Part shown: positions 1 through 64,000 of the stretch, piece by piece
Layout of the letters: each line of letters opens with the position of its first letter
How positions within the stretch are numbered: the first letter of the stretch is position 1
Assembly: GCA_963422735.1 (NCBI GenBank)
Contig: OY730476.1
Span: 2,752,001 to 2,816,000 of the forward strand
DNA: 64,000 nt
Source: Candidatus Latescibacterota bacterium
GTDB lineage: Bacteria > Latescibacterota > UBA2968 > UBA8231
Direction: 5' to 3'
Program-made: the position numbers and the translations under genes
The notes under the pieces: model-generated
What the model was told of the DNA's origin: nothing
What the model saw: the letters and a program-made list of their open reading frames with translations, nothing else
Databases searched by the model: none

Positions 1-532
1 TGGACTCATGCGCACCCACACCTCCACGGTGCAGATTCGCGTCATGGAGCAAACGCCGCCTCCGGTGCGGATCATCTCGTTGGGACGCTGCTACCGCAAG
101 GAGACAGTCGATGCAACCCATCACTTCGCCTTCCACCAGATCGAGGGCCTATACGTCAACCACAGGGTCTCTTTCGCCGATTTGAAGGGCACTATTGAGG
201 CCATGGGACGCCAGCTTATGGGCGAGGAGACCCGAGTGCGCTTTCGGCCTCACTTCTTTCCCTTTACTGAGCCAAGCGTGGAATACGATTTCACCTGCAT
301 CTGCAAAGGGCAACGCGCGAACTGCTCCATCTGCAAGGGAACGGGTTGGATCGAAATCGCCGGGGCTGGCATGGTCAATCCGGCTGTCTTTGCCGCGGTG
401 GGCTACGACCCAGAGGAATACACTGGCTTCGCCTTCGGCATGGGATTGGAGCGGATCGCCATGATTCGGCACGGCATCGACGACGTGCGGCGCTTCCTCG
501 ACAACGACTTGCGGTTCATCCGACAGTTCTGA
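1..532 (+). CDS. pheS: Phenylalanine-tRNA ligase alpha subunit (5'-truncated by window)
   Basis: Motifs RTHTS, FHQIEG, FPFTEPS, GFAFGMGLERIAM; directly upstream of pheT. Confidence 0.97.
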   Translation, partial: GLMRTHTSTVQIRVMEQTPPPVRIISLGRCYRKETVDATHHFAFHQIEGLYVNHRVSFADLKGTIEAMGRQLMGEETRVRFRPHFFPFTEPSVEYDFTCICKGQRANCSICKGTGWIEIAGAGMVNPAVFAAVGYDPEEYTGFAFGMGLERIAMIRHGIDDVRRFLDNDLRFIRQF

Positions 533-549
533 GGTCTCAGTAACGCCTT

Positions 550-2928
550 ATGAAAATCACGTACAACTGGCTCAAGGAATACGTGGACTTCGCCTGGGAT
601 TGGCCCGAGCTAGCCGAGCACCTGACTATGGCAGGCTTGGCATTCGAGGGCGTCGAGGATCTCGGTGCGCGCTACGAGGGCGTCGTCATCGGCCGCGTCA
701 ACTCCTGTCGCCCACACGAAAACGCCGATCGCTTGACTGTCTGCCAAGTCGATGTGGGGACCGGGGTCAACACCATCGTCTGCGGAGCACCCAATGTCGC
801 GACCGGGCAAACCGTCGCCGTCGCCCTACCCGGCACCGAGCTACCCGGAGGCATGCTGATCAAAAAAGCCAAAATCCGCGGCGTCGCATCCGAGGGCATG
901 CTCTGTGCCGAAGACGAGCTCGGGCTAGGCGATAACCACCACGGCATTGTGGTGCTCAACGAGAACCTCGAGGTCGGCACCCCCTTTGCCGCAGCCACTA
1001 GGCGCGGCGACGTGGTCATCGACCTCGAGGTTACGCCCAACCGCCCGGACTGCCTGAGCCTCTTGGGCATTGCCCGCGAGGTCCATGCGCTCACCGGCAA
1101 CCCCCTCCGTTTTCCCAACGTACAGGTGCCCGAAAGCGGACCGGCCACCGCGGAAGACGTGCGGATCGACATCGAGGCACCGGACGATTGCCCGCGCTAC
1201 GTCGGCCGCGTCGTGCGCGGCATCGAGGTTGGCCCCTCGCCCCAGTGGCTCCAGCGCCGACTCCAAGCCGTGGGTCAGCGCCCGATCAACAACATCGTCG
1301 ATATCACTAACTACGTACTGCTGGAATTGGGACATCCTCTGCACGCTTTCGACCTACACGCACTGGACCAGCGGCGCATCATCGTCCGCCGGGCGCGCTC
1401 CGGCGAAACCTTGGAAACTCTCGACGGCACTCAGTGTCAACTCGACGAAGAGATGCTGGTCATCGCCGATGGGACGCGGCCCCAAGCACTAGCCGGGGTC
1501 ATAGGTGGGGCCCATTCCCAAATATCGGCGGCCACTACTGACATTCTGCTCGAAAGCGCGTATTTCGCACCGTCGCGGGTGCGACTGACCCGGTCTCGCC
1601 TAGGGCTTTTCACCGAGGCGGCCACGCGCTTTGAGCGCGGTGCCGATTGGGACGCCCCGGTGCAGGCGATTGACCGCGCCGCTCGCCTAATCGCCGAACT
1701 GGCCGGCGGCGCGGTCGCCCCAGATCCTTTAGACGTGTACCCCCGCCCCGGCCAACGCCGCCAAATCCCGCTCTGCGTCGATCTCACCAACCAGCTCTTG
1801 GCTACGGAGTTAGACTCCGCTGCTATCGTCCAGACTCTCGAGCGTCTCGGCTGCCGGGTCGAATCGGACCGTCCCCTCCTGGTAACGGCCCCGAGCTTCC
1901 GCCCCGATCTAGCTCGCCCGGCCGACCTCATTGAGGAGGTCGGCCGCATCTACGGCTTCGACCTCATCGAGGGCCGCCAAGAGGCATCTGGGCCTTGGAT
2001 CACTCGGCGCGACCCCGAGCTCGCCTTTAGGCAGGTCGCTCGGCAACGGCTCTTGGGCTTGGGTTTGGACGAAGTCGTTAGCAATACGATCGTCGAATCT
2101 CGCTGGCTCGAGTTGGCCGGTGCCGCAGACCAAGCCGCCCGCTTGGCCAATCCGCCGACCGAAACCCAAGACGCCTTGCGCACCACCTTGGTACCGAGCC
2201 TCTTGGATGTCGCGTGCCGCAACTTCAACCAGCGGGCCGCGGGGGTGGCCATTTTTGAGCTAGGCAAATGTTTTGTCGCCGGTGCGGAAAAGGGCGCAAG
2301 ACCCGAGGAAAATTGGCACCTCGCAGCCTTGTGGTCGGGCCGCGTCTCAGCCTCTCCCTATCAGGCCGACGCCCGCGAAGCCGACTTCTTCGACCTCAAG
2401 GGCTTGCTCGAAGCGCTAGTAGGCGAGGGGGATCTGTGCTTTACCCCCGCCGACCGCTCCGAATGCCACTCGGGACACGCGGCCTGCGTCTCCCTCGGCG
2501 GACAGCCCCTCGGCTGGTTGGGCCAAGTTTCGGCCGGCTTATGCGCGGCATTTGATTTAGAGCGTCAAGTACATATTTTTGAAATATCGTTTACCGCGCT
2601 AGTGCGCCATTGGCACGGTCGGGAGCGCTCGTTTTCTGCGCTTCCTAAATTTCCGCCGATTGAGCGCGACTTGGCCGTAGTCGTCCGCGCAGACACTACA
2701 ACTGCCGAACTCATCGCCACCATGAGAGATAGCGCGCCCCGCCTCGTCGAATCCATCGAGGTTTTTGACCTCTATCAAGGGGATCAAATAGAAGAAGGCC
2801 ACAAGAGCATGGCTTTCGCCATCCGTCTGCGCGACCGCGAGCAGACGTTGCAGGACGCTCAGGCCGACGCGGCGATCTCCTCGATGCTCAAGGGTCTCAA
2901 AACGCGATTCGGCGCTCGTTTGCGCTAA
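550..2928 (+). CDS. pheT: Phenylalanine-tRNA ligase beta subunit
   Basis: MKITYNWLKEY start, IVCGAPN, TPNRPDCLS, DLIEEVGRIYG, C-terminal anticodon-binding domain; 792 aa. Confidence 0.97.
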   Translation: MKITYNWLKEYVDFAWDWPELAEHLTMAGLAFEGVEDLGARYEGVVIGRVNSCRPHENADRLTVCQVDVGTGVNTIVCGAPNVATGQTVAVALPGTELPGGMLIKKAKIRGVASEGMLCAEDELGLGDNHHGIVVLNENLEVGTPFAAATRRGDVVIDLEVTPNRPDCLSLLGIAREVHALTGNPLRFPNVQVPESGPATAEDVRIDIEAPDDCPRYVGRVVRGIEVGPSPQWLQRRLQAVGQRPINNIVDITNYVLLELGHPLHAFDLHALDQRRIIVRRARSGETLETLDGTQCQLDEEMLVIADGTRPQALAGVIGGAHSQISAATTDILLESAYFAPSRVRLTRSRLGLFTEAATRFERGADWDAPVQAIDRAARLIAELAGGAVAPDPLDVYPRPGQRRQIPLCVDLTNQLLATELDSAAIVQTLERLGCRVESDRPLLVTAPSFRPDLARPADLIEEVGRIYGFDLIEGRQEASGPWITRRDPELAFRQVARQRLLGLGLDEVVSNTIVESRWLELAGAADQAARLANPPTETQDALRTTLVPSLLDVACRNFNQRAAGVAIFELGKCFVAGAEKGARPEENWHLAALWSGRVSASPYQADAREADFFDLKGLLEALVGEGDLCFTPADRSECHSGHAACVSLGGQPLGWLGQVSAGLCAAFDLERQVHIFEISFTALVRHWHGRERSFSALPKFPPIERDLAVVVRADTTTAELIATMRDSAPRLVESIEVFDLYQGDQIEEGHKSMAFAIRLRDREQTLQDAQADAAISSMLKGLKTRFGARLR

Positions 2929-2961
2929 TCCCAACCTCAAAATCAGGAGTACAGCCGCCCA

Positions 2962-3243
2962 ATGGATGTAAACGAAAATTTTGAACGCCTTGAGCACCAC
3001 ATCAACCGCCTGACGGGAGTACTCGAAACGCTCCGCAAGGAAAACGACGAGCTAAATGGGCAGATCGAGAGCCTCCAAGAAAGAAATGACACCCTGCAGG
3101 CAGACATCGAGAGCCTCCAAGAAAAAATTAGCGTCGCCAGCAGTGAAAACGAACAGTTCAAAAGGGACAAAGAAGCGGTGAAGGGACGCATCGAACAGCT
3201 CCTCACCCGCTTGGACAACGCCGTCAGCAGTGAAAACGAATAG
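2962..3243 (+). CDS. zapB: ZapB-like coiled-coil cell division protein
   Basis: 93-aa coiled coil between pheT and zapA; AGGAG RBS. Confidence 0.7.
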   Translation: MDVNENFERLEHHINRLTGVLETLRKENDELNGQIESLQERNDTLQADIESLQEKISVASSENEQFKRDKEAVKGRIEQLLTRLDNAVSSENE

Positions 3244-3310
3244 CTCGAGCAGGTCGAAGCGGCCCACATAGCGGTCGAACAGAATAAAGATATCTGAGAA
3301 AGGGGTATAT

Positions 3311-3625
3311 ATGTCGTCCCAAGTAGTGGTCAAAATATTCGACAAGCACTATACCCTAGGAGTTGACCAAGATCATTCTGCCGAACACGTGCAAAAGCTC
3401 GCCGAGATGGTGGACGAACGCATGCTCGAGATCAAGCGCGAGATCAAAGGCGGCTCCCCACTCCAAGTGGCTATCTTGGCTAGTCTGAGCTTGGTGGAGG
3501 AACTTCTATCCCTGCGAGAGGACTACGCTTCCGCCGAAGCCGATATCGCCCTGCGGACTTCTCAGCTCGCCACCTCGCTTGGGCACCTTTTCGCCGAAGT
3601 AGAAGTTCCCCGTTCCGATAGCTAA
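3311..3625 (+). CDS. zapA: Cell division protein ZapA
   Basis: VKIFDKHYTL...LAEMVDERM...VAILASL pattern; pheT-zapA-rny synteny. Confidence 0.88.
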   Translation: MSSQVVVKIFDKHYTLGVDQDHSAEHVQKLAEMVDERMLEIKREIKGGSPLQVAILASLSLVEELLSLREDYASAEADIALRTSQLATSLGHLFAEVEVPRSDS

Positions 3626-3665
3626 AGCAGTATTCTGAGCCGGGTTCGCCCTGTGCTCTGGCCCG

Positions 3666-5279
3666 ATGCCTGAAGGCGTCGAGACCAATGAGAAAGAGAT
3701 ACCCGTGCTTGATGGGTTTGACTATATCGTCCTAATCTGTTCTGCCTTCGCCTTTTTCGCCGGCGGCTGTCTCCTCGGCTGGCTAGGGAGCGAGCGGCTG
3801 CACAACAGCAGGCTGCGCAGCACCCAAGCCACCGCCGATCAGATCGTCGCCCGCGCCCACCAAGAAGCCGAGGTCCTAAAAAAAAATGCCTTGCTCGAAG
3901 CGAGAGGCAAATGGCACAGTGAGCGCGCCCCACTAGAAAAAGAGCAAGAGACACAAAAGCGCACGATGCGCGACCTCGCGGCCAAGCTGCTAGAGCGCGA
4001 ACAGCAACTAGAGCGCAAGATAGACCTGCTCACGAGTAAGGAGCGCGAACAGCTCAAGAACGAGCAGGACCTCGATCGCCGCGAAGCAGCCATAACTGCA
4101 GCAGAGACGCAAGCACAGGACCTCGTCCGCGAGCAGAGTAGGCTGCTGGAAGAGCTGGCTGGCATCAGCCAGCAAGAGGCCCGGCGTATACTCGTTGATC
4201 AGCTGGAGGGAGGCGCACGCCGAGTCGCCGCCCGCAAGGTCCGCGAGATCAAGGACACCGCGATTGCCACAGCCAACCTAGAGGCCAAGGAAATTATCAC
4301 TCGCGCCATCCAGCGCTTCGCCGGGGAACTGACCGTCGAGAGCACTCTTTCGGTGTTGCCCATCCCCTTCGATGACATGAAGGGGCGCATCATCGGTCGC
4401 GACGGGCGCAACATCCGCTCTTTTGAAATGATCACCGGCGTCGAAGTCATCGTCGATGATACTCCTGGCATGGTCATGCTCTCGGGCTATGATCCACTGC
4501 GCCGCGAGGTGGCCAGACATACCCTCGAAACGCTCATCCGCGACGGGCGCATCCACCCCGGGCGCATCGAGGAAGTGTACGACAAGGCTCGCAGCGCCGT
4601 CGAAGAGATGATCCGCGAGTCCGGCTCCAAAGTCGCTTTCGACCTCGACATTCACGACTTGGCCGAGCCGCTATTGGAAATTCTGGGCAAACTCCGCTTC
4701 CGCACCAGCTACGGTCAAAACTTGTTGGTCCACAGCAAGGAAGTCGGGTTTTTGGCCGGCATGATGGCCGAGATGCTCGACCTCGATGTGACGCTGGCCC
4801 GCCGCGCCGGTCTCTTGCACGACATAGGCAAGGCACAGGACTTTGAATTGGGCAACGACCCAGCGCAAAGCAGCGCCGTACTGGCTCGCAAGTGCGGCGA
4901 AAGCCCTGAAGTCGTGCAGATCATCGAAACCCACAGCAAGCACACGCCCTCGCGCTCAGCCCTCGCCGTACTAGTCGAAGCCGCCAACGAAATCTCCACC
5001 CACCGCCCAGGTGCCCGCAAGGAAAAAGTCGAGGAGTACATCCGCCGCTTGCACTATATAGAGGAACTAGCGGCCGACTACGTGGGCGTGAAGCAAGCTT
5101 TTGCCCTGCAAAATGGCAAGGAAATTCGGGTCTTAGTCGATAGCGAGGTGGTGGACGACACGTATGCCGAACAACTCGCCGACGAAATCACCAACAAAAT
5201 CGAGCAACAGCTCGAATACCCCGGACAGTTGCGCGTCTGCATCATTCGCGAGATGCGCGCCGAGTCCTACGCACGGTGA
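3666..5279 (+). CDS. rny: Ribonuclease Y (true start may be slightly downstream)
   Basis: N-terminal TM helix, coiled coil, KH domain (KGRIIGRDGRNIR), HD motif LLHDIGKA, RPGAR. Confidence 0.93.
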   Translation: MPEGVETNEKEIPVLDGFDYIVLICSAFAFFAGGCLLGWLGSERLHNSRLRSTQATADQIVARAHQEAEVLKKNALLEARGKWHSERAPLEKEQETQKRTMRDLAAKLLEREQQLERKIDLLTSKEREQLKNEQDLDRREAAITAAETQAQDLVREQSRLLEELAGISQQEARRILVDQLEGGARRVAARKVREIKDTAIATANLEAKEIITRAIQRFAGELTVESTLSVLPIPFDDMKGRIIGRDGRNIRSFEMITGVEVIVDDTPGMVMLSGYDPLRREVARHTLETLIRDGRIHPGRIEEVYDKARSAVEEMIRESGSKVAFDLDIHDLAEPLLEILGKLRFRTSYGQNLLVHSKEVGFLAGMMAEMLDLDVTLARRAGLLHDIGKAQDFELGNDPAQSSAVLARKCGESPEVVQIIETHSKHTPSRSALAVLVEAANEISTHRPGARKEKVEEYIRRLHYIEELAADYVGVKQAFALQNGKEIRVLVDSEVVDDTYAEQLADEITNKIEQQLEYPGQLRVCIIREMRAESYAR

Positions 5280-6058
5280 ACATTCTCTTCGTCGCCGATA
5301 TCTTTGCCCAACCGGGTCGCCGGGTCGCCGCGGCCCTGATCCCCGAATTGGTGCAAAAACGCGAAGTCTCTCTGGTGATCGCCAACGGCGAAAATGCAGC
5401 CGGAGGGTTTGGCCTCACCGACCGCATCGCGCACAAGCTGCACAGCTACGGCGCCAACATCATCACCAGTGGCAATCACATCTGGGATCGTCGCGAGTTC
5501 ATCCCGTACCTAGACCAATCAGACCGCGTCCTGCGCCCCTTCAACTACCCAAAAGAAGCTCCCGGCACCGGTGCAACCATCGTCGCCGCACGCGGGGGTT
5601 CCCCGGTAGCCGTGCTCTGCCTCCAGGGGCGCACCGGTATGCCCACCATCGACTGTCCCTTCCGCACAGGCCGCGCCGAGGTCGAGCGCCTGCGCGCGGA
5701 GACACCTCTTATTTTTGTGGATTTCCACGCCGAAGCCACGGCCGAGAAAATGGCCATGGGCTTCCATCTCGACGGACTAGCCACCGCTGTCATCGGCACA
5801 CACACCCACGTTCAAACCGCCGATGAGCGCATCCTGCCCAAAGGCACGGCGTACCTAACCGACGCCGGCATGACCGGCACCCACGAATCCGTGATTGGCG
5901 TGCGTCCCGAAATGGCCATCCAACGCTTCCTAACCCAAGTGCCCACCCGCTTCAAGCCCGCCAACGGCAAGGCGGTCCTCTGCGGCGTACTCGTCGAAGC
6001 CAACGAAGCAAGTGGCCGGGCCACCCGAATCGAGCGGTTGCAGCTAGCGGAGCCTTGA
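5276..6058 (+). CDS. ymdB: YmdB-family metallophosphoesterase
   Basis: NGENAAGG, TSGNH, VDFHAEATAEK, GTHTHVQTADE, TDAGMTG; follows rny. Confidence 0.92.
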   Translation: MNILFVADIFAQPGRRVAAALIPELVQKREVSLVIANGENAAGGFGLTDRIAHKLHSYGANIITSGNHIWDRREFIPYLDQSDRVLRPFNYPKEAPGTGATIVAARGGSPVAVLCLQGRTGMPTIDCPFRTGRAEVERLRAETPLIFVDFHAEATAEKMAMGFHLDGLATAVIGTHTHVQTADERILPKGTAYLTDAGMTGTHESVIGVRPEMAIQRFLTQVPTRFKPANGKAVLCGVLVEANEASGRATRIERLQLAEP

Positions 6059-6086
6059 CCTCGCGTCTTCAGCGGCCTATTCTGGT

Positions 6087-6127
6087 GAATTAGGGATTAG
6101 GCGCGACGATACACTAATTCCTAATTC
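6087..6127. terminator. Intergenic hairpin, possible terminator
   Basis: gaattagggattag...ctaattcctaattc imperfect inverted repeat between ymdB and xseA. Confidence 0.4.
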
Positions 6128-6161
6128 CCGATTGATTCCTCGCTTCCCAACCGGAGTACCT

Positions 6162-7406
6162 ATGTCCTTTCGCGAGCCGATCTTCTGGACCGATACCGAA
6201 GATGCAGCCCACCGGCCCTACTCGGTCTCCGAAATCACCAGCCAAGTCAAGAGCCTGCTCGAGGAGAACCTGATCAAGTGCTGGGTCGAGGGCGAGATTT
6301 CTCAGTACAACCACCACAGCTCTGGCCACCGCTATTTTACGCTCAAAGATAACGCGAGCCAGCTAAGCACCGTGATGTTCAAGTGGAAGGCCGGCTCGCT
6401 CTCCTTCATCCCCCAACAGGGCATGCAGGTACTGGTGTACGGATATATCTCCGTCTTCGAGCGCGGGGGGAAGTACCAGCTCTACGCCGAGCAGGTCAAA
6501 CCCGCTGGCGTCGGCGAGCTGGCCATCGCCTTCGAGCAGCTTAAAAACCGCCTAGAGGCGGAAGGGCTTTTCGCCGAACACCGCAAGCGACCGCTGCCCC
6601 CATATCCCCGCAAAATCGGCGTGGTGACCTCGCCGACCGGCGCGGCCATCCGCGACATCATCCAAGTCCTCGACCGCCGCGCCCCGGATATCGAGATCGT
6701 CCTCTGCCCCGCTCGGGTCCAAGGCGAGGGTGCCGCCACTGAGATCGCCGAAGCCGTCGCCAGCTTAAATCAGCTAGACGACATCGACGTGTTGATCGTC
6801 GGCCGCGGTGGCGGTGCTCCAGAAGACCTCTGGCCCTTCAACGACGAAGCCGTCGCTCGGGCCATCTACCAGTCGCCGCAGCCCGTCATCTCCGCCGTTG
6901 GCCACGAGATCGATTACACCATCGCTGACTACGTGGCCGACTGTCGCGCCCCGACTCCCTCGGCCGCGGCCGAAATGGTCGCCCGTGAACGCAGTGCTCT
7001 GCGCGAGCGGGTCGCCGAGCAACAAGGCCGTTTGCTAGCGGAAATAGAGCACTATCTCAGCTCCTTAGAGGAGCGGCTGCGCCACTGCGATCCGAGCCGC
7101 CTACGCGCACGCCTCGACGACCGCCTGCAACAGCAAAGCCTCTACCTCGACGAGCGGTGCCAAGCCCTCTCTACCGCTTTTGATTGGTTTTTGCGCACTC
7201 GGGTCGAGACTCTAGCCAACTCCGCCACCCGCCTCGACGATCTCAGCCCGCTTACGAGCTTAGCGCGCGGTTTTGCTCTAGTGGAACACATCGCCAACAA
7301 ACGCCTCGTCCGCGACGGCAAGGATCTGCAGCCGGGCGATAAACTGCAACTGCGCTTTCGCCGCGGAGGCGCCATCTGCTGTGTGGAGGAGAAACTCGAT
7401 GAGTGA
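6162..7406 (+). CDS. xseA: Exodeoxyribonuclease VII large subunit
   Basis: WVEGEIS, SGHRYFTLKD, VTSPTGAAIRD, GRGGG, SAVGHEID, APTPSAAAE. Confidence 0.95.
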   Translation: MSFREPIFWTDTEDAAHRPYSVSEITSQVKSLLEENLIKCWVEGEISQYNHHSSGHRYFTLKDNASQLSTVMFKWKAGSLSFIPQQGMQVLVYGYISVFERGGKYQLYAEQVKPAGVGELAIAFEQLKNRLEAEGLFAEHRKRPLPPYPRKIGVVTSPTGAAIRDIIQVLDRRAPDIEIVLCPARVQGEGAATEIAEAVASLNQLDDIDVLIVGRGGGAPEDLWPFNDEAVARAIYQSPQPVISAVGHEIDYTIADYVADCRAPTPSAAAEMVARERSALRERVAEQQGRLLAEIEHYLSSLEERLRHCDPSRLRARLDDRLQQQSLYLDERCQALSTAFDWFLRTRVETLANSATRLDDLSPLTSLARGFALVEHIANKRLVRDGKDLQPGDKLQLRFRRGGAICCVEEKLDE

Positions 7407-7629
7407 ATCTTTTGAAGAATCCCTAGCCGTGCTCGAAGAGAGCGTCCAGCGCCTCGAAGGAGGCGACCTCAAGCTCGAAGAGGCCCTCAAAGTATTTGAA
7501 AAAGGCGTCGCCGCCTCGCGCGCCTGCGGCCAGTGGCTCGACCAAACCCGCGAGCGCGTCCAAGTCCTCACCGCCGATGCCGAGGGCCAGTTCCGCCTCT
7601 CCTTTCTGGACGACGAAGACGACCAATAG
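7399..7629 (+). CDS. xseB: Exodeoxyribonuclease VII small subunit
   Basis: SFEESLAVLEESVQRLEGGDLKLEEAL; overlaps xseA stop. Confidence 0.93.
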   Translation: MSESFEESLAVLEESVQRLEGGDLKLEEALKVFEKGVAASRACGQWLDQTRERVQVLTADAEGQFRLSFLDDEDDQ

Positions 7630-7649
7630 CCATCCTTGGCATCGGCCCG

Positions 7650-9338
7650 ATGTTGACTCGCCTCTACATCAAGGACTTTGCCCTCATCGAAGAAGCGGTG
7701 ATCGAATTCGGTCCCGGCCTCAACGTCGTCACCGGCGAGACTGGGGCCGGCAAGTCCATCCTCATCGGTGCCCTCAACTCCATCCTCGGCGGCTCCGTCA
7801 ACGCCGAGTTAGTGCGCAAAGGAGCTAGCTCGTGCGCGGTAGAGGGCTTTTTTGAACTCGAAGACGAAGACCAAGTCGCGCGCTTGGCCGATCTAGGCGT
7901 TTCCTTAGGGGACAGCCAACTCATCCTCCGGCGCGAGATCCGCGACCAAGGCCGCTCGCGAGCCTTTGTCAACGGCCAAGGTCAGCCAATCAAGCAACTA
8001 AAGCAAATCGGCGCGATCTTGGTTGACCTGCACGGCCAACACGAACACCAATCGCTGCTGGACCCCAAGCTCCACGCTCGCTTTCTCGACGCGTTTGCCG
8101 GCCTCGACGACCAGCGCCGCCTCATGGGACAGCAGTGGCGCACTTACCGCGATAATGCAGCCCGTCTAGACCGACTGCGCGCAGAGTGCGACGCGCTCGC
8201 AGCCGAAGACTCGCTGCGCGCCTTCCAGTTAGAAGAGATCCGCCGCCTCGCACCCCGACCGGGCGAAGAACCCGAGTTAGAGCGCGAATTGCAAATCCTC
8301 GAAAACGCCGAGACCCTATCCGAGGGCGGCCTCCAGATCTACGACCTACTCTATCAGCGCGAAGGCGCGGTTTGCGAAGCACTCGGCCAAGTTCGTCGTC
8401 AACTCGACCGACTCCGCGAAATCGACCCTGCACTTGGTTCCCAAGCTGCGGCCTTAGAGGAATTGATCTACGAGGTCGAAGACCTAGCCGGCCAACTCCG
8501 CGACTACGTCCACAGAATCGAGGTGCGTCCCGGGCGGGCCGATGAACTGCGCGAGCGCCTCGACGGCCTGCGCGCCCTAAAAAAGAAATACGGCGGCACT
8601 CTCGATGCCGTCTTAGACTGCGCCCGCGAGCTTTCGGCGCGAGAAGACCGCGCTGACCGCCTCCGCGACGAGCTGGCCCAAGCGGTTAAACACCGCGACC
8701 AAGCACTCGCCGAGTTTGCCACCTATTGCTTAGCTCTTTCTGCAGCTCGCCAGCAGGCCAGCGCCACCTTGTCTCAATCGCTAGTCGCCGCCCTTGGGGA
8801 GTTGGGCATGGCCAAGGCCCAGTTCCACATCGAGTTGGCAACCACCGAAGATTCGGAGGGGACGGTTGAGCGCGACGGGTGTCGCTATGCGGCTGGCGAG
8901 CACGGCATGGAACACGTCGCCTTCCACATTTCCGCCAATGCCGGCGAACCACCGCGACCCCTAGTGCGCATTGCCTCGGGCGGAGAAATTTCGCGCGTGA
9001 TGCTGGCCCTCAAGGAAGTTGTCGCCGGGCGCGACCTCGTTTCGACCTTGGTCTTCGACGAAATCGACGCTGGCATCTCAGGGCGCATCGCCGCGGCCGT
9101 CGGCCGCAAACTACAGGCCCTCGCCGCAGCTCACCAAACCATCGTCATCACCCACCTGCCGCAGATTGCCAGCCTCGCCGACCAGCACTTTTCGGTGCGC
9201 AAGCAGCAAGAGCAGCGGGCCACCACCGAGGTCGTGCTACTCGACGCAACGGCCCGCGCCGAAGAAATTGCCTATCTGTTGGCCGGCGAGACCATTTCGG
9301 ATACAGCGCGCCAACACGCCCGCGAAATGCTGCAATAG
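7650..9338 (+). CDS. recN: DNA repair protein RecN
   Basis: TGETGAGKS, HGQHEH, ASGGEISR, FDEIDAG, ITHLPQIA. Confidence 0.95.
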   Translation: MLTRLYIKDFALIEEAVIEFGPGLNVVTGETGAGKSILIGALNSILGGSVNAELVRKGASSCAVEGFFELEDEDQVARLADLGVSLGDSQLILRREIRDQGRSRAFVNGQGQPIKQLKQIGAILVDLHGQHEHQSLLDPKLHARFLDAFAGLDDQRRLMGQQWRTYRDNAARLDRLRAECDALAAEDSLRAFQLEEIRRLAPRPGEEPELERELQILENAETLSEGGLQIYDLLYQREGAVCEALGQVRRQLDRLREIDPALGSQAAALEELIYEVEDLAGQLRDYVHRIEVRPGRADELRERLDGLRALKKKYGGTLDAVLDCARELSAREDRADRLRDELAQAVKHRDQALAEFATYCLALSAARQQASATLSQSLVAALGELGMAKAQFHIELATTEDSEGTVERDGCRYAAGEHGMEHVAFHISANAGEPPRPLVRIASGGEISRVMLALKEVVAGRDLVSTLVFDEIDAGISGRIAAAVGRKLQALAAAHQTIVITHLPQIASLADQHFSVRKQQEQRATTEVVLLDATARAEEIAYLLAGETISDTARQHAREMLQ

Positions 9339-9345
9339 CCCGGCA

Positions 9346-9870
9346 ATGTTGGCCAATTTCCTCAGCATCCTGCGGGTTCTACTCATCCCCTTCCTGCTCC
9401 ACTTCATTGCCCAAGAGCCGCCAGCCCAACTCCAAGCCGTGCTCCTGCTGCTCATTGCCGGTGCCACGGATATCGGCGATGGCTGGGTGGCACGGCGCTA
9501 CAACCAAGTCTCCCGCCTCGGCAAGATACTCGACCCGCTGGCCGATAAAATTTTCCTCGCCTGCCTGCTCGGCGGGCTAGTCCTCTGGGGCGATTTGCCG
9601 CTGTGGCTCTTGGGGATGCTCTTTGTCCGCGACTTGGGAATCGTACTGGTGGGGGGGCTGCTCTTGCGTTCACGGGGGCTAGTCATTGCCGCCAATTGCT
9701 GGGGCAAATACACGACCCTCTGCATGGCACTTACGGCCCTCAGTTACGTCCTTGAGGCCCCGGCCAGCTTGCGCACGGGGTTAGGCCTAGCAGCAGCGGC
9801 CTTGGTCGTCGTCTCCAGCTCGAGCTACGCGCAGCTAGCACTCAGGCTCTCGCAACGAGATCGAACTTAA
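9346..9870 (+). CDS. CDP-alcohol phosphatidyltransferase (PgsA-like)
   Basis: TDIGDGWVARRYNQVSRLGKILDPLADK signature; hydrophobic helices. Confidence 0.88.
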   Translation: MLANFLSILRVLLIPFLLHFIAQEPPAQLQAVLLLLIAGATDIGDGWVARRYNQVSRLGKILDPLADKIFLACLLGGLVLWGDLPLWLLGMLFVRDLGIVLVGGLLLRSRGLVIAANCWGKYTTLCMALTALSYVLEAPASLRTGLGLAAAALVVVSSSSYAQLALRLSQRDRT

Positions 9871-10022
9871 ATTAGATCAGTTGGGCTGGATCAAGCGATA
9901 CCAGCGCAAATGGGCTTCGTCGAGGCGGCGGCGGTGAGCGTATAGGCCGATCATTTCCACTACCTTGAGCCGCAAGGCTAGCTTGTGCAGATCAACTTTG
10001 CCCACCTGACGCTTTCTGCGTT

Positions 10023-13000
10023 TCACAGCCCGAACCCAAAGTAGTAGCGCCACTTGTCGATTAGGGGATCGTCCTCGTCTCTGGAAACCCGCTTGCGATT
10101 GAGTGGATGCGCCACTTGGAAATAGGCGAACATGGGGATGCGGTAGAAGGTAAAAAGCTGTAGCCGCAACTCGCCGCCCACGTCGGTCAGGAATTTGTCG
10201 GTGTTGGGCCGAGACCGCCATCGCTTCCCTTTCCAGAAGTCAATGTCCTCAAAGCGCGAGAAGTTGCCCACCACTCCGGCTTCGGCGAATAGCTCGGCGT
10301 AGAGTTTGGAAAAGTTGAAGTTGATAAAGCGGCTGCTAATGCGCTTGAAAATCGGAAACCCGTAGCCGATGCGAGCGTAGAGCAGCTTGGTGCCAGAGTC
10401 GGTGAAATAGGGGTAGCCGCTGAGAAAGTTGCGCCCGCCGATATAGTAGCGCAGAGGCCAGTAGAAGCGGCCTTCAAATAAACCGCCTCCCTCGATATAG
10501 CGAGGCTTGAGCCGGATGTTTTTGTACGCGCCAATTAGATCGATGTTGAGCGAATTGTCGAACGGCAACCCGATCCGCTCGTTGTATGCAGCTACGTATT
10601 CATTGACTCGCAGGCGGCGCTCGACGTCAACGAACTGGTCGCGGGGAACTCCATCGGTAGGGGTTTGCTCGGCCAGTGAATCGGCCACAGTCGGCATCAG
10701 ATAGCGATAGACCAAGGCCAAAGCGCGGCCCGATGGACTGATCAAGCGGTCGGCCGTGGGGTTGATCTTCTGGTAGCGCCAAGACGCGCTCAAAAGGTGC
10801 GTGCGAAAAAAGCTGAGGTCTCCGTAGAATTTCAGCGGATCCTCGCTGTCAACCAACAGGGTGTCTTGGCCCAAAAGTGCCGGGTCTAAGATAGCCGACA
10901 CGTCATACATGGTAGAGTCTGGGGCCAAATATTTCTGCTGCCCCAAATAGATCTGGCTCTGGCTGCGGAAGCGGCGCAAGGTCCAACCCTCAGTGTAGTT
11001 GCGCCATATGTAGAGGGCGTTCAACTCGGAGCGCCGAGTCAGTGGCACATCGACGCCCACGGCGAGTTGCCCCAAGGCAGTCTTGAACAGATCTTGGCGA
11101 CTAGTGGCCTGATAGACATGTTGCTGGACGGCCGGGATGAGCAAGCTGGTGACCGAATCGACCGGGACCGGATAGATATTACCCACATCGAGCGTATCGA
11201 TCGCGATCTGGCTGTCCTTGATCAGGTTGTCGATCTCACGCCGCCGGCCCGCTACAAAAAATGAGGGATTGAAGGTCCGGTTGTTGCCCACCTGTGGCCG
11301 GAGTCGGCGCTCGTAGTAAAAGCCGGCATCCGTATTGAGATCGGTGGCGTCGCGCATGTTCTTGCCGACGATGCCCCAAGCCGTCAGCTCTTGGCCGCCA
11401 AACATGTCCCCGGTGGTAAACTGCAAGCCGCCGCTGGCTTGATTGAGGCCAAAAGTGTTGCCGACAAACGTGGGACCGACCTGTAGAATCGGGATGTAGC
11501 GCAAGACATTGCGCCCCCTGTATGACGCGACCTCGAACTGATCGGCGAGCTTGGGGCCGTCGAAGATGGAGCGATAGTCGCGCATAGCCACCGGCTCGAA
11601 GTGTGCATCGCGCTCGAATTGGCCCATCTCGAAGCGATAGAGACTATAGTCGTTGGAGTGGTAGGCACTGTACACCACGCTCTCGTCGGCGGCTACGGTC
11701 GGTACAAAGGCCCCGCCGATGACGTTGGTTAGCTGCTCGACTTCGTCGTTTTCCAAGCGGTAGCGGTAGATGTTGAAAATGCCGCTCTGGTCCGACGAAA
11801 ACACAAAACCCGAACCATCGGGCAGCCAGCACGGATCGCGCTCGTCGGCCGGCGAGGCAACGACCGCGCGGAACCCCGACGAATCAGGATGGGCGAAGGC
11901 AACGGTATCGGGAAAGACATCGATGGTTTCCTCGTCGTCTTCCTCGTCGTCGCTCTTCTTTTTGGCCTTCTCGAAGGTCTTTGGCCGCGGTGGGCTATCG
12001 GCGCGAATCATCGCAATATCGCGGTCCTCGCCGCGGAACACGCTGAAGAGCAGCCACTCGCCATCGGGCGAGAAGCGCGGCGCACTGTATTGGGTGGCGT
12101 TGTTGTTGTTCGTCAGATAGACCAAGTCCGTGCCGTCGCGATCTATGAGGCCGAGGTTGTTGGTCCCGTCCTCATTGTGTACGAAGGCGATGCGCTGGCC
12201 ATCGGGGGAGAACGAGGGGTCTTTGGCGCGCAGCCTGGCGCTGATGCGGCGCTCCTTGTCCGCGGCCAAATTGTAGATGTAGAGATCGTTAAAGCCGCCC
12301 TTATTGCGGGTAAAGACGATCTCCTTCCCGTCGGGCGACCAGCCAATCCGCGTATCTATCCAGCCTTTGAGCTTGGTCTTTTTTTGCGTCTCGAAATCGT
12401 AGATCTTGAGGGCCGTGATCGCAAAGTCCTGCTTCTCACTGGTGAGGTACGCCAGTTTTTTGCCGTCCGGCGACAGCGCAGGATGATATTCGAGCACGCC
12501 CTCGTTGACCTCGTCCAACGGCACACCTTCAAAGAAGCCCTGCCCGCGGATCTCGGATTCGAGGCGGCCGTAGTTCTCGGCCAAGAAGGCGACCCAATCC
12601 GCGTAAAACTGGTCGGAGGAAATGCCCAACACCCGGCGAATGGCCGGGTCGAAGCTCATCGAGCCGACCTGATGCGTCAGCTCATCTACCTTCTCAGCAC
12701 CGTACTGCTGATGGATATACACCATCATTGCGTAGCCCTGATTGTACACGAATTCGCCGTAGAACTTGCCCGTGCGGTCCCAGACCGTTCCCATCTCCCC
12801 CCACGAGAGCAGATCGTCTTCCAGCACTGCCATCCGCAGCAACATGTCGCGGTGCGAATCCCAGGAGTCGTAGCCAAATTTGTGCGCCCCGTACTGGGCG
12901 ATGCCCTCAGTCCAACCACGCGGGGTGTTGAGATGGTACAGCGGGAACTGAAACGCAATGTCCGGATTAGAGTCAAAGCGCGAGACCGAGAGTAGCGCGA

Positions 13001-13403
13001 ACTGGAAGGGCCATTTCTTGCGCGCCTTGTTGAGCGTAATGATGTGCGTCAACTCGTGCGAGACCACGTTTTTGATCCAATCGTGACTACCGCGCAGCTC
13101 AAAGTCGAGGCTAGTAGCCCAAATGGCCATGGTATTGCTGTAGTAGTTGGCCCAGCCGTTGCCTAGGATGTCGGAGTTGTCGAGGACGATGACGTGGATG
13201 GTGCGAAAATCATCGTAGTAGTCATAGGCCGCCGCCAAGGTAGGGAAGACCTCCTCGCAGGTTTCGGCCACTCGGCGCGCGGTGCCCTCGGCCCCAAGCG
13301 TGAAATGGACCCGGAAGTGATCCGTGACGATGGTTTGTGTCTGGGCTTGGGCCGCTCCGGCGAGGAACAGCGCGGCAATGGCAAAAAAAATCGCTCGGCG
13401 CAA
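10023..13403 (-). CDS. Secreted protein: gluzincin-like domain + PD40/TolB-like propeller + probable C-terminal outer-membrane beta-barrel
   Basis: Signal peptide (LRRAIFF...AQA), HELTH...EG zinc motif, repeated SPDG propeller motifs, C-terminal YYFGFGL; TTG start at 13403 inferred. Confidence 0.75.
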   Translation of the reverse strand: MRRAIFFAIAALFLAGAAQAQTQTIVTDHFRVHFTLGAEGTARRVAETCEEVFPTLAAAYDYYDDFRTIHVIVLDNSDILGNGWANYYSNTMAIWATSLDFELRGSHDWIKNVVSHELTHIITLNKARKKWPFQFALLSVSRFDSNPDIAFQFPLYHLNTPRGWTEGIAQYGAHKFGYDSWDSHRDMLLRMAVLEDDLLSWGEMGTVWDRTGKFYGEFVYNQGYAMMVYIHQQYGAEKVDELTHQVGSMSFDPAIRRVLGISSDQFYADWVAFLAENYGRLESEIRGQGFFEGVPLDEVNEGVLEYHPALSPDGKKLAYLTSEKQDFAITALKIYDFETQKKTKLKGWIDTRIGWSPDGKEIVFTRNKGGFNDLYIYNLAADKERRISARLRAKDPSFSPDGQRIAFVHNEDGTNNLGLIDRDGTDLVYLTNNNNATQYSAPRFSPDGEWLLFSVFRGEDRDIAMIRADSPPRPKTFEKAKKKSDDEEDDEETIDVFPDTVAFAHPDSSGFRAVVASPADERDPCWLPDGSGFVFSSDQSGIFNIYRYRLENDEVEQLTNVIGGAFVPTVAADESVVYSAYHSNDYSLYRFEMGQFERDAHFEPVAMRDYRSIFDGPKLADQFEVASYRGRNVLRYIPILQVGPTFVGNTFGLNQASGGLQFTTGDMFGGQELTAWGIVGKNMRDATDLNTDAGFYYERRLRPQVGNNRTFNPSFFVAGRRREIDNLIKDSQIAIDTLDVGNIYPVPVDSVTSLLIPAVQQHVYQATSRQDLFKTALGQLAVGVDVPLTRRSELNALYIWRNYTEGWTLRRFRSQSQIYLGQQKYLAPDSTMYDVSAILDPALLGQDTLLVDSEDPLKFYGDLSFFRTHLLSASWRYQKINPTADRLISPSGRALALVYRYLMPTVADSLAEQTPTDGVPRDQFVDVERRLRVNEYVAAYNERIGLPFDNSLNIDLIGAYKNIRLKPRYIEGGGLFEGRFYWPLRYYIGGRNFLSGYPYFTDSGTKLLYARIGYGFPIFKRISSRFINFNFSKLYAELFAEAGVVGNFSRFEDIDFWKGKRWRSRPNTDKFLTDVGGELRLQLFTFYRIPMFAYFQVAHPLNRKRVSRDEDDPLIDKWRYYFGFGL

Positions 13404-13550
13404 CGTGTATCCCTTTCGCAAAAAGGCGACCAGCAGCCAATTGCCGGTCGCTCCACAAGTTGTTGGGAAAATACTGGAGACCATACTCCCCGTCAAACGC
13501 CAGGGGGCCGCTTTCACGCGGCTGCGCCGTTGCTTATTATGTCTTGCGCC

Positions 13551-14222
13551 ATGCACTACACCATCCATCGCACCGACGACCTCGACCTTCCCGACGCCGA
13601 TTGGGAGCGTTCCCAATGGCAGGCAGCCGAGACCCTAGAGATTACCCACTTTTCCTGGGAGGATTCCAGCCATCGTCCCCGTACTCAGGCGCGCGTACTC
13701 TACGACAAGCGGGCACTATCCATTATCTTCCGCGTCGAGGATCGCTACGTCCGCGCCGTGGCCGAGTGCTTCCAAGATTCGGTCTGCGCCGATTCCTGCG
13801 TCGAGTTTTTCGTCGCGCCCCTGCTCGATTCACAAGCCTACTTCAATTTCGAGGTCAACTGCGGCGGCACCATGCTCCTGCACCGCTGCCCTTCAGCCGC
13901 AGAGCGCACCCAAGGCCGAGCGACCGAAAACGTCAGCGACGCCGACGGTACCACCATCCGCATTGCCACAACGCTTCCCCGGATCGTCGAGCCAGAGCGC
14001 ACCACCCCCACGACTTGGACGCTCGAGTACCGCGTCCCCTTCGCCCTCTTCGCCCAGTACTTCGGTGCCCAGACGCCAGCACCCGGCACTCAGTGGAAAG
14101 GCAACTTCTACAAGTGCGGCGACCGCACTTCCCACCCCCACTGGGGCACATGGGCACCGGTGGATACGCCCAAGCCCAGCTTTCACCAGCCAGACTTTTA
14201 TCAGCCGCTCGTCTTTGCCTAG
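13551..14222 (+). CDS. Carbohydrate-binding family 9-like protein
   Basis: DSCVEFF, YFNFEVN, GNFYKCGD, FHQP motifs. Confidence 0.75.
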   Translation: MHYTIHRTDDLDLPDADWERSQWQAAETLEITHFSWEDSSHRPRTQARVLYDKRALSIIFRVEDRYVRAVAECFQDSVCADSCVEFFVAPLLDSQAYFNFEVNCGGTMLLHRCPSAAERTQGRATENVSDADGTTIRIATTLPRIVEPERTTPTTWTLEYRVPFALFAQYFGAQTPAPGTQWKGNFYKCGDRTSHPHWGTWAPVDTPKPSFHQPDFYQPLVFA

Positions 14223-14295
14223 CGCGACTCCGCGTACCGCCTGAGCGCCGACATCGGCTCTGCACGTGAACGGTGGTACCGCTATTCTGAAGTAC

Positions 14296-16119
14296 TCACC
14301 CAAAAAGAGGGGAACTGTAGGAAGGCGAGCGGACAAAGCGTTTCAGCCCAAGATGCAAGCGAGCCTGAGCCGCCGGTCCCAAATGCACCTGGAGATACGG
14401 GTCCTCTACCTCAATGGCCTGATCTTGGCCTTCGTTGTTTTCGAGTTGGGCGCAAGTGAATTGGTGCTCGCCGAAGGAGCCGGCCTGCAAGAGGACGGGG
14501 CGGCCTTCTACTGGGTCCGTGTTCACTAGCGTCAGGCTAACTCCGTCGGAGCTGACCCGATCCGCTAGGGCCGCGACGTACTTGGGCAGACCGGGCCGAC
14601 GGCGTTGCGGGTCGAAATAGCGCACATGGGCCTGGAGCATCCCGCCGTTGTAGATCGCCGCTGGCGTGCCCAAGGCCATCTGGATCAGGGCTTCGGGCAG
14701 CACGGGATTGAGCTTCTGAAAGTGGTAGCACTCACGCGTCTCGGGATCGCTGTCGTCGTTCTCTAGGCGATTTAGGCTGTGGCAGATGCTGGAGTAGGTC
14801 GAGTCGATCACCTGATCGACATAGCTTGGGTTTTTGCCTTCGATAAAGGCGAACCAAGCCGTCGGGGGACAGATGCCGGCTTTGGCAGCGCCCCAATCGA
14901 GAGGCAGACCGGCAAAAGCGGCGCGGTCGGGGAAAACTTCGTCGAGGCGGGCCAAATCTCGATCGCTTTGGCTCAAGTAGTATAAATGAATGTACAAATA
15001 GGGATCGGCCGGCCGAAAATCAAACCAGCCTTGGTCGCCGTGGCGGGCCGGTACCTTGACGAGGCCGTCCTCCTCGCACCGCTGTTCCCAGAGCATGTCG
15101 AGCTGCGAGCGGGCCAAGTCCAAATGGGAATCATCGCCGGTCATGAGCAGGGCGCAACTGCCGGCCACTAGGGCCGGCTCGACGATATTGCGCGCTCCGT
15201 GCGGCCAGCGCCAGCCGTAGTACCCACCCCACCACTTGCCATCCATCAGTTCGCCAATGGTTCCCCTTGGCCCAACATTGTCGGGCATAATGCCGCCGTT
15301 GGCCGCGCATCGCTCCTCCCACGCCCGCAAATAATCGAGCACCCAGGCTTTGTATTGATCGTCGCCGGTGTAGAGATAGGCGTTGGTGATCAGGCTGGTG
15401 GCACTCAGGTTGAGGGGTACATCGCCGCGGGTCATGCGCTGGTTGATCGAGTCGAGGACCCGAGCGAATACTTCGTCGTCCGTCCAATCAACCTTGAAGA
15501 GCGGGTCGGAGCTGTAGGCACCTAAAATATCCTCAAAAGGCGCTAGGTAGTGGGCTAGGATGGGCCGGTGGTAATCCCAATCGACTTGGGTGGTGACAAA
15601 GCGCGGGCCCTTGCTGCCGTTGAGCGGCGAGCGGATCATCTTGCGCTGGGCGTCCCAATTGGGCGCCAGCGGATCGGCCCCGGTGTACATGGCGGCGTAG
15701 CGCAGGGCGCGGGTGCAGTTGATGTGGTGCTCGGGATCGGCCAAGGCCAGATAGTAGATGTAGGTATAGCTCTCGGAGTGGTGGAACCAATCAAAGCCGG
15801 TGACAAACTCGCGCTCAACCGTGCCGTAGTTGGCGTACTGCCAAGTGATGGCGTCCCACTCTTTGCAGGCGATCTGGTAGATGTGCTCGCCGCCGCCTAG
15901 CAGGTAAAACAGGGGGAACGATAGGAAAGCCTCGTAGCCATTGTCCGTGCCGTCCATACTGGTCCACTCCGTGCGCTGGATCAGGGTGCCGTCCGGACGG
16001 GTACTGTGCTCGACAAAGGGGTGGGCGGCGCGGTCCATCAGAGCGATCAAGTCGCGTTGGCGCACGGCCCAATGGGGTGGGGTTTTGCGGGTCTTAGCTG
16101 CAATGGATGCGCGGGTCAT
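14296..16119 (-). CDS. Conserved hypothetical host protein (607 aa, aromatic-rich); own ATG and RBS, in frame with the upstream phage fragment
   Basis: GAGGAACCCAAA-ATG at 16119 (MTRASIAAK); not part of the duplicated phage sequence. Confidence 0.75.
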   Translation of the reverse strand: MTRASIAAKTRKTPPHWAVRQRDLIALMDRAAHPFVEHSTRPDGTLIQRTEWTSMDGTDNGYEAFLSFPLFYLLGGGEHIYQIACKEWDAITWQYANYGTVEREFVTGFDWFHHSESYTYIYYLALADPEHHINCTRALRYAAMYTGADPLAPNWDAQRKMIRSPLNGSKGPRFVTTQVDWDYHRPILAHYLAPFEDILGAYSSDPLFKVDWTDDEVFARVLDSINQRMTRGDVPLNLSATSLITNAYLYTGDDQYKAWVLDYLRAWEERCAANGGIMPDNVGPRGTIGELMDGKWWGGYYGWRWPHGARNIVEPALVAGSCALLMTGDDSHLDLARSQLDMLWEQRCEEDGLVKVPARHGDQGWFDFRPADPYLYIHLYYLSQSDRDLARLDEVFPDRAAFAGLPLDWGAAKAGICPPTAWFAFIEGKNPSYVDQVIDSTYSSICHSLNRLENDDSDPETRECYHFQKLNPVLPEALIQMALGTPAAIYNGGMLQAHVRYFDPQRRRPGLPKYVAALADRVSSDGVSLTLVNTDPVEGRPVLLQAGSFGEHQFTCAQLENNEGQDQAIEVEDPYLQVHLGPAAQARLHLGLKRFVRSPSYSSPLFG

Positions 16120-16151
16120 TTTGGGTTCCTCTACAAAAAGTGAAAAGCATC

Positions 16152-16980
16152 TTTCGTATTTCCGCTTTCTATTGGTCTGGCGGTTTTGCTCAGTTAGCTG
16201 CTCGGCGATGCCTTCCAATCGCCCGAAGCGACGGTCGTGGTCTTGGGCTTGGGGAAATGTTTGGGGTTGTTCGTAATTGATTGAATTATCCCCCCCCAAA
16301 CCATTTTGGGATATATTGATGGCGATGTGTACCCAAGAGACGCCTTTGAGTTGGTGGCTCTTGGTCCACTCTTGTTCGCCTTCTTCCAGCTCGGTCATCT
16401 GGAAAATGTGCCCTCTTCGAGTGCGATCGGACTCGGACATGGGCACATGGCGCGTCAGTTGCTGAAGGTCGTAGCCCTCGGCGCCGTCGGCTTTAAAGTT
16501 TAGGTAGGCGCGAATACCTCCAGCCCACGGCGAGTTGCCGTCTTTGTTGCTTACCGGTTCCCACCAGCCTTTTGATTGGTATTCGAGCTTGACGCGTTCG
16601 CCATCGACCCATATGTAGGTGTTGCCTTTGGGGTCTGGTGTCTTGAGCGATTCCTCACTCAAGACGATGGCCAAGTCGACGCGATACTTCCGCCTCGTAG
16701 CTTGAAAAGCGTAGACGATCTGGCCGCCCACTCTCACCCCCTTACCTATCACCCATTGCCTTTCAACTGAGGCGGCCATCTCGGCCTGAACCGGGACGGG
16801 CCGCCCTTGCGTAGTAGCCCTCTTCGGCGGCGTAGAGAGTGCGCTGAGGACACCCAAACCGAAGGTCATGAGGGCTCCAGCCGGCGTTACCGCCCCAGCC
16901 GCGTAGGCCGCACCTAACAGGCCCCCCTGCAGGCCCAGCCCGCGAGCTTCGTCTCCGGTGATGTTGTCTAAGGGTACCAT
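16152..16980 (-). pseudogene. Truncated tail-tip/host-specificity gene (copy A), N-terminal ~275 codons only
   Basis: Near-identical to the N-terminus of 46663..51624; homology ends at about 16152. Confidence 0.85.
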
Positions 16981-16983
16981 GCT

Positions 16984-17487
16984 CTATTTAGGGGGATAAT
17001 ATATTCCCATACCTTTATATCCACCTGTTGCTAGTTGCGCCGCATACTGCCAGCCCATGTCCTCATGGTGTCGCTTGAGCTGAGCCTGGTGGTCCCAGCG
17101 TTCTGCCGACGTGTTTTCATGGAGCCACCAGATCAAATGCTTGAGCTCGCCAACCGTAACCCCATTCTGCTGCACGAGGCGCGAGACCATGCCGGCGTAT
17201 AACCATCGTCGGTTCCAGCCGTTCCCAGTGTCTTCCAGCATCTGTATGCGCCCTATGGCAGCACCCGGATTTTGCGATCGGGGCACAGCTATCTCGAATG
17301 GGATGGCCGTCGGGATGCGAAGACCCGAGTTCAGTCGCATCTTGCCGATCATTATGAGCTTCTTGGCTGTGTAGGTGAAGCCACCGTAGATCAGGTCGTG
17401 CTCGCCGGTCCACGCTCGCCAGACGCCGGCCTGACCGGATACGATAGAGCGGGATGCGCTGCCTAGCTCAATGGTGTATGCCTGCAT
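16984..17487 (-). CDS. Minor tail/baseplate hub protein (lambda gpL-like position), copy A
   Basis: Between Dit-like and tail-tip genes; same protein as 51628..52131. Confidence 0.55.
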   Translation of the reverse strand: MQAYTIELGSASRSIVSGQAGVWRAWTGEHDLIYGGFTYTAKKLIMIGKMRLNSGLRIPTAIPFEIAVPRSQNPGAAIGRIQMLEDTGNGWNRRWLYAGMVSRLVQQNGVTVGELKHLIWWLHENTSAERWDHQAQLKRHHEDMGWQYAAQLATGGYKGMGIYYPPK

Positions 17488-17522
17488 CTAAGATTTGTTC
17501 GACGATAAAGTTTTATCACACA

Positions 17523-18116
17523 TCAAACCACTTCTTCGATCACCAGCGTCCAAGGACCCATGTAGTCTGGCAGATAGACATTTTCGATGGGACGGATTAC
17601 TCGGGCACTAATCTTGGTCGCTGGGGACAGCGCATCTTCCGCATCCAGTCTTAGATTGGGCACGATGGTGATCTGGTCGGATGAGTTGCCCTCGACCACT
17701 TTGACCACGGACACCAGTCGGTTCGCTATGTTGGCATAGTGCCCCGCTTTGGCGTTGTGTTTTTTTAGAACGCCGGACAGCGTGAGCATTCCGTCTGTCG
17801 TAGTTGCTTTGCTGGTGTACGTCCCGCTCCATGATGGGCTATCGGGCTCGAAGGTTGGGAGTGGCAGGTTGATGTCGGCATGGTTGCTCTGACCTTGCAG
17901 CGCATGAAGCCAAGCGGCGATGGCCCTCGCTCTGTCTCCGTTTTTCTGTATCGGAATACGTATCCCGCCTTCAAACCGGTAGTACTGGTTGCCGCGCTCG
18001 TAGGTGTATCGCTGTCCTGTCACGGGGCTTACGTAGGCCGACTGGCCCGGTGTGGCTAGTCGCAGGTTGTAACGGTCTGGCGTCGCGCTCAGTGTGATAG
18101 TGGTTAGCTTTGCCAT
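17523..18116 (-). CDS. Distal tail-like protein, copy A
   Basis: Immediately downstream of tape measure; 197 aa; duplicate at 52167..52760. Confidence 0.55.
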   Translation of the reverse strand: MAKLTTITLSATPDRYNLRLATPGQSAYVSPVTGQRYTYERGNQYYRFEGGIRIPIQKNGDRARAIAAWLHALQGQSNHADINLPLPTFEPDSPSWSGTYTSKATTTDGMLTLSGVLKKHNAKAGHYANIANRLVSVVKVVEGNSSDQITIVPNLRLDAEDALSPATKISARVIRPIENVYLPDYMGPWTLVIEEVV

Positions 18117-20922
18117 GGTTATGCGTATTCGCGTTGGGACGATGACGAATGATATATTGGTGCTGATAAGTTGAGGCCCTCGGCTGCTTCCTGCACTCCT
18201 CCCCGAAGTCTAGCTTCCCAGTGTCGATGAAGTCATATACTTGACCCAACAGGTTGTCAGTCACGCGGCGCATCGCTAGCTGAGATAGGCTTCTGGCCAA
18301 GTCCTCGACGACCTCTGACAGGCTCTTGAAGCCTTGGGTGGCCTTCAGTAGAGTGTCGGCCAAGATGTCGGCGGTGTCCTTGAGCGTGTCGCGCCATTCC
18401 TGCGTCCGCTCGTCGGTCAGACGTATGCCGTCGGCCACTCCGCGCAGCTCTGCTAGTCGGGCCTGTATTATGTTCGTCTGATCTTGTTCTGGTTGGGAGA
18501 GGTCTCGTCCTTTTGCCTGACCCATTATTTCATGCAGTTCAGCTTGCAGATCGTTGATCTGCTCGTTAACCTCGGAAGCTTGGAGCCGTAGTTGCGCTGT
18601 TACGGGCACTTCGAGCGGTACGGCTTCGACTGGCATTGCGTCCAACCGATCATCTCTATCTAATAATTCCGCGGCGTCTTGTATCAGCTTGTCCCGTTGC
18701 TTCTTCAGTTCTGGGGATAGCCCTTGTATTTCGCCTGTTTGAGCCTGTTCATTCCGCAGATTTGCGATATCGTCCTGAAAATGACGTAGACGATCTAGCA
18801 AGGCTTGCACCTGATTTTCATCTTCAGTTGCCCCTTCAAAAGCTGTTGTATCCGTCACCCCTGCGGCGGATAGCGTTTCTATCAGTTCGTCCTTGTTCGC
18901 TTGTATGGTTTCGGCTTGCTGTTGTAGGATATCTTGTAGTTGTCCGATCTGCACTGCGAAGTTTGTCAAGGGGGACACCCCCGACAGGTCGGCCAGTCCC
19001 AGCCTGTTGGTAGCCCGATCGACATCCTGCTGACGGCTAATATCGCTGAGCAGATCGGCAGCGGACATCGCAGATTCTTTCGCTACTTTAGTCCTATTCG
19101 TCCACTCTTCCGTATCAAATTCCAGCACCGCCGCGGCGTCTTGTATCAGCTTGTGCAGTTGCTTCTTCTGCTCTGCGCTTGGCGCGGTTTCCTTATAGTC
19201 CCCTCTCAAATTTTCGAGATAGCCCCTCAACGGAGAAAGGCGACCCAGCAAGGCTTGTAGCTGACCTTGCTCTTCAGTTACAGCCTGTTCAAAAGCGGTT
19301 GTATCCACCTTGGATTCGACTAGCTTTCCTCTCAGTTCGTCGCTGACCCTTTTCTGGTCGTCTAAGCGCTGTTGTATGACCTGTCGTAGGCTCTCGGCCT
19401 GTAGTGCGTAGTCTGTCTTCGAGGGTACCCCCGGCGGCTTGTACAGTCCCAGATCGCTGATAGCCTGATCGGTGGACTCGCGAAAGCGAATATTGCTGAG
19501 TAGTTCAGTAGCGGGAACTGGGCCTGGTTGGGCGACCCTCTCGTTCAGTTCGTTCAGTTTCTGCGCAAGCTCAGGGCTTATTTCGACCTCTCTCTGAAAA
19601 TTCAGTGCTCTACTCGGAGATACTTGTGCTTTCTCGCCACCTTTAAGGTCTACTGCATTTATCCCTTGGGTTTTTATCCATTCTTCTAATTGCTCCTGGG
19701 TGTTGTTGGCCCGCATTGTGTATTCTGGCTTGGGGAACAAAGGCGGTTGTCCTGTCGGCCCGTGCGGTTGTCCTGTCGGCTCGTCCTCGCTCATAAGGAG
19801 GTCTTTAAGCCAAGCCGCCCCGGCGACACTGCCAGCAACCTGTAACGCCTTCCCACCAGATTTTCCTAATTTTCCTATGTTCCCGCTTTTACCAGCTAAT
19901 TTTAACCCTTTGTATGCACTGTGGGCCCATTTGGCAGCACTGTAGCCCCTTCCAAGAGCGGAGAAGCTAGTCAGGACTAACAGCATGTCGACTGCAAAGT
20001 CTACCACTTGACGGCCTCGTTCCTCAGCCTCTCTTGGCGTACCTCCAAGTCCTGCGGGCGTCAGTTGCCCCAGCTTGCCAATGATCTCGACCACTCGGTC
20101 GAGGGCCCCCTTAAAGCCTGCCTCCAGTATAGGGGCCGCCTCGCGCAGCTTCGTCAGCATGTTCGATATGGGATCTTCTAGGTCGCCAAAGACGCGGAGC
20201 ATGGACGTTTTGAACTCCATGGCGGTGACGTGGTATTCGCCTCGGACGCGTGCCAAGCCCTCTATCTGCTCGGCTTTTGCCTTCCGCTCGTCCGCCCTAA
20301 AAGCAGCCAGTCGTTGCTCGAAATCTGGTCGCGTGGCCGCAGCCAGAAGAGCTTTGGCGTCTTCCTCGCCGAAGATGGGGCGAGCGATGGCCTCGCGGCG
20401 ACCCACATCCTCCATGGCGGCCAGCCGTTGCAGCATCTCGTCAAGCAGGTCTGTGGTGGGCCGTATCTTGCCTTGGGCGTCTTCGAGTTGTAGCCCGATC
20501 TCGCGGAAGAACTGGCCGCGCTCGGCGTCCGGCTCGACCCATGCCTCTCCTACGGACTCCACGAACGTCAGGATGGCTTCGGATACGTTATCGAGGTCGG
20601 CAGCGAAGACTTTGGCGTAGGCCTGCACATCATTGAGGGAGATGCGGCCTCGCACACTGAGAAGCTGTAGCTCCTCCCCGAGCATGGCCGCTTCGCGGGC
20701 GGCGGCCCCCAGCGAGAAGACCGCGGCACCAGCCGCCACCGAGCTCCACTGCTTCAGCGACTGGATGCCCTGCCGCACCCGGTCGTTGTACTGCTGTATG
20801 GCCCGCTGGTTGCGGCGCAGTTGTCGTCGCTGTTTCTCCAGCTCTGCGGCGGTGCGGCGCGACCCCTGTACGAACTGGGCGTAGCGAGCCTTTATGTTGG
20901 CAACCACTTCTGGGACAGCCAC
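17971..20922 (-). CDS. Tape measure protein, copy A (1-bp deletion near the 3' end extends the ORF)
   Basis: Long Ala/Gln-rich helical protein after the chaperone genes, with internal repeats; C4 at 18201-18204 versus C5 in copy B. Confidence 0.85.
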   Translation of the reverse strand: MAVPEVVANIKARYAQFVQGSRRTAAELEKQRRQLRRNQRAIQQYNDRVRQGIQSLKQWSSVAAGAAVFSLGAAAREAAMLGEELQLLSVRGRISLNDVQAYAKVFAADLDNVSEAILTFVESVGEAWVEPDAERGQFFREIGLQLEDAQGKIRPTTDLLDEMLQRLAAMEDVGRREAIARPIFGEEDAKALLAAATRPDFEQRLAAFRADERKAKAEQIEGLARVRGEYHVTAMEFKTSMLRVFGDLEDPISNMLTKLREAAPILEAGFKGALDRVVEIIGKLGQLTPAGLGGTPREAEERGRQVVDFAVDMLLVLTSFSALGRGYSAAKWAHSAYKGLKLAGKSGNIGKLGKSGGKALQVAGSVAGAAWLKDLLMSEDEPTGQPHGPTGQPPLFPKPEYTMRANNTQEQLEEWIKTQGINAVDLKGGEKAQVSPSRALNFQREVEISPELAQKLNELNERVAQPGPVPATELLSNIRFRESTDQAISDLGLYKPPGVPSKTDYALQAESLRQVIQQRLDDQKRVSDELRGKLVESKVDTTAFEQAVTEEQGQLQALLGRLSPLRGYLENLRGDYKETAPSAEQKKQLHKLIQDAAAVLEFDTEEWTNRTKVAKESAMSAADLLSDISRQQDVDRATNRLGLADLSGVSPLTNFAVQIGQLQDILQQQAETIQANKDELIETLSAAGVTDTTAFEGATEDENQVQALLDRLRHFQDDIANLRNEQAQTGEIQGLSPELKKQRDKLIQDAAELLDRDDRLDAMPVEAVPLEVPVTAQLRLQASEVNEQINDLQAELHEIMGQAKGRDLSQPEQDQTNIIQARLAELRGVADGIRLTDERTQEWRDTLKDTADILADTLLKATQGFKSLSEVVEDLARSLSQLAMRRVTDNLLGQVYDFIDTGKLDFGEECRKQPRASTYQHQYIIRHRPNANTHNHGKANHYHTERDARPLQPATSHTGPVGLRKPRDRTAIHLRARQPVLPV

Positions 20923-20924
20923 GC

Positions 20925-21517
20925 TTAGCCTTGTTCCTTTCGATACGACCCGTAGAGGGCCGCTAGGTTACGCAGCCCTTCTATGCGCTTCTCTGGGTCG
21001 TTTTCCTCGTCGTCTTCGGGTTCTGATGTCTTAAGGAAAGCAGCCGCTACCAGTGGGAAGGATGGGTAGCGAGCCAGATGACGCAGCCAGCCCTGGTACT
21101 CAACGTTGGGGAGCGCGTTGACTTGGGCTAGCGTGAGACCGAGGGCGCGAGCGACTAGGTAGGGTCGTCGTTCTCGTCGTCCTCCTTCTGGTTACTCCGC
21201 TTGGGGCCGAAGCAGACCTCGCTGCACTTTTTAACCAGCGGGCCGTCCGCCCCACCCGTGCGCTGTATCAAGGCCCACGCCTGCTCGTCGCTCAGCTCGA
21301 CCGCCGCCGCGACCCGAACGGTCTCGACGATGATGCCGTTTGTTCGGGCACCGGCCTCTGGTGCTTCGCTGTCCAGTGCTTCCCACTGGCTCAAGATGCG
21401 GTCCGCTTCGGACTTGGACGGGTAGCGCAAGGGGATGGGTACGCCCTCGGCGGTCTCGTAGGGCGACGGCTGCGACTCGATCAGGGCGATCAATTCTTGA
21501 GTAGGTGTTTCTTTCAT
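20925..21517 (-). CDS. Tail assembly chaperone G (21155..21517) and GT -1 frameshift extension (to 20925), copy A
   Basis: G ends GAC GAC CCT ACC TAG; the -1 frame reads PYLVARALGLTLAQVNALPNVEYQGWL...; lies between major tail and tape measure genes. Confidence 0.75.
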
Positions 21518-21525
21518 GGGACTCC

Positions 21526-22170
21526 TTATCCGCCAATGACGGGCAGTGCGACTTGTACTATGGGTTGGATGCCGATCGTGATGGAAGTACTGTCTTCGCT
21601 GAACGACGGCACGATAGGCCCCGTGATGACCGCATTGAAGGACCACGTCATGGACGGCACCAGGACCTTGTAGGACGCCGTGGCTGAGACATCTGAATCC
21701 GGTTTCTCGACCTTTATCGTCGTCCCGTTCACCTCGATGATAGGGTGGTACTTAGACCCCACCTTGATGACGGCTCCGACGAATGCTTCGCCTTTGTCGC
21801 CATCGGGGCCTCCGCCCGCGAAGGTACAAGCCCCATTGCTTCTGGCGATGGCGATAGTTTTGGAGCTATCCCCTGGGAACAGCTCCATCTTCTTCGTGGC
21901 GATCTCGATGTTTTTTAATTCGCCGCAGACCCAGCTATCGTACATGCTGCTCCACACGTCTAGCGCGAAGGATGGGTTGAAATCCGCACTATAGCTGGGA
22001 ATGTCGCCGGACGTTGTTATGACCTGCACCCCGTCGAAGTCGCGGATATTGCTGACGTTGCGCTCGCCGCCGGACGACGTCAGAGACCGTAGGCCGGGCA
22101 CACGCACCCCCCCTACTTTGAAGTCCATGTGCGCGGTCGGGATGGTGGCTGGGGACAGTTTCTTGGCCAT
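21526..22170 (-). CDS. Major tail tube protein, copy A
   Basis: 214 aa beta-rich protein upstream of the chaperone and tape measure genes. Confidence 0.7.
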   Translation of the reverse strand: MAKKLSPATIPTAHMDFKVGGVRVPGLRSLTSSGGERNVSNIRDFDGVQVITTSGDIPSYSADFNPSFALDVWSSMYDSWVCGELKNIEIATKKMELFPGDSSKTIAIARSNGACTFAGGGPDGDKGEAFVGAVIKVGSKYHPIIEVNGTTIKVEKPDSDVSATASYKVLVPSMTWSFNAVITGPIVPSFSEDSTSITIGIQPIVQVALPVIGG

Positions 22171-22180
22171 TGTTTTTTCT

Positions 22181-22660
22181 CTATCCGATAAGGCTGCGCG
22201 TGGCAGCCGAGTTCGTGCGACCGAGGTCGTCTATCGCCTTGGCCATGCTACGACGTAGGGCGTCTTCGATGGCTTCGACCGTCACATTCGATTGCAAAGC
22301 CTTCTCGACAAAGCGATTGGCGCGGATGCGCCCAGTGCGGCCTCCGCTTTTCTTGCGCCGCCGCGGCACCGTGCCCAGCGTCTGAAGGTGCGTGTGCGGG
22401 GCACCGACCAGCAGGCCGATGCGTCGCTCGCCAGCCACCTGCACCCGCTGGCTCCGGCCCGTCTTGTCTGCCTTGCCACGCAGCCGCCGACGAAGCAGGC
22501 CGGTGCGCACGGGTGCGCCGCGCCGCGCTTCCTTAGCGGCAGCACGAGCCACCCGGACACCCGCTTGGCCGTATGCGTGATCCGCAAAGCGCGGGGTGTC
22601 CAGCTCGTTCAGCAGACCGATCAGTTCCTCTAGGCCTAGCAGTTCAAGGTCAAGTTCCAT
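22181..22660 (-). CDS. HK97 gp10-like tail completion protein, copy A
   Basis: LLGLEEL start, APVRTGLLRR, H-x-x-x-x-GT, ANRFV motifs. Confidence 0.75.
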   Translation of the reverse strand: MELDLELLGLEELIGLLNELDTPRFADHAYGQAGVRVARAAAKEARRGAPVRTGLLRRRLRGKADKTGRSQRVQVAGERRIGLLVGAPHTHLQTLGTVPRRRKKSGGRTGRIRANRFVEKALQSNVTVEAIEDALRRSMAKAIDDLGRTNSAATRSLIG

Positions 22661-22789
22661 CGTGTCGCCTGTGATTGGGGAGTACTAGAAATAATCAGGA
22701 AAACTGTCTTCTTTGGCAAGGTGTCCCAAGTCGTCAGCAGCTTAGCTGAGGACCGCCAATCTTTCTGTCTCGGTGATAAAATTCTATCA

Positions 22790-22834
22790 TTTTATACTGG
22801 ATGATACGGAGGTGCTTCGTAGGTTGTAGGTATG
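22790..22834 (+). promoter_or_regulatory. Element-specific sigma70-like promoter cassette (variant)
   Basis: ttttatactggatg...cttcg-taggtt-gtaggt-ATG, similar to the cassettes at 26721, 38711 and 40178. Confidence 0.5.
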
Positions 22835-23272
22835 GAAACCAGCGGCGGCAAATGGATCAGGCCAGACAAGCGGTTGGCCATCTACTTGCGAGACGGCCTT
22901 GCCTGCGTTTGGTGTGGGTGGGCTATCGAGGATGGCGAGCGGCTGAGCTTGGACCACATAACCCCCCACTCTAAGGGGGGCAGCAACGGAGCCGACAACT
23001 TGATCGCTTGCTGCCTCCGCTGCAATTCCTCGCGGCAGGATCGCAGCATCGACGAGTTCGCCCAGCGCGTGGTGGAGTACCACAAGAAGGGCGACCCCTC
23101 GGAGATCCTGGCGCGCATCGAGTACCACAAGAAGGGCGACCCCTCGGAGATCCTGGCGCGCATCGAGCACAAGCTGGGTCTCGACTTAGCCCCTTATCGA
23201 GACGAGGCCAAGCGAATCATCGCCCGGCGCAAGGACGAAAGGACGGGCAACCCCTGTGGTGGTGTCTCGTGA
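22832..23272 (+). CDS. HNH endonuclease
   Basis: RDGLACVWCG, LDHITPHSKGG, NLIACCLRCN. Confidence 0.85.
   Translation: METSGGKWIRPDKRLAIYLRDGLACVWCGWAIEDGERLSLDHITPHSKGGSNGADNLIACCLRCNSSRQDRSIDEFAQRVVEYHKKGDPSEILARIEYHKKGDPSEILARIEHKLGLDLAPYRDEAKRIIARRKDERTGNPCGGVS
23075..23164 (+). repeat. 45-bp perfect tandem duplication (EYHKKGDPSEILARI x2)
   Basis: gagtaccacaagaagggcgacccctcggagatcctggcgcgcatc twice. Confidence 0.95.
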
Positions 23273-23289
23273 CATCACCACAGGGGTTG
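23248..23289. terminator. 19-bp-stem hairpin over the HNH stop codon
   Basis: caacccctgtggtggtgtc-tcgt-gacatcaccacaggggttg. Confidence 0.55.
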
Positions 23290-23325
23290 TGGTGCATTAA
23301 AATCTAACCCAAGAAGGATGCAAAT

Positions 23326-23607
23326 ATGAGGTTTTTTCTTCAGAACGATAAAGGGGAGGAGACGAGTATTCACCTAACCCGATATACACACGGGGACGGA
23401 TCCTACCATAGCGCTATTTCCAGACGAGTAGCCCGCCGCCTGCGTAAATTTGCGAAAGGGGGGTGGATTCGGTGGAGCGAGAAGTCAGCATCGAATGGGG
23501 CAATGATTTTGCCCATTCGGGATGATTGGGATGGAGGGACGTGCCCGTGCCCGAGGTGTGTCTGGCTCGATGAGGATACGATCAGAATTCACAGTTATTG
23601 GGAATAG
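23326..23607 (+). CDS. Hypothetical phage protein
   Basis: ATG with upstream AAGGA RBS; 93 aa with CxCxxC. Confidence 0.5.
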   Translation: MRFFLQNDKGEETSIHLTRYTHGDGSYHSAISRRVARRLRKFAKGGWIRWSEKSASNGAMILPIRDDWDGGTCPCPRCVWLDEDTIRIHSYWE

Positions 23608-23644
23608 ATTTCAAACCAATCGAGTCCGCCCTTAAAGAGGCCTT

Positions 23645-23684
23645 AACGGTGGGGCTATCAATTATTGACAGCCCCACCGTTTTG
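23645..23684. terminator. Near-perfect palindrome / intrinsic terminator
   Basis: aacggtggggct-atcaattattgac-agccccaccgtt followed by T residues. Confidence 0.65.
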
Positions 23685-23734
23685 TCGTTAGCTCTATTAA
23701 TCCTCCCCCTCACCATAAACTCTTGGAGGATGTA

Positions 23735-24025
23735 ATGGAAAGTAAGCCGATCAATGATATTTTGGTCAGCCAAGGTCGTATCATGGAGCGGCTAGAGACA
23801 CAGGCCGGAGACATTGAAGAGTTGAAAGAAGATGTCAAGGTGTTGGAGCGTAGCCAGAATGAGGCCTCCATCGTCTTGGGTCGCCTGAAGGACTTGCCTG
23901 AGCAAATAGATGAGATGAAGCGATTCATCTATAAGGTTGGCGGCGGCATTCTGCTGATCGTAGTGCTGTTAGAGTCGTTTGTTGTCCTTCTCGCGCCTAA
24001 TATCCCCGCCATATTGGCAAGCTAA
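23735..24025 (+). CDS. Coiled-coil protein with C-terminal TM helix (XhlA/holin-like architecture)
   Basis: GGAGGA RBS; heptad region then GGGILLIVVLL hydrophobic stretch. Confidence 0.55.
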   Translation: MESKPINDILVSQGRIMERLETQAGDIEELKEDVKVLERSQNEASIVLGRLKDLPEQIDEMKRFIYKVGGGILLIVVLLESFVVLLAPNIPAILAS

Positions 24026-24044
24026 GCCAGCATGACAACCCTTT

Positions 24045-25889
24045 TTATACTCTATCCACCAAATTGATGCCCCGCTCTCGCATCTGCCGGTAGAGGTCGC
24101 TCAGGCTGTTTGCTTCCTGTCTGCTTAGCTCCTCGGCGGCCCCGGTGGCCATGACCGACGCTACCAGCGGGTCGATCTTGCTCTCGCTCGTCGATTTCTT
24201 GAGTGCTCGGTTGTTCTGCGCGTCCGCCATGATCTCGCATCCGAAGCAGGCCCACCGCAGGACCGGGTTCTCGCGCACCCGCAGGCGGCCCGACAGCACG
24301 GCGATCTCGAACTGGTCGATGGAGCGAGGCATCCATAGACGCGGCTTGGGTCGCTCGACCTTGTTGCTGGCTGGCGGCGCGTTGGCCGGTGCGCCCGTGA
24401 AGCCTTGTGCATGGCGCAGCATGTAGAGCACCCCATCCTTGCGCCGCTCTGTCTGATTAGTCCATAGTATGCCGTGTTCGTCAAGGATGCGCTGGAGCTC
24501 GTCGATTCGCCAATGGTCGTACGCGCAGGCTTGCACGTAGCCGGTGGCCATCAGGCCGCGCAGCCACTCCACGACATATGCGAAGTCGATCACCGGCCCG
24601 GGCGTGGCCTCTATATATCCATCCTCAATCCATTTCAGGTACGGCACGTTGTCCTGCATAGCCCGCTGCGTCACGCCGTCCTTGGGCATCCAGCACTTCA
24701 CGTCCAGCCAGTATATTTTGTCGTCTCCATGACCCGCTAGTGTCACGTCCGCCCCGGCGGTCAGGTCAGCCTTCCGACTCAGGTCGAGGGCTAGGTAGCG
24801 CGGGCCGGGCGGTGGGTCCCATGCGTCGTACGGCACGACGCAGGCGTTGAACCGGTCGACGTCCAGCCACGGGTTGAGGGCCTCGGTCCACCGACCAAAG
24901 TTGAGTCGATCGACCAGTGCCCGCTTGGACGGGTTGCCCTCGGCGGCGGACACCTCGCTCCGCAGGTACTCAAGCGTCGGCGTCCAAGGCATGGACGGGT
25001 TGGCTTGCTCCCAGCACGACTCGTCGGCGAAAGGGTCGCTGTCGTCGTCCGTGTCGGCGATGAAGGCAAAGTAGTCGTCTCGCTCAATCACGCCGGTGGC
25101 TATCTGCTTGGCGATCTGATCTTCGATGTAGCAGCAGGACTGGCGGGACGAGCCGGCGTTGGTCAGGATGATAGTCAGGGGTTGCAGGCGGTCCTTGGCT
25201 CCCATAGACAGAAACTCGAGCATGGCGTCGCTGGCCGCCTCGTGGTACTCGTCTATGATCGTCATGGACGCATTAGGGCCTGACACCCCCTCGCCCATGC
25301 TGTCGCTGGACACCCGCATGAACTGCCCTCGGCTCTGGTTGTGTATGATCCTGTTGGGCGTAGAGCCGCCGAGGATGGTGAAGTGCTCATTCAGGTGGGT
25401 ATGATTGATCATCTCGGCCGCTTGAACGAATAGGGGGGCTGTCTGCGCGAAGGTGCGGGCGGCAACATAGACCTCGGCTAGGTGCTCGCGGTCGATATGT
25501 AGATGGGCTATGGCGAGCCCGGCGACCAGCGGCGACTTACCGCTCCCCTTCCCTGTCCTCAGGTAGGCCCGCCGGAACCGGCGCACCCAGATAGGGTGTC
25601 CGTCCGCTGGATGAGATTGGCAGGTGCGCCACCCGTATAGGCAGCCCACGAAGAACTGCTGCCAAGGTAGCAAGCGGAAGGGCTGTCCCGCGGATACGCC
25701 CTTGACGAAGCGCAGGTTGGACTCGAAGAATCGCCCGGCCGCCGCCGCCGCCTTGCGGTCGAAGACGAAGGTAGCGCTCTGTCTGTCGAGGTCGTCGAGA
25801 TGGCGCTGGCAGGAGGCGACCAGCGAGTTGCCAGCGGGTCGGTCGCCGCGCACCACGGACTGAGCATACTGAGTTACGGCGTCGGCCAT
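24045..25889 (-). CDS. Terminase large subunit (HK97-type)
   Basis: CQRHLDDL, LLPWQQF, GKGSGKS Walker A, IIDEYH Walker B, LDLSRKADLT, KIDPLVA. Confidence 0.93.
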   Translation of the reverse strand: MADAVTQYAQSVVRGDRPAGNSLVASCQRHLDDLDRQSATFVFDRKAAAAAGRFFESNLRFVKGVSAGQPFRLLPWQQFFVGCLYGWRTCQSHPADGHPIWVRRFRRAYLRTGKGSGKSPLVAGLAIAHLHIDREHLAEVYVAARTFAQTAPLFVQAAEMINHTHLNEHFTILGGSTPNRIIHNQSRGQFMRVSSDSMGEGVSGPNASMTIIDEYHEAASDAMLEFLSMGAKDRLQPLTIILTNAGSSRQSCCYIEDQIAKQIATGVIERDDYFAFIADTDDDSDPFADESCWEQANPSMPWTPTLEYLRSEVSAAEGNPSKRALVDRLNFGRWTEALNPWLDVDRFNACVVPYDAWDPPPGPRYLALDLSRKADLTAGADVTLAGHGDDKIYWLDVKCWMPKDGVTQRAMQDNVPYLKWIEDGYIEATPGPVIDFAYVVEWLRGLMATGYVQACAYDHWRIDELQRILDEHGILWTNQTERRKDGVLYMLRHAQGFTGAPANAPPASNKVERPKPRLWMPRSIDQFEIAVLSGRLRVRENPVLRWACFGCEIMADAQNNRALKKSTSESKIDPLVASVMATGAAEELSRQEANSLSDLYRQMRERGINLVDRV

Positions 25890-25904
25890 ACTACATGAGC
25901 GTAT

Positions 25905-26342
25905 TCAGGCCCCCACGTCGTCCGGCAGCTCGGGGTCTGTATGGATGTCGTCGTATGCCGGGTCTTTGGGTGTGATGTGGTCGGCGGCCATCCGCTCAAT
26001 CTCTTGGGCGACGCCCACCATACGGTCGCGGCGGTCAGACGCATGCTTCAAGGCCGGCGTCATCATCGCCACCATCTTGGCGACCAGCATGGGATCCTCT
26101 TCTCCACTCTCAACCCTCTGGGTCACCACGCGCATGGCGCTGCGGGCGTCCGACAGGAACGCTTCGAGGATGTCGTCGTCGTCTTTGGGCGGCGGTGCCG
26201 CCGCCCGGGCAGCCTCGATCCACTTGCGGACTGTCACCGGCGCAACGCCGGCCGCCTTGGCGATGGCGTCGGTTCGCTTGCCCTGTGCGGCCATGATGAG
26301 CACTTGGGCGCGGATGCTGTCGGGCTTGGCTACGGTTGGCAT
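25905..26342 (-). CDS. HTH protein, probable terminase small subunit
   Basis: N-terminal HTH (AIAKAAGVAPVTVRKWI); between HNH and terL; start at MPTVAK inferred. Confidence 0.6.
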   Translation of the reverse strand: MPTVAKPDSIRAQVLIMAAQGKRTDAIAKAAGVAPVTVRKWIEAARAAAPPPKDDDDILEAFLSDARSAMRVVTQRVESGEEDPMLVAKMVAMMTPALKHASDRRDRMVGVAQEIERMAADHITPKDPAYDDIHTDPELPDDVGA

Positions 26343-26620
26343 TGGTTGCACGGAACAGCCCTTGGGACACCGTGAACACACGGCATGGAGTGCTTGCGTA
26401 TGGTGCCCAAGTCGAGTGCTGTCTTGGCCTCGTGGTGCTCGGAGCAGAGCGGCTGCACGTTGTCCCGCGCCATGATCTCGCCGCCCTTGTAGCGAGGGAC
26501 GATATGGTCTAGTTCAGTCGCCGGCACGGTTCGACCTTCGGCCTCGCACTGGCAGCACAAGGGCTGCTCGGCGAGGACCCGACGCCGAAATCTCCGATAT
26601 CGTCGATGGGATAATTGCAT
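26330..26620 (-). CDS. Packaging-associated HNH endonuclease
   Basis: PLCCQCEAEG, ATELDHIVP, NVQPLCSEHHEAKT; upstream of terminase. Confidence 0.88.
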   Translation of the reverse strand: MQLSHRRYRRFRRRVLAEQPLCCQCEAEGRTVPATELDHIVPRYKGGEIMARDNVQPLCSEHHEAKTALDLGTIRKHSMPCVHGVPRAVPCNQCQP

Positions 26621-26720
26621 TACAGCAATGTAGGGAAAATATCATCCCGCAAAAAATCTTTTATTCCCTCACGATTTCCCTAATATGTTCGTTTCGATGT
26701 CCTACCCCCCCTTTTTGTAT

Positions 26721-26767
26721 TTTTACACTTGACACAGGGTATTCTCCATTAGTATGTTATATTTATG
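26721..26767 (+). promoter_or_regulatory. Promoter cassette TTTTACAC-TTGACA...TATGTT
   Basis: ttttacacttgacacagggtattctccattagtatgttatatttATG. Confidence 0.65.
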
Positions 26768-26790
26768 ATCTTAAACCGAGGAGATTAAGA

Positions 26791-27396
26791 ATGGGTGGAG
26801 TTCCCAACACACTGAATGGCCTCTCGCCATATGACTGCGTCTCTGCGTTGCAGAAGCACATTCGGCGCAGCGAGGAGACGCAAGCCTATCTGGTTGCCTG
26901 CGAGATGCTAAACTCATCAGGGAACCTTCCTCAGTGGATGCTGGGGAGGCTGTTAGTCATCAGCCACGAAGACATTGACGCGGTGGCCAGCCCGCATGTC
27001 GTCCCGTTTGTGGCTGCGTCGGTAGCCCAAGCTACCGAATGGGTTCGCAAGAAGAAGAAAGGCGAGGCGGCACTGGCCGTAGCCAACGCCATCCGCGTCC
27101 TATGCCACGCCAAGAAGAGCCGGGTGGCCGACCACTGGGCGATGATCTGGTATGAAAGGAACGCTCAGGGCGCACGTATACCGGAGATACCGGACTACGC
27201 CTACGACATGCACACCCGGCGGGGCAAGGAGATGGGGCGAGGGCTAGACCACTTCTACGAGGAGGCGGCCAAGCTCTTCGACGTCGACGGTACGGAGGTG
27301 TCCCCCGACCCGTGGCGCGACGAGGCCCGACAGGCCGACACGGAGGCCGCCAACCCTCCATCCCTTTTTCCACCCCAGAAGGAGTCAGACCAATGA
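26791..27396 (+). CDS. Stand-alone RarA/MgsA C-terminal-like domain protein
   Basis: SALQKHIRRS, LLVISHEDI, IPDYAYDMHT; no Walker motifs. Confidence 0.7.
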   Translation: MGGVPNTLNGLSPYDCVSALQKHIRRSEETQAYLVACEMLNSSGNLPQWMLGRLLVISHEDIDAVASPHVVPFVAASVAQATEWVRKKKKGEAALAVANAIRVLCHAKKSRVADHWAMIWYERNAQGARIPEIPDYAYDMHTRRGKEMGRGLDHFYEEAAKLFDVDGTEVSPDPWRDEARQADTEAANPPSLFPPQKESDQ

Positions 27397-28037
27397 AAAC
27401 TTGCTTGGTCGTTGGGGCGCACCCCGACGACATGGAGCTCGGATGCTGCGCCACCGTCCTCAGCCTGATCGAGCGGGAGTGGGATGTGTGGTCGTTGGCC
27501 TTGGCGGACAACACGTTGACAGTCGTCGGTCAGGGCTTCGATGACTGTCATTTTCAGGCGGAGCGGCAGGAGGCCGCTCAGGTGCTGGGCATCCCGCAGG
27601 ATCGCTTGCTGACGCACCGCTTCCCGGTGCGCGACTTCCCAGCACACCGGCAGGATATTCTGGAGCACCTATACAAGATGGTGCGCGACATGGAGCCAGA
27701 GATGGTTTTGTGTCCCTCGTCCACCGACATCAATCAGGATCACTTGGTCGTCTATGAGGAGACCGTCCGGGCCTGCACGGGCATACCCTGCTCGATATTT
27801 GGGTACTACCTGCCGTGGAACAACCGGCAGGTTGGCCTCACCTTCTTCTCCTCTTTCACCGAGAAGTACATGTCCTTGAAGGAGGAGGCGCTGGCTTGCT
27901 ATCGCTCCCAGGCCCACCGGCCATACATGCGGCCCGGGGCCGCCCGGGCTTTTGCGCAAGCGATGGGCACGTGCAGCTATGTCCTCCCGCTGGCCGAGCC
28001 GTTGGAGCCCATCCGGTGCATGTTGTGTGCATCATAG
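27393..28037 (+). CDS. PIG-L/LmbE family deacetylase, copy A
   Basis: VVGAHPDDMELG, ERQEA, DINQDH, YRSQ motifs. Confidence 0.88.
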   Translation: MKTCLVVGAHPDDMELGCCATVLSLIEREWDVWSLALADNTLTVVGQGFDDCHFQAERQEAAQVLGIPQDRLLTHRFPVRDFPAHRQDILEHLYKMVRDMEPEMVLCPSSTDINQDHLVVYEETVRACTGIPCSIFGYYLPWNNRQVGLTFFSSFTEKYMSLKEEALACYRSQAHRPYMRPGAARAFAQAMGTCSYVLPLAEPLEPIRCMLCAS

Positions 28038-28176
28038 GGATCGCCTTGAACGCGTCGCCCGGAGGTACGCCAGCAACCGCGATGCCGCCGCATCTTGGGC
28101 ATTCATCCGAGCAGCCGATGCCTAGTTTCAGGCTTGCCCTTGCCAAGAGGGTGCTATCATTGTTACATTATTAAGC

Positions 28177-28803
28177 ATGATGCACACGATAGCACTTGTT
28201 TCTCAGAAAGGCGGTAGCGGCAAGACGACGCTGGCGGTGGCCCTCGCGGTTGCGCACGAGCTGGCGGGCGGTTCTTCGGTGGTGATCGATCTAGACCCGC
28301 AAGGGTCGGCGGGGGTGTGGAGCGATCTTCGGGGCGACCTTACACCGGTAGTAGTAGCGGCTCACCCGCCTAGACTAGCACGGTCGCTCAATGCAGCCCG
28401 TACCGCGGGGGCGTCGCTAGCGGTAATCGACATGGCCCCTCGGGAAGCGGGCGGTGCGGTAGAAGCGGCCCGGTGTTCGGATTTGGTACTGGTGCCGTGC
28501 CGGCCGTCGGCGGTGGACTTGGCAGCCATCCCAGCCAGCCTAGCCGTGGCCCAGCTGGCGGAGACGGCGGTGGCCGTGGTACTGAACGCGGTTCCTCCCC
28601 GCGGGGATTTGGCGGCGCAAGCAGTGGAAGCCGTTCAAGGCTTCGGGGCGATAGCGACTCCAGTGACGATCGGGACGCGGGTGGCGCATGTTAGGGCGTT
28701 CACATCTGGGAGGACGGCCCAAGAGACCGAACCCCGCTCCGTGGCGGCTGCCGAGGTTGAAGCCCTGTACCAATGGATTTTCACGAAAGACTGGAGACTA
28801 TGA
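28177..28803 (+). CDS. parA: ParA partition ATPase (plasmid type Ib), copy A
   Basis: SQKGGSGKTT, IDLDPQGS; short, without N-terminal HTH. Confidence 0.9.
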   Translation: MMHTIALVSQKGGSGKTTLAVALAVAHELAGGSSVVIDLDPQGSAGVWSDLRGDLTPVVVAAHPPRLARSLNAARTAGASLAVIDMAPREAGGAVEAARCSDLVLVPCRPSAVDLAAIPASLAVAQLAETAVAVVLNAVPPRGDLAAQAVEAVQGFGAIATPVTIGTRVAHVRAFTSGRTAQETEPRSVAAAEVEALYQWIFTKDWRL

Positions 28804-29024
28804 AGAAGCAGACGACGCTTGCGGACGCCATGCAGCGGGCCACGAGCGAGCCGAAGACGACGTCAAGGGTCGCCCCGTCCCGGCGCGGTAAGAAGGCCGT
28901 GGTCCTATACGTCGAACCGGAGCTGGCGAAGCGGCTAAAGGTGCTCGCAGCCGAGAACGAGACGACCATCCATGCTCTCGGCTTGAAAGCCCTTGACCTC
29001 TTGTTTGAGCAACTGGAGGTATGA
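28800..29024 (+). CDS. Ribbon-helix-helix ParG-like partition protein, copy A
   Basis: Coupled to parA; KKAVVLYVEPELAKRLKVLAAE RHH pattern; flanked by TGCA/ATCAT-rich motifs. Confidence 0.75.
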   Translation: MKKQTTLADAMQRATSEPKTTSRVAPSRRGKKAVVLYVEPELAKRLKVLAAENETTIHALGLKALDLLFEQLEV

Positions 29025-29077
29025 TAAAAGATGCATCATAATGTGCATGGTATCATATAGCCAAAAGGAGTCTCTCC

Positions 29078-29947
29078 GTGGAGCCGTATCGCCTCGATAA
29101 CCTCCCTGCTATTATCAATTTCTCCGGGGGCCGCACTTCGGCCTACATGCTCTACCACATCCTCGAGTACTACGGCGGCCAGCTACCCGACCAAGTGGTG
29201 GTGGTCTTTTGCAACACAGGCAAGGAGAACGAGGAGACCTTGAGCTTTGTGCGCGAGTGTCAGGCACGGTGGAGCGTGGACATCCATTGGCTTGAATACC
29301 GCTATCGCGCCGCGGCAGCCGGGGGGCGCTATGACCCCAAACACATTCACGTCGAGGTTGATTACCACACAGCCAGCCGCCACGGCGAGCCCTTCGATCA
29401 GCTAATCGAAGCCAAGGCGATGCTGCCCAACGTCACCCAACGCTTCTGTACATCGTACCTGAAAGTGAAGGCGACCGACTGGTTTGCGCAGCGCACTATG
29501 GGGTGGCAGAATGTGACCAACTACTTGGGGATACGCTACGACGAGCCTCGACGCATCCGGCAGTCCCTTCTGGAGTCTTGCAAGGTCGAGTATTTGCTAT
29601 ACCATGCCAAAGTAACTAAGCAGCAGGTCAGCCACTTCTGGCGATCCAGTGCGTTCGACTTGCAACTGCACGACGACAAAGGAAACTGCGATTTGTGCTT
29701 CATGAAGGGGCGCAACAAGCTGCTCAACATCATCCGCGCGTCGCCCGAGCGCGTCGATTGGTGGTCTAACCAAGAACAGAAAATCCTCAAGAAGGCCAAC
29801 TGTCGCCTCCGCGACACCCGCAACGCCACCTTCTCCAAGCGCCATACCTACGCCATCTTGCGCGATATCGCCTTAACGCAGGGCTACCAAACCCACCTAT
29901 TTGACTTGCCCGACGATGAGCCGATGGCCTGCTTTTGTGGAGAGTGA
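29078..29947 (+). CDS. PAPS-reductase family (PP-loop) phage protein
   Basis: FSGGRTSAYM, NTGKE, FCTSYLK, GIRYDE, GNCDLCFMK, C-terminal CFC. Confidence 0.85.
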   Translation: MEPYRLDNLPAIINFSGGRTSAYMLYHILEYYGGQLPDQVVVVFCNTGKENEETLSFVRECQARWSVDIHWLEYRYRAAAAGGRYDPKHIHVEVDYHTASRHGEPFDQLIEAKAMLPNVTQRFCTSYLKVKATDWFAQRTMGWQNVTNYLGIRYDEPRRIRQSLLESCKVEYLLYHAKVTKQQVSHFWRSSAFDLQLHDDKGNCDLCFMKGRNKLLNIIRASPERVDWWSNQEQKILKKANCRLRDTRNATFSKRHTYAILRDIALTQGYQTHLFDLPDDEPMACFCGE

Positions 29948-30099
29948 ACGTTCTATGGAGATAGGAAAAAACTCGGTCGCTTTTGTGCGCCGGGGCGTAT
30001 GGCTCATCGCTGGATGAGGGAATGAGGACCCCATGAAAACGAGCCACTCATCCGCTTTCTAGCTGAACAAGGCTAGAATCACTTCGAGAGGAGAAAGTC

Positions 30100-30333
30100 G
30101 TGATGTACGAAGTGGACCATCCCGAGCACAAGGCCACGCTCAGGCGGTTGGGCCGTTTGCTTAAAAAGTCACTGCCCAACGAGAGCATGAACTTCACGCT
30201 ATTTCTGTTTACCGAAAACCCAAACACCTTGTTCTATCTGTCCTCCGTTGAGCGTTCCAGCGGGCTGGCGGCCATCAAAGAGTGGGTAGCCCGGCAGGAA
30301 AGTACGGGAGAGGGTGGCACTCAAGGCTCTTGA
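30100..30333 (+). CDS. Hypothetical phage protein
   Basis: GAGGAG RBS; FTLFLF...YLSSVERS; 77 aa. Confidence 0.55.
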   Translation: MMYEVDHPEHKATLRRLGRLLKKSLPNESMNFTLFLFTENPNTLFYLSSVERSSGLAAIKEWVARQESTGEGGTQGS

Positions 30334-31009
30334 CCTATTCTGTGGCGGCGGTGGCGCGGCCCTCGGCCTTCTTCAGGCTGGCTTCGAGGAGGTGGTGGGC
30401 ATTGACCACCATCGACGAAACGCCGCCGTCTATCCGGGCCGCTTCGTGTGTGCCGACGCGCTCCATCCGCCCGTCTCGCTGGCCGACTTCGACTTGATTT
30501 GGGCGTCGCCGCCCTGCCAGCGGTTCAGCGCGGGTACGTTACAACGAGGCGGCCCTACGGCGGCGGCACGCCATCCCGATCTAATCCCCCAGACCCGCGC
30601 CCTGTTGGCTGGCCATCCGTTCACGATCATCGAGAATGTGCCCCGTGCGCCGATTCGCGCCGACGTGGTGTTGACCGGGCCGATGGTGGGGCTGGAACGC
30701 ATTCAGCGGCAGCGGCACTTCGAGTTGTCGTTCTGGCCCGGGCTCATGCCGCCGCGCGTGAGCGTCCCTCGCTGGATGTGGCAAGCAGGCCGCGCGGTAA
30801 CGGTGACGACCTCGCTGTCGGCATCGAGCCATTACTATCCGCGTCGCCGCGCTGGGCTTCCGGGTCATGTGCCTATCAAGGAGGCGCGGGCGGTGATGGG
30901 CATTACGACGCCGATGACGGCCCGGCAGGTCGGCGAGGCGGTGCCCCCGCCCTATGCCGCGCTGTTGGGTCAACGGGCACGGGCGATTATGGAGGCGAAG
31001 GTGCGATGA
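30314..31009 (+). CDS. DNA (cytosine-5) methyltransferase, short phage type
   Basis: LDLFCGGGG, WASPPCQ, IENV, EAVPP. Confidence 0.88.
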   Translation: MALKALDLFCGGGGAALGLLQAGFEEVVGIDHHRRNAAVYPGRFVCADALHPPVSLADFDLIWASPPCQRFSAGTLQRGGPTAAARHPDLIPQTRALLAGHPFTIIENVPRAPIRADVVLTGPMVGLERIQRQRHFELSFWPGLMPPRVSVPRWMWQAGRAVTVTTSLSASSHYYPRRRAGLPGHVPIKEARAVMGITTPMTARQVGEAVPPPYAALLGQRARAIMEAKVR

Positions 31010-31121
31010 CGCACTGCGGGGTTCACTGGAACTCGCTCTGTCAGAAGGCGATAAAGGCGGCGGAGGCGGCATGATGGCTCTCACGGATCCCATGAAGCAT
31101 CTCCTCCAGACCCTGGACGGT

Positions 31122-31607
31122 CTATTTCCCCTTGCCCGATATGAAAGCCGCTGTAATGCTGGCAATTACAGCACCAACCATGGTAGCTGCAGCCGCTCCA
31201 TGATTGTGGTCAACCAAGTATTTAGCGAACAGCAAAATGCCGATCACCGCCGCGAAGGCGATACCGCGATTATAGATTCCCTGGAAGAGATGCATCCACT
31301 GCCCTCGCCGGAGCATTTTGGTATGCTCTTGGTCCATTTGTCGCCGGTGCGCTCCTTGCACTTCAAACGACGTTTTGAACGATTCGGCGAACCCAGGGAC
31401 CACTTGATCGAAGGCTTTAAGCAGTTTGGGGGGAGGCAGTGGTCCGCTGTACTCTTCCAAATGCAGCATCTGCAATTCGGGAAAGAGTTCAGCGGACGGC
31501 TCTGCAGGAGGTGGGGACGTATGCTGCGGACGGGCTATCGACCGGGTGCGTTTCCCGCTAGCATTTCTATTTCTCCTTTTCTTACGACGTTGTCGATCCT
31601 TGCTCAT
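31122..31607 (-). CDS. DUF2335-like membrane protein
   Basis: YSGPLPPP...FDQVVPGFAE...HRRQMD followed by two TM helices. Confidence 0.7.
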   Translation of the reverse strand: MSKDRQRRKKRRNRNASGKRTRSIARPQHTSPPPAEPSAELFPELQMLHLEEYSGPLPPPKLLKAFDQVVPGFAESFKTSFEVQGAHRRQMDQEHTKMLRRGQWMHLFQGIYNRGIAFAAVIGILLFAKYLVDHNHGAAAATMVGAVIASITAAFISGKGK

Positions 31608-31881
31608 TGACGTCTTCAAGGTCTGCTTGAGTCACGTCCAGCGCAGGATCATCCATCACAATGCGCTTGGCGTACTCTAGGCTCTGTTTATCGAACCGTT
31701 GGATTTCCCCCTCAAAGGCCCGCGACATATCCCCTAAGACCATACGCCAATCGCTGGCTAGAGCCTCGGCATCAGAGGAAGAGGACCAAGACGGCGTATC
31801 AAGCGAAGCAGGGGGACGCACGTCCATGAGGCTAGCAAGCCCCCGAACAAACGAGTGGAGTATGAGCAGGCCGACATTCAT
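31582..31881 (-). CDS. Small protein coupled to the DUF2335-like gene
   Basis: FVRGLASLMD...DAEALASDWRMVLGD; overlaps the downstream start. Confidence 0.55.
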   Translation of the reverse strand: MNVGLLILHSFVRGLASLMDVRPPASLDTPSWSSSSDAEALASDWRMVLGDMSRAFEGEIQRFDKQSLEYAKRIVMDDPALDVTQADLEDVNEQGSTTS

Positions 31882-31949
31882 TGAGCGTTTTCTCCTGTGG
31901 GACGCAGCTTGCCAAACGGTACCCCTTCCTGAATCTGAAGAAGGTTCAA

Positions 31950-32276
31950 ATGTCAATATACGAACCCATGGCCAGTAATCGCAACTACGAACCCATGGCC
32001 AATAATCGCAACTACGAACGTATCCGCTCCTTGCCGCGGTACAAGCCCTGTCTGTGGTGCAACGACCCGATGTATTTGCACCGGGGTCATTCCCTGTGCC
32101 GGGATAGCATGGGTTGCGCCTACGTCGAGGCCGCGCCGGCCTACGCCTCAGCCTTGACGCTGCGGTGGGACGTCGCCTCGCGCACCGCGAGCGGGGTCTG
32201 CTACCGCGTCGAGGCGCACGAGCACCACCGACTGCGCAAATGGTACGATCAACAGCGGCTGCGAAGCAACGCATGA
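31950..32276 (+). CDS. Hypothetical phage protein with a 27-bp tandem repeat at the N-terminus (31959-32019)
   Basis: YEPMASNRN-YEPMANNRN; CxxC; stop overlaps the next start. Confidence 0.5.
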   Translation: MSIYEPMASNRNYEPMANNRNYERIRSLPRYKPCLWCNDPMYLHRGHSLCRDSMGCAYVEAAPAYASALTLRWDVASRTASGVCYRVEAHEHHRLRKWYDQQRLRSNA

Positions 32277-32914
32277 GGATTCTGTGCAATGGGGCGTATG
32301 CCCCCATCATGGCGTTGGCTCGCCATTCCGACTATGCGTCTCGACTGGGATGGCTGAACACGCCGCGCACAAAACTTTGTTGGAGCCGGTTGTTGGCTTC
32401 GTCTTTGCCCATCGCCGCCGATAACTCGGCCTATTCGGCATGGTGTCCGCGGCGGTTTAGGCATTTTGTCCGGTCGATTCCCGAAGGCCGGCTTTTGTGG
32501 TTGGCCGTGCCCGATGTGGTCGGCTCATCTGCCGGCACACAGGCGCGGTTCGACTACTGGTATCCTCAACTGAGTCAGCACCCACTGGCCTACGTAGCAC
32601 AAGACCACAGCGAAAGCGATGCCACCATCCCCTGGAATTTAATCGTCGCCCTCTTTATTGGGGGGAGTACGCAATGGAAGTGATCCCAAGCGGTGTACGA
32701 TCTCATCCAAGAAGCCAAAAGGCGCGACAAGATCGTACACATGGGACGCGTTAACAGCCATCGGCGACTGACATGGGCTTATCGCTGTGGATGTGATTCC
32801 GTCGATGGGACCGGGTTCTCTCAATTTTCTCGCAACCATCTCAAGGCCGGGGTCGAGCATCTACTCTCCTTAGAAAGGCAACAGTCCCTGTTCCCCCCTA
32901 GGAGGAGAGCATGA
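32273..32914 (+). pseudogene. TGT/DpdA-like TIM-barrel phage protein interrupted by an in-frame TGA (32681-32683)
   Basis: ADNSAY, VPDVVG, VAQD, FIGGSTQWK*SQ...VHMGRVNS..R...DSVDGT all in one frame. Confidence 0.6.
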
Positions 32915-33003
32915 AGAAATTCAAAGAGGTGTTGTCGATTCTCTTTCTGCTGTACAGCCTAGTCGTCATCGCCCATCATCTGGCGCGTTTCCTGTCCCCG
33001 TGA
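32911..33003 (+). CDS. 30-aa hydrophobic peptide
   Basis: GGAGGAG RBS; MKKFKEVLSILFLLYSLVVIAHHLARFLSP; intact in copy B (61740..61832). Confidence 0.5.
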   Translation: MKKFKEVLSILFLLYSLVVIAHHLARFLSP

Positions 33004-33048
33004 GACGCTGCTAGATGATGGACAGGATGACTGTCTCCACTGGGGCTG

Positions 33049-34023
33049 CTACGCGCTCCGCAGGATGAGCCGCTTGGCGAAGCGGACGGTCTCGGCGATC
33101 CCTCCCTCTAGCGACACCTTGGGCTCGTAGCCCAAGAGCGTCCGGGCACAGGTCAGGTCGGGGCAGCGTCGCTTGGGAGCATCCTCGTGTGGGTTAGGTT
33201 CATGTTCGATCCTGCTCTTGGACTGGGTGATACGTAGGACGGACTCGGCCACATCGAGGATCGTATGTTCTGCATCGTTGCCGATGTTGATGGGCTTTAC
33301 TATGGGCGAGCGCAGTAGGGCGAGTATACCGGCCACTATGTCGGATACATAGCACGGGCTGCGCGTCTGCCGACCGTCTCCCTGCACGGTCAGGGGCCAA
33401 CCGTGCAGGGCCTGCTCAACGAAGGTGGGCATCATGCGGCCGTCGTCCGACTTCATGCGAGGCCCGTAGGCGTTGAAGATGCGGACGATGCGGGTGTCCA
33501 GCCCATGCTTGCGATGGTAGGTCATCGTCAGTGCTTCGGCATATCGCTTGGCCTCGGCATAGACGCCCCGGACGCTGGTATGATCGATGTTGCCAGTGTA
33601 GGTCTCTGGCTGAGGATGAACCAGCGGGTCGCCGTACACCTCGCTGGTAGAGGCCATCAGGAAGGTAGCCCCCTCGTACCGGGCTAGTTCGAGGGCCGCT
33701 TTGGTACCTTGGGCTCCAGCTTCCAGTATCTCCATCGCCATCGACTCTACGAGCGTCGGCGTGGAAGGGCTGGCCAGATGAAGCACATAGTCGATAGAGC
33801 CAGACCCAACCTCTTTCATTAGTCTCGCCAGCAGGTGTTCTCCCTTCGACACGTTGGTCTGCAAGAACCGGAACGACGGGTTGTCCCACAGCAAATGGGA
33901 CAGGTTGTCGCCAGTGGATGTCAGGAGGCTGTCGAGGGCTATCACCTCATGCCTCTCAGCTAAAAGGGCGTCGCATAGGTGCGACCCTAAGAACCCGGCA
34001 CCGCCGGTGATGATTGTCCTCAT
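33049..34023 (-). CDS. NAD-dependent epimerase/dehydratase, UDP-glucuronate decarboxylase (UXS)-like, copy A
   Basis: TGGAGFLGSHL, STSEVYGDP..HPQPETY, YAEAKR, RIFNAYGPRM. Confidence 0.9.
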   Translation of the reverse strand: MRTIITGGAGFLGSHLCDALLAERHEVIALDSLLTSTGDNLSHLLWDNPSFRFLQTNVSKGEHLLARLMKEVGSGSIDYVLHLASPSTPTLVESMAMEILEAGAQGTKAALELARYEGATFLMASTSEVYGDPLVHPQPETYTGNIDHTSVRGVYAEAKRYAEALTMTYHRKHGLDTRIVRIFNAYGPRMKSDDGRMMPTFVEQALHGWPLTVQGDGRQTRSPCYVSDIVAGILALLRSPIVKPINIGNDAEHTILDVAESVLRITQSKSRIEHEPNPHEDAPKRRCPDLTCARTLLGYEPKVSLEGGIAETVRFAKRLILRSA

Positions 34024-34033
34024 GTGTCCTGTG

Positions 34034-34372
34034 CTAGTATGTCCTCTTGTAATGGGCCAGCAGTCGCTCGCGCCGGGCCAGCAACTTCTCTAGGGCGTTC
34101 ACGGCCTCGATGTCGCCTTGGGCCACCTTGGGCTGTATACTAGTCAGGGCCTCGTTGATGCGGGCTAGGTCGATGGCCCGTTGCACTTTCTGTTCGTCGA
34201 ACCGCATACCTGCCTCGGCGATCAGTTCCTCGGCGACGACCTCGGCGTCGACTTTCAGCACCTTGACGGACGTGCGGATGCCCTGCCGCTTCATCGCCTC
34301 GGCGATCTGTCTCATGGAGTAGCCTCGTATGATACAATCCTTGACGTAGGCTTGTCGCTCCGCTGCTTTCAT
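34034..34372 (-). CDS. HTH protein, terminase-small-subunit-like, copy A
   Basis: GYSMRQIAEAM HTH; DLARI...GDIEA...LLARRERLL pattern. Confidence 0.55.
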   Translation of the reverse strand: MKAAERQAYVKDCIIRGYSMRQIAEAMKRQGIRTSVKVLKVDAEVVAEELIAEAGMRFDEQKVQRAIDLARINEALTSIQPKVAQGDIEAVNALEKLLARRERLLAHYKRTY

Positions 34373-35163
34373 TGCAGTCGTGGGTTGATCCGGTTCACTG
34401 CTATGTTGCAGGAGCGACCCGTCAGTCCAATGGCATGAGCCGCAGCGGACCGCTTGAAGGACACGGCCCGGCCCCATTTGACCTTGAGCCGTTCTTCGCC
34501 CTGATGGTACTCGTCCCCCGACACCAGCCCGGTGTTGCCGCCCTTATTCCCTGAGTCCAATGCACACGTGAACAGGACGCGCTGGTCGTACAGCATAGCC
34601 CGATCCTCGCGCAGTATCTCCAAGAAATGATCTACGTCCTCGCGGCCTCCGTCCGGGTAGTGCTGTAAGACCTTGGCGTTGCCCCGTATTATTCGGAGCC
34701 CACCGCCCATGGTACCCACCGCCTTGAAGGGTTTTACGATATTGTCTGTCGAGCCGAAGATCCATGCGGTGGGCATGTCGCCGCAGCCCCCCCACGTCAG
34801 GTCGAGGTCTTGCAGGACCCGCACCATGTTCTCGATGTAGTTCAGGGTCTCTGTGGGGCTGGCACTCAGGCAATTGTTGCCGTCGGCCATGATCTCGACC
34901 CCCTGCAGGTCGTCATCGACAAAGGCCAGCGCGTCCTCGCTAAAATCCTCTTTCATCTTATTCATCACGCCGGCGTATCCATGGACGGGTACATGGGTGG
35001 CCAGTAGGTCGTCTGGCACCGCGGACGCATAGTCGTCGCGCTCGCGCTCATCCACATACCAAGTGGCCGTGGGCAGCAGCTCGCGTACGGATGGCACGTT
35101 CTCTGATCGCTTGCGCGACGGTATGATGAGGCGATAGTCCAGCGTCGGGTCCGGCGTCAGCAT
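34369..35163 (-). CDS. GT-A fold glycosyltransferase (TET-associated/GREB1-like phage type), copy A
   Basis: IIPSRKR, VDERERDDY, FVDDD (DxD), REDVD, NKGGN motifs. Confidence 0.7.
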   Translation of the reverse strand: MLTPDPTLDYRLIIPSRKRSENVPSVRELLPTATWYVDERERDDYASAVPDDLLATHVPVHGYAGVMNKMKEDFSEDALAFVDDDLQGVEIMADGNNCLSASPTETLNYIENMVRVLQDLDLTWGGCGDMPTAWIFGSTDNIVKPFKAVGTMGGGLRIIRGNAKVLQHYPDGGREDVDHFLEILREDRAMLYDQRVLFTCALDSGNKGGNTGLVSGDEYHQGEERLKVKWGRAVSFKRSAAAHAIGLTGRSCNIAVNRINPRLQ

Positions 35164-35825
35164 AGCAGGTTCAGCAGCTCTTTTCCGTGGATCGCCCGCA
35201 TGACGGGCGTGTTGGGGCGATAGGTCGGTACACTCAGACCCACCGCCTCGCACAGGGCGCGGTACTCGCGCCGGTTGGCCGACTGAATGACCAGAAAGTC
35301 GTAGTGCTCCCCGGTCTTCAGCTCCAGATCTCTTTCTGCATCGGTCTTGCTGTGGAGTCCGCCATCCTCGCTCGCCGTTGGGGGTGCATGCTGCTTGATA
35401 TGCTCTTGGATATCTTCCAAGATCGGATTGCTTTGAATGCTTCGGCCAATGCGTTCAACTATGCGCTGAAGCTTGTCCTTGGAGAAGCGAGCTGTGTCAC
35501 GGGTAGCGTCCAGCGTGGCCAGCAGCAGGTCGGCCTCCGCCTCGTTCAGGTCGGTCGTCAGCACGGGCACGTCGGCCTCGGGGTCGAGGTTGGCCCGCAG
35601 GTGGCCGTCGAGGATGCGCCAGCCGTCGCCGTGCGGATAGACCAAGATCGCTTGGGCCCAGCCTATCTGCTCTATTAGTTGGCGCACCTGCTCGACCTGT
35701 CGGCCGGGATGGAGGCGTATGTTGTCCGGGTGGGGTGCCAAGCTCTTGGCCGGCACGGTCATCAGGCCCGTGATTCGATTGGGCCAATCTGCTGTAAAAT
35801 CGTCTGGGCTTCGATGAATCTCCAC
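35157..35825 (-). CDS. ParB/Srx N-terminal domain protein 2
   Basis: LAPHPDNIRLH, GWAQAILV, ILDGHLR. Confidence 0.82.
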   Translation of the reverse strand: MEIHRSPDDFTADWPNRITGLMTVPAKSLAPHPDNIRLHPGRQVEQVRQLIEQIGWAQAILVYPHGDGWRILDGHLRANLDPEADVPVLTTDLNEAEADLLLATLDATRDTARFSKDKLQRIVERIGRSIQSNPILEDIQEHIKQHAPPTASEDGGLHSKTDAERDLELKTGEHYDFLVIQSANRREYRALCEAVGLSVPTYRPNTPVMRAIHGKELLNLLC

Positions 35826-36391
35826 CTTTTATTTCCCTTTCGGTCGATGTTCAGTATCTCGGATAGCTTCGTCGTGGTGCTCACGTCGGAAACGAAGACG
35901 ATCACCACATCGTCGTAGATGCCCTCGTAGTCCGCAATGGTGTCGCGCTGGTTGCGTTCCTTGGCTGACTCTGAGATGGGCTTGGTTGGCACGGGCGGAG
36001 GCTCGGCCTTGCGTCCAATGTCTGCTATGAGCCGACGCAGGGAGGCGTTGGGTCCGTCCACCCTCGGCAACAGCCGCTGCCAGGCGTCCAAGTCGACGTC
36101 CACATGGAGGCCGCTGGCGTCCAGCGTGGCCAGCAGCAGGTCGGCCTCCGCCTCGTTCAGGTCGGTCGTCAGCACGGGCACGTCGGCCTCGGGGTCGAGG
36201 TTGGCCCGCAGGTGGCCGTCGAGGATGCGCCAGCCGTCGCCGTGCGGATAGACCAAGATCGGCTTGACCCAGCCCACCTCGTCCATCAGGCCGCGCACCT
36301 GCTCGACCTGATGGGGTGGATGGAGGCGTATGTTGTCCGGGTGGGGTGCCAAGCTCTTGGCCGGCACGGTCGTCAGGCCCGTGATTCGATT
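35506..36391. repeat. 275-bp near-identical duplication of the ParB domain (35506-35780 and 36117-36391)
   Basis: Direct comparison, offset 611 bp. Confidence 0.92.
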
Positions 36392-36403
36392 CTTGAGGTC
36401 CAC
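35762..36403 (-). CDS. ParB/Srx N-terminal domain protein 1
   Basis: LAPHPDNIRLH, GWVKPILV, ILDGHLR. Confidence 0.82.
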   Translation of the reverse strand: MDLKNRITGLTTVPAKSLAPHPDNIRLHPPHQVEQVRGLMDEVGWVKPILVYPHGDGWRILDGHLRANLDPEADVPVLTTDLNEAEADLLLATLDASGLHVDVDLDAWQRLLPRVDGPNASLRRLIADIGRKAEPPPVPTKPISESAKERNQRDTIADYEGIYDDVVIVFVSDVSTTTKLSEILNIDRKGNKRWRFIEAQTILQQIGPIESRA

Positions 36404-37116
36404 TCTTGTCCCCAGGGCGTTGACGAGGAGGACAGCTTGAGCATCTGCACCGTGCTAGCCATCCCGATGTTGTATAGGGCGTCCAGTATGCCGAGTCCAG
36501 GGAGCCACTCCCACTGCTGCTGGTCGTAAGGCCATGAGGTGAACCGGGAGCACCTCAGGTCTAGGCCCGCTTGCTGAAACACGAATGGGTTGAGGTAGTC
36601 TTTGGCTCCCGACCCGCTCAGGTAGGTCGATCCGCCTACGGCTTGTACGGCATCCACCAGTCGCTCGTTGGGGCTGTCGCGGAGCGGTTCGCCTAAGTTC
36701 GAGGAACGCACGATCTCCAAGCTCAGGCCCATGCACTCAGCCATGTGGATAATCAGTCCCGTGTTCAGGTCGGCCAGCCGGGATCTCTTGAGGAGGCCGT
36801 AGGCCAACGGGCGGTAGAAGGGTGCTTTGCCATAGCAGGCTTGCAGGGTGCGCCGGTGCTTGTTGTCCCATCCATCCCGCACGATCTCCACATCGCGGAT
36901 CGCTTGGAGCCTGCGTCCGCGGGTGCGTACCGGCACGGTCAGCCATTGCGGTTCGCCATGCGTCCCCCGGATAAGTACGCGGTTGGTGTAGTTGTTCTTG
37001 CTGTACTGTATGTCGTCCAAAAGCACCAACACATCCGACTGAAAGACTTTTTGCCAGAAGCCGATCCACGGCAGGTACGTTGGCTCGTGACAGCAAACCA
37101 CTTTTTGCAGGCTCAT
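36373..37116 (-). CDS. WbqC family protein
   Basis: HEPTYLPWIGFWQK, LDDIQY, NRVLI, WLTVPV, YGKAPFY, YLSGSGAKDYL, ILDALYN. Confidence 0.88.
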   Translation of the reverse strand: MSLQKVVCCHEPTYLPWIGFWQKVFQSDVLVLLDDIQYSKNNYTNRVLIRGTHGEPQWLTVPVRTRGRRLQAIRDVEIVRDGWDNKHRRTLQACYGKAPFYRPLAYGLLKRSRLADLNTGLIIHMAECMGLSLEIVRSSNLGEPLRDSPNERLVDAVQAVGGSTYLSGSGAKDYLNPFVFQQAGLDLRCSRFTSWPYDQQQWEWLPGLGILDALYNIGMASTVQMLKLSSSSTPWGQEWTSRIESRA

Positions 37117-37175
37117 GGGTACGAATTCGCCTAGTCTCTTAACTCCCGATAATATCCCTTATAGGGAGTGCCAGC

Positions 37176-38312
37176 TCATCGGTATAGTCCGGTGATGGCA
37201 TCCACCACGCGGGACACATCATCATCGCTCATACCCGGGTGAATGGGCAGGTTGACCAGCATGCGGTAGACTTTTCGTGCATTGTGAAAATCGAAGGCAG
37301 CAGGACCCAATAGGCGGCGGTAGTAGGGTTGCATGTTTAGCGGCTTCCACAAGACGCCAGCCCCGATATGAAGGGTTTTCAGTCTATTCAGCACATCAGC
37401 GCGGGTGACGTCCGAGCGAGGGTTGATCCTGAGCGGATAGAGATGCCACGCATGGCGTCTGTGGTCTACCATTTCCGGTATGTACAGGTCGTGGATGTCC
37501 CTGAACGCACTGTTGTAGCACTGGGCTATGTGCGTCCTGTGCTCGATGGAGGCGTCCAGCCGACGGAGTTGGTGAATACCCAGCGCGGCCTGCAGGTCTG
37601 TCATGTTGTACTTGTAGCCCAGTTCCTCCACGTCGTAATCCCAGTTATGCTCGCGGGACCATGTCCTGCCGTGCATAGACAGCCTGCGCACCCGATCAAT
37701 TTTCTCCTTGTCCCCTGATGCTATCATGCCGCCGTCCCCCGTCGTCATGGACTTGGTGGCATAGAAGCTGAAGCATGTGAAGTCGCTGCCTAGGCCTCCT
37801 ACCCTCCTCCCTTCATACTCGGCCCCGACCGCATGGGCGGCGTCCTCAATGACCGCTAGCTGGTGTTTGTCGGCCATCTTGAGGATGGCGTCCATGCTGC
37901 ACACTTGGCCCCCGTAATGCATGACGATGATCGCCTTGGTTCGGTAGCTGATCTGCTGCTCAATATGCCTTGCGCTGATGTTCAAGGTGTGGAAGTTGCA
38001 GTCGACGAAGACGGGCGTGGCTCCGACATAGCGCACGGCGTGAGCCGTGGCGGCAAAGGTCAGGACCGGCACGATCACCTCGTCGCCGGGGCCGACCCCC
38101 GAGGCCAGCAGGGACAGGTGCAGGGCGGCTGTCCCTGAGCTGACGCCGACGATGTAGTCGGCTTGACAGTAGGCTGCAAACGCCTGCTCGAACTGCTCCG
38201 TCTTCGGACCTCTGGTGATCCAGCCCGACTCCAGCACGTCGATCAACTCTTGCTTTTCCTCGGGGCCGAAGGATGGAGGGGCGAAAGGAATGGGTCGGGT
38301 GCTGTGCTGCAT
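37176..38312 (-). CDS. DegT/DnrJ/EryC1/StrS sugar aminotransferase
   Basis: SSGTAALHL, IEDAAHAVG, FSFYATKSMTTGDGG (PLP lysine), GYKYNMTDLQAALG. Confidence 0.93.
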   Translation of the reverse strand: MQHSTRPIPFAPPSFGPEEKQELIDVLESGWITRGPKTEQFEQAFAAYCQADYIVGVSSGTAALHLSLLASGVGPGDEVIVPVLTFAATAHAVRYVGATPVFVDCNFHTLNISARHIEQQISYRTKAIIVMHYGGQVCSMDAILKMADKHQLAVIEDAAHAVGAEYEGRRVGGLGSDFTCFSFYATKSMTTGDGGMIASGDKEKIDRVRRLSMHGRTWSREHNWDYDVEELGYKYNMTDLQAALGIHQLRRLDASIEHRTHIAQCYNSAFRDIHDLYIPEMVDHRRHAWHLYPLRINPRSDVTRADVLNRLKTLHIGAGVLWKPLNMQPYYRRLLGPAAFDFHNARKVYRMLVNLPIHPGMSDDDVSRVVDAITGLYR

Positions 38313-38348
38313 GGATGTAAGGTAGGCCGCTTCGCTTGTACCGTCAAT

Positions 38349-38588
38349 ATACACACACTAATGGGTGTTATTTTTAGTCGATTTAGTCGTCCTTCCTTTT
38401 CAGTTCAAAAAAGACCCAATCGTCGTAAGAGGCCGCAAACGGCCTTTTCTGGCTAGTTTAGTCCGATCTTATATCCATACATACCTAGTACTAAGGAAGA
38501 CGATTTCAATATCTAGGCCCGCTCTCGCCCTTTTCCACAGCCTCAGACGATTCCCCTTCCCCTACGCCTTTCGGGCACAGGCTGTCTC
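38349..38588. repeat. ~240-bp non-coding direct repeat, copy 1
   Basis: Matches 43774-43998 apart from a few substitutions and one ~15-bp indel. Confidence 0.93.
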
Positions 38589-38710
38589 AGTGTCTCCCAG
38601 AGGCACACAAAGAAGCAGCCAAAAAGACCTACACAAAGAGGTGTAATTCTCCATTGGGAGAAGTAGGATATGCACTATAGGGTGTAGTTTATAATGATAA
38701 AATTATATCA

Positions 38711-38755
38711 TTTTACACTTGACCTTGTATTGGTATTTCGTACGTTGAGGGTATG
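38711..38755 (+). promoter_or_regulatory. Promoter cassette upstream of radC
   Basis: ttttacacttgacc-ttgtattggtatttcg-tacgtt-gagggt-ATG. Confidence 0.7.
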
Positions 38756-39430
38756 ATAACCACCACCACAAGGAAGGACGAGAGCATGAGCGGTATTACT
38801 TTTCACGGGGAGAAGCCGGATGATCGCCTGTATCGCCTCGGCCCCCAAGCCTTGCGCGACATCGAGATCTTGGCCATCTGCGTAAGGGATTCGAGCAAGG
38901 CCGAATACATTCTCGACAAGCACTCGAAAGAGTCGCTTGTCGACATGGACTTGAGTAAGATTATGAAGTTGGGCGTTCCCAAGTCCAAGGCCCAGGTGCT
39001 AGTGGCCGCGTTTGAGTTGGCGCGGCGCGGCCTGGGCAAGGGCTTGGGTATCAAGCCCGCCATCACTTCCCCTAGCGATGGGGTAGCGCAGCTTCAGGGC
39101 ATAGCGGACCATCAGCGCGAGCACTTCGTCTGCTTGTACCTGAATGCCCGCAACCAAGTCATTCACAAGGAGGTCGTCTCCATCGGCAGCCTGTCGGCGG
39201 CCATCGTCCACCCGCGGGAGGTCTTCCGCGAGGGCGTTGTTCGGAGCGCGGCTAGCGTGATCTTGGCACACAACCATCCGTCCGGCGACGTGTCGCCGAG
39301 TCAGGACGACATCAACCTGACGCGGCGCTTGGTGCAGGCCGGCGAAATCATGGGCATTGACGTGCTCGACCACCTCATCATTGGCAGCGACGACTTCCTC
39401 AGCATGAAAGAGAGAGGATTGATGTCATGA
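38753..39430 (+). CDS. radC: RadC/JAB domain protein
   Basis: VHPREVF, HNHPSGDVSPSQDD, VLDHLII. Confidence 0.92.
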   Translation: MITTTTRKDESMSGITFHGEKPDDRLYRLGPQALRDIEILAICVRDSSKAEYILDKHSKESLVDMDLSKIMKLGVPKSKAQVLVAAFELARRGLGKGLGIKPAITSPSDGVAQLQGIADHQREHFVCLYLNARNQVIHKEVVSIGSLSAAIVHPREVFREGVVRSAASVILAHNHPSGDVSPSQDDINLTRRLVQAGEIMGIDVLDHLIIGSDDFLSMKERGLMS

Positions 39431-39467
39431 ATATCAATCACTCCAGACAATGAGGAGCGTCTGAGGC

Positions 39468-40169
39468 ATGGAGCAACTGACGCTGTTTGAGCGCGGTAGG
39501 CCCCACCCAGCCAAGTACTCGGCCGGTGTGATTGTCGATGCGTTTGCTCGCCTGATCCCGGCCCCTGCGCTGGTGCTAGACCCTTTTGGTGGCGTGGGCG
39601 GCATCCACCATCTACGCAAGCTCGGCGAGTACCGCACGGTAGCCGTCGAGATAGAGCGCGAATGGGCGATGGCCTCCCCCGGGCACACCGTGCAGGGTGA
39701 CTCCACCTGCCTGCCTTTTGCGGACGACACGTTTGACGCCGTGGCGACCAGCCCAGCCTACGGCAACCGTATGGCCGACTCCAATCCGCCGTCTCCCAAG
39801 AATGCCAATTTTGTTGCCCGAAAATATCAGTTCTTGCTGGGCCGCAAGATGCACCCTAACAATGGATCCTCTATGCACTTTGGAGTGCCCTACCGGAAAC
39901 TCCATACTGAGGTCTGGCGGGAGGTCCGGCGGGTACTGCGGCCCGGTGGTGTGCTGCTGTTGAACATGAAAGACCATATCCGTCGTGGAGTTCCGCAGCC
40001 AGTTGTCGCTTGGCACTGCACTACCCTGAGCGGCTTGGGGGGGTTCCACATGGACACGATCTGGGGACTCTCGACGCCAGGAATTCCGATTGATAAGTGG
40101 CAGCGCAACGCTAAGAAAGAGCGATGCGGTGACGGGGAATTGGTGGTGAGGTTCTTTCTTAACAAATAA
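39468..40169 (+). CDS. Amino (N6-A/N4-C) DNA methyltransferase
   Basis: HPAKY, VLDPFGGVG, TSPAY, RVLRPGG. Confidence 0.8.
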   Translation: MEQLTLFERGRPHPAKYSAGVIVDAFARLIPAPALVLDPFGGVGGIHHLRKLGEYRTVAVEIEREWAMASPGHTVQGDSTCLPFADDTFDAVATSPAYGNRMADSNPPSPKNANFVARKYQFLLGRKMHPNNGSSMHFGVPYRKLHTEVWREVRRVLRPGGVLLLNMKDHIRRGVPQPVVAWHCTTLSGLGGFHMDTIWGLSTPGIPIDKWQRNAKKERCGDGELVVRFFLNK

Positions 40170-40177
40170 TTTTACCA

Positions 40178-40223
40178 TTTTTACACTTGACATACGGATG
40201 ATGCTTCGTACGTTGCGGGTATG
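40178..40223 (+). promoter_or_regulatory. Promoter cassette
   Basis: ttttacacttgaca-tacggatgatgcttcg-tacgtt-gcgggt-ATG. Confidence 0.7.
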
Positions 40224-40247
40224 TTAACCACCACAAGGGGGTAAAAG

Positions 40248-40454
40248 ATGAAAGATCGCACCCGAGACTTTTTGGTCGGCTACTTGCAGACGATGCCGGA
40301 CTGCGTGGCCAAGGCGGCCCTAGAGGACGCCTTGGCTATGGGTAGCATCTGCTACTTCGGCCACCTGATCGCCGACCTGATGGCCGGCGAGTACATCACG
40401 GTCCATCGGGCCAGCAGCCTGCTCGACCTGATCGCCACTGGGGAGGGCTATTAG
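40248..40454 (+). CDS. Hypothetical phage protein
   Basis: RBS and ATG after the promoter cassette; operon-like spacing. Confidence 0.5.
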   Translation: MKDRTRDFLVGYLQTMPDCVAKAALEDALAMGSICYFGHLIADLMAGEYITVHRASSLLDLIATGEGY

Positions 40455-40455
40455 G

Positions 40456-40743
40456 ATGAGCCCACAAGCCGCAGCCGAGATTTTGAGGTTGACCGCCTTG
40501 GATGGCAATCTGGGAACCGATGCCGCTAAGGCGATTGATGCCGCCTTTTGCAAGTACCCAACGTGGCCCGAGTTCAGCATGGCCGCTTGGTCAAACCTAG
40601 TCGGCGAAGTGGCCCGATGCGCTTCCTATTTACCCACCGGCAATGCCGAAGCGTGGGCTTGGGTGGCTCGCCAAGCTTTGGAACTGTCCCTAGCGCACTC
40701 GCCCATGAACAACGATGGGCACTTTTGGCAAAGTGACAGGTAG
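40456..40743 (+). CDS. Hypothetical phage protein
   Basis: 1 bp after the previous stop. Confidence 0.5.
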   Translation: MSPQAAAEILRLTALDGNLGTDAAKAIDAAFCKYPTWPEFSMAAWSNLVGEVARCASYLPTGNAEAWAWVARQALELSLAHSPMNNDGHFWQSDR

Positions 40744-40749
40744 GGTGAT

Positions 40750-41847
40750 ATGACACTCGCCGAGCGCATAAAGGAGATCGTGGGAGATCGCGGCTTCCGC
40801 TGGTCGCGCTCCTACGAGCACCAGTACAAGCAGATGCCCAGCCAGTGGCGGTCCAAGCTGCGGTCAATGGGCTTGATCGCCCGGCTGGATGACGACGAGG
40901 CCGTCCGGTCGGACGTGGTGGTCGAGGCCATCGGGCTGTCCGACGAGGACGACCTGCTTCGGGCTATAGCCGACCGCGAGCGGCTGCTGTCTGAGGACCA
41001 CGAGGAGATGCCGATGGACTACACGGACGACGAGGCCGCCTTTGGCTCGCTGGAGGTGCATCCGGCCCTTGCCTGCCTGCCGGTTGGCATGGATCTGACG
41101 GACTCGATCGAGGCCGATGGCCTAGCCCAGCCCATTGTCTTGGACGCTCAGATTCGCATCGTCGATGGTCGCTCACGGTTGGCCGCTTGCTTGGCGACAC
41201 AGACGCCCGTGCGATGGGTCTCCTTGGCTGACATTGCGCCGGGCATGGACCCGAGCGTGTATGTGATCATGTCCAACTGCGGTCCCCGGCGGTCGCTGAC
41301 AGCCAAAGAGAAGGCGGTCGCTGTCGCTCGCATCGTGCGCTCCGTGCGCAGCGCACAGGTCGTCTCTTTGGCGCGAGCGAGCGAGGTCAACAGGATGTAT
41401 GTCGAGTACGCCTTGAGCATCATGCGAAGCGATGAGGCAGACCTCATCGCCGCCCTCGACAGCGACTCGACGCCGCTCTACAAGCTGTACCACGAGCTGC
41501 GTGAACGCATCCGCCAGCGGGAGCAAGCCCGCGCCGACAAGCTGCTCGATGCGTGGATGAAGATCTACCAGCCCCATATCCCGATGGACCGCTGGCTGCC
41601 TGCCAGAGGCCAGTCCACCACGGACACCCTCTCGGCGACGGGCTTGTGCTTGTGGCGCAAGGCCGAGGAGGATAGGCCGTCGGGGTACGGGGAGTTGGTA
41701 GTCGGAGACGTGGAGCTGGCCGAGGCAGATAGGCCGTTGGAGGTCCCACTGGAGGAGTGGCCCCGCGACGCACTAATACAAGAAGTTCGCCATCTCCGGG
41801 CCCTTTTGGACTCGGCGGGCATCCCCCACCATCATCACAAGGAGTAG
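40750..41847 (+). CDS. ParB-like domain protein
   Basis: SIEADGLAQPIVL...IVDGRSRLAAC, SN...RRSLT. Confidence 0.7.
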   Translation: MTLAERIKEIVGDRGFRWSRSYEHQYKQMPSQWRSKLRSMGLIARLDDDEAVRSDVVVEAIGLSDEDDLLRAIADRERLLSEDHEEMPMDYTDDEAAFGSLEVHPALACLPVGMDLTDSIEADGLAQPIVLDAQIRIVDGRSRLAACLATQTPVRWVSLADIAPGMDPSVYVIMSNCGPRRSLTAKEKAVAVARIVRSVRSAQVVSLARASEVNRMYVEYALSIMRSDEADLIAALDSDSTPLYKLYHELRERIRQREQARADKLLDAWMKIYQPHIPMDRWLPARGQSTTDTLSATGLCLWRKAEEDRPSGYGELVVGDVELAEADRPLEVPLEEWPRDALIQEVRHLRALLDSAGIPHHHHKE

Positions 41848-41853
41848 AAAGTC

Positions 41854-42135
41854 GTGAACGAAATCCCTAGGGGCAAGAAAGACATCCGGGTGGGGCGATC
41901 CAAGCCTGGCCGCTACGACAAGTCCCAGTGGGGAGGCTTTCGCCGCCTCGCTTGCGCGGTGATCATCCGTGCGGTCTTTGACCTGAGCAACGAGCAGGAG
42001 CGGGCCTCGGCTCGTTGCTTCTTGTTGGACGACTGCAACCCGTGGGCTGAGGCCAGCGAGATCGCCGACATCCACGAGCGGCTAGCGGCCATCGTCCGCG
42101 AGAGCGACCTACTACTAGAGAGGGATGAGACATGA
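41854..42135 (+). CDS. Hypothetical phage protein (possible regulator)
   Basis: LACAVIIRAVFDL...ARCFL pattern; operon spacing. Confidence 0.5.
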   Translation: MNEIPRGKKDIRVGRSKPGRYDKSQWGGFRRLACAVIIRAVFDLSNEQERASARCFLLDDCNPWAEASEIADIHERLAAIVRESDLLLERDET

Positions 42136-42752
42136 AGATCGGTTCGCACTACGACGTCCCGCAGGTACGGGCCATCTGGCGGGCCACCGTCCCGCGCTGG
42201 CTGCCGGTGCTCGGCCCGCTGCACATGGACGAGGAGTTGAATTTTGCTCATTGGCATTGGCACATCGATCAGCGGTTTCTGCCGACCCCCATCTACCGCC
42301 AGTGCCTTAGCGAGACGAACCCCCCATCTCCCCATTACTTATACAACTTTCCGATCATGGTAGGCCTCGTTGTTCCTCTCGGCCGTCGCACCGTCAACGA
42401 CGAGACGGGCTACATCGTCGGCGTCAATCCCAAGTGGCATTCGGCGGAGTATGAGCGCACCGTCTCCGACTATCTGCGGTCGCTCCCGCGGGAGACTTGG
42501 CTCCGCGTGAGCCGTATGACCTACAAGAGGCCCTTCGAGCGCTGCGAAGCTCACGCCTCGCTGCGGTCAAAGCTGGCAGTCACCCACCGCGGTGCGACGC
42601 TTAACCTGCGTCGCACCGTTTGCCCACACCGAGGCGCAGACCTGTCCGGCATCGAGCCGGTGGACGGCGTGATCACCTGCCCACTGCACGGAATGCAGTT
42701 CTGCGCTCGAACCGGAAAGGCAATCCACCCAACCACAGGAAGGAGGGCATGA
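42132..42752 (+). CDS. Rieske [2Fe-2S] domain protein
   Basis: CPHRGADL...ITCPLHGMQF; His-rich N-terminal region. Confidence 0.8.
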   Translation: MKIGSHYDVPQVRAIWRATVPRWLPVLGPLHMDEELNFAHWHWHIDQRFLPTPIYRQCLSETNPPSPHYLYNFPIMVGLVVPLGRRTVNDETGYIVGVNPKWHSAEYERTVSDYLRSLPRETWLRVSRMTYKRPFERCEAHASLRSKLAVTHRGATLNLRRTVCPHRGADLSGIEPVDGVITCPLHGMQFCARTGKAIHPTTGRRA

Positions 42753-42853
42753 AGAACGAGTATCATTTGCGGCATGCCCCAAGAGGTCGCTCAAGCGATT
42801 GCCGACCGCGGCACAATCGTTGTCGAGTTCCTGTAAGGGGGCTAGTTATGGGC

Positions 42854-42898
42854 GAAAGCCCCCGGATATGGAGATGGTTCCGTCCGGGGGCTTTCTTT
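42854..42898 (+). terminator. Intrinsic terminator between convergent genes
   Basis: gaaagcccccgga...tccgggggctttc-ttt. Confidence 0.7.
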
Positions 42899-42952
42899 GA
42901 TCCGATGAGTGCGGACTGGCTCAAGGCCGGCCCGCCTCGGGATCGTTATGTC

Positions 42953-43204
42953 TCAGTTGGATAAAAATCTAGATACGAATATAGGGTAGAGAAGTACAAT
43001 GTTAATGCCAAGCGACACGAAAAGGGAGAGACCCAAGCAGCGTCTATTGCTTCGGAGTCGCCTCTCCAGCTTATTGAATGATTCCAGCAGGATGACCAAT
43101 CCCTTCGATGACGACTTAGGCGTCGCAGGGTCCAAGCTGCGGATGCGTTCAAACTGATCGACTTTGCAACGGATGTTGCGGCGTTCCCCTTTTGGCTTTG
43201 TCAT
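42953..43204 (-). CDS. Small protein with C-terminal TM helix
   Basis: GAGGGGAG RBS; LGLSLFVSLGINIVLLYPIFV. Confidence 0.5.
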   Translation of the reverse strand: MTKPKGERRNIRCKVDQFERIRSLDPATPKSSSKGLVILLESFNKLERRLRSNRRCLGLSLFVSLGINIVLLYPIFVSRFLSN

Positions 43205-43224
43205 CGTACTCCCCTCTTTCGGAG

Positions 43225-43680
43225 TTAGGTCCTTTTCTTTTTTAAGTGGTATCGGCTCTTTTGCCACTCGCTGGCCTTGCGTCCACAGTCCTCGCACAGC
43301 CGCCGGTTGGGCCTAGCCGGACGAGCACAGCGAATGCACTTACCCGTCGCAGCGCGAAGATTGTATCGCTGACCATGATCCCTCTTAGTTAGCTTCGAGC
43401 ACGCGGCACACAGCGTGGAGCCCTCCAGCCTCGGGCGGTTGCACCGACCGCACCGACCGCTAGACAGGCGCACCCTACGCCGTTTCCTATGATTAGCCAA
43501 GCACGCCTCGCATCGACCGCCTCTACCCTTGCCACCTCTACAATCCTTGCCGCATTCGAAGCATTTGCCCGACGCGACGCGCTTCCGATACCATTCTCGC
43601 CGCTTAGCCAAGCACATCTCGCATCGGATACGATCCGGTCTCTTGACTTCGTTGCCACAACTACACCTTTTCTTACTCAT
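43225..43680 (-). CDS. Cys/Arg-rich multi-CxxC zinc-ribbon protein
   Basis: Repeated CxxC pairs; promoter-like tacacttgaca upstream on the - strand. Confidence 0.65.
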   Translation of the reverse strand: MSKKRCSCGNEVKRPDRIRCEMCLAKRREWYRKRVASGKCFECGKDCRGGKGRGGRCEACLANHRKRRRVRLSSGRCGRCNRPRLEGSTLCAACSKLTKRDHGQRYNLRAATGKCIRCARPARPNRRLCEDCGRKASEWQKSRYHLKKKRT

Positions 43681-43773
43681 ACAGGCTACCCCTTTTTGAA
43701 TACTTGTCAAGGTAGGGTGATGCAGTCTTTGTGTCAAGTGTATTTTTAGGGTGCGTCGATGGCTACGGACGAC

Positions 43774-43998
43774 ATACACACACTAATAGGTGTTATTTTT
43801 AGTCGATCTATTCGTCCTTCCTTTTCAGTTCAAAAAAGACCCAATCGTCGTAAGAGGCCGCAAACGGCCTTTTCTCGCTAGTTTAGTCCGATCTTATATC
43901 CATACATACCTAGTACTAAGGAAGACGTCCGCTCTCGCCCTTTTCAACAGCCTAAGACGATTCCCCTTCCCCTACTCCTTTCGGGCACAGGCTGTCTC
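43774..43998. repeat. ~225-bp non-coding direct repeat, copy 2
   Basis: Matches 38349-38588. Confidence 0.93.
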
Positions 43999-44127
43999 TC
44001 CTTCTTCACGTTGGTGTTTCCGATCCTCCATCTGCTAGGCTCCAGTGCGCCCCATTGAACCAGGCCACCAGCGAGTAGCGCATCCCCGGTGTCTGCTCAG
44101 GCGCGAAGTGCGCCTAGCATTAGCTGG

Positions 44128-44502
44128 TCACTTTCTCTCCCCTATATCCCATATAGCCAGCTTATCGCCGGGGAAGGTTAGGCGGCCATTATTAATCCCG
44201 TAGGATACTTCGCCATCCTCGGGCTCAATGCCGATGTAATCCCAAGGGTACGTGTGATAGACCCACTCCCCTTTTGACAGCACAGTCGCCGTCAACCCTA
44301 GGCGCGACCAGTAGAGTAGGCCGGGGCGGTCATACATGCAGCGTGTCCCATTAGCTACGCCTTTGGCTACAAAAGACAGTCGTATGGCAGGGCCTGATTC
44401 GGTAGTAACTTCTTCGGGGGCGATAAGGGCCTGATCCTTAGAGCAAGCACCTAGGCCTAGTACAGCGACTAGGATGGCGCAGATGATGCATCGGTAAAAC
44501 AT
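44128..44502 (-). CDS. Lipoprotein
   Basis: Signal peptide with lipobox LGAC; GGAGG RBS. Confidence 0.7.
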   Translation of the reverse strand: MFYRCIICAILVAVLGLGACSKDQALIAPEEVTTESGPAIRLSFVAKGVANGTRCMYDRPGLLYWSRLGLTATVLSKGEWVYHTYPWDYIGIEPEDGEVSYGINNGRLTFPGDKLAIWDIGERK

Positions 44503-44645
44503 GGATTACCTCCACACTAGAACCAAAGGAATTAGGGTTGTCAATTGGCAATTATAATCATTGCCAGAAGAAAAATAAAGGGAAGGGTAAGAGGCGGCCT
44601 GTACTTAGGGACGACAAGTGCCCCTTCGTGCATGCCCGCGTTCCT

Positions 44646-44963
44646 TTAGGATGAGGGTTTCGGTCGCAGCGTATCTAATTGCGCTACGATCGACTCGAGG
44701 ATCTCGCACTGCGCCGACAGACGCTCCAAGCCGATAATCAGCCCAATCGGGCCGAGCTCTTTGCGCGTCGCCTCGCATTGGTGCTCAAGGTTGTTGTAGA
44801 GTCCGCTCAGGTGCTGGTGAAGCTGAGCCAGCGCGTCGTCGTCGCCCTGCTGGCCGAGCAAGCCCTGGAGGCTTTCGAGGGCATCGGCCTCCTCTTGAGG
44901 GGTTGTGGCCGCGCCCAACGTTGCGGCGGCACCGACGATTTGCTCTTTGTCATTCGGGTTCAT
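44646..44963 (-). CDS. Hypothetical phage protein
   Basis: GAGGAG RBS; start overlaps the upstream stop. Confidence 0.55.
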   Translation of the reverse strand: MNPNDKEQIVGAAATLGAATTPQEEADALESLQGLLGQQGDDDALAQLHQHLSGLYNNLEHQCEATRKELGPIGLIIGLERLSAQCEILESIVAQLDTLRPKPSS

Positions 44964-45163
44964 TGTACAATCTCCTCGACGGCCTCTCGCCATCCGTCCG
45001 GGGGGCTGTCGCCGGAGTCGGACCACTCAATGAGCCGACAGGCTTCGGCACAGACCAACAAGTGCTCGCCCAAGGCCCGGCGCAAGGGGTCGCCTTCTTC
45101 GGTCAACTGTTCACCGAGCCTGCGCACCGCCTGATATTGATACTCCCAACTTCCGCCACTCAT
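44960..45163 (-). CDS. Hypothetical phage protein (MSGGSW...EWxxSGD type)
   Basis: GGAGGAG RBS; translational coupling. Confidence 0.6.
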   Translation of the reverse strand: MSGGSWEYQYQAVRRLGEQLTEEGDPLRRALGEHLLVCAEACRLIEWSDSGDSPPDGWREAVEEIVQ

Positions 45164-45456
45164 TCGGCCGGCTCCTCCGCGGTGGCAAGTTCGTCCAGTG
45201 CGGTCTGCAAGGGAGTGGTCGTATCGAGGAGGGCTTGCCTTTCGAGCTGGCCGCGCTCGACCTCCTCCCGTGCGTTCTTCGCACAGCAGGTGAAACATTC
45301 GGCTTTCTGCGGGTTGGTGTCTTTGGCCGCGGCGGCCTTCTTAGTCCAAAAATCAGCCTCCTCCTCTTTCTCTTGGATATAGTTCGTCCAAGTTTGGACT
45401 AACTCGTTTTGTTGAGTCAGTGCCCCTTGCAGTCGTTGCTGAATAGATTGAGACAT
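45160..45456 (-). CDS. Hypothetical coiled-coil protein
   Basis: AAGGGAG RBS; downstream of the fibre ORF. Confidence 0.55.
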   Translation of the reverse strand: MSQSIQQRLQGALTQQNELVQTWTNYIQEKEEEADFWTKKAAAAKDTNPQKAECFTCCAKNAREEVERGQLERQALLDTTTPLQTALDELATAEEPAE

Positions 45457-45495
45457 GATCGTCTCCCTTCTGGGGGTAAACGTTGAGATAGTTGA

Positions 45496-46662
<1,167 letters not shown>

Positions 46663-49600
46663 TCAAGCCTTTCCGTAGTAGGGCCCGGCCACATCGTCGT
46701 CATTAACGTAGGCGACGCGCACTTGGTACTCCGTTTCGGGCTGCAACCCCCAGATGATATATGTACCATGAGTATCTTTTGGCAGGAACGCTTCCGACAT
46801 AGGCACAAAAGGCGAGGTGGCCAAGCCCCACTGTATGCGAGTGCGATAGATGCTCGATGGGTCAAAGATCACGCGCAGGCTCGTATCGCCAGCCGCCACC
46901 ACCCTGACCGCCGCGGGCGCATCGGGCACCGGCGACACCGGGGCCGCCTGAGTCGTTGCGCTACGCGAGCGAGCGTCCGAGAGTGGACTGCTCTGTACTC
47001 GGTAGCGCAACTGAACCACGTACGCCGTGTTCGGCTCCAACCCTCGGATGATGTAGGGGCCGTCGCCCAGCCCCGCGGCGATGCCGACCCGCCGGTCGAA
47101 GCCACCCCCACTGGCGGCGGTACCCCACTCGACCTGAGCGGTCAGACCGTACGTGGACGGCAGGGTGAACCGCACCGCGATCGTCGTGTCGGTGCAGTCG
47201 GCGGCGTCGATGGCGGGAAACTCCGTCGCCGTAGGCAGGCCGGGCGCGGTAGCCTTAGCCGGCGGCGGCGATGCCACATAGATGGCAAAATCCTCCTCGA
47301 TGGACTGATCGCCCTTACTGGCTCGCCACGTGATTCTAAACAACCCTTCCTTGATCGGCGTCCCCGTGATGCGCCCTGTCGTCGTTTCGCTTAGGGCCAA
47401 GCCCGCCGGCAGGCTCCCGTAGAGGATGCCATAGGTAATATCGTCTTGGTCGCCCTTAACCAACGGGAGCTGAAACGGAGTCGTGGTATCGACCGTTTCG
47501 CCTTGTGTCAGCGAGGGAATATGTCGAGTGCCGAAGACCAAAGGCGGCGGCGTGGCAGGGGCCGGCGACGGCGTGAAGCGGATGTACCGGTCCGTGTCTC
47601 TTAGGTAGTAGTCCCCGGCGACGCCAGCGGGATTGCGATGGCGGACGGTAACGCGATATTCGACCCCCGGCTGCAGGTTCGAGATGATATATTCCTGCCC
47701 GTAGGATACCGCGTTGCCCGCCGGGTGCCACTGGGCACCTTCGAGATACTCCCACTCCAGTTCGGTAAAAAAGTCGCCGCTGGACGTCCAGTGGATCGTC
47801 GCCGAGGTGGGGGTGCGCTCATTTCGGGGTACGCGGACGCCTTCGGGTGCTGGCGGCGCAGGCACCGGAGCTTGGTATCGATCGACGATCTGTGCAGGAT
47901 ACCAGTTGGTTGCCAGCGCGGCGTCGGGCGACCACGTGCGCAGCAGCAGCCAGACGGCCGGCTGCTGCGCGGTGGCAGCCGGCGGCTGCACATGGGCCGG
48001 GCGACCGTCGAGGGTCGGCCGGAAGTGCTCGTTGGTTTTCTCCCCATCGGTCTGGTCTGCTATCGTCGGATAGGGGTCGGACGGGCCTGTCCAGTAGGCC
48101 CGCTGCGGACGCTGGACCACCGGCGCAGGATGAACCGTCAGCGTCCGGTCCATCTCAGCCGATTGTGCCCCGTCGATGGCCTGCCACACCAGAGAGTAGT
48201 CGCCCACACGCGTCGGCGTCCCCGTGATGCACCCCGCGGTGGTCTTACTCAAGGTCAGACCTGCAGGCAGGCTCCCATACAGGATCGAATACGCCTTGAC
48301 GTCGTCTAAGGCGGCGACCGTCGGCAGTTGCAAGGGGTTGGACGTGTCGATGGGCTGACCGACCACCAAGCGTGGGAGATGCTCGGTAGATACGTCGAAT
48401 CGGATAGTAGCCGGGGTCGGCTTGGTCTTCGCCGAGCGCGAGCGAGCGTCTGAGAGCGGACTGCCCTGTACCCGGTAGCGCAACTGGACGACGTACGCCG
48501 TGTTCGGCTCCAGCCCTCGGATGATGTAGGGGCCATCGCCCAGCCCCGCGGCGATACCAACCCGCCGGTCGAAGCCACCCCCGCTGGCGGCGGTACCCCA
48601 CTCGACCTGAGCGGTCAGACCGTACGTGGACGGCAGGGTGAACCGCACCGCGATCGTCGTGTCGGTGCAGTCGGCGGCGTCGAGGGCGGGAAACTCCGTC
48701 GCCGTAGGCAGGCCGGGCGCGGCCGGGGCCGGCGTAGGCTCCGTCGCCTTGCTCAGCACTAGGTCGCCGCTGGCCGTGCCGAAAAAGTTGCGGTAGCGCA
48801 CCTTGATCGGGTACGTCTTCCCTCCATCCAATCCCCTGATCACGTAGGTGCTGTATATGCCCGAGGCGATGCCGTGCCGCGTGTAGTTCCCGCTCTCGGG
48901 GTAGCCCCACTCGACTTCGGCGTAATGGCCCCCCATCAGCCCGGTGATAGCCACACTGATGGTGTTGTGCGTCGCGGTCAGGACGATCTCGGAGGACTGC
49001 GGGTCGGCGGGGGCGGGCAAAGAGGACGGATCGCCGGCGACGAGAGTTAGGCCATCCCGCTCCACTTGTACGGGCGTCGAGGCGGTCCACAGGGTGTAGG
49101 TCTGTGGACTAGTGCCTGTCAGTTTGCGCTCAATGCGCCAGATTATGGGGTGGTCCCTGGTGGGCGCGGGCAAGCTCCGCGCCCACCCCGTCGGCGTGTA
49201 GTTAGGGTCGAGGTGCGGCATGGACTGCACGGCCTCTGGAACAGTCGGTAGAGTGTCCGTGCCGATCTGGTAGGCGTATTGGACGACGGTGGTGGGTAAC
49301 GGGTAGATCGTCCCGGTCGCTGCTTTCGACTCATTGCCGGTCGTGTCGACATGCTTGATCGCATAGGTGCGCATAGCCGGCGTCTCGCTTATGCCGTCGG
49401 CTGGCAGTATGACGATCTCATTGGCCGATGTCTTGTAGGGGGTCGCAGTCGATCCATCCACAGCGTCTGTGATTAGGGTATGGTCGTAGTCGTCCTCTGT
49501 TGGGTCTGTCCACGTCAGCCGGTATCCGCCGGCCAACTCGGAGACGGACACCCCCGCGGGCGCAGCAGGCGCAGCAGTATCTTTGGTGGAGACGGCAGCC

Positions 49601-51624
49601 GTCGCCTCGTCGGTCCACGGCGAGACCCCCCTTTCTTTATCTGCTAATCGAGCTTGCCAGTACACGTCCACCAGCGGCTCGACAGCCAGCCGACCTTCTC
49701 CTGTTGTTCCCAAATCGTGTTGCGTTGATGGGTACGTGCCCGAGACGGTGGTCCAGCGTAGCTGTAGCGTGGTGCCGACCACCGTCTCCCAGGAGACATG
49801 GAGTATTGAGAACGGCTCGCCGTTGAGAAGTTGGTCTTCGCGCTTGACCGTTATGTCCTCGGCGTCTATGGCGACGGCAGCCGATTCGGTCTTCACGGGC
49901 TTTTGGCCGTACTCCGTGAATGCGCTTGCCTCGGCTACATCATGGTCCGAGGCCGCCAGTGCCTCGCGCAGGTACAGACGGATAGGCCCCTTGGTGTGCT
50001 CGATGCCCTCTAGGATGAAGGTCTTGTCCGTCCACCCCATGTCCGAAGCAGTCAGCTTTACTGGATGCCCGGGCACCAGCGCGGCAGTAGCAGGGGTGTA
50101 TGGCAGCAGGACCTTGCAGGTCAGGCGCTGGGCCAGTGCCTTAGCCTCGACATGCGTCCAGTGCTGTGCTTGGTAGTAGTCTGTCATCAGGGTGCTGGGA
50201 CGCAACTGCTCGATGCGCTCGATACCGTCTATAAATTTGAGCTCGTTGTTGACGACCACCGGCAGCTCGGCCTTGTTGTCCTCGGCTTGAGCGCAGGCCT
50301 CCAGCGATAGGCGCACCGTGTTGAACCGCTTGCCGGCTGGCACGGTCTCGACCTCTTCGATGTGCAAGCCATCGTCGTAGCCGTAGGACACCGCTGGGCG
50401 GTCCAGTAAGGTCGAGCCGGGGCGCAGGTAGACCTTGTCGCCTGACAGCGCGATATAGCCATGCCAGAGATATTCGATGGACCGGAGCAGGTGCAAGGGG
50501 TCGTCGCTGCTCCGCACGACGCCGCTCCAAGCATACGGCTGGATCGTTATGGTTTGGGTTTGACTTCGGCTACGGTGAGACCGAGGGCGCGAGCGACTAG
50601 GTAGGGTAATCGTTCTCGGCGTCCTGTCGCCGATAGAGATTTCTTTTGTTGCGGCGCACGCAGTCCGCGCACTGGCCAAGTCTGTCTCGTCAATGGCGTT
50701 AGCCGGAAAACCCAGTCGCTCGGTCAGCAGCCATACGGCGATGTCCGCCGAGTTCGTACTGCCCGGTATTCCATTTACGGCAATGCCGTCCACCTCAAAA
50801 GACAAAGACGGTACGCTGGTCGGATACGGCTTGTGAACCGTGTTGTACGTGTTCGATTCGTTGAAGTTTTCGTATGATGTCCGCTTTCTAAGTTTTTTGG
50901 GTTGTTCGTAATTGATTGAATTATCCCTCCCCAAACCACTTGCGGATATATCGATGGCGATGTGTGCCCAAGAGACGCCTTTGAGTTGGTGGCTCTTGGT
51001 CCACTCTTGTTCGCCTTCTTCCAGCTCGGTCATCTGGAAAATGCCTTGCCCTCGCCCTCTTTTAGTACGATCGGACTCGGACATGGGCACATGGCGCGTT
51101 AGTTGCTGGAGGTCGTAGCCCTCGGCACCGTCGGCTTTAAAGTTTAGGTAGGCGCGAATACCTCCAGCCCACGGCGAGTTGCCGTCTTTGTTGCTTACCG
51201 GTTCCCACCAGCCTTTTGATTGGTATTCGAGCTTGACGCGTTCGCCATCGACCCATATGTAGGTGTTGCCTTTGGGGTCTGGTGTCTTGAGCGATTCCTC
51301 ACTCAAGACGATGGCCAAGTCGACGCGATTCTTCCGCCTCGTAGCTTGAAAAGCGTAGACGATCTGGCCGCCCACTCTCACCCCCTTACCTATCACCCAT
51401 TGCCTTTCAACTGAGGCGGCCATCTCGGCCTGAACCGGGACGGGCCGCCCTTGCGTAGTAGCCCTCTTCGGCGGCGTAGAGAGTGCGCTGAGGACACCCA
51501 AACCGAAGGTCATGAGGGCTCCAGCCGGCGTTACCGCCCCAGCCGCGTAGGCCGCACCTAACAGGCCCCCCTGCAGGCCCAGCCCGCGAGCTTCGTCTCC
51601 GGTGATGTTGTCTAAGGGTACCAT
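46663..51624 (-). CDS. Tail-tip/host-specificity protein with multiple FN3 and putative Ig domains
   Basis: gpJ-like N-terminal part; IIRGLEPNTAYVVQLRY FN3 repeats; GSLPAGL.L...G.ITGTP Ig motifs; 1653 aa. Confidence 0.85.
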   Translation of the reverse strand: MVPLDNITGDEARGLGLQGGLLGAAYAAGAVTPAGALMTFGLGVLSALSTPPKRATTQGRPVPVQAEMAASVERQWVIGKGVRVGGQIVYAFQATRRKNRVDLAIVLSEESLKTPDPKGNTYIWVDGERVKLEYQSKGWWEPVSNKDGNSPWAGGIRAYLNFKADGAEGYDLQQLTRHVPMSESDRTKRGRGQGIFQMTELEEGEQEWTKSHQLKGVSWAHIAIDISASGLGRDNSINYEQPKKLRKRTSYENFNESNTYNTVHKPYPTSVPSLSFEVDGIAVNGIPGSTNSADIAVWLLTERLGFPANAIDETDLASARTACAATKEISIGDRTPRTITLPSRSRPRSHRSRSQTQTITIQPYAWSGVVRSSDDPLHLLRSIEYLWHGYIALSGDKVYLRPGSTLLDRPAVSYGYDDGLHIEEVETVPAGKRFNTVRLSLEACAQAEDNKAELPVVVNNELKFIDGIERIEQLRPSTLMTDYYQAQHWTHVEAKALAQRLTCKVLLPYTPATAALVPGHPVKLTASDMGWTDKTFILEGIEHTKGPIRLYLREALAASDHDVAEASAFTEYGQKPVKTESAAVAIDAEDITVKREDQLLNGEPFSILHVSWETVVGTTLQLRWTTVSGTYPSTQHDLGTTGEGRLAVEPLVDVYWQARLADKERGVSPWTDEATAAVSTKDTAAPAAPAGVSVSELAGGYRLTWTDPTEDDYDHTLITDAVDGSTATPYKTSANEIVILPADGISETPAMRTYAIKHVDTTGNESKAATGTIYPLPTTVVQYAYQIGTDTLPTVPEAVQSMPHLDPNYTPTGWARSLPAPTRDHPIIWRIERKLTGTSPQTYTLWTASTPVQVERDGLTLVAGDPSSLPAPADPQSSEIVLTATHNTISVAITGLMGGHYAEVEWGYPESGNYTRHGIASGIYSTYVIRGLDGGKTYPIKVRYRNFFGTASGDLVLSKATEPTPAPAAPGLPTATEFPALDAADCTDTTIAVRFTLPSTYGLTAQVEWGTAASGGGFDRRVGIAAGLGDGPYIIRGLEPNTAYVVQLRYRVQGSPLSDARSRSAKTKPTPATIRFDVSTEHLPRLVVGQPIDTSNPLQLPTVAALDDVKAYSILYGSLPAGLTLSKTTAGCITGTPTRVGDYSLVWQAIDGAQSAEMDRTLTVHPAPVVQRPQRAYWTGPSDPYPTIADQTDGEKTNEHFRPTLDGRPAHVQPPAATAQQPAVWLLLRTWSPDAALATNWYPAQIVDRYQAPVPAPPAPEGVRVPRNERTPTSATIHWTSSGDFFTELEWEYLEGAQWHPAGNAVSYGQEYIISNLQPGVEYRVTVRHRNPAGVAGDYYLRDTDRYIRFTPSPAPATPPPLVFGTRHIPSLTQGETVDTTTPFQLPLVKGDQDDITYGILYGSLPAGLALSETTTGRITGTPIKEGLFRITWRASKGDQSIEEDFAIYVASPPPAKATAPGLPTATEFPAIDAADCTDTTIAVRFTLPSTYGLTAQVEWGTAASGGGFDRRVGIAAGLGDGPYIIRGLEPNTAYVVQLRYRVQSSPLSDARSRSATTQAAPVSPVPDAPAAVRVVAAGDTSLRVIFDPSSIYRTRIQWGLATSPFVPMSEAFLPKDTHGTYIIWGLQPETEYQVRVAYVNDDDVAGPYYGKA
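46964..48722. repeat. 286-bp near-identical FN3-domain duplication (46964-47249 and 48437-48722)
   Basis: Direct comparison. Confidence 0.92.
50575..50625. repeat. 51-bp dispersed copy of the tail-chaperone frameshift region (21133-21183; 55783-55833)
   Basis: 48/51 identity, including a perfect 33-mer gtgagaccgagggcgcgagcgactaggtagggt. Confidence 0.9.
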
Positions 51625-51627
51625 GCT

Positions 51628-52131
51628 CTATTTAGGGGGATAATATATTCCCATACCTTTATATCCACCTGTTGCTAGTTGCGCCGCATACTGCCAGCCC
51701 ATGTCCTCATGGTGTCGCTTGAGCTGAGCCTGGTGGTCCCAGCGTTCTGCCGACGTGTTTTCATGGAGCCACCAGATCAAATGCTTGAGCTCGCCAACCG
51801 TAACCCCATTCTGCTGCACGAGGCGCGAGACCATGCCGGCGTATAACCATCGTCGGTTCCAGCCGTTCCCAGTGTCTTCCAGCATCTGTATGCGCCCTAT
51901 GGCAGCACCCGGATTTTGCGATCGGGGCACAGCTATCTCGAATGGGATGGCCGTCGGGATGCGAAGACCCGAGTTCAGTCGCATCTTGCCGATCATTATG
52001 AGCTTCTTGGCTGTGTAGGTGAAGCCACCGTAGATCAGGTCGTGCTCGCCGGTCCACGCTCGCCAGACGCCGGCCTGACCGGATACGATAGAGCGGGATG
52101 CGCTGCCTAGCTCAATGGTGTATGCCTGCAT
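51628..52131 (-). CDS. Minor tail/hub protein, copy B
   Basis: Same protein as 16984..17487. Confidence 0.55.
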   Translation of the reverse strand: MQAYTIELGSASRSIVSGQAGVWRAWTGEHDLIYGGFTYTAKKLIMIGKMRLNSGLRIPTAIPFEIAVPRSQNPGAAIGRIQMLEDTGNGWNRRWLYAGMVSRLVQQNGVTVGELKHLIWWLHENTSAERWDHQAQLKRHHEDMGWQYAAQLATGGYKGMGIYYPPK

Positions 52132-52166
52132 CTAAGATTTGTTCGACGATAAAGTTTTATCACACA

Positions 52167-52760
52167 TCAAACCACTTCTTCGATCACCAGCGTCCAAGGA
52201 CCCATGTAGTCTGGCAGATAGACATTTTCGATGGGACGGATTACTCGGGCACGTATCTTGGTCGCTGGGGACAGCGCATCTTCCGCACCCAGTCTTAGAT
52301 TGGGCACGATGGTGATCTGGTCGGATGAGTTGCCCTCGACCACTTTGACCACGGACACCAGCCGGTTTGCTATGTTGGCATAGTGCCCCGCTTTGGCGTT
52401 GTGTTTTTTTAGAACGCCGGACAGCGTGAGCATTCCGTCTGTCGTAGTTGCTTTGCTGGTGTACGTCCCGCTCCATGATGGGCTATCGGGCTCGAAGGTT
52501 GGGAGTGGCAGGTTGATGTCGGCATGGTTGCTCTGACCTTGCAACGCATGAAGCCAAGCGGCGATGGCCCTCGCTCTGTCTCCGTTTTTCTGTATCGGAA
52601 TACGTATCCCGCCTTCAAACCGGTAGTACTGGTTGCCGCGCTCGTAGGTGTATCGCTGTCCTGTCACGGGGCTTACGTAGGCCGACTGGCCCGGTGTGGC
52701 TAGTCGCAGGTTGTAACGGTCTGGCGTCGCGCTCAGTGTGATAGTGGTTAGCTTTGCCAT
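52167..52760 (-). CDS. Distal tail-like protein, copy B
   Basis: 2 aa differences from copy A. Confidence 0.55.
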   Translation of the reverse strand: MAKLTTITLSATPDRYNLRLATPGQSAYVSPVTGQRYTYERGNQYYRFEGGIRIPIQKNGDRARAIAAWLHALQGQSNHADINLPLPTFEPDSPSWSGTYTSKATTTDGMLTLSGVLKKHNAKAGHYANIANRLVSVVKVVEGNSSDQITIVPNLRLGAEDALSPATKIRARVIRPIENVYLPDYMGPWTLVIEEVV

Positions 52761-52762
52761 GG

Positions 52763-55572
52763 TTATGCGTATTCGCGTTGGGACGATGACGAATGATATA
52801 TTGGTGCTGATAAGTTGAGGCCCTCGGCTGCTTCCTGCACTCCTCCCCCGAAGTCTAGCTTCCCAGTGTCGATGAAGTCATATACTTGACCCAATAGGTT
52901 GTCAGTCACGCGGCGCATCGCTAGCTGAGATAGGCTTCTGGCCAAGTCCTGGACGACCTCGGACAGGCTACTGAAGCCTTGGGTGGCCTTCAGTAGAGTG
53001 TCGGCCAAGATGTCGGCGGTGCCCTTGAGCGTGTCGCGCCATTCCTGCGTCCGCTCGTCGGTCAGACGTATGCCGTCGGCCACTCCGCGCAGCTCTGCTA
53101 GTCGGGCCTGTATTATGTTCGTCTGATCTTGTTCTGGTTGGGAGAGGTCTCGTCCTTTTGCCTGACCCATTATTTCATGCAGTTCGGCTTGCAGATCGTT
53201 GATCTGCTCGTTAACCTCGGAAGCTTGGAGCCGTAGTTGCGCTGTTACGGGCACTTCGAGCGGTACGGCTTCGACTGGCATTGCGTCCAACCAATCATCT
53301 CTATCTAATAATTCCACGGCGTCTTGTATCAGTTTGTCCCGTTGCTGCTTCAGCTCTGGGGATAGCCCTTGTATTTCGCCTGTTTGAGCCTGTTCATTTC
53401 GCAGATTTGCGATATCGTCCTGAACATGACGTAGACGATCTAGCAAGGCTTGCACCTGATTTTCATCTTCAGTTGCCCCTTCAAAAGCTGTTGTGTCCGT
53501 CACCCCTGCGGCGGATAGCGTTTCTATCAGTTCGTCCTTGTTCGCTTGTATGGTTTCGGCTTGCTGTTGTAGGATATCTTGTAGTTGTCCGATCTGCACT
53601 GCGAAGTTTGTCAAGGGAGACACCCCCGACAGGTCGGCCAGTCCCAGCCTGTTGGTAGCCCGATCGACATCCTGCTGACGGCTAATATCGCTGAGCAGAT
53701 CGGCAGCGGACATCGCAGATTCTTTCGCTACTTTAGTCCTATTCGTCCACTCTTCCGTATCAAATTCCAGCACCGCCGCGGCGTCTTGTATCAGCTTGTG
53801 CAGTTGCTTCTTCTGCTCTGCGCTTGGCGCGGTTTCCTTATAGTCCCCTCTCAAATTTTTGAGATAGTCCCTCAACGGAGAAAGGCGACCTAGCAAGGCT
53901 TGTAACTGACCTTGCTCTTCAGCTACAGCCTGTTCAAAAGCGGTTGTATCCACCTTGGATTCGACTAGCTTTCCTCTCAGTTCGTCGCTGACCCTTTTCT
54001 GGTCGTCTAAGCGCTGTTGTATGACCTGTCGTAGGCTCTCGGCCTGTAGTGCGTAGTCTGTCTTCGAGGGTACCCCCGGCGGCTTGTACAGTCCCAGATC
54101 GCTGATAGCCTGATCGGTGGACTCGCGAAGCGAATATTGCTGAGTAGTTCAGTAGCGGGAACTGGGCCTGGTTGGGCGACCCTCTCGTTCAGTTCCCGCG
54201 CAAGCTCAGGGCTTATTACGACCGCTCTCTGAAAATTCAGTGCTCTACTCGGAGATACTTGTGCTTTCTCGCCACCTTTAAGGTCTGCTGCATTTATCCC
54301 TTGGGTTTTTATCCATTCTTCTAATTGCTCTTGGGTGTTGTTGGCCCGCATTGTGTATTCTGGCTTGGGGAACAAAGGCGGTTGTCCTGTCGGCCCGTGC
54401 GGTTGTCCTGTCGGCTCGTCCTCGCTCATAAGGAGGTCTTTAAGCCAAGCCGCTCCGGCGAAACCGCCAGCACCCTGTAACGCCTTACGACCAAATTTTC
54501 CTAATTCTCCTATGTTCCCGCTTTTACTAGATACTTTTGACGCTTTGTATGCATTGTAGGCCCATTTGCCAACACGAATGACCCTTCCAATACCGTGGTA
54601 GCTAGCCACGGCTAACAGTATGACGGCTAACAGTATGTCGGTTACAAAGTCTACCACTTGACGGCCTCGTTCCTCAGCCTCTCTTGGCGTACCTCCAAGT
54701 CCTGCGGGCGTCAGTTGCCCCAGCTTGCCAATGATCTCGACCACTCGGTCGAGGGCCCCCTTAAAGCCTGCCTCCAGTATAGGGGCCGCCTCGCGCAGCT
54801 TCGTCAGCATGTTCGATATGGGATCTTCTAGGTCGCCAAAGACGCGGAGCATGGACGTTTTGAACTCCATGGCGGTGGCGTGATATTCGCCTCGGACGCG
54901 TGCCAAGCCCTCTATCTGCTCGGCTTTCGCCTTCCGCTCGTCCGCCCTAAAAGCAGCCAGTCGTTGCTCGAAATCTGGTCGCGTGGCCGCAGCCAGAAGA
55001 GCTTTGGCGTCTTCCTCGCCGAAGATGGGGCGAGCGATGGCCTCGCGGCGACCCACATCCTCCATGGCGGCCAGCCGTTGCAGCATCTCGTCAAGCAGGT
55101 CTGTGGTGGGCCGTATCTTGCCTTGGGCGTCTTCGAGTTGTAGCCCGATCTCGCGGAAGAACTGGCCGCGCTCGGCGTCCGGCTCGACCCATGCCTCTCC
55201 TACGGACTCCACAAACGTCAGGATGGCTTCGGATACGTTATCGAGGTCGGCAGCGAAGACTTTGGCGTAGGCCTGCACATCATTGAGGGAGATGCGGCCT
55301 CGCACACTGAGAAGCTGTAGCTCCTCCCCGAGCATGGCCGCTTCGCGGGCGGCGGCCCCCAGCGAGAAGACCGCGGCACCAGCCGCCACCGAGCTCCACT
55401 GCTTCAGCGACTGGATGCCCTGCCGCACCCGGTCGTTGTACTGCTGTATGGCCCGCTGGTTGCGGCGCAGTTGTCGTCGCTGTTTCTCCAGCTCTGCGGC
55501 GGTGCGGCGCGACCCCTGTACGAACTGGGCGTAGCGAGCCTTTATGTTGGCAACCACTTCTGGGACAGCCAC
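52763..55572 (-). pseudogene. Tape measure protein, copy B, split by a 1-bp deletion at ~54128
   Basis: cgcgaag versus cgcgaaag in copy A; ORFs 54007..55572 and 52763..53953. Confidence 0.8.
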
Positions 55573-55574
55573 GC

Positions 55575-56167
55575 TTAGCCTTGTTCCTTTCGATACGACC
55601 CGTAGAGGGCCGCTAGGTTACGCAGCCCTTCTATGCGCTTCTCTGGGTCGTTTTCCTCGTCGTCTTCGGGTTCTGATGTCTTAAGGAAAGCAGCCGCTAC
55701 CAGTGGGAAGGATGGGTAGCGAGCCAGATGACGCAGCCAGCCCTGGTACTCAACGTTGGGGAGCGCGTTGACTTGGGCTAGCGTGAGACCGAGGGCGCGA
55801 GCGACTAGGTAGGGTCGTCGTTCTCGTCGTCCTCCTTCTGGTTACTCCGCTTGGGGCCGAAGCAGACCTCGCTGCACTTTTTAACCAGCGGGCCGTCCGC
55901 CCCACCCGTGCGCTGTATCAAGGCCCACGCCTGCTCGTCGCTCAGCTCGACCGCCGCCGCGACCCGAACGGTCTCGACGATGATGCCGTTTGTTCGGGCA
56001 CCAGCCTCTGGTGCTTCGCTGTCCAGTGCTTCCCACTGGCTCAGGATGCGGTCCGCTTCGGACTTGGACGGGTAGCGCAAGGGGATGGGTACGCCCTCGG
56101 CGGTCTCGTAGGGCGGCGGCTGCGACTCGATCAGGGCGATCAATTCTTGAGTAGGTGTTTCTTTCAT
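55575..56167 (-). CDS. Tail assembly chaperone G/GT, copy B
   Basis: Duplicate of 20925..21517. Confidence 0.75.
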
Positions 56168-56175
56168 GGGACTCC

Positions 56176-56826
56176 TTATCCGCCAATGACGGGCAGTGCG
56201 ACGTGCGTTATGGGTTGGATGCCGATCGTGATGGAAGTACTGTCTTCGCTGAACGACGGCACGATAGGCCCCGTGATGACCGCATTGAAGGACCACGTCA
56301 TGGACGGCACCAGGACCTTGTAGTTGCTTGTGGCGCTGACGTCGCTTGCTGGTTTCTCGACCTTTATCGTCTTCCCGTCCACCTCGATGATAGGGTGGTA
56401 CTTAGACTTCGCCTTGATGACGGCTCCGACGAATGCTTCTCCGTGGTCGCCATTGGGGCCTGATGAGTCCGCGAAGGTACACTCCCCACTGCTCGAGATG
56501 GCGATCGTTGCCCCTTGGGTGCTTAGTGCCGAGAAGAGCTCGACGGCCTTCGTAACGATCTTGATGCTTTTTAACTTGCCGTCGATCCAGCTATCATACA
56601 TCTCGCTCCACACATCCAGCGCGAAGGACGGGTTGAAATCCGCACTATAGCTGGGAATGTCGCCGGACGTTGTTATGACCTGCACCCCGTCGAAGTCGCG
56701 GATATTGCTGACGTTGCGCTCGCCGCCGGACGACGTCAGAGACCGTAGGCCGGGCACACGTACCCCCCCTACTTTGAAGTCCATGTGCGCGGTCGGGATG
56801 GTGGCTGGGGACAGTTTCTTGGCCAT
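56176..56826 (-). CDS. Major tail tube protein, copy B (divergent central segment)
   Basis: Termini near-identical to copy A; middle ~100 aa diverged. Confidence 0.7.
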   Translation of the reverse strand: MAKKLSPATIPTAHMDFKVGGVRVPGLRSLTSSGGERNVSNIRDFDGVQVITTSGDIPSYSADFNPSFALDVWSEMYDSWIDGKLKSIKIVTKAVELFSALSTQGATIAISSSGECTFADSSGPNGDHGEAFVGAVIKAKSKYHPIIEVDGKTIKVEKPASDVSATSNYKVLVPSMTWSFNAVITGPIVPSFSEDSTSITIGIQPITHVALPVIGG

Positions 56827-56836
56827 TGTTTTTTCT

Positions 56837-57316
56837 CTATCCGATAAGGCTGCGCGTGGCAGCCGAGTTCGTGCGACCGAGGTCGTCTATCGCCTTGGCC
56901 ATGCTACGACATAGGGCGTCTTCGATGGCTTCGACCGTCACATTCGATTGCAAAGCCTTCTCGACAAAGCGATTGGCGCGGATGCGCCCAGTGCGGCCTC
57001 CGCTTTTCTTGCGCCGCCGCGGCACCGTGCCCAGCGTCTGAAGGTGCGTGTGCGGGGCACCGACCAGCAGGCCGATGCGTCGCTCGCCAGCCACCTGCAC
57101 CCGCTGGCTCCGGCCCGTCTTGTCTGCCTTGCCACGCAGCCGCCGACGAAGCAGGCCGGTGCGCACGGGTGCGCCGTGCCGCGCTTCCTTAGCGGCAGCA
57201 CGAGCCACCCGCACACCCGCTTGGCCGTATGCGTGATCCGCAAAGCGCGGGGTGTCCAGCTCGTTCAGCAGACCGATCAGTTCCTCTAGGCCTAGCAGTT
57301 CGAGGTCAAGTTCCAT
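56837..57316 (-). CDS. HK97 gp10-like protein, copy B
   Basis: Duplicate of 22181..22660. Confidence 0.75.
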   Translation of the reverse strand: MELDLELLGLEELIGLLNELDTPRFADHAYGQAGVRVARAAAKEARHGAPVRTGLLRRRLRGKADKTGRSQRVQVAGERRIGLLVGAPHTHLQTLGTVPRRRKKSGGRTGRIRANRFVEKALQSNVTVEAIEDALCRSMAKAIDDLGRTNSAATRSLIG

Positions 57317-57631
57317 CGTGTCGCCTGTGATTGGGGAGTACTAGGAATAATCAGGAAAACTGTCTTTTTTGGCAAGGTGTCCCAAGTCGTCAGCAGCTTA
57401 GCTGAGGACCGCCAATCTTTTTGTCTCGGTGATAAAATTCTATCATTTTATACTGGATGATACGGAGGTGCTTCGTAGGTTGTAGGTATGGAAACCAACG
57501 GCGGCAAATGGATCAGGCCAGACAAGCGGTTGGCCAGTGTCCCCCGACCCGTGGCGCGACGAGGCCCGACAGGCCGACACGGAGGCCGCCAATCCTCCAT
57601 CCCTTTTTCCACCCCAGAAGGAGTCAGATCC

Positions 57632-58276
57632 ATGAAAACTTGCTTGGTCGTTGGGGCGCACCCCGACGACATGGAGCTCGGATGCTGCGCCACCGTCCTC
57701 AACTTGATCGAGCGGGAGTGGGATGTGTGGTCGTTGGCCTTGGCGGACAACACGTTGACAGTCGTCGGTCAGGGCTTCGATGACTGTCATTTTCAGGCGG
57801 AGCGGCAGGAGGCCGCTCAGGTGCTGGGCATCCCGCAGGATCGCTTGCTGACGCACCGCTTCCCGGTGCGCGACTTCCCAGCACACCGGCAGGATATTCT
57901 GGAGCACCTATACAAGATGGTGCGCGACATGGAGCCAGAGATGGTTTTGTGTCCCTCGTCCACCGACATCAATCAGGATCACTTGGTCGTCTATGAGGAG
58001 ACCGTCCGGGCCTGCACGGGCATACCCTGCTCGATATTTGGGTACTACCTGCCGTGGAACAACCGGCAGGTTGGCCTCACCTTCTTCTCCTCTTTCACCG
58101 AGAAGTACATGTCCTTGAAGGAGGAGGCGCTGGCTTGCTATCGCTCCCAGGCCCACCGGCCATACATGCGGCCCGGGGCCGCCCGGGCTTTTGCGCAAAC
58201 GATGGGCACGTGCAGCTATGTCCTCCCGTTGGCCGAGCCGTTGGAGCCCATCCGGTGCATGTTGAGTGCATCATAG
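57632..58276 (+). CDS. PIG-L/LmbE deacetylase, copy B (also in frame with the HNH start at 57488)
   Basis: Duplicate of 27393..28037. Confidence 0.88.
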   Translation: MKTCLVVGAHPDDMELGCCATVLNLIEREWDVWSLALADNTLTVVGQGFDDCHFQAERQEAAQVLGIPQDRLLTHRFPVRDFPAHRQDILEHLYKMVRDMEPEMVLCPSSTDINQDHLVVYEETVRACTGIPCSIFGYYLPWNNRQVGLTFFSSFTEKYMSLKEEALACYRSQAHRPYMRPGAARAFAQTMGTCSYVLPLAEPLEPIRCMLSAS

Positions 58277-58416
58277 GGATCGCCTTGAACGCGTCGCCCG
58301 GAGGTACGCCAGCAACCGCGATGCCGCCGCGGCCTTGGGCATTCATCCGAGCAGCCGATGCCTAGTTTCAGGCTTGCCCTTGCCAAGAGGGTGCTATCAT
58401 TGTTACATTATTAAGC

Positions 58417-59043
58417 ATGATGCACACGATAGCACTTGTTTCTCAGAAAGGCGGTAGCGGCAAGACGACGCTGGCGGTGGCCCTCGCGGTTGCGCACGAG
58501 CTGGCGGGCGGTTCTTCGGTGGTGATCGATCTAGACCCGCAAGGGTCGGCGGGGGTGTGGAGCGATCTTCGGGGCGACCTTACACCGGTAGTAGTAGCGG
58601 CTCACCCGCCTAGGCTAGCACGGTCGCTCAATGCAGCCCGTACCGCGGGGGCGTCGCTAGCGGTGATCGACATGGCCCCTCGGGAAGCGGGCGGTGCGGT
58701 AGAAGCAGCCCGGTGTTCGGATTTGGTACTGGTGCCGTGCCGGCCGTCGGCGGTGGACTTGGCAGCCATCCCAGCCAGCCTAGCCGTGGCCCAGCTGGCG
58801 GAGACGGCGGTGGCCGTGGTACTGAACGCGGTTCCTCCCCGCGGGGATTTGGCGGCGCAAGCAGTGGAAGCCGTTCAAGGCTTCGGGGCGATAGCGACTC
58901 CAGTGACGATCGGGACGCGGGTGGCGCATGTTAGGGCGTTCACATCTGGGAGGACAGCCCAAGAGACCGAACCCCGCTCCGTGGCGGCTGCCGAGGTTGA
59001 AGCCCTGTACCAATGGATTTTCACGAAAGACTGGAGACTATGA
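58417..59043 (+). CDS. parA: ParA partition ATPase, copy B
   Basis: Same protein as copy A. Confidence 0.9.
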   Translation: MMHTIALVSQKGGSGKTTLAVALAVAHELAGGSSVVIDLDPQGSAGVWSDLRGDLTPVVVAAHPPRLARSLNAARTAGASLAVIDMAPREAGGAVEAARCSDLVLVPCRPSAVDLAAIPASLAVAQLAETAVAVVLNAVPPRGDLAAQAVEAVQGFGAIATPVTIGTRVAHVRAFTSGRTAQETEPRSVAAAEVEALYQWIFTKDWRL

Positions 59044-59264
59044 AGAAGCAGACGACGCTTGCGGACGCCATGCAGCGGGCCACGAGCGAGCCGAAGACGA
59101 CGTCAAGGGTCGCCCCGTCCCGGCGCGGTAAGAAGGCCGTGGTCCTATACGTCGAACCGGAGCTGGCGAAGCGGCTAAAGGTGCTCGCAGCCGAGAACGA
59201 GACGACCATCCATGCTCTCGGCTTGAAAGCCCTTGACCTCTTGTTTGAGCAACTGGAGGTATGA
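59040..59264 (+). CDS. ParG-like RHH protein, copy B
   Basis: Same protein as copy A. Confidence 0.75.
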   Translation: MKKQTTLADAMQRATSEPKTTSRVAPSRRGKKAVVLYVEPELAKRLKVLAAENETTIHALGLKALDLLFEQLEV

Positions 59265-59357
59265 TAAAAGATGCATCATAATGTGCATGGTATCATATAG
59301 CCAAAAGGAGTCTCTCCGTAAGATGTGTTTTGCTCCGAAAACTATCGGACTCGACCC

Positions 59358-60452
59358 ATGTCCCAGCTAAAATACCTGACCGTCCGCGGCTTCAAGTCCA
59401 TCCGCACGCTCGAAGATTTCGAGTTGCGGCCATTGAATGTGCTGCTCGGCGCCAACGGGGCTGGCAAGAGCAACTTCATCGGTCTGTTCCGCATGCTGGC
59501 CGAGTTGACCGAACAGCGCCTGCAACGATTCGTCGTCGAGCAGGACGGCCCGGACGCGCTGCTGTTCGGCGGACGCAGGCAAACGGCCAGTCTGGATGCG
59601 GAATTCGTCTTCGGGAGAAACGGCTACGGCTTCTCCCTCGTGCCGGCAGGCAACGGCCTGATCTTCGATCGGGAGGAGACGGTTTTTTTCGATGATTTAC
59701 GTCCAAAGGTAGAACACGCGCTGGGGAGCGGCCATCGGGAAGCGCTTCTGCCGGACAGGGTCGACGACGACACCTTCGCCTCGTATGTCCTGCCAGCCAT
59801 TCAAGGCTGGCGCATCTATCACCTTCACGATACCAGCGCATCAGCGCCCGCGCGGCAGGCATCGGCAGTGCGGGACAACCTTCGCTTGAAGCCGGACGCG
59901 GGGAATCTGGCACCGTTCCTGCGTCGTCTGCGGGAACGGCATGCGGCGCACTATCAACGCATTGTTCGCACTGTGCGCTTGGTCGCGCCTTTCTTTGGAG
60001 ACGTTGTCTACCGCAAGGAACCGGGGGAGCGTATTGAACTCGAGTGGTCGGAAACGAACGACCCGGATACTGTGCGCGGCCCGCGCCAGCTCTCCGACGG
60101 CACCCTGCGCTTCATCTGCCTGATGACGCTGCTTCTGCAACCGGCCCATCTGCAACCGGATACCATCCTCATCGACGAACCCGAGCTCGGGCTGCATCCT
60201 TACGCGCTGGCTGTGCTCGGCGCCCTGCTGCGGCAGGCCAGCGAAACGAAGCAGCTCATCGTCGCCACGCAATCGGTGGAACTGGTCCACGAGTTGGCAC
60301 CGGAGGATGTGGTGGTGGTCGATCGCGAAAACGGCACGTCCGTGTTCGAACGGCTGGATTCGGAACGCTTGGGCGAATGGCTGAAGGACTACGCGCTGGG
60401 CGATCTGTGGAAGATGAATATCCTCGGCGGGAGGCCAAGGCGCGATGGTTGA
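59358..60452 (+). CDS. ABC/AAA_21-type ATPase
   Basis: GANGAGKSN, LSDGTLR, ILIDEPELGLHP, VATQS. Confidence 0.88.
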   Translation: MSQLKYLTVRGFKSIRTLEDFELRPLNVLLGANGAGKSNFIGLFRMLAELTEQRLQRFVVEQDGPDALLFGGRRQTASLDAEFVFGRNGYGFSLVPAGNGLIFDREETVFFDDLRPKVEHALGSGHREALLPDRVDDDTFASYVLPAIQGWRIYHLHDTSASAPARQASAVRDNLRLKPDAGNLAPFLRRLRERHAAHYQRIVRTVRLVAPFFGDVVYRKEPGERIELEWSETNDPDTVRGPRQLSDGTLRFICLMTLLLQPAHLQPDTILIDEPELGLHPYALAVLGALLRQASETKQLIVATQSVELVHELAPEDVVVVDRENGTSVFERLDSERLGEWLKDYALGDLWKMNILGGRPRRDG

Positions 60453-61134
60453 GGTAATCGTCGTCTGCGAAGGCCGGGCCGAGGAGACCTTTGTGCGTGA
60501 GGTGCTAGGCGCAGAGCTTGCGCACCGGAGTGTGTTTCTCCAGCCGCGATTGATGACGACCTCCCCGGGGCATCGCGGCGGTGCGCTCAGCCGCGACAGG
60601 GTCGTGCGCTATCTGTGTACTACGTTGCGAGAACGCCGGGATGTCTATGTCACCACGCTGTTCGATCTGTACGGCTTGCCTAGCGGTTTTCCTGGACAAG
60701 GCAGCTCCGACGGAAAGGCCGACCCCATCGAACGCGCGGCATCCATCGAGCAGGACTTGCATGAAATCGTGGTGCAGAGCGCCAAATGCCGACCAGACCG
60801 ATTTCTGCCCCACATTCAGCCCCACGAGTTCGAATCCCTTCTCTTTTCCGACGTCGCACAATTCGCGGAAGTAGAACCGGACTGGCAGTCCTTCTTGGGC
60901 GTATTGCGGAACGTCCAACAAACGGCCCCAAGCCCGGAACACATCAACGACGGTCAGGATACGCACCCTTCGGCTCGCTTAAGGCAAGTGTTGGGCGCTT
61001 CATACCAAAAAGTATTGCACGGCGCCGCCGTATCGGCCCAAATCGGCCTCGAACGCATTCGTGCCGAGTGCCGTCATTTCAGAGAATGGCTGACCCGGTT
61101 GGAAGAACTCCCTCCGCTGCGCGAGGACAACTAG
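60445..61134 (+). CDS. DUF4276-like (TOPRIM-type) protein
   Basis: VVCEGRAEE, TTLFDLYGLP, HEFESLLFSD, PEHIND, HPSARL, CRHFREW. Confidence 0.78.
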   Translation: MVEVIVVCEGRAEETFVREVLGAELAHRSVFLQPRLMTTSPGHRGGALSRDRVVRYLCTTLRERRDVYVTTLFDLYGLPSGFPGQGSSDGKADPIERAASIEQDLHEIVVQSAKCRPDRFLPHIQPHEFESLLFSDVAQFAEVEPDWQSFLGVLRNVQQTAPSPEHINDGQDTHPSARLRQVLGASYQKVLHGAAVSAQIGLERIRAECRHFREWLTRLEELPPLREDN

Positions 61135-61136
61135 CT

Positions 61137-61225
61137 ATGCCATCAATTTCAGAATCCGTTGTGGAGGAAGCGGCCCTGAACTGGTTCCGCGCCTTGGGCT
61201 ACACGCTGCTTGCGGGCACGGACAC
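61137..61225 (+). pseudogene. N-terminal fragment of a type I restriction subunit R
   Basis: MPSISESVVEEAALNWFRALGY resembles HsdR N-termini; fused to methyltransferase remnants. Confidence 0.6.
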
Positions 61226-61227
61226 GG

Positions 61228-61560
61228 CGAAACGCCGCCGTCTATCCGGGCGATTTCGTGTGTGCCGACTCGCTCCATCCGGCCCGTCTCGCTGGCCGAC
61301 TTCGACTTGGTTTGGGCGTCGCCGCTCGGCTACGTTACAACGAGGCGGCCCTGCGGCGGCGGCACGCCATCCCGATCTAATCCCCCAGACCCGCGCCCTG
61401 TTGGCTCCCCATCCGTTCACGATCATCGAGAATGTGCCCCGTGCGCCGATTCGTGCCGACGTGGTGTTGACCGGGCCGATGGTATTACTATCCGCGTCGC
61501 CGCGCTGGGCTTCCGGGTAAGGTGCCTATCAAGGAGGCGCGGGCGGTGAAAGGTGCGATG
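61228..61560 (+). pseudogene. Decayed C5-methyltransferase, copy B
   Basis: Matches pieces of 30416-31009; PCQ motif removed and two further deletions. Confidence 0.85.
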
Positions 61561-61602
61561 ACGCACTGCGGGGTTCACTGGAACTGTCGGCGGACGAGGT
61601 GG

Positions 61603-61639
61603 GTTTCAATAGGCTCCCCTGGCCGAAGCAAGGGGCGAC
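61603..61639 (-). CRISPR. Solitary CRISPR-repeat-like 37-mer (no array in the window)
   Basis: GTCGCCCCTTGCTTCGGCCAGGGGAGCCTATTGAAAC: CCCCT/AGGGG stem, TTCG loop, 3' ATTGAAAC. Confidence 0.55.
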
Positions 61640-61877
61640 ACAACCAATCTCAATTTTCTCGCAACCATCTCAAGGCCGGGGTCGAGCATCTACTCTCCTT
61701 AGAAAGGCAACAGTCCCTGTTCCCCCCTAGGGAGAGAGCATGAAGAAATTCAAAGAGGTGTTGTCGATTCTCTTTCTGCTGTACAGCCTAGTCGTCATCG
61801 CCCATCATCTGGCGCGTTTCCTGTCCCCGTGAGACGCGGCTAGATGCTGGACAGGATGACTGTCTCCACTGGGGCTG

Positions 61878-62852
61878 CTACGCGCTCCGCAGGATGCGCC
61901 GCTTGGCGAAGCGGACGGTCTCGGCGATCCCTCCCTCTAGCGACACCTTGGGCTCGTAGCCCAAGAGCGTCCGGGCACAGGTCAGGTCGGGGCAGCGTCG
62001 CTTGGGAGCATCCTCGTGTGGGTTAGGTTCATGTTCGATCCTGCTCTTGGACTGGGTGATACGTAGGACGGACTCGGCCACATCGAGGATCGTATGTTCT
62101 GCATCGTTGCCGATGTTGATGGGCTTTACTATGGGCGAGCGCAGTAGGGCGAGTATGCCGGCCACTATGTCGGATACATAGCACGGGCTGCGCGTCTGCC
62201 GGCCGTTGCCCTGCACGGTCAGGGGCCAACCGTGCAGGGCCTGCTCAACGAAGGTGGGCATCATGCGGCCGTCGTCCGACTTCATGCGAGGCCCGTAGGC
62301 GTTGAAGATGCGGACGATGCGGGTGTCCAGCCCATGCTTGCGATGGTAGGTCATCGTCAGTGCCTCGGCATATCGCTTGGCCTCGGCATAGACGCCCCGG
62401 ACGCTGGTATGATCGATGTTGCCAGTGTAGGTCTCTGGCTGAGGATGAACCAGCGGGTCGCCGTACACCTCGCTGGTAGAGGCCATCAGGAAGGTAGCCC
62501 CCTCGTACCGGGCTAGTTCGAGGGCCGCTTTGGTGCCTTGGGCTCCAGCTTCCAGTATCTCCATCGCCATCGACTCTACGAGCGTCGGCGTGGAAGGACT
62601 GGCCAGATGAAGCACATAGTCGATAGAGCCAGACCCAACCTCTTTCATTAGTCTCGCCAGCAGGTGTTCTCCCTTCGACACGTTGGTCTGCAAGAACCGG
62701 AACGACGGGTTGTCCCACAGCAAGTGGGACAGGTTGTCGCCAGTGGATGTCAGGAGGCTGTCGAGGGCTATCACTTCATGCCTCTCAGCTAAAAGGGCGT
62801 CGCATAGGTGCGACCCTAAGAACCCGGCACCGCCGGTGATGATTGTCCTCAT
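61878..62852 (-). CDS. UXS-like NAD-dependent epimerase/dehydratase, copy B
   Basis: 2 aa differences from copy A. Confidence 0.9.
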   Translation of the reverse strand: MRTIITGGAGFLGSHLCDALLAERHEVIALDSLLTSTGDNLSHLLWDNPSFRFLQTNVSKGEHLLARLMKEVGSGSIDYVLHLASPSTPTLVESMAMEILEAGAQGTKAALELARYEGATFLMASTSEVYGDPLVHPQPETYTGNIDHTSVRGVYAEAKRYAEALTMTYHRKHGLDTRIVRIFNAYGPRMKSDDGRMMPTFVEQALHGWPLTVQGNGRQTRSPCYVSDIVAGILALLRSPIVKPINIGNDAEHTILDVAESVLRITQSKSRIEHEPNPHEDAPKRRCPDLTCARTLLGYEPKVSLEGGIAETVRFAKRRILRSA

Positions 62853-62862
62853 GTGTCCTGTG

Positions 62863-63201
62863 CTAGTATGTCCTCTTGTAATGGGCCAGCAGTCGCTCGC
62901 GCCGGGCCAGCAACTTCTCTAGGGCGTTCACGGCCTCGATGTCGCCTTGGGCCACCTTGGGCTGTATACTAGTCAGGGCCTCGTTGATGCGGGCTAGGTC
63001 GATGGCCCGTTGCACTTTCTGTTCGTCGAACCGCATACCTGCCTCGGCGATCAGTTCCTCGGCGACGACCTCGGCGTCGACTTTCAGCACCTTGACGGAC
63101 GTGCGGATGCCCTGCCGCTTCATCGCCTCGGCGATCTGTCTCATGGAGTAGCCTCGTATGATACAATCCTTGACGTAGGCTTGTCGCTCCGCTGCTTTCA
63201 T
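62863..63201 (-). CDS. terS-like HTH protein, copy B
   Basis: Duplicate of 34034..34372. Confidence 0.55.
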   Translation of the reverse strand: MKAAERQAYVKDCIIRGYSMRQIAEAMKRQGIRTSVKVLKVDAEVVAEELIAEAGMRFDEQKVQRAIDLARINEALTSIQPKVAQGDIEAVNALEKLLARRERLLAHYKRTY

Positions 63202-63992
63202 TGCAGTCGTGGGTTGATCCGGTTCACTGCTATGTTGCAGGAGCGACCCGTCAGTCCAATGGCATGAGCCGCAGCGGACCGCTTGAAGGACACGGCCCGG
63301 CCCCATTTGACCTTGAGCCGTTCTTCGCCCTGATGGTACTCGTCCCCCGACACCAGCCCGGTGTTGCCGCCCTTATTCCCTGAGTCCAATGCACACGTGA
63401 ACAGGACGCGCTGGTCGTACAGCATAGCCCGATCCTCGCGCAGTATCTCCAAGAAATGATCTACGTCCTCGCGGCCTCCGTCCGGGTAGTGCTGTAAGAC
63501 CTTGGCGTTGCCCCGTATTATTCGGAGCCCACCGCCCATGGTACCCACCGCCTTGAAGGGTTTTACGATATTGTCTGTCGAGCCGAAGATCCATGCGGTG
63601 GGCATGTCGCCGCAGCCCCCCCACGTCAGGTCGAGGTCTTGCAAGACCCGCACCATGTTCTCGATGTAGTTCAGGGTCTCTGTGGGGCTGGCACTCAGGC
63701 AATTGTTGCCGTCGGCCATGATCTCGATCCCCTGCAGGTCGTCATCGACAAAGGCCAGCGCGTCCTCGCTAAAATCCTCTTTCATCTTATTCATCACGCC
63801 GGCGTATCCATGGACGGGGACATGGGTGGCCAGTAGGTCGTCTGGCACCGCGGACGCATAGTCGTCGCGCTCGCGCTCATCCACATACCAAGTGGCCGTG
63901 GGCAGCAGCTCGCGTACGGATGGCACGTTCTCTGATCGCTTGCGCGACGGTATGATGAGGCGATAGTCCAGCGTCGGGTCCGGCGTCAGCAT
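63198..63992 (-). CDS. GT-A glycosyltransferase, copy B
   Basis: Duplicate of 34369..35163. Confidence 0.7.
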   Translation of the reverse strand: MLTPDPTLDYRLIIPSRKRSENVPSVRELLPTATWYVDERERDDYASAVPDDLLATHVPVHGYAGVMNKMKEDFSEDALAFVDDDLQGIEIMADGNNCLSASPTETLNYIENMVRVLQDLDLTWGGCGDMPTAWIFGSTDNIVKPFKAVGTMGGGLRIIRGNAKVLQHYPDGGREDVDHFLEILREDRAMLYDQRVLFTCALDSGNKGGNTGLVSGDEYHQGEERLKVKWGRAVSFKRSAAAHAIGLTGRSCNIAVNRINPRLQ

Positions 63993-64000
63993 AGCAGGTT

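What the first reader, a model, noticed from the sequence alone, without database searches (positions are those of the whole stretch)
16152..64000. Tandem, head-less, integrase-less phage element with plasmid-type partition genes
Seen: over one full ~34.6-kb period there are tail genes, terL, two terS-like genes and ParA+RHH. I recognise no portal, protease, capsid, head-tail adaptors, lysin, integrase, repressor or replisome. Only 1.4 kb of opposite-strand genes separates terL from the gp10-like gene. Copy B has also lost the terminase but keeps tail, par and visible sugar-modification genes. Established: F-type tailocins are head-less siphovirus tails, and phage-plasmids carry parA. Inference: either a domesticated tail-only particle, a helper-dependent element that supplies tails, or a captured phage-plasmid decaying as an array.
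Basis: partly seen in the sequence, partly recalled or inferred. Interest (0 to 1): 0.78.

Follow-up and report, generated by a model that had tools for sequence, protein, structure and literature searches.

The report
Decaying head-less prophage array with ParA
Two partial, nearly identical copies of a tailed-phage genome that has lost its head genes and integrase sit side by side in this bacterial chromosome; they look like an ordinary decaying prophage whose accessory genes are still kept, not a new kind of particle.

Summary
A phage-derived block of about 49 kb (window 16260 to about 65370) contains a 21-kb segment twice at 97-99% identity, separated by 13.7 kb of single-copy DNA. That is about 1.4 units of a 34.6-kb period.

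What the block carries:
- Siphovirus tail genes, an HNH/small-HTH/terL packaging set (copy A only), ParA plus RHH, sugar and DNA-modification genes, and a defence cassette (copy B only).
- No portal, protease, capsid, integrase, lysin or replication gene. The genome's only portal and capsid genes lie in a separate complete prophage 620 kb away.

Public-run contigs show both the A-type and B-type junctions, so two forms exist.

Signs of decay:
- Copy B is a 4.4-kb deletion derivative of an A-like unit.
- B's tape-measure gene is frameshifted.
- A's baseplate-hub gene is cut off at the host junction.
- Between the copies, tail genes evolve near neutrally (dN/dS 0.74). ParA, sugar and related genes are constrained (0.25).
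- Nothing similar was found in 75 related genomes.

Best reading: a defective prophage, or a captured phage-plasmid, in decay with retained cargo. A tailocin or a helper-dependent tail donor is not excluded but is unlikely.

The parts
14296..16119 (-). Host gene flanking the element on the left; not part of the element. The listed ORF 14296-16980 is a read-through into phage DNA.
   Evidence: 91% aa identity and synteny with G043 and G052 up to window 16131. Window 16000-16131 is conserved at 86-96% in the other genomes of the genus.
16172..16251 (-). 80-nt fragment of a small multi-copy gene (N-terminal part of a coiled-coil protein), stranded between the host and the truncated tail gene.
   Evidence: 98.75% identical to prophage 2 at G000:3416260-3416339, with many copies in the genus. 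Translations.
16263..16980 (-). Copy A: N-terminal ~239 codons of the baseplate-hub/Tal-like gene, cut off at the host junction.
   Evidence: Homologous to the N-terminus of the 1653-aa ORF of copy B. Homology stops at 16260.
16984..18116 (-). Copy A: two distal-tail ORFs (167 aa and 197 aa) in the Dit-like position.
   Evidence: Weak PHROG 'tail protein' hit for the 167-aa ORF. Same gene order as prophage 2. Structure models failed.
17971..20922 (-). Copy A: tape measure protein, 983 aa. Its C-terminal end differs from B by a 1-nt homopolymer indel at 18200.
   Evidence: PHROG tape-measure families and PF10145. Indels.
21155..22170 (-). Copy A: 163-aa ORF in the chaperone position and 214-aa major tail candidate.
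   Evidence: Position between Neck1 and the tape measure. Atlas feature hits to viral clusters with Phage_tail_2/Phage_tube_2 are a lead only. A and B are 86% identical in protein.
22181..22660 (-). Copy A: HK97 gp10-like / Neck1 (tail completion) protein.
   Evidence: phrog_5 at 2e-11. PF04883 and TIGR01725 are weak.
22832..23272 (+). HNH endonuclease on the opposite strand, sitting where the head module should be. It is followed by about 0.77 kb of lower-GC DNA (23273-24044).
   Evidence: PF01844 at 1.5e-10 and many PHROG HNH families. No remnant of the prophage-2 head proteins by tblastn.
24045..25889 (-). Large terminase (614 aa), in copy A only; looks intact.
   Evidence: phrog_9 at 2e-118, PF03354 and PF20441. 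It keeps all invariant columns of an 11-sequence alignment, including Walker A and B.
25905..26620 (-). Small HTH_23 protein in the terS position (25905-26381) and an HNH endonuclease (26330-26620). This is an HK97-type HNH-terS-terL arrangement.
   Evidence: Prophage 2 has the same order, HNH-terS-(ParB-like)-terL.
26791..28037 (+). MgsA_C-like ORF (copy A only) and a PIG-L/LmbE-like deacetylase.
28177..29024 (+). Copy A: ParA (208 aa) and RHH protein (83 aa), a small type-Ib-like partition pair.
   Evidence: PF01656, phrog_164 at 8e-31, NF041546 at 3.7e-47 (below its cut-off), PF20605. Between the copies there are 4 synonymous and 0 non-synonymous changes.
29078..32914 (+). Copy A cargo slot: PAPS-reductase/SspD-like gene, a C5-methylase fragment, and a phrog_15826-like gene with an in-frame stop.
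   Evidence: The methylase piece is 96% identical to prophage 2.
33049..37116 (-). Copy A sugar module: epimerase/dehydratase, 147-aa ORF, GT-like ORF, two ParB_N-like ORFs (from a 611-bp internal duplication) and WbqC.
37153..44100 (.). Single-copy segment I, left part: DegT aminotransferase (-), RadC, a methylase, a ParB_N-like 365-aa ORF, a Rieske-domain ORF (+), and small zinc-ribbon and TM ORFs (-).
44128..46590 (-). Single-copy segment I, right part: predicted lipoprotein, 126-aa ORF, and a collagen-like tail fibre.
   Evidence: 44642-46108 is 90.6% identical to prophage 2.
46663..51624 (-). Full-length baseplate-hub/Tal-like protein (1653 aa) with FN3 and Ig-like repeats. It spans the I/copy-B boundary at 50895.
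   Evidence: fn3 and He_PIG domains. Weak match to the T5 baseplate hub pb3, 7zhj_b, E 0.0012.
51628..57316 (-). Copy B tail module. The tape measure is split by a 1-nt deletion into 54007-55572 and 52763-53953.
   Evidence: The deletion allele is seen in contigs of 3 public runs.
57488..58276 (+). Copy B deletion joint. The first ~16 codons of the HNH gene are fused to the PIG-L-like ORF (A 22880 joined to A 27298).
   Evidence: The joint is seen in 4 of 4 public runs.
58417..59264 (+). Copy B: ParA and RHH.
59325..61134 (+). Copy B cargo slot: AAA_21 ATPase plus a DUF4276 protein, which is the candidate defence system HEC-01.
   Evidence: PDLC04175 at 6.5e-137 and PDLC04188 at 8.6e-71. Pfam hits.
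61878..64000 (-). Copy B sugar module. It continues to WbqC at window 64591-65334, and homology to A ends at about 65370.
   Evidence: The host flank starts at about 65416.

Best explanation
This is a defective, no longer particle-forming remnant of an HK97-type (HNH-terS-terL, cos-like) siphovirus that carried ParA/RHH instead of an integrase. It was either a phage-plasmid captured by the chromosome or a tandem prophage that lost its ends.

LAYOUT
About 1.4 units remain as D(A)-I-D(B).

INFERRED HISTORY
- The head module (portal to head-closure genes) was lost, and an opposite-strand HNH gene sits in its place.
- The unit was duplicated.
- Copy B then lost HNH-terL-terS by a 4.4-kb deletion and acquired a frameshift in its tape measure.
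- Copy A lost the distal half of its baseplate-hub gene and everything beyond it at the host junction.

WHAT STILL WORKS (INFERRED)
The cargo: ParA/RHH, the amino-sugar and glycosyltransferase module (possible surface or DNA modification), methylases, and the HEC-01 defence pair in copy B.

SHOWN VERSUS INFERRED
- Shown: the anatomy, the lesions and the selection contrast.
- Inferred: the order of events, the phage-plasmid ancestry and the usefulness of the cargo.
For: (1) No head, integrase, lysis or replication family was found among 53 + 38 ORFs. Genome-wide there is exactly 1 match each for Phage_capsid, Phage_portal, phrog_10 and phrog_12, and all four lie in prophage 2 at G000:3.398-3.402 Mb. 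There are 4 tyrosine recombinases in the genome and none in the element, and 0 large serine recombinases.

(2) Prophage 2 and an annotated phage (MZ501270) with a related terL show the canonical order terS-terL-portal-protease-capsid-connectors-tail. The missing block therefore maps exactly to the 1.4-kb terL/gp10 gap, and no head-gene remnants are left there.

(3) Copy B keeps the first ~16 codons of the HNH gene fused to the PIG-L ORF, so B derives from an A-like unit by deletion.

(4) Lesions:
- B's tape measure is split by a 1-nt deletion.
- A and B differ by a 1-nt indel at the tape-measure C-terminus.
- A's hub gene is truncated at 16260.
- There is an in-frame stop in the phrog_15826-like gene.
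- The methylase is a fragment.

(5) Selection between the copies:
- Tail genes have dN/dS 0.74 (Nd 105, Sd 46), not different from neutral (p 0.09).
- Non-tail genes have 0.25 (Nd 16, Sd 21; p 6e-5).
- Fisher test between the two groups gives p 0.004.
- dS is about 0.02 in both groups.

(6) The element is not conserved.
- The DNA search found no element in 30 of 30 other genomes of the genus.
- The major-tail candidate was found in 0 of 75 other genomes of the order.
- terL was found in 3 of 75, at 39% identity or less.

(7) Both forms occur in contigs of public runs from 4 studies.

(8) Precedents:
- Incomplete prophages preferentially lose packaging, replication and release genes (PMC7744054, abstract read).
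- Chromosomally integrated phage-plasmid relatives that keep partition genes are described (PMC10879196, passages read).
Against: - terL and the HNH and HTH genes of copy A are full-length, and terL keeps every invariant residue of its family. That is unexpected for old junk, though it fits recent decay.
- Taken together, the two copies still encode one version of every recognised tail component.
- The frameshifts lie in short homopolymers. The intact A allele of the tape measure could not be checked independently, because contigs show one allele per place.
- The dN/dS counts are small.
- Part of the A/B divergence (the major-tail patch, dS 0.15) is probably recombination rather than in-situ drift.
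- No plasmid replicon was found, so the phage-plasmid ancestry rests on ParA/RHH and the lack of an integrase alone.
- Contigs do not bridge the host/element junction; they break at the 80-nt repeat. Chromosomal placement therefore rests on the single-contig assembly.
Confidence: 0.68

Rival explanations
1. Helper-dependent element (a mirror image of capsid-forming PICIs). It makes its own terminase and tails, and borrows heads from the complete prophage 2 in the same genome.
For: - A complete related prophage with portal, protease and capsid is present. Its terL is 46% identical and its Neck1 about 35% identical.
- The two elements share 90-96% identical patches, including the collagen-like fibre, so they exchange DNA.
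- terL of copy A looks intact.
Against: - No integrase, excisionase, att repeats, replication initiator or repressor were found.
- The hub gene is truncated next to the only terminase copy.
- The tape measure of the other copy is frameshifted.
- Tail genes evolve near neutrally.
- No relatives share the architecture.
- Two full-text searches listed no satellite class that supplies tails. This is a keyword search, not proof of absence.
Confidence: 0.08
2. Domesticated F-type (flexible, non-contractile) tailocin. The two copies complement each other: the tape measure comes from A, and the hub and fibres come from B.
For: - The element is head-less.
- A tail module is present twice, with fibres and a large hub protein.
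- The union of A and B covers all recognised tail parts.
Against: - No holin, endolysin or regulator was found.
- A terminase is still present in A.
- Tail genes have dN/dS 0.74, not distinguishable from neutral.
- Each copy has a lesion in an essential tail gene.
- The element is absent from 75 of 75 other genomes of the order, unlike conserved tailocin loci.
Confidence: 0.07
3. The array is not one chromosomal locus. Two strain variants, or an extrachromosomal circle, were stitched into the chromosome by the metagenome assembler.
For: - The genome is a metagenome-assembled single contig.
- Both internal joins of D-I-D are what a circle or concatemer would give.
- Public-run contigs do not bridge the host/A junction.
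- The locus coincides with a synteny break relative to 4 of 4 relatives checked.
- In run X6 the host gene has much higher contig depth than the element.
Against: - Contig depths in two runs from different studies are about 1x for the host flank and for A-only DNA, and about 2x for shared DNA (236/215/415 in one run and 98/91/191 in the other). The B joint has about the same depth as the host. The tool warns that contig depth is not a copy number, so this is weak support.
- The outer junctions are specific truncations inside genes, as expected for real chromosomal junctions.
- The two outer ends are at different points of the unit, which a simple mis-joined circle would not give.
Confidence: 0.07
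4. A still complete phage whose head genes are too divergent to recognise.
For: Many ORFs have no family match.
Against: - The only unassigned ORFs of 250 aa or more are ParB_N-like (365 aa) and GT-like (294 aa).
- No room is left between terL and Neck1 (1.4 kb).
- terL belongs to the family whose partners (PF04860 and PF05065) are easily found in prophage 2.
Confidence: 0.03

Closest known systems
Defective (cryptic) prophages
   Same: - Phage modules are in phage order.
- Essential modules are missing.
- There are truncations and frameshifts.
- The element is strain-specific.
- Retained accessory genes are under selection.
- Loss of packaging, replication and release genes is the described trend (PMC7744054, abstract read).
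   Different: - It is present as 1.4 tandem units with natural internal joins.
- It has no integrase, whereas that paper reports integrases as enriched in incomplete prophages.
- It carries a ParA/RHH pair.
Chromosomally integrated relatives of phage-plasmids (P1-like cases in PMC10879196, passages read)
   Same: It has phage structural genes plus partition genes inside a chromosome, and no dedicated integrase is recognised.
   Different: - There is no sequence relation to P1.
- No replication gene was found.
- The head module is missing.
- The host phylum is different (Latescibacterota by record titles).
HK97-type cos siphoviruses with HNH-terS-terL packaging (prophage 2 of this genome; Pantoea phage AH07, MZ501270, for gene order)
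   Same: - It has an HNH next to the small terminase position.
- terL is of the same family (46% identity to prophage 2, about 37% to cultured phages).
- It has a gp10-like neck protein, tape measure, hub and collagen-like fibre.
   Different: Portal, protease, capsid, adaptor and stopper are absent. Integrase, RecT and helicase, which prophage 2 has, are also absent.
F-type tailocins (recalled from general knowledge; not tested against reference sequences)
   Same: It has head-less siphovirus-type tail genes in a chromosome.
   Different: - A terminase is retained.
- No lysis cassette was found.
- There are lesions in tail genes, which evolve near neutrally.
- It is not conserved among relatives.
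Capsid-forming PICIs (10.1101/2022.09.08.507074; search listing and start of abstract only)
   Same: Only as a mirror image: cf-PICIs make heads and packaging proteins and steal tails.
   Different: This element has tails and a terminase but no heads. It has no integrase or replication module, and it is far larger than satellites.

Membership tests
Defective/cryptic prophage | Phage hallmark genes in phage-like order | tested here: met
   HNH-HTH-terL ... Neck1-tube-chaperone-TMP-distal tail-hub-fibre. Same order as prophage 2.
Defective/cryptic prophage | One or more essential modules missing | tested here: met
   No portal, protease, capsid, lysis, integrase or replication hits. The genome-wide portal and capsid hits are only in prophage 2.
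Defective/cryptic prophage | Disrupted genes and relaxed selection on lytic functions | tested here: met
   Frameshift, truncation, in-frame stop and deletion joint. Tail genes have dN/dS 0.74 against 0.25 for cargo.
F-type tailocin | Complete intact tail module in one locus | tested here: not met
   A lacks most of the hub gene and the fibres. B's tape measure is frameshifted. Only the union of both copies is complete.
F-type tailocin | Lysis cassette and dedicated regulators | tested here: not met
   No lysin, holin or regulator family hit. There are only small TM and lipoprotein ORFs of unknown role.
F-type tailocin | No packaging genes | tested here: not met
   Copy A has an apparently intact terL.
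F-type tailocin | Locus conserved among related strains or species | tested here: not met
   Found in 0 of 75 other genomes of the order with the tube candidate. The DNA search found no element in 30 of 30 genomes of the genus.
Phage-plasmid | Partition system | tested here: met
   ParA plus RHH in both copies.
Phage-plasmid | Plasmid replication initiator or origin | tested here: not met
   No Rep, primase or helicase family hit.
Phage-plasmid | Extrachromosomal state | tested here: inconclusive
   The element is inside the single chromosome contig, with gene-internal junctions. Contigs do not bridge the host junction, and contig depth is only a weak guide.
Phage-plasmid | Full set of virion genes | tested here: not met
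   The head module is absent.
Phage satellite (PICI, cf-PICI, P4-like) | Integrase and att sites, own replication module, small size | tested here: not met
   No integrase. No replication genes. The unit is 34.6 kb. No tRNA or att-like flanking repeat was found.
Phage satellite (PICI, cf-PICI, P4-like) | Mobilised by a helper phage | not testable with these tools
   A candidate helper (prophage 2) exists. No particle or induction data are available.
Gene transfer agent | Own head genes, and conservation across a clade | tested here: not met
   No head genes. Not conserved.

The most novel reading that the evidence does not exclude
The array is a working 'tail-and-terminase donor'. It has no heads of its own, packages its DNA with its own HNH/terS/terL into capsids made by the resident prophage 2, and attaches its own tails. 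The two copies complement each other's lesions. That would be the reverse of capsid-forming PICIs and a satellite strategy that my two literature searches did not list.
Probability: 0.06. Interest if true: 0.8.

Novelty: new member of a known kind. Interest (0 to 1): 0.3.

Why it matters
As read here it is an ordinary case of prophage decay, with some modest points of interest:
- It documents, in an uncultured Latescibacterota symbiont lineage with almost no described phages, an integrase-less ParA/RHH siphovirus lineage.
- It shows stepwise erosion (head module, then terminase, then tail genes) while cargo stays under selection.
- A variable cargo slot after ParA-RHH holds a defence pair in one copy and DNA-modification genes in the other.

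Only if the minority reading were true (tails and terminase supplied to a helper's heads) would it change how phage satellites are classified.

Tried and rejected
- Close relatives with genomic context. The search for related loci with terL gave nothing closer than 26% identity in genome, viral and metagenome collections. The same search with its 76%-identical relative P0002 found only a 34% match in genome contigs and 24-30% matches in viral contigs. P0002 lies on contigs of 8.9 kb or less, and its neighbourhood could not be fetched, so whether a portal follows it stays open.
- Earlier notes of this scan: none for this genome.
- tRNA and Rfam scans of the window: 0 hits, so no tRNA attachment site.
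- Structure prediction of the 214-aa tube candidate and the 197-aa distal-tail ORF without alignments gave pLDDT 33-34. The models are unusable and no fold search was run.
- tblastn of prophage-2 head proteins against the terL/gp10 gap and the whole element found only chance-level hits, apart from the Neck1 homologue.
- Phage genes at the new position of the displaced host segment (G000:2.572-2.626 Mb): none among 17 ORFs.
- RNA evidence: no RNA holder was listed among the public runs, so nothing can be said on expression.
- Phasing of the frameshift alleles: the contigs are mosaics of A and B alleles, so this was not possible.
- A single-crossover insertion of a circle or dimer was considered and rejected as a complete explanation. 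The two outer ends lie at different points of the unit, and the left junction carries a fragment of a gene that segment I lacks.

Full report
WHAT IS THERE

The window is G000:C1:2752001-2816000 of a 4.95-Mb single-contig genome. Record titles of its closest relatives name it Candidatus Latescibacterota, with some labelled Gemmatimonadota.

Repeat structure. Self-comparison shows a long segment present twice:
- 16260-22880 matches 50895-57536 at 97.0%.
- 27298-29079 matches 57537-59319 at 99.2%.
- 32819-35780 matches 61648-64609 at 99.4%.
- 36117-37152 matches 64335-65370 at 97.0%.

Between the copies lie 13.7 kb of single-copy DNA (37153-50894). I call the pieces D(A), I and D(B). Together they make 49.1 kb, or 1.42 units of a 34.6-kb period.

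Copy A, read on the minus strand from right to left (Pfam and PHROG scans of 53 ORFs):
- HNH endonuclease (26330-26620)
- a small HTH_23 protein in the terS position (25905-26381)
- terL (24045-25889; phrog_9 at 2e-118)
- a 1384-nt gap
- HK97 gp10/Neck1-like protein (22181-22660)
- a 214-aa tube candidate
- a 163-aa ORF in the chaperone position
- tape measure (17971-20922)
- two distal-tail ORFs
- the first ~239 codons of a hub-like gene

To the right of the terminase, on the plus strand:
- an MgsA_C-like ORF and a PIG-L-like deacetylase
- ParA (208 aa) and an RHH protein
- a PAPS-reductase/SspD-like gene and a C5-methylase fragment

Then, on the minus strand, the sugar module: epimerase, a GT-like ORF, two ParB_N-like ORFs and WbqC. 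It continues into DegT in segment I.

Segment I also holds:
- RadC, a methylase, a ParB_N-like 365-aa ORF and a Rieske-domain ORF
- small ORFs and a collagen-like fibre
- most of a 1653-aa hub/Tal-like protein, with FN3 and Ig repeats and a weak match to T5 pb3

Copy B repeats the tail, PIG-L, ParA/RHH and sugar genes. In the cargo slot after RHH it carries an AAA_21 plus DUF4276 pair. This matches the candidate defence system HEC-01 at 6.5e-137 and 8.6e-71.

WHAT IS MISSING

None of the 91 ORFs scanned matched a portal, protease, capsid, adaptor, stopper, lysin, holin, integrase, repressor or replication family. 28 of them were also scanned against NCBIfam, with the same result.

- Whole-genome searches found exactly one match each for PF05065, PF04860, phrog_10 and phrog_12. 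All four lie at G000:3.398-3.402 Mb.
- The genome has 4 tyrosine recombinases and none in the element. The nearest is about 32 kb to the left, beyond housekeeping genes. There are 0 large serine recombinases.
- The only unassigned ORFs long enough to be a capsid or portal protein are a 365-aa ORF that looks ParB_N-like (Atlas lead) and a 294-aa GT-like ORF.
- The terL/gp10 gap holds an opposite-strand HNH gene (22832-23272) and about 0.77 kb of 49-52% GC DNA. It has no detectable remnant of head genes.
- The flanks are host genes. On the left: pheST, zapA, rny, ymdB, xseA, recN and a conserved 607-aa gene ending at 16119. On the right: a 433-aa gene, PhyH, an M19 peptidase, efp, accBC and others.

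THE SECOND PROPHAGE

At G000:3395200-3425634 lies a canonical prophage. Its order is HNH, terS, ParB-like, terL, portal, protease, capsid, Hc1, Neck1, tape measure, distal tail, collagen-like fibre, regulators, RecT, ParB-like, helicase and integrase.

- Its terL is 46% identical to the element's. Its tail proteins are 25-35% identical.
- It shares 90-96% identical DNA patches with the element: the fibre at 44642-46108 and the methylase at 30326-31001.
- It shows where the head module should be in the element. An annotated phage with a related terL shows the same order.

EVIDENCE FOR DECAY

(a) Copy B's joint. In copy B, A position 22880 is joined to A position 27298. B keeps the first ~16 codons of the HNH gene, fused in frame to the PIG-L ORF. 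B therefore derives from an A-like unit by a 4417-nt deletion that removed HNH, terL, the HTH gene, the second HNH and the MgsA_C-like ORF.

(b) The tape measure. B's tape measure is split by a 1-nt deletion (AAA to AA) into 521-aa and 396-aa ORFs. A and B also differ by 1 nt (C4 against C5) near the tape-measure C-terminus. The B state gives the tidy stop/start arrangement, and the A state gives a 146-nt overlap with the next gene.

(c) The left end. A's hub gene stops at 16260. Between it and the host gene lies an 80-nt fragment of a small gene. The fragment is 98.75% identical to one in prophage 2's regulatory region, and segment I lacks it. The left end therefore went through at least two deletions.

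(d) The right end. Homology to A ends 36 nt upstream of WbqC, cutting the operon off from DegT.

(e) Other lesions. A phrog_15826-like gene has an in-frame stop, and the C5-methylase is a fragment.

(f) Selection between the copies:
- Tail genes: Nd 105, Sd 46, dN/dS 0.74. This is not distinguishable from neutral (p 0.09).
- PIG-L, ParA, RHH, epimerase, the 147-aa ORF, the GT-like ORF and WbqC: Nd 16, Sd 21, dN/dS 0.25 (p 6e-5).
- The two groups differ (Fisher p 0.004; p 0.008 without the tube gene).
- dS is about 0.02 in both groups, which fits one split time. The exception is the tube gene (dS 0.15, 86% protein identity), which looks like a recombination patch.

Against decay:
- terL keeps all 77 invariant columns of an 11-sequence alignment.
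- The union of the two copies still has one version of each recognised tail gene.

IS THE ARRAY REAL?

Contigs of four public runs from four studies were laid on 15001-35000.

- The B-type joint 22880->27298 appears in 4 of 4 runs. One 2689-nt contig carries 907 and 1782 nt on its two sides.
- A-only sequence is present with 0 mismatches over 4.1-4.2 kb in two runs.
- One contig bridges 22880 in the A form.
- In two runs the contig depths are about 236 and 98 for the host flank, 215 and 91 for A-only DNA, and 415 and 191 for shared DNA. This fits two copies per chromosome. The tool warns that contig depth is not a copy number, so I treat it as weak support.
- The B alleles of both 1-nt indels are seen. 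The A alleles cannot be checked, because there is one contig per place.
- No contig bridges the host/A junction; contigs break at the 80-nt repeat.
- In one run the host gene has about nine-fold higher depth than the element. This hints that the element is not fixed in the species.

CONTEXT IN RELATIVES

- In 4 of 4 relatives checked (G043, G049, G052, G054) the two host flanks are 24-33 kb apart. For G043 this host segment was matched to G000:2587195-2609914, which lies between DUF6785/6784 paralogues.
- In G000, 53 nt of the right flank are duplicated at the end of that segment. No phage genes lie there.
- The element itself was not found elsewhere. The DNA search of 30 genus genomes gave only the host-gene piece, the 80-nt repeat, and scattered weak matches such as a 67-71% match to the epimerase gene.
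- The tube candidate was found in 0 of 75 other genomes of the order.
- terL was found in 3 of 75, at 39% identity or less.
- The closest terL anywhere is 76% identical, on short contigs whose context I could not fetch.

INTERPRETATION

The simplest account is a defective remnant of an integrase-less, ParA/RHH-bearing, HK97-type siphovirus.

- Both internal joins of D-I-D are natural: the WbqC<-DegT operon, and the intact hub ORF. This is what a circular genome, a concatemer or a tandem prophage gives.
- The outer ends are truncations at different points of the unit.
- I cannot tell whether the head module was lost once before the copies split, or separately in each copy. The shared HNH start next to Neck1 shows only that the HNH insertion is older than the split.
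- Phage-plasmid ancestry is an inference from ParA/RHH and the missing integrase. No replicon was found.
- Integrated relatives of phage-plasmids that keep partition genes are in print (PMC10879196, passages read).
- Preferential loss of packaging, replication and release genes in incomplete prophages is also in print (PMC7744054, abstract read).
- The retained and constrained genes are the parts most likely still in use: the partition pair, the amino-sugar and glycosyltransferase module, and the defence pair. Their roles, such as surface or DNA modification and defence, are inferred from family names only.

VERDICT

This is a real, two-copy, head-less and integrase-less phage remnant: a new member of a known kind (defective prophage, possibly a captured phage-plasmid). 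The tailocin and helper-dependent readings remain possible at a few percent each, and the steps listed above would settle them.

Noticed in passing
window 16172-16251; G000:C1:3416260-3416339; G045:C1:3774782-3775436: An ~80-nt sequence is multi-copy across the genus, with up to 14 matches in G045 and three spaced ~285-290 nt apart. It encodes the N-terminus of a small coiled-coil protein with a hydrophobic tail. One copy is a gene in prophage 2, and a fragment sits at the element's left junction.
   Followed up: partly
G000:C1:2587195-2609914 versus window 16131/65416: In 4 of 4 relatives checked the two host flanks are 24-33 kb apart. For G043 the intervening host segment matches a place 165 kb upstream in this genome. 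That place is bordered by DUF6785/6784 paralogues and by a 53-nt copy of window 65418-65470. The element sits exactly at this synteny break.
   Followed up: partly
window 59325-61134 versus 29078-31009: The slot after ParA-RHH is variable. Copy B holds an AAA_21 plus DUF4276 pair (candidate defence system HEC-01). Copy A holds a PAPS-reductase/SspD-like gene and a C5-methylase fragment.
   Followed up: partly
G000:C1:3395200-3425634 (L068, L069): A complete-looking HK97-type prophage with an integrase. It shares 90-96% identical patches with the element (collagen-like fibre, methylase), so there was recent DNA exchange between the two.
   Followed up: yes
window 38349-38588 and 43774-43998; 38711-38766 and 40179-40234: 240-nt direct repeats (91% identical) flank a 5.4-kb block (RadC, methylase, ParB_N-like, Rieske-domain and zinc-ribbon ORFs). 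A 56-nt promoter-like repeat precedes two of its operons.
   Followed up: no
window 35506-35780 and 36117-36391: A 611-bp internal duplication in copy A gives two ParB_N-like ORFs where copy B has one.
   Followed up: no
window 21526-22170 versus 56176-56826: The tube candidate is far more diverged between the copies (86% protein identity, dS 0.15) than its neighbours (dS about 0.02-0.03). This suggests a recombination patch.
   Followed up: partly
window 33049-38354: Epimerase/dehydratase, GT-like ORF, WbqC and DegT aminotransferase, next to ParB_N-like ORFs and methylases. This could be a surface-sugar conversion module or a DNA hypermodification module. It is under purifying selection between the copies.
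   Followed up: no
window 15001-35000 in run X6: The host flank has contig depth about 131, while the element has about 11-15. The element may be absent from most cells of this species in that sample. Contig depth is only a rough guide.
   Followed up: no

Follow-up and report, generated by a model that had tools for sequence, protein, structure and literature searches.

A ParB-like gene paired with a TAGT-superfamily glycosyltransferase gene and candidate amino-sugar genes in a duplicated, defective prophage

Sequence comparison shows that many phages carry a module in which a predicted ParB-like gene lies directly upstream of a gene for a soluble GT-A glycosyltransferase (GT). In the window, the whole 64,000-nucleotide stretch of Latescibacterota DNA that was analyzed, the module resides in what is shown to be a recently duplicated, defective siphovirus-like prophage, where, uniquely among the related loci compared, it is joined to predicted pentose or amino-pentose donor genes. 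We tentatively favor ParB-assisted glycosylation of a putative DNA target with a pentose or 4-amino-pentose derived from UDP-glucuronate (UDP-GlcA), a reading to which we give a little under an even chance.

The operon and the prophage that carries it

The minus-strand operon is real and tightly packed, and the preliminary description had its gene order right, with every gene on that strand: DegT, WbqC and two ParB-like genes, followed by the soluble GT, a small helical protein and, last, the UXS-type SDR. The features are as follows.

38349 to 38588, no strand: region ahead of the operon; a second copy (90.8%, self-BLAST) at 43774-43998 precedes another minus-strand gene
37176 to 38354, minus: DegT/ArnB-like PLP sugar aminotransferase, 392 aa with the GTG start or 378 aa with an ATG start at 38312 (PF01041, E 6e-127)
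36373 to 37116, minus: WbqC-family protein, 247 aa, function uncharacterized (PF08889, E 1.6e-53)
35762 to 36403, minus: ParB-like protein 1, ParB/Srx N-terminal domain and divergent C-terminal domain (PHROG ParB families, 1.2e-6 and weaker)
35157 to 35825, minus: ParB-like protein 2, ParB/Srx N-terminal domain and the C-terminal domain common to GT-linked ParBs (PHROG ParB, 2.1e-8)
34369 to 35163, minus: soluble TAGT-like GT-A glycosyltransferase, 264 aa, invariant DDD motif (phrog_842, E 1.6e-9, full length)
34034 to 34372, minus: small helical protein of 112 aa that may bind DNA (phrog_645, E 1.2e-6)
33049 to 34023, minus: UXS-type SDR (UDP-glucuronate decarboxylase-like), 324 aa (PF01370, Epimerase, E 6e-46)
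26791 to 27396, plus: MgsA_C-like protein, the third conserved neighbor of the phage ParB-GT pair (PF12002, E 2.1e-7)
27393 to 28037, plus: PIG-L/LmbE-family deacetylase (PF02585, E 7.8e-15; phrog_11796, E 2.3e-16)
28177 to 28803, opposite strand to the ParBs: ParA-like ATPase (PF01656, E 6e-12; phrog_164)
30314 to 31009, plus: short C5-cytosine DNA methyltransferase of 231 aa, found in copy A alone (PF00145, E 4.8e-11)
61878 to 63992, minus: copy B of the SDR, small protein and GT, full length (99-100% protein identity)

Each of the seven operon ORFs is intact, their junctions are start/stop overlaps or spacings of 10-59 bp, and they are translationally coupled. The repeated upstream region may act as a promoter. 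Neither PIG-L nor any of the seven operon proteins has a clear membrane helix when 19-residue windows are scored for hydrophobicity. The preliminary description had noted the absence of a flippase, polymerase or membrane GT, and the scanned ORFs (small ORFs covered in part) gave no match to flippase, polymerase or ArnT-like families. The PIG-L gene is present at 27393 as described, and it is linked to the operon only by location in the same element.

The description of the operon as phage-borne calls for a qualification: the element is a prophage with TerL and tail genes, and both of its copies are defective. In copy A, only 1.4 kb separates TerL (24045-25889) from the tail genes, and family scans of the element matched no portal or capsid family; thus, copy A is defective as well. 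Copy B enters the window at 61648-64000, which matches copy A 32819-35171 at 99.3% DNA identity and includes the GT, the UXS-like gene and the small protein (earlier called an HTH protein), all intact as had been claimed. Beyond the window end, copy B continues with one ParB gene and an intact WbqC gene, and altogether five genes (SDR, small protein, GT, ParB and WbqC) survive intact in the two copies, 97-100% identical. DegT is found in copy A only: it was lost from copy B, with the upstream region, at the host junction. In copy B, neighboring genes are also swapped for an AAA_21 and DUF4276 pair. Of the C5-cytosine methyltransferase, whose translation contains FCGGGG, PPCQ, ENV and QRQR, which we take to be motifs of that family, copy B keeps only remnants.

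The glycosyltransferase and its ParB-like partners

The GT of the window has no Pfam match of its own and does not reach the TAGT model PF20691; its placement comes from its phrog_842 match and from its relatives. The family comprises 333 clusters, and among 67 sampled relatives, 57 matched PF20691, 63 matched phrog_842 and just 1 matched GT2 (PF00535). phrog_842 is the family of the T6 beta-glucosyl-HMC alpha-glucosyltransferase (ggt), and T6 ggt aligned to the GT family with an hhalign probability of 87.9% (E 3.3e-6, DxD region covered) and is alignable with family member P0122 over 213 residues. Moreover, D83-D85 of the GT are conserved. The preliminary description had proposed comparing the GT with TAGT and with O-antigen enzymes, and profile comparisons show the GT to be a predicted member of the TAGT / T6 ggt superfamily of DNA-sugar transferases rather than of GT2 or O-antigen enzymes. 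PMC13390438 names T6 ggt as a TAGT, one that puts a second glucose onto DNA. Both enzymes are soluble, of about 260 aa, with an acidic DxD-type motif. T6 ggt, however, adjoins a dCMP hydroxymethylase, which the prophage lacks, and builds on a glucose that 5hmC already bears, whereas the prophage GT probably uses a donor other than UDP-glucose, has a ParB partner and falls under the Pfam threshold. The GT was absent from 75/75 other genomes of the bacterial family, and a homologue of 58% identity lies on a 4251-bp contig.

The two ParB-like genes have 276 nt in common at 93% identity. Neither product matched Pfam, and both are short, with no recognizable HTH or DNA-binding domain. ParB-like protein 1 belongs to family F1 in our clustering and to alignment A6. 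ParB-like protein 2 likely starts at the ATG at 35762, matches Spo0J in the PDB (2e-4, residues 15-103) and has a C-terminal motif alignable with phage homologues.

The ParB-GT association is conserved in phages: of 22 loci, Microbacterium phage Onika included, 21 have a ParB-like gene immediately upstream of the GT, often with overlapping ParB stop and GT start codons. When ParB alone served as the query, 4 of 5 genome loci (in records from Bradyrhizobium, Myxococcota and Planctomycetota) again had the pair. These counts overstate independence, since the 20 viral loci include many near-duplicates or members of one syntenic lineage. The MgsA_C-like family (F2) is present in 19/22 loci and in all 5 genome loci, and its homologue in Onika is annotated "AAA-ATPase." In one locus, L005, the same C-terminal domain is joined not to a ParB domain but to a segment that, read by eye, appears HNH-like and may be another DNA-directed module.

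The preliminary description held that neighborhoods of this kind mark DNA-modification loci, and PMC13229309 agrees: the genes that it most often finds beside phage 5mYOX encode GTs, ParBs and terminases. In that work (O'Toole et al., PNAS 2026), phage 5mYOX, a thymine dioxygenase, is activated on double-stranded DNA by a ParB that lacks a DNA-binding domain. There, as in the prophage, a short ParB with a nucleotide-binding and a C-terminal domain sits beside a DNA-modifying enzyme, with AAA and HTH genes in the neighborhood; the partner, however, is 5mYOX rather than a GT, and the likeness is one of domain layout. Similar in gene content are the Microbacterium cluster EC phages (Onika, Quhwah), with a functionally uncharacterized cassette of DNA-binding protein, ParB-like protein, GT, UDP-glucose-dehydrogenase-like protein and AAA-ATPase, genes that are listed in PMC7302621. 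Their GT is homologous (hhalign 99.4%, 226 columns), and they share the gene order and the MgsA_C-like neighbor, but they are lytic on an actinobacterial host and carry the dehydrogenase in place of UXS, DegT and WbqC.

Candidate sugar-donor genes

The best solved relative of the SDR is human UXS1 (2e-71 over residues 2-318 in the PDB; next family, 7e-31), against 1e-15 for the ArnA model. DegT falls under every NCBIfam equivalog cut-off, and its best solved relatives are ArnB (7e-78) and perosamine synthetase (6e-74). Thus, a route from UDP-GlcA through a 4-keto-pentose to a 4-amino-pentose is plausible, and the UDP-glucose-dehydrogenase-like gene that follows the GT in Onika fits UDP-GlcA-derived donors. 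The earlier proposal of 4-amino sugar synthesis stands to that extent, but much of the gene set does not recur alongside the GT: DegT occurred in 0/19 related phage records, and WbqC, PIG-L and the small protein occurred in 0/20 related flanks. Of two expectations in the preliminary description, a GT outside the surface-glycan enzymes and a conserved gene set, the second therefore failed, and the amino-sugar genes could be unrelated cargo. WbqC has two matches genome-wide, one per prophage copy, and no significant match in the PDB. Members of its family occur in O-antigen clusters, and a glycyl transferase role has been proposed.

Possible targets of the glycosyltransferase

In the reading that we tentatively favor, the GT would put sugar on phage DNA after replication, and the ParB-like partner would load or activate it on double-stranded DNA, by analogy with ParB and the phage thymine dioxygenases. 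In a donor pathway specific to the defective prophage, the UXS-type SDR would convert UDP-GlcA to UDP-4-keto-pentose or UDP-xylose, the ArnB-like DegT would aminate the 4-keto sugar, WbqC may N-acylate the amine and PIG-L, more speculatively, may remove the acyl group later. If so, the DNA would carry a pentose or a cationic 4-amino-pentose as a block to restriction. Both earlier suggestions, of attachment during packaging and of anti-CRISPR activity, might be added conjecturally. In Pyle et al. (bioRxiv 10.1101/2023.12.21.572611), clusters of C5-MT, 5mYOX and GT, with or without an epimerase, glycosylate 5hmC with Hex, HexNAc, HexA or heptose. Like them, the prophage combines a phage GT-A enzyme with an enzyme that tailors the nucleotide-sugar donor; ParB and terminase neighbors are noted in that work, and copy A has a C5-MTase. 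The prophage differs in having no 5mYOX and in its predicted sugar, and "aminotransferase" and "amino sugar" have 0 occurrences in its text.

No TET/JBP dioxygenase was found in the bacterial genome or in 19 related records (2 of them at least 90% complete by CheckV, plus the cultured phage Onika, its record searched in full), no thymidylate-synthase-like hydroxymethylase was found in 5 records, and the element itself has no PF13640 or PF13532 oxygenase. No 5-hydroxymethylpyrimidine-forming enzyme was thus found to provide the usual acceptor base, a point in favor of the main rival, in which the GT glycosylates a protein (virion capsid or tail, a host protein or its own ParB-like partner) with sugar fed by the donor genes, resulting in virion shielding or altered adsorption. 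Phage GTs can glycosylate virions, and GREB1, a eukaryotic TAGT-related enzyme, glycosylates a protein. Moreover, the element keeps its tail genes, and variable tailoring genes beside the GT (sulfotransferase-like, UDP-glucose-dehydrogenase-like, and SDRs in L005) resemble glycan diversification. We nonetheless consider a protein target unlikely, if the strongest of the alternatives: the characterized relative of the GT family acts on a DNA-linked sugar, the partner carries putative DNA-directed ParB or HNH-like domains, the module sits among replication and packaging genes outside the structural operon, and tblastn with two GT family members found no mycobacteriophage GT.

Only slightly less probable is that SDR, DegT, WbqC and PIG-L are independent cargo unrelated to ParB-GT, or that the operon in its entirety is decaying and no longer functions. 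The absence of DegT, WbqC and PIG-L from related phages would fit, as would the loss and replacement of genes in copy B and the missing head genes of both copies. Set against these readings are seven intact, coupled ORFs in copy A and five genes kept intact in both copies; WbqC, moreover, occurs nowhere else in the genome, and a 58-67% identical relative on a 4251-bp contig appears to retain both GT and small protein.

Lysogenic conversion of the host surface, in which an Arn-like pathway would place Ara4N or a related amino sugar on lipid A, LPS or capsule, is improbable. Like the Arn pathway (ArnA, ArnB, ArnC, ArnD, ArnT), the prophage combines a decarboxylating SDR with an ArnB-like aminotransferase, WbqC and PIG-L might supply an acylate-transfer-deacylate logic, and WbqC is itself known from O-antigen clusters. 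The SDR, however, is of the UXS and not the ArnA type, the GT is not GT2/ArnC-like, all of the proteins are predicted to be soluble, and formyltransferase, GT2 ArnC, ArnT, flippase and polymerase families were unmatched among the ORFs scanned. Finally, that the ParB-like genes form a partition system with the ParA-like ATPase, unconnected to glycosylation, is very improbable, as that ATPase lies 6.4 kb off on the other strand, the ParBs are short and lack a recognizable HTH domain, and ParB-GT adjacency recurs where tblastn shows no homologue of it.

The earlier "terS-like" label of the small helical protein is tentative: its only match is phrog_645 ("Rnase E"), none was significant in Pfam or the PDB, and its one homologue (67%) lies on a contig of 4251 bp, equal in length to that of the 58% GT homologue. 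A separate HTH_23 gene is located just upstream of TerL.

The operon and the two prophage copies

Two tandem prophage-like copies, 97-99% identical and both defective, lie at 10023-38588 (copy A) and 43998-64000 (copy B), the latter extending past the window to about 65400. In copy A, seven ORFs are closely packed on the - strand between 33049 and 38354, and their junctions are either overlaps of 1-31 bp or gaps of 10-59 bp. The gene order and coordinates given in the preliminary description were correct, as ORF positions and family matches bear out.

Genes of the operon and the separately encoded PIG-L protein (coordinates, strand, product, best match)
37176-38312 (ATG start) or to 38354 (GTG start), - strand: DegT-family aminotransferase, PF01041 6e-127
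36373-37116, - strand: WbqC-family protein, PF08889 1.6e-53
35762-36403, - strand: ParB-like paralogue 1, PHROG ParB families at 1e-6 to 2e-8, no Pfam match
35157-35825, - strand: ParB-like paralogue 2, same PHROG ParB families, PDB Spo0J 2e-4
34369-35163, - strand: soluble glycosyltransferase (GT), 264 aa, phrog_842 1.6e-9
34034-34372, - strand: small protein, 112 aa, phrog_645 1.2e-6
33049-34023, - strand: SDR, human UXS1 (UDP-glucuronate decarboxylase) 2e-71 over residues 2-318
27393-28037, + strand: PIG-L protein, PF02585 7.8e-15

The SDR and the DegT protein resemble enzymes that make sugar donors. In the PDB comparison, human UXS1 led the next solved family as a match to the SDR by about 40 orders of magnitude. 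Moreover, the similarity is near full length, and the STSEVYG and Y-x3-K segments, which we take to be the SDR catalytic residues, align with UXS1. The best solved relatives of the DegT protein were ArnB (7e-78) and, close behind, perosamine synthetase (6e-74), but it scored 320 bits against the ArnB equivalog NF008658, for which the cut-off is 631, and thus does not reach equivalog level. Both proteins fell below every NCBIfam equivalog cut-off. We count UXS-type and ArnB-like chemistry, as predicted from these similarities, among the established points. PF08889 (WbqC) has no copy in the genome outside the prophage-like element, and no paper on WbqC enzymology was found by title in the literature searched.

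The two ParB-like paralogues have a 276-nt stretch in common at 93% identity. The small protein had been called terS-like, a label that did not survive: its sole family match was phrog_645, nothing significant was found for it in Pfam or the PDB, and its gene is some 8 kb away from TerL, where a different HTH gene stands directly upstream. A single homologue of the small protein was found, with 67% identity.

Copy A encodes TerL (24045-25889), a tape-measure protein and a tail-completion protein, together with MgsA_C-like, PIG-L, ParA and PAPS-reductase-like proteins and a C5-cytosine methyltransferase of 231 aa. By its gene content copy A is defective, because TerL and the tail genes are separated by only 1.4 kb and portal and capsid families gave no match in the copy. 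Copy B is without the TerL block (22880-27298 in copy A) and its end lies some 80 bp upstream of WbqC; it therefore has no DegT gene. There it abuts the host chromosome, a flank found in 30 of 30 same-genus genomes, which encodes a 433-aa protein, PhyH, peptidase M19, a DegT-like protein and an MFS transporter; the match to same-genus genomes sets in where the 433-aa gene ends. We accordingly rejected the genes for PhyH, M19 and the DegT-like protein on this flank, to the right of copy B, as members of the operon.

The glycosyltransferase family and its ParB-like neighbor

The window GT itself had no Pfam match even at E up to 10, and a whole-genome search with PF20691, the TAGT family, gave a single unrelated match at E 0.49. 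The protein does, however, match phrog_842 end to end. A word-based homologue search returned only the GT itself and one relative with 58% identity, and HMMER run in full against 1.84 billion representatives yielded 333 clusters at E up to 1e-3. Among 67 aligned relatives, 63 matched phrog_842 ("beta-glucosyl-HMC-alpha-glucosyltransferase"), 57 matched TAGT and one matched GT2; across those 67 sequences D84 of the acidic, putatively metal-binding motif of the predicted GT-A fold never varies, and conservation is at least 90% at D83 and D85. The T6 ggt enzyme is described, in a 2026 paper (PMC13390438), as a TAGT that adds a second glucose to glucosyl-5hmC. Aligned to T6 ggt by hhalign, the family profile gave 87.9% probability over 56 columns across the DDD motif, and the family member P0122 aligned with T6 ggt over 213 residues at E 1.6e-6; E-values behind the T6 link, as behind the ParB domains and the sulfotransferase-like genes described below, are weak. 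By profile and transitive search the GT is a predicted member of TAGT/phrog_842. The preliminary description had proposed weighing TAGT against O-antigen GTs, and at the level of sequence the answer falls on the TAGT side, because the relatives match PF20691 and phrog_842 and align with T6 ggt.

The GT family is missing from every one of 75 further genomes in the same bacterial family, and a search (query A1) of genome_contigs and metagenome_contigs gave no close relatives. Contexts for P0122 and for a second family member, P0115, were not found in viral_contigs. No longer, fused forms of the GT were found, which is weak evidence. Against cultured phages, the window GT had no tblastn match, a viral family member matched three Microbacterium phage records only, and the operon gave short blastn matches to UXS and DegT only.

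The gene order around the GT was compared by clustering all ORFs of 22 loci, namely 20 viral contigs with GT relatives, the Microbacterium cluster EC phage Onika and the window; L011 and L013 are near-identical, as are L019, L020 and L022, such that there are fewer independent loci than 22. Of the 22 loci, 21 have a ParB-like gene immediately 5' of the GT; the one without it, L008, begins at the GT. An MgsA_C-like gene (26791-27396 in the window) was found in 19 of the 22. An independent, ParB-seeded scan of species genomes gave five loci, in records of Bradyrhizobium, Propylenella, an alphaproteobacterium, Myxococcota and Planctomycetota; the GT adjoins ParB in four of these, and the MgsA_C-like gene is present in all five. 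In Onika the order is DNA-binding protein, ParB-like, hypothetical, GT, UDP-glucose-dehydrogenase-like and AAA-ATPase, and the Onika GT fits the family profile with 99.4% probability over 226 columns. When aligned, the GT-linked ParBs prove alike at both ends, with a ParB/Srx domain at the N-terminus and a conserved domain at the C-terminus. The short ParBs of the ParB-activated DNA-modification systems (PMC13229309) have a nucleotide-binding and a C-terminal domain and lack a DNA-binding one; for the window ParB, matches to PHROG and PDB Spo0J support a nucleotide-binding domain, and no HTH family was matched. We conclude that the gene identities, as assigned from similarity, and the conserved ParB-GT pair are established.

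The slot between the GT and the MgsA_C-like gene varies. It holds two sulfotransferase-like families, both sub-threshold, in 6 and 7 loci, SDRs in L005 and a dehydrogenase-like gene in Onika. Sulfotransferase-like genes beside the GT hint at sulfated glycans in sister phages. Across 13 of the 20 viral loci, and also in a Bradyrhizobium prophage, these two small, mutually unrelated families stand directly 3' of the GT (L003 8768-9460, L010 6186-6833, L015 2216-2842 and L021 1899-2561, with homologues, and L029 9509-10129). They have sulfotransferase-like N-terminal motifs that are sub-threshold in Pfam (E ~0.02), and profiles of both families had no PDB match and no Pfam match at E 0.01. We also note that the GT-linked partner in L005 (7011-7454) has an N-terminal segment that looks HNH-like by eye in place of the ParB domain, joined to the same C-terminal domain. 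Several viral loci, as well as the Bradyrhizobium one, also have Amidoligase_2 and GGACT/AIG2-like genes a few kilobases from ParB-GT (L011 10623-12523, and homologues).

Possible targets of the glycosyltransferase

Classical phage DNA glycosylation requires 5hmC or 5hmU. Searched with TET/JBP and ThyS-like profiles, the surroundings of the GT gave no source of a 5-hydroxymethylpyrimidine. PF12851 (TET/JBP) had only a weak match (E 0.5) in the own genome, far outside the window, and none in 19 related records, which include contigs that are 100% and 93% complete and the full Onika record; no cognate 5mYOX partner of the kind found in ParB-activated systems was thus seen in either set. PF00303 (ThyS-like) was absent from five related records, and PF13640 and PF13532 had no match within the element. 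A divergent dioxygenase is possible but unlikely to have been missed everywhere, because PF12851 is carried by 83-95% of the 5mYOX contigs of O'Toole et al. (PMC13229309).

We tentatively favor ParB-assisted DNA glycosylation by the GT with a sugar donor derived from the UXS-like and DegT proteins, a reading to which we give a little less than an even chance. The GT would act on DNA, and ParB would load or activate it on double-stranded DNA, by analogy with the ParB-dependent thymine dioxygenases (PMC13229309). The SDR would convert UDP-GlcA to UDP-xylose or a UDP-4-keto-pentose, DegT would aminate the 4-keto sugar, and WbqC may acylate the amine. More speculatively, PIG-L may deacylate the sugar after transfer, as in the Arn pathway.

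Alternatively, the GT might glycosylate a protein or the virion. That no hydroxymethylpyrimidine source was seen speaks for this reading, and that the characterized relative in the GT family acts on DNA-linked sugar speaks against it; we consider a protein or virion target unlikely, if worth keeping in mind. It is likewise rather improbable that the sugar genes are unlinked cargo or that the operon is decaying. Of the gene set listed in the preliminary description, the ParB-GT pair proved conserved, but not the full set. No DegT gene was found in 19 related records, and none of 20 related flanks had WbqC, PIG-L, the small protein, ParA, the PAPS-reductase-like gene or the C5 methyltransferase. 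The core pair is conserved, and the amino-sugar gene set is unique to the window element. In copy B, the SDR, small protein, GT, one ParB and WbqC are all intact, and comparison of the copies confirmed the earlier statement to that effect for the UXS, HTH and GT genes.

Surface conversion of the host would make the operon akin to the Arn lipid A pathway, which has a membrane GT2 (ArnC), ArnT and a flippase. None of these was matched among the ORFs scanned, and the operon proteins have no clear membrane helices, in keeping with the original remark that flippase and membrane GT are lacking; we regard surface conversion as quite improbable. That the ParB genes serve plain partition is the least probable reading, very unlikely in our view.

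A bolder version of DNA glycosylation is doubtful, namely that it is ParB guided and independent of a dioxygenase, that the DNA bears a cationic amino sugar, and that the charge of the DNA glycan is tunable. A protein with the ParB C-terminal domain would clamp the TAGT-like GT onto double-stranded DNA. An Arn-like side pathway (SDR, DegT, acylation by WbqC and deacylation by PIG-L) would yield a 4-amino-pentose, and the phage DNA would carry that cationic amino sugar. Sister phages with sulfated or uronic-acid sugars would then make DNA-glycan charge a tunable anti-restriction trait.

The locus points to a widespread, uncharacterized phage module of a ParB-like protein, a TAGT-like GT and an MgsA_C-like protein, with no visible dioxygenase or hydroxymethylase and with sugar-tailoring enzymes that differ between phages. 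Phage DNA sugar hypermodification is on record for neutral or acidic sugars on 5hmC, GT-plus-epimerase clusters are known (bioRxiv 10.1101/2023.12.21.572611), and ParB activation of the 5mYOX DNA dioxygenases is only recently shown (PMC13229309). The word "aminotransferase" is absent from the text of the former, and "glycosyltransferase" from a ParB-fold survey (PMC12704722). The literature searched gave no precedent for a ParB-GT module without a dioxygenase or joined to an aminotransferase pathway, and nothing relevant on amino-sugar DNA hypermodification in phage. Should the acceptor prove to be DNA, the reach of ParB-assisted modification would grow from oxidation to include glycosylation; the known DNA adducts would gain amino sugars and perhaps sulfated ones, and a new acceptor chemistry would be implied. 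The module is of interest mainly because it can be tested, as Microbacterium phages of cluster EC, which are in culture and easy to grow, carry it too.

Other features of the element

Several further features were seen in and around the two copies. The stretch from the tail-completion gene to TerL (22660-24045) contains a 48-bp direct repeat at 23075-23167 and has no space for portal or capsid genes. The C5-cytosine methyltransferase (30314-31009, + strand) is unusually short at 231 aa, yet its main motifs are visible, and remnants of it lie in copy B at 61225-61585. At 59325-61134 (+ strand) in copy B, an AAA_21 ATPase (375 aa) and a DUF4276 protein (229 aa) replace the PAPS-reductase-like protein and the methyltransferase, in what looks like a swapped-in defense-type gene pair. 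The ORF at 32336-32683 (+ strand) covers only positions 19-136 of 212 of phrog_15826, a family of unknown function, stops early, and probably represents a gene truncated at the limit of A/B homology. The unique stretch between the copies contains, on the + strand, a 365-aa ORF (40750-41847) weakly matching a ParB-nuclease PHROG and a 206-aa ORF (42132-42752) whose C-terminal part matches Rieske [2Fe-2S] at 1.8e-8. Nested direct repeats with units of ~81-156 bp and 90-98% identity at 45625-46614 overlap the - strand ORFs 45417-46364 and 45496-46590, beside the 1653-aa structural gene of copy B (46663-51624).

The operon sequence (33049-38354) is also present in ten public sequencing runs (X1-X10) from seven studies under six organism labels, and contigs of X2, X7, X9 and X10 span the stretch; no RNA run is listed among the runs that carry it. 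The bacterium may ride along in the sequencing of other organisms. We note that very large Hi-C libraries (X11, X14 and X15) come from the same samples or studies as operon-bearing runs.
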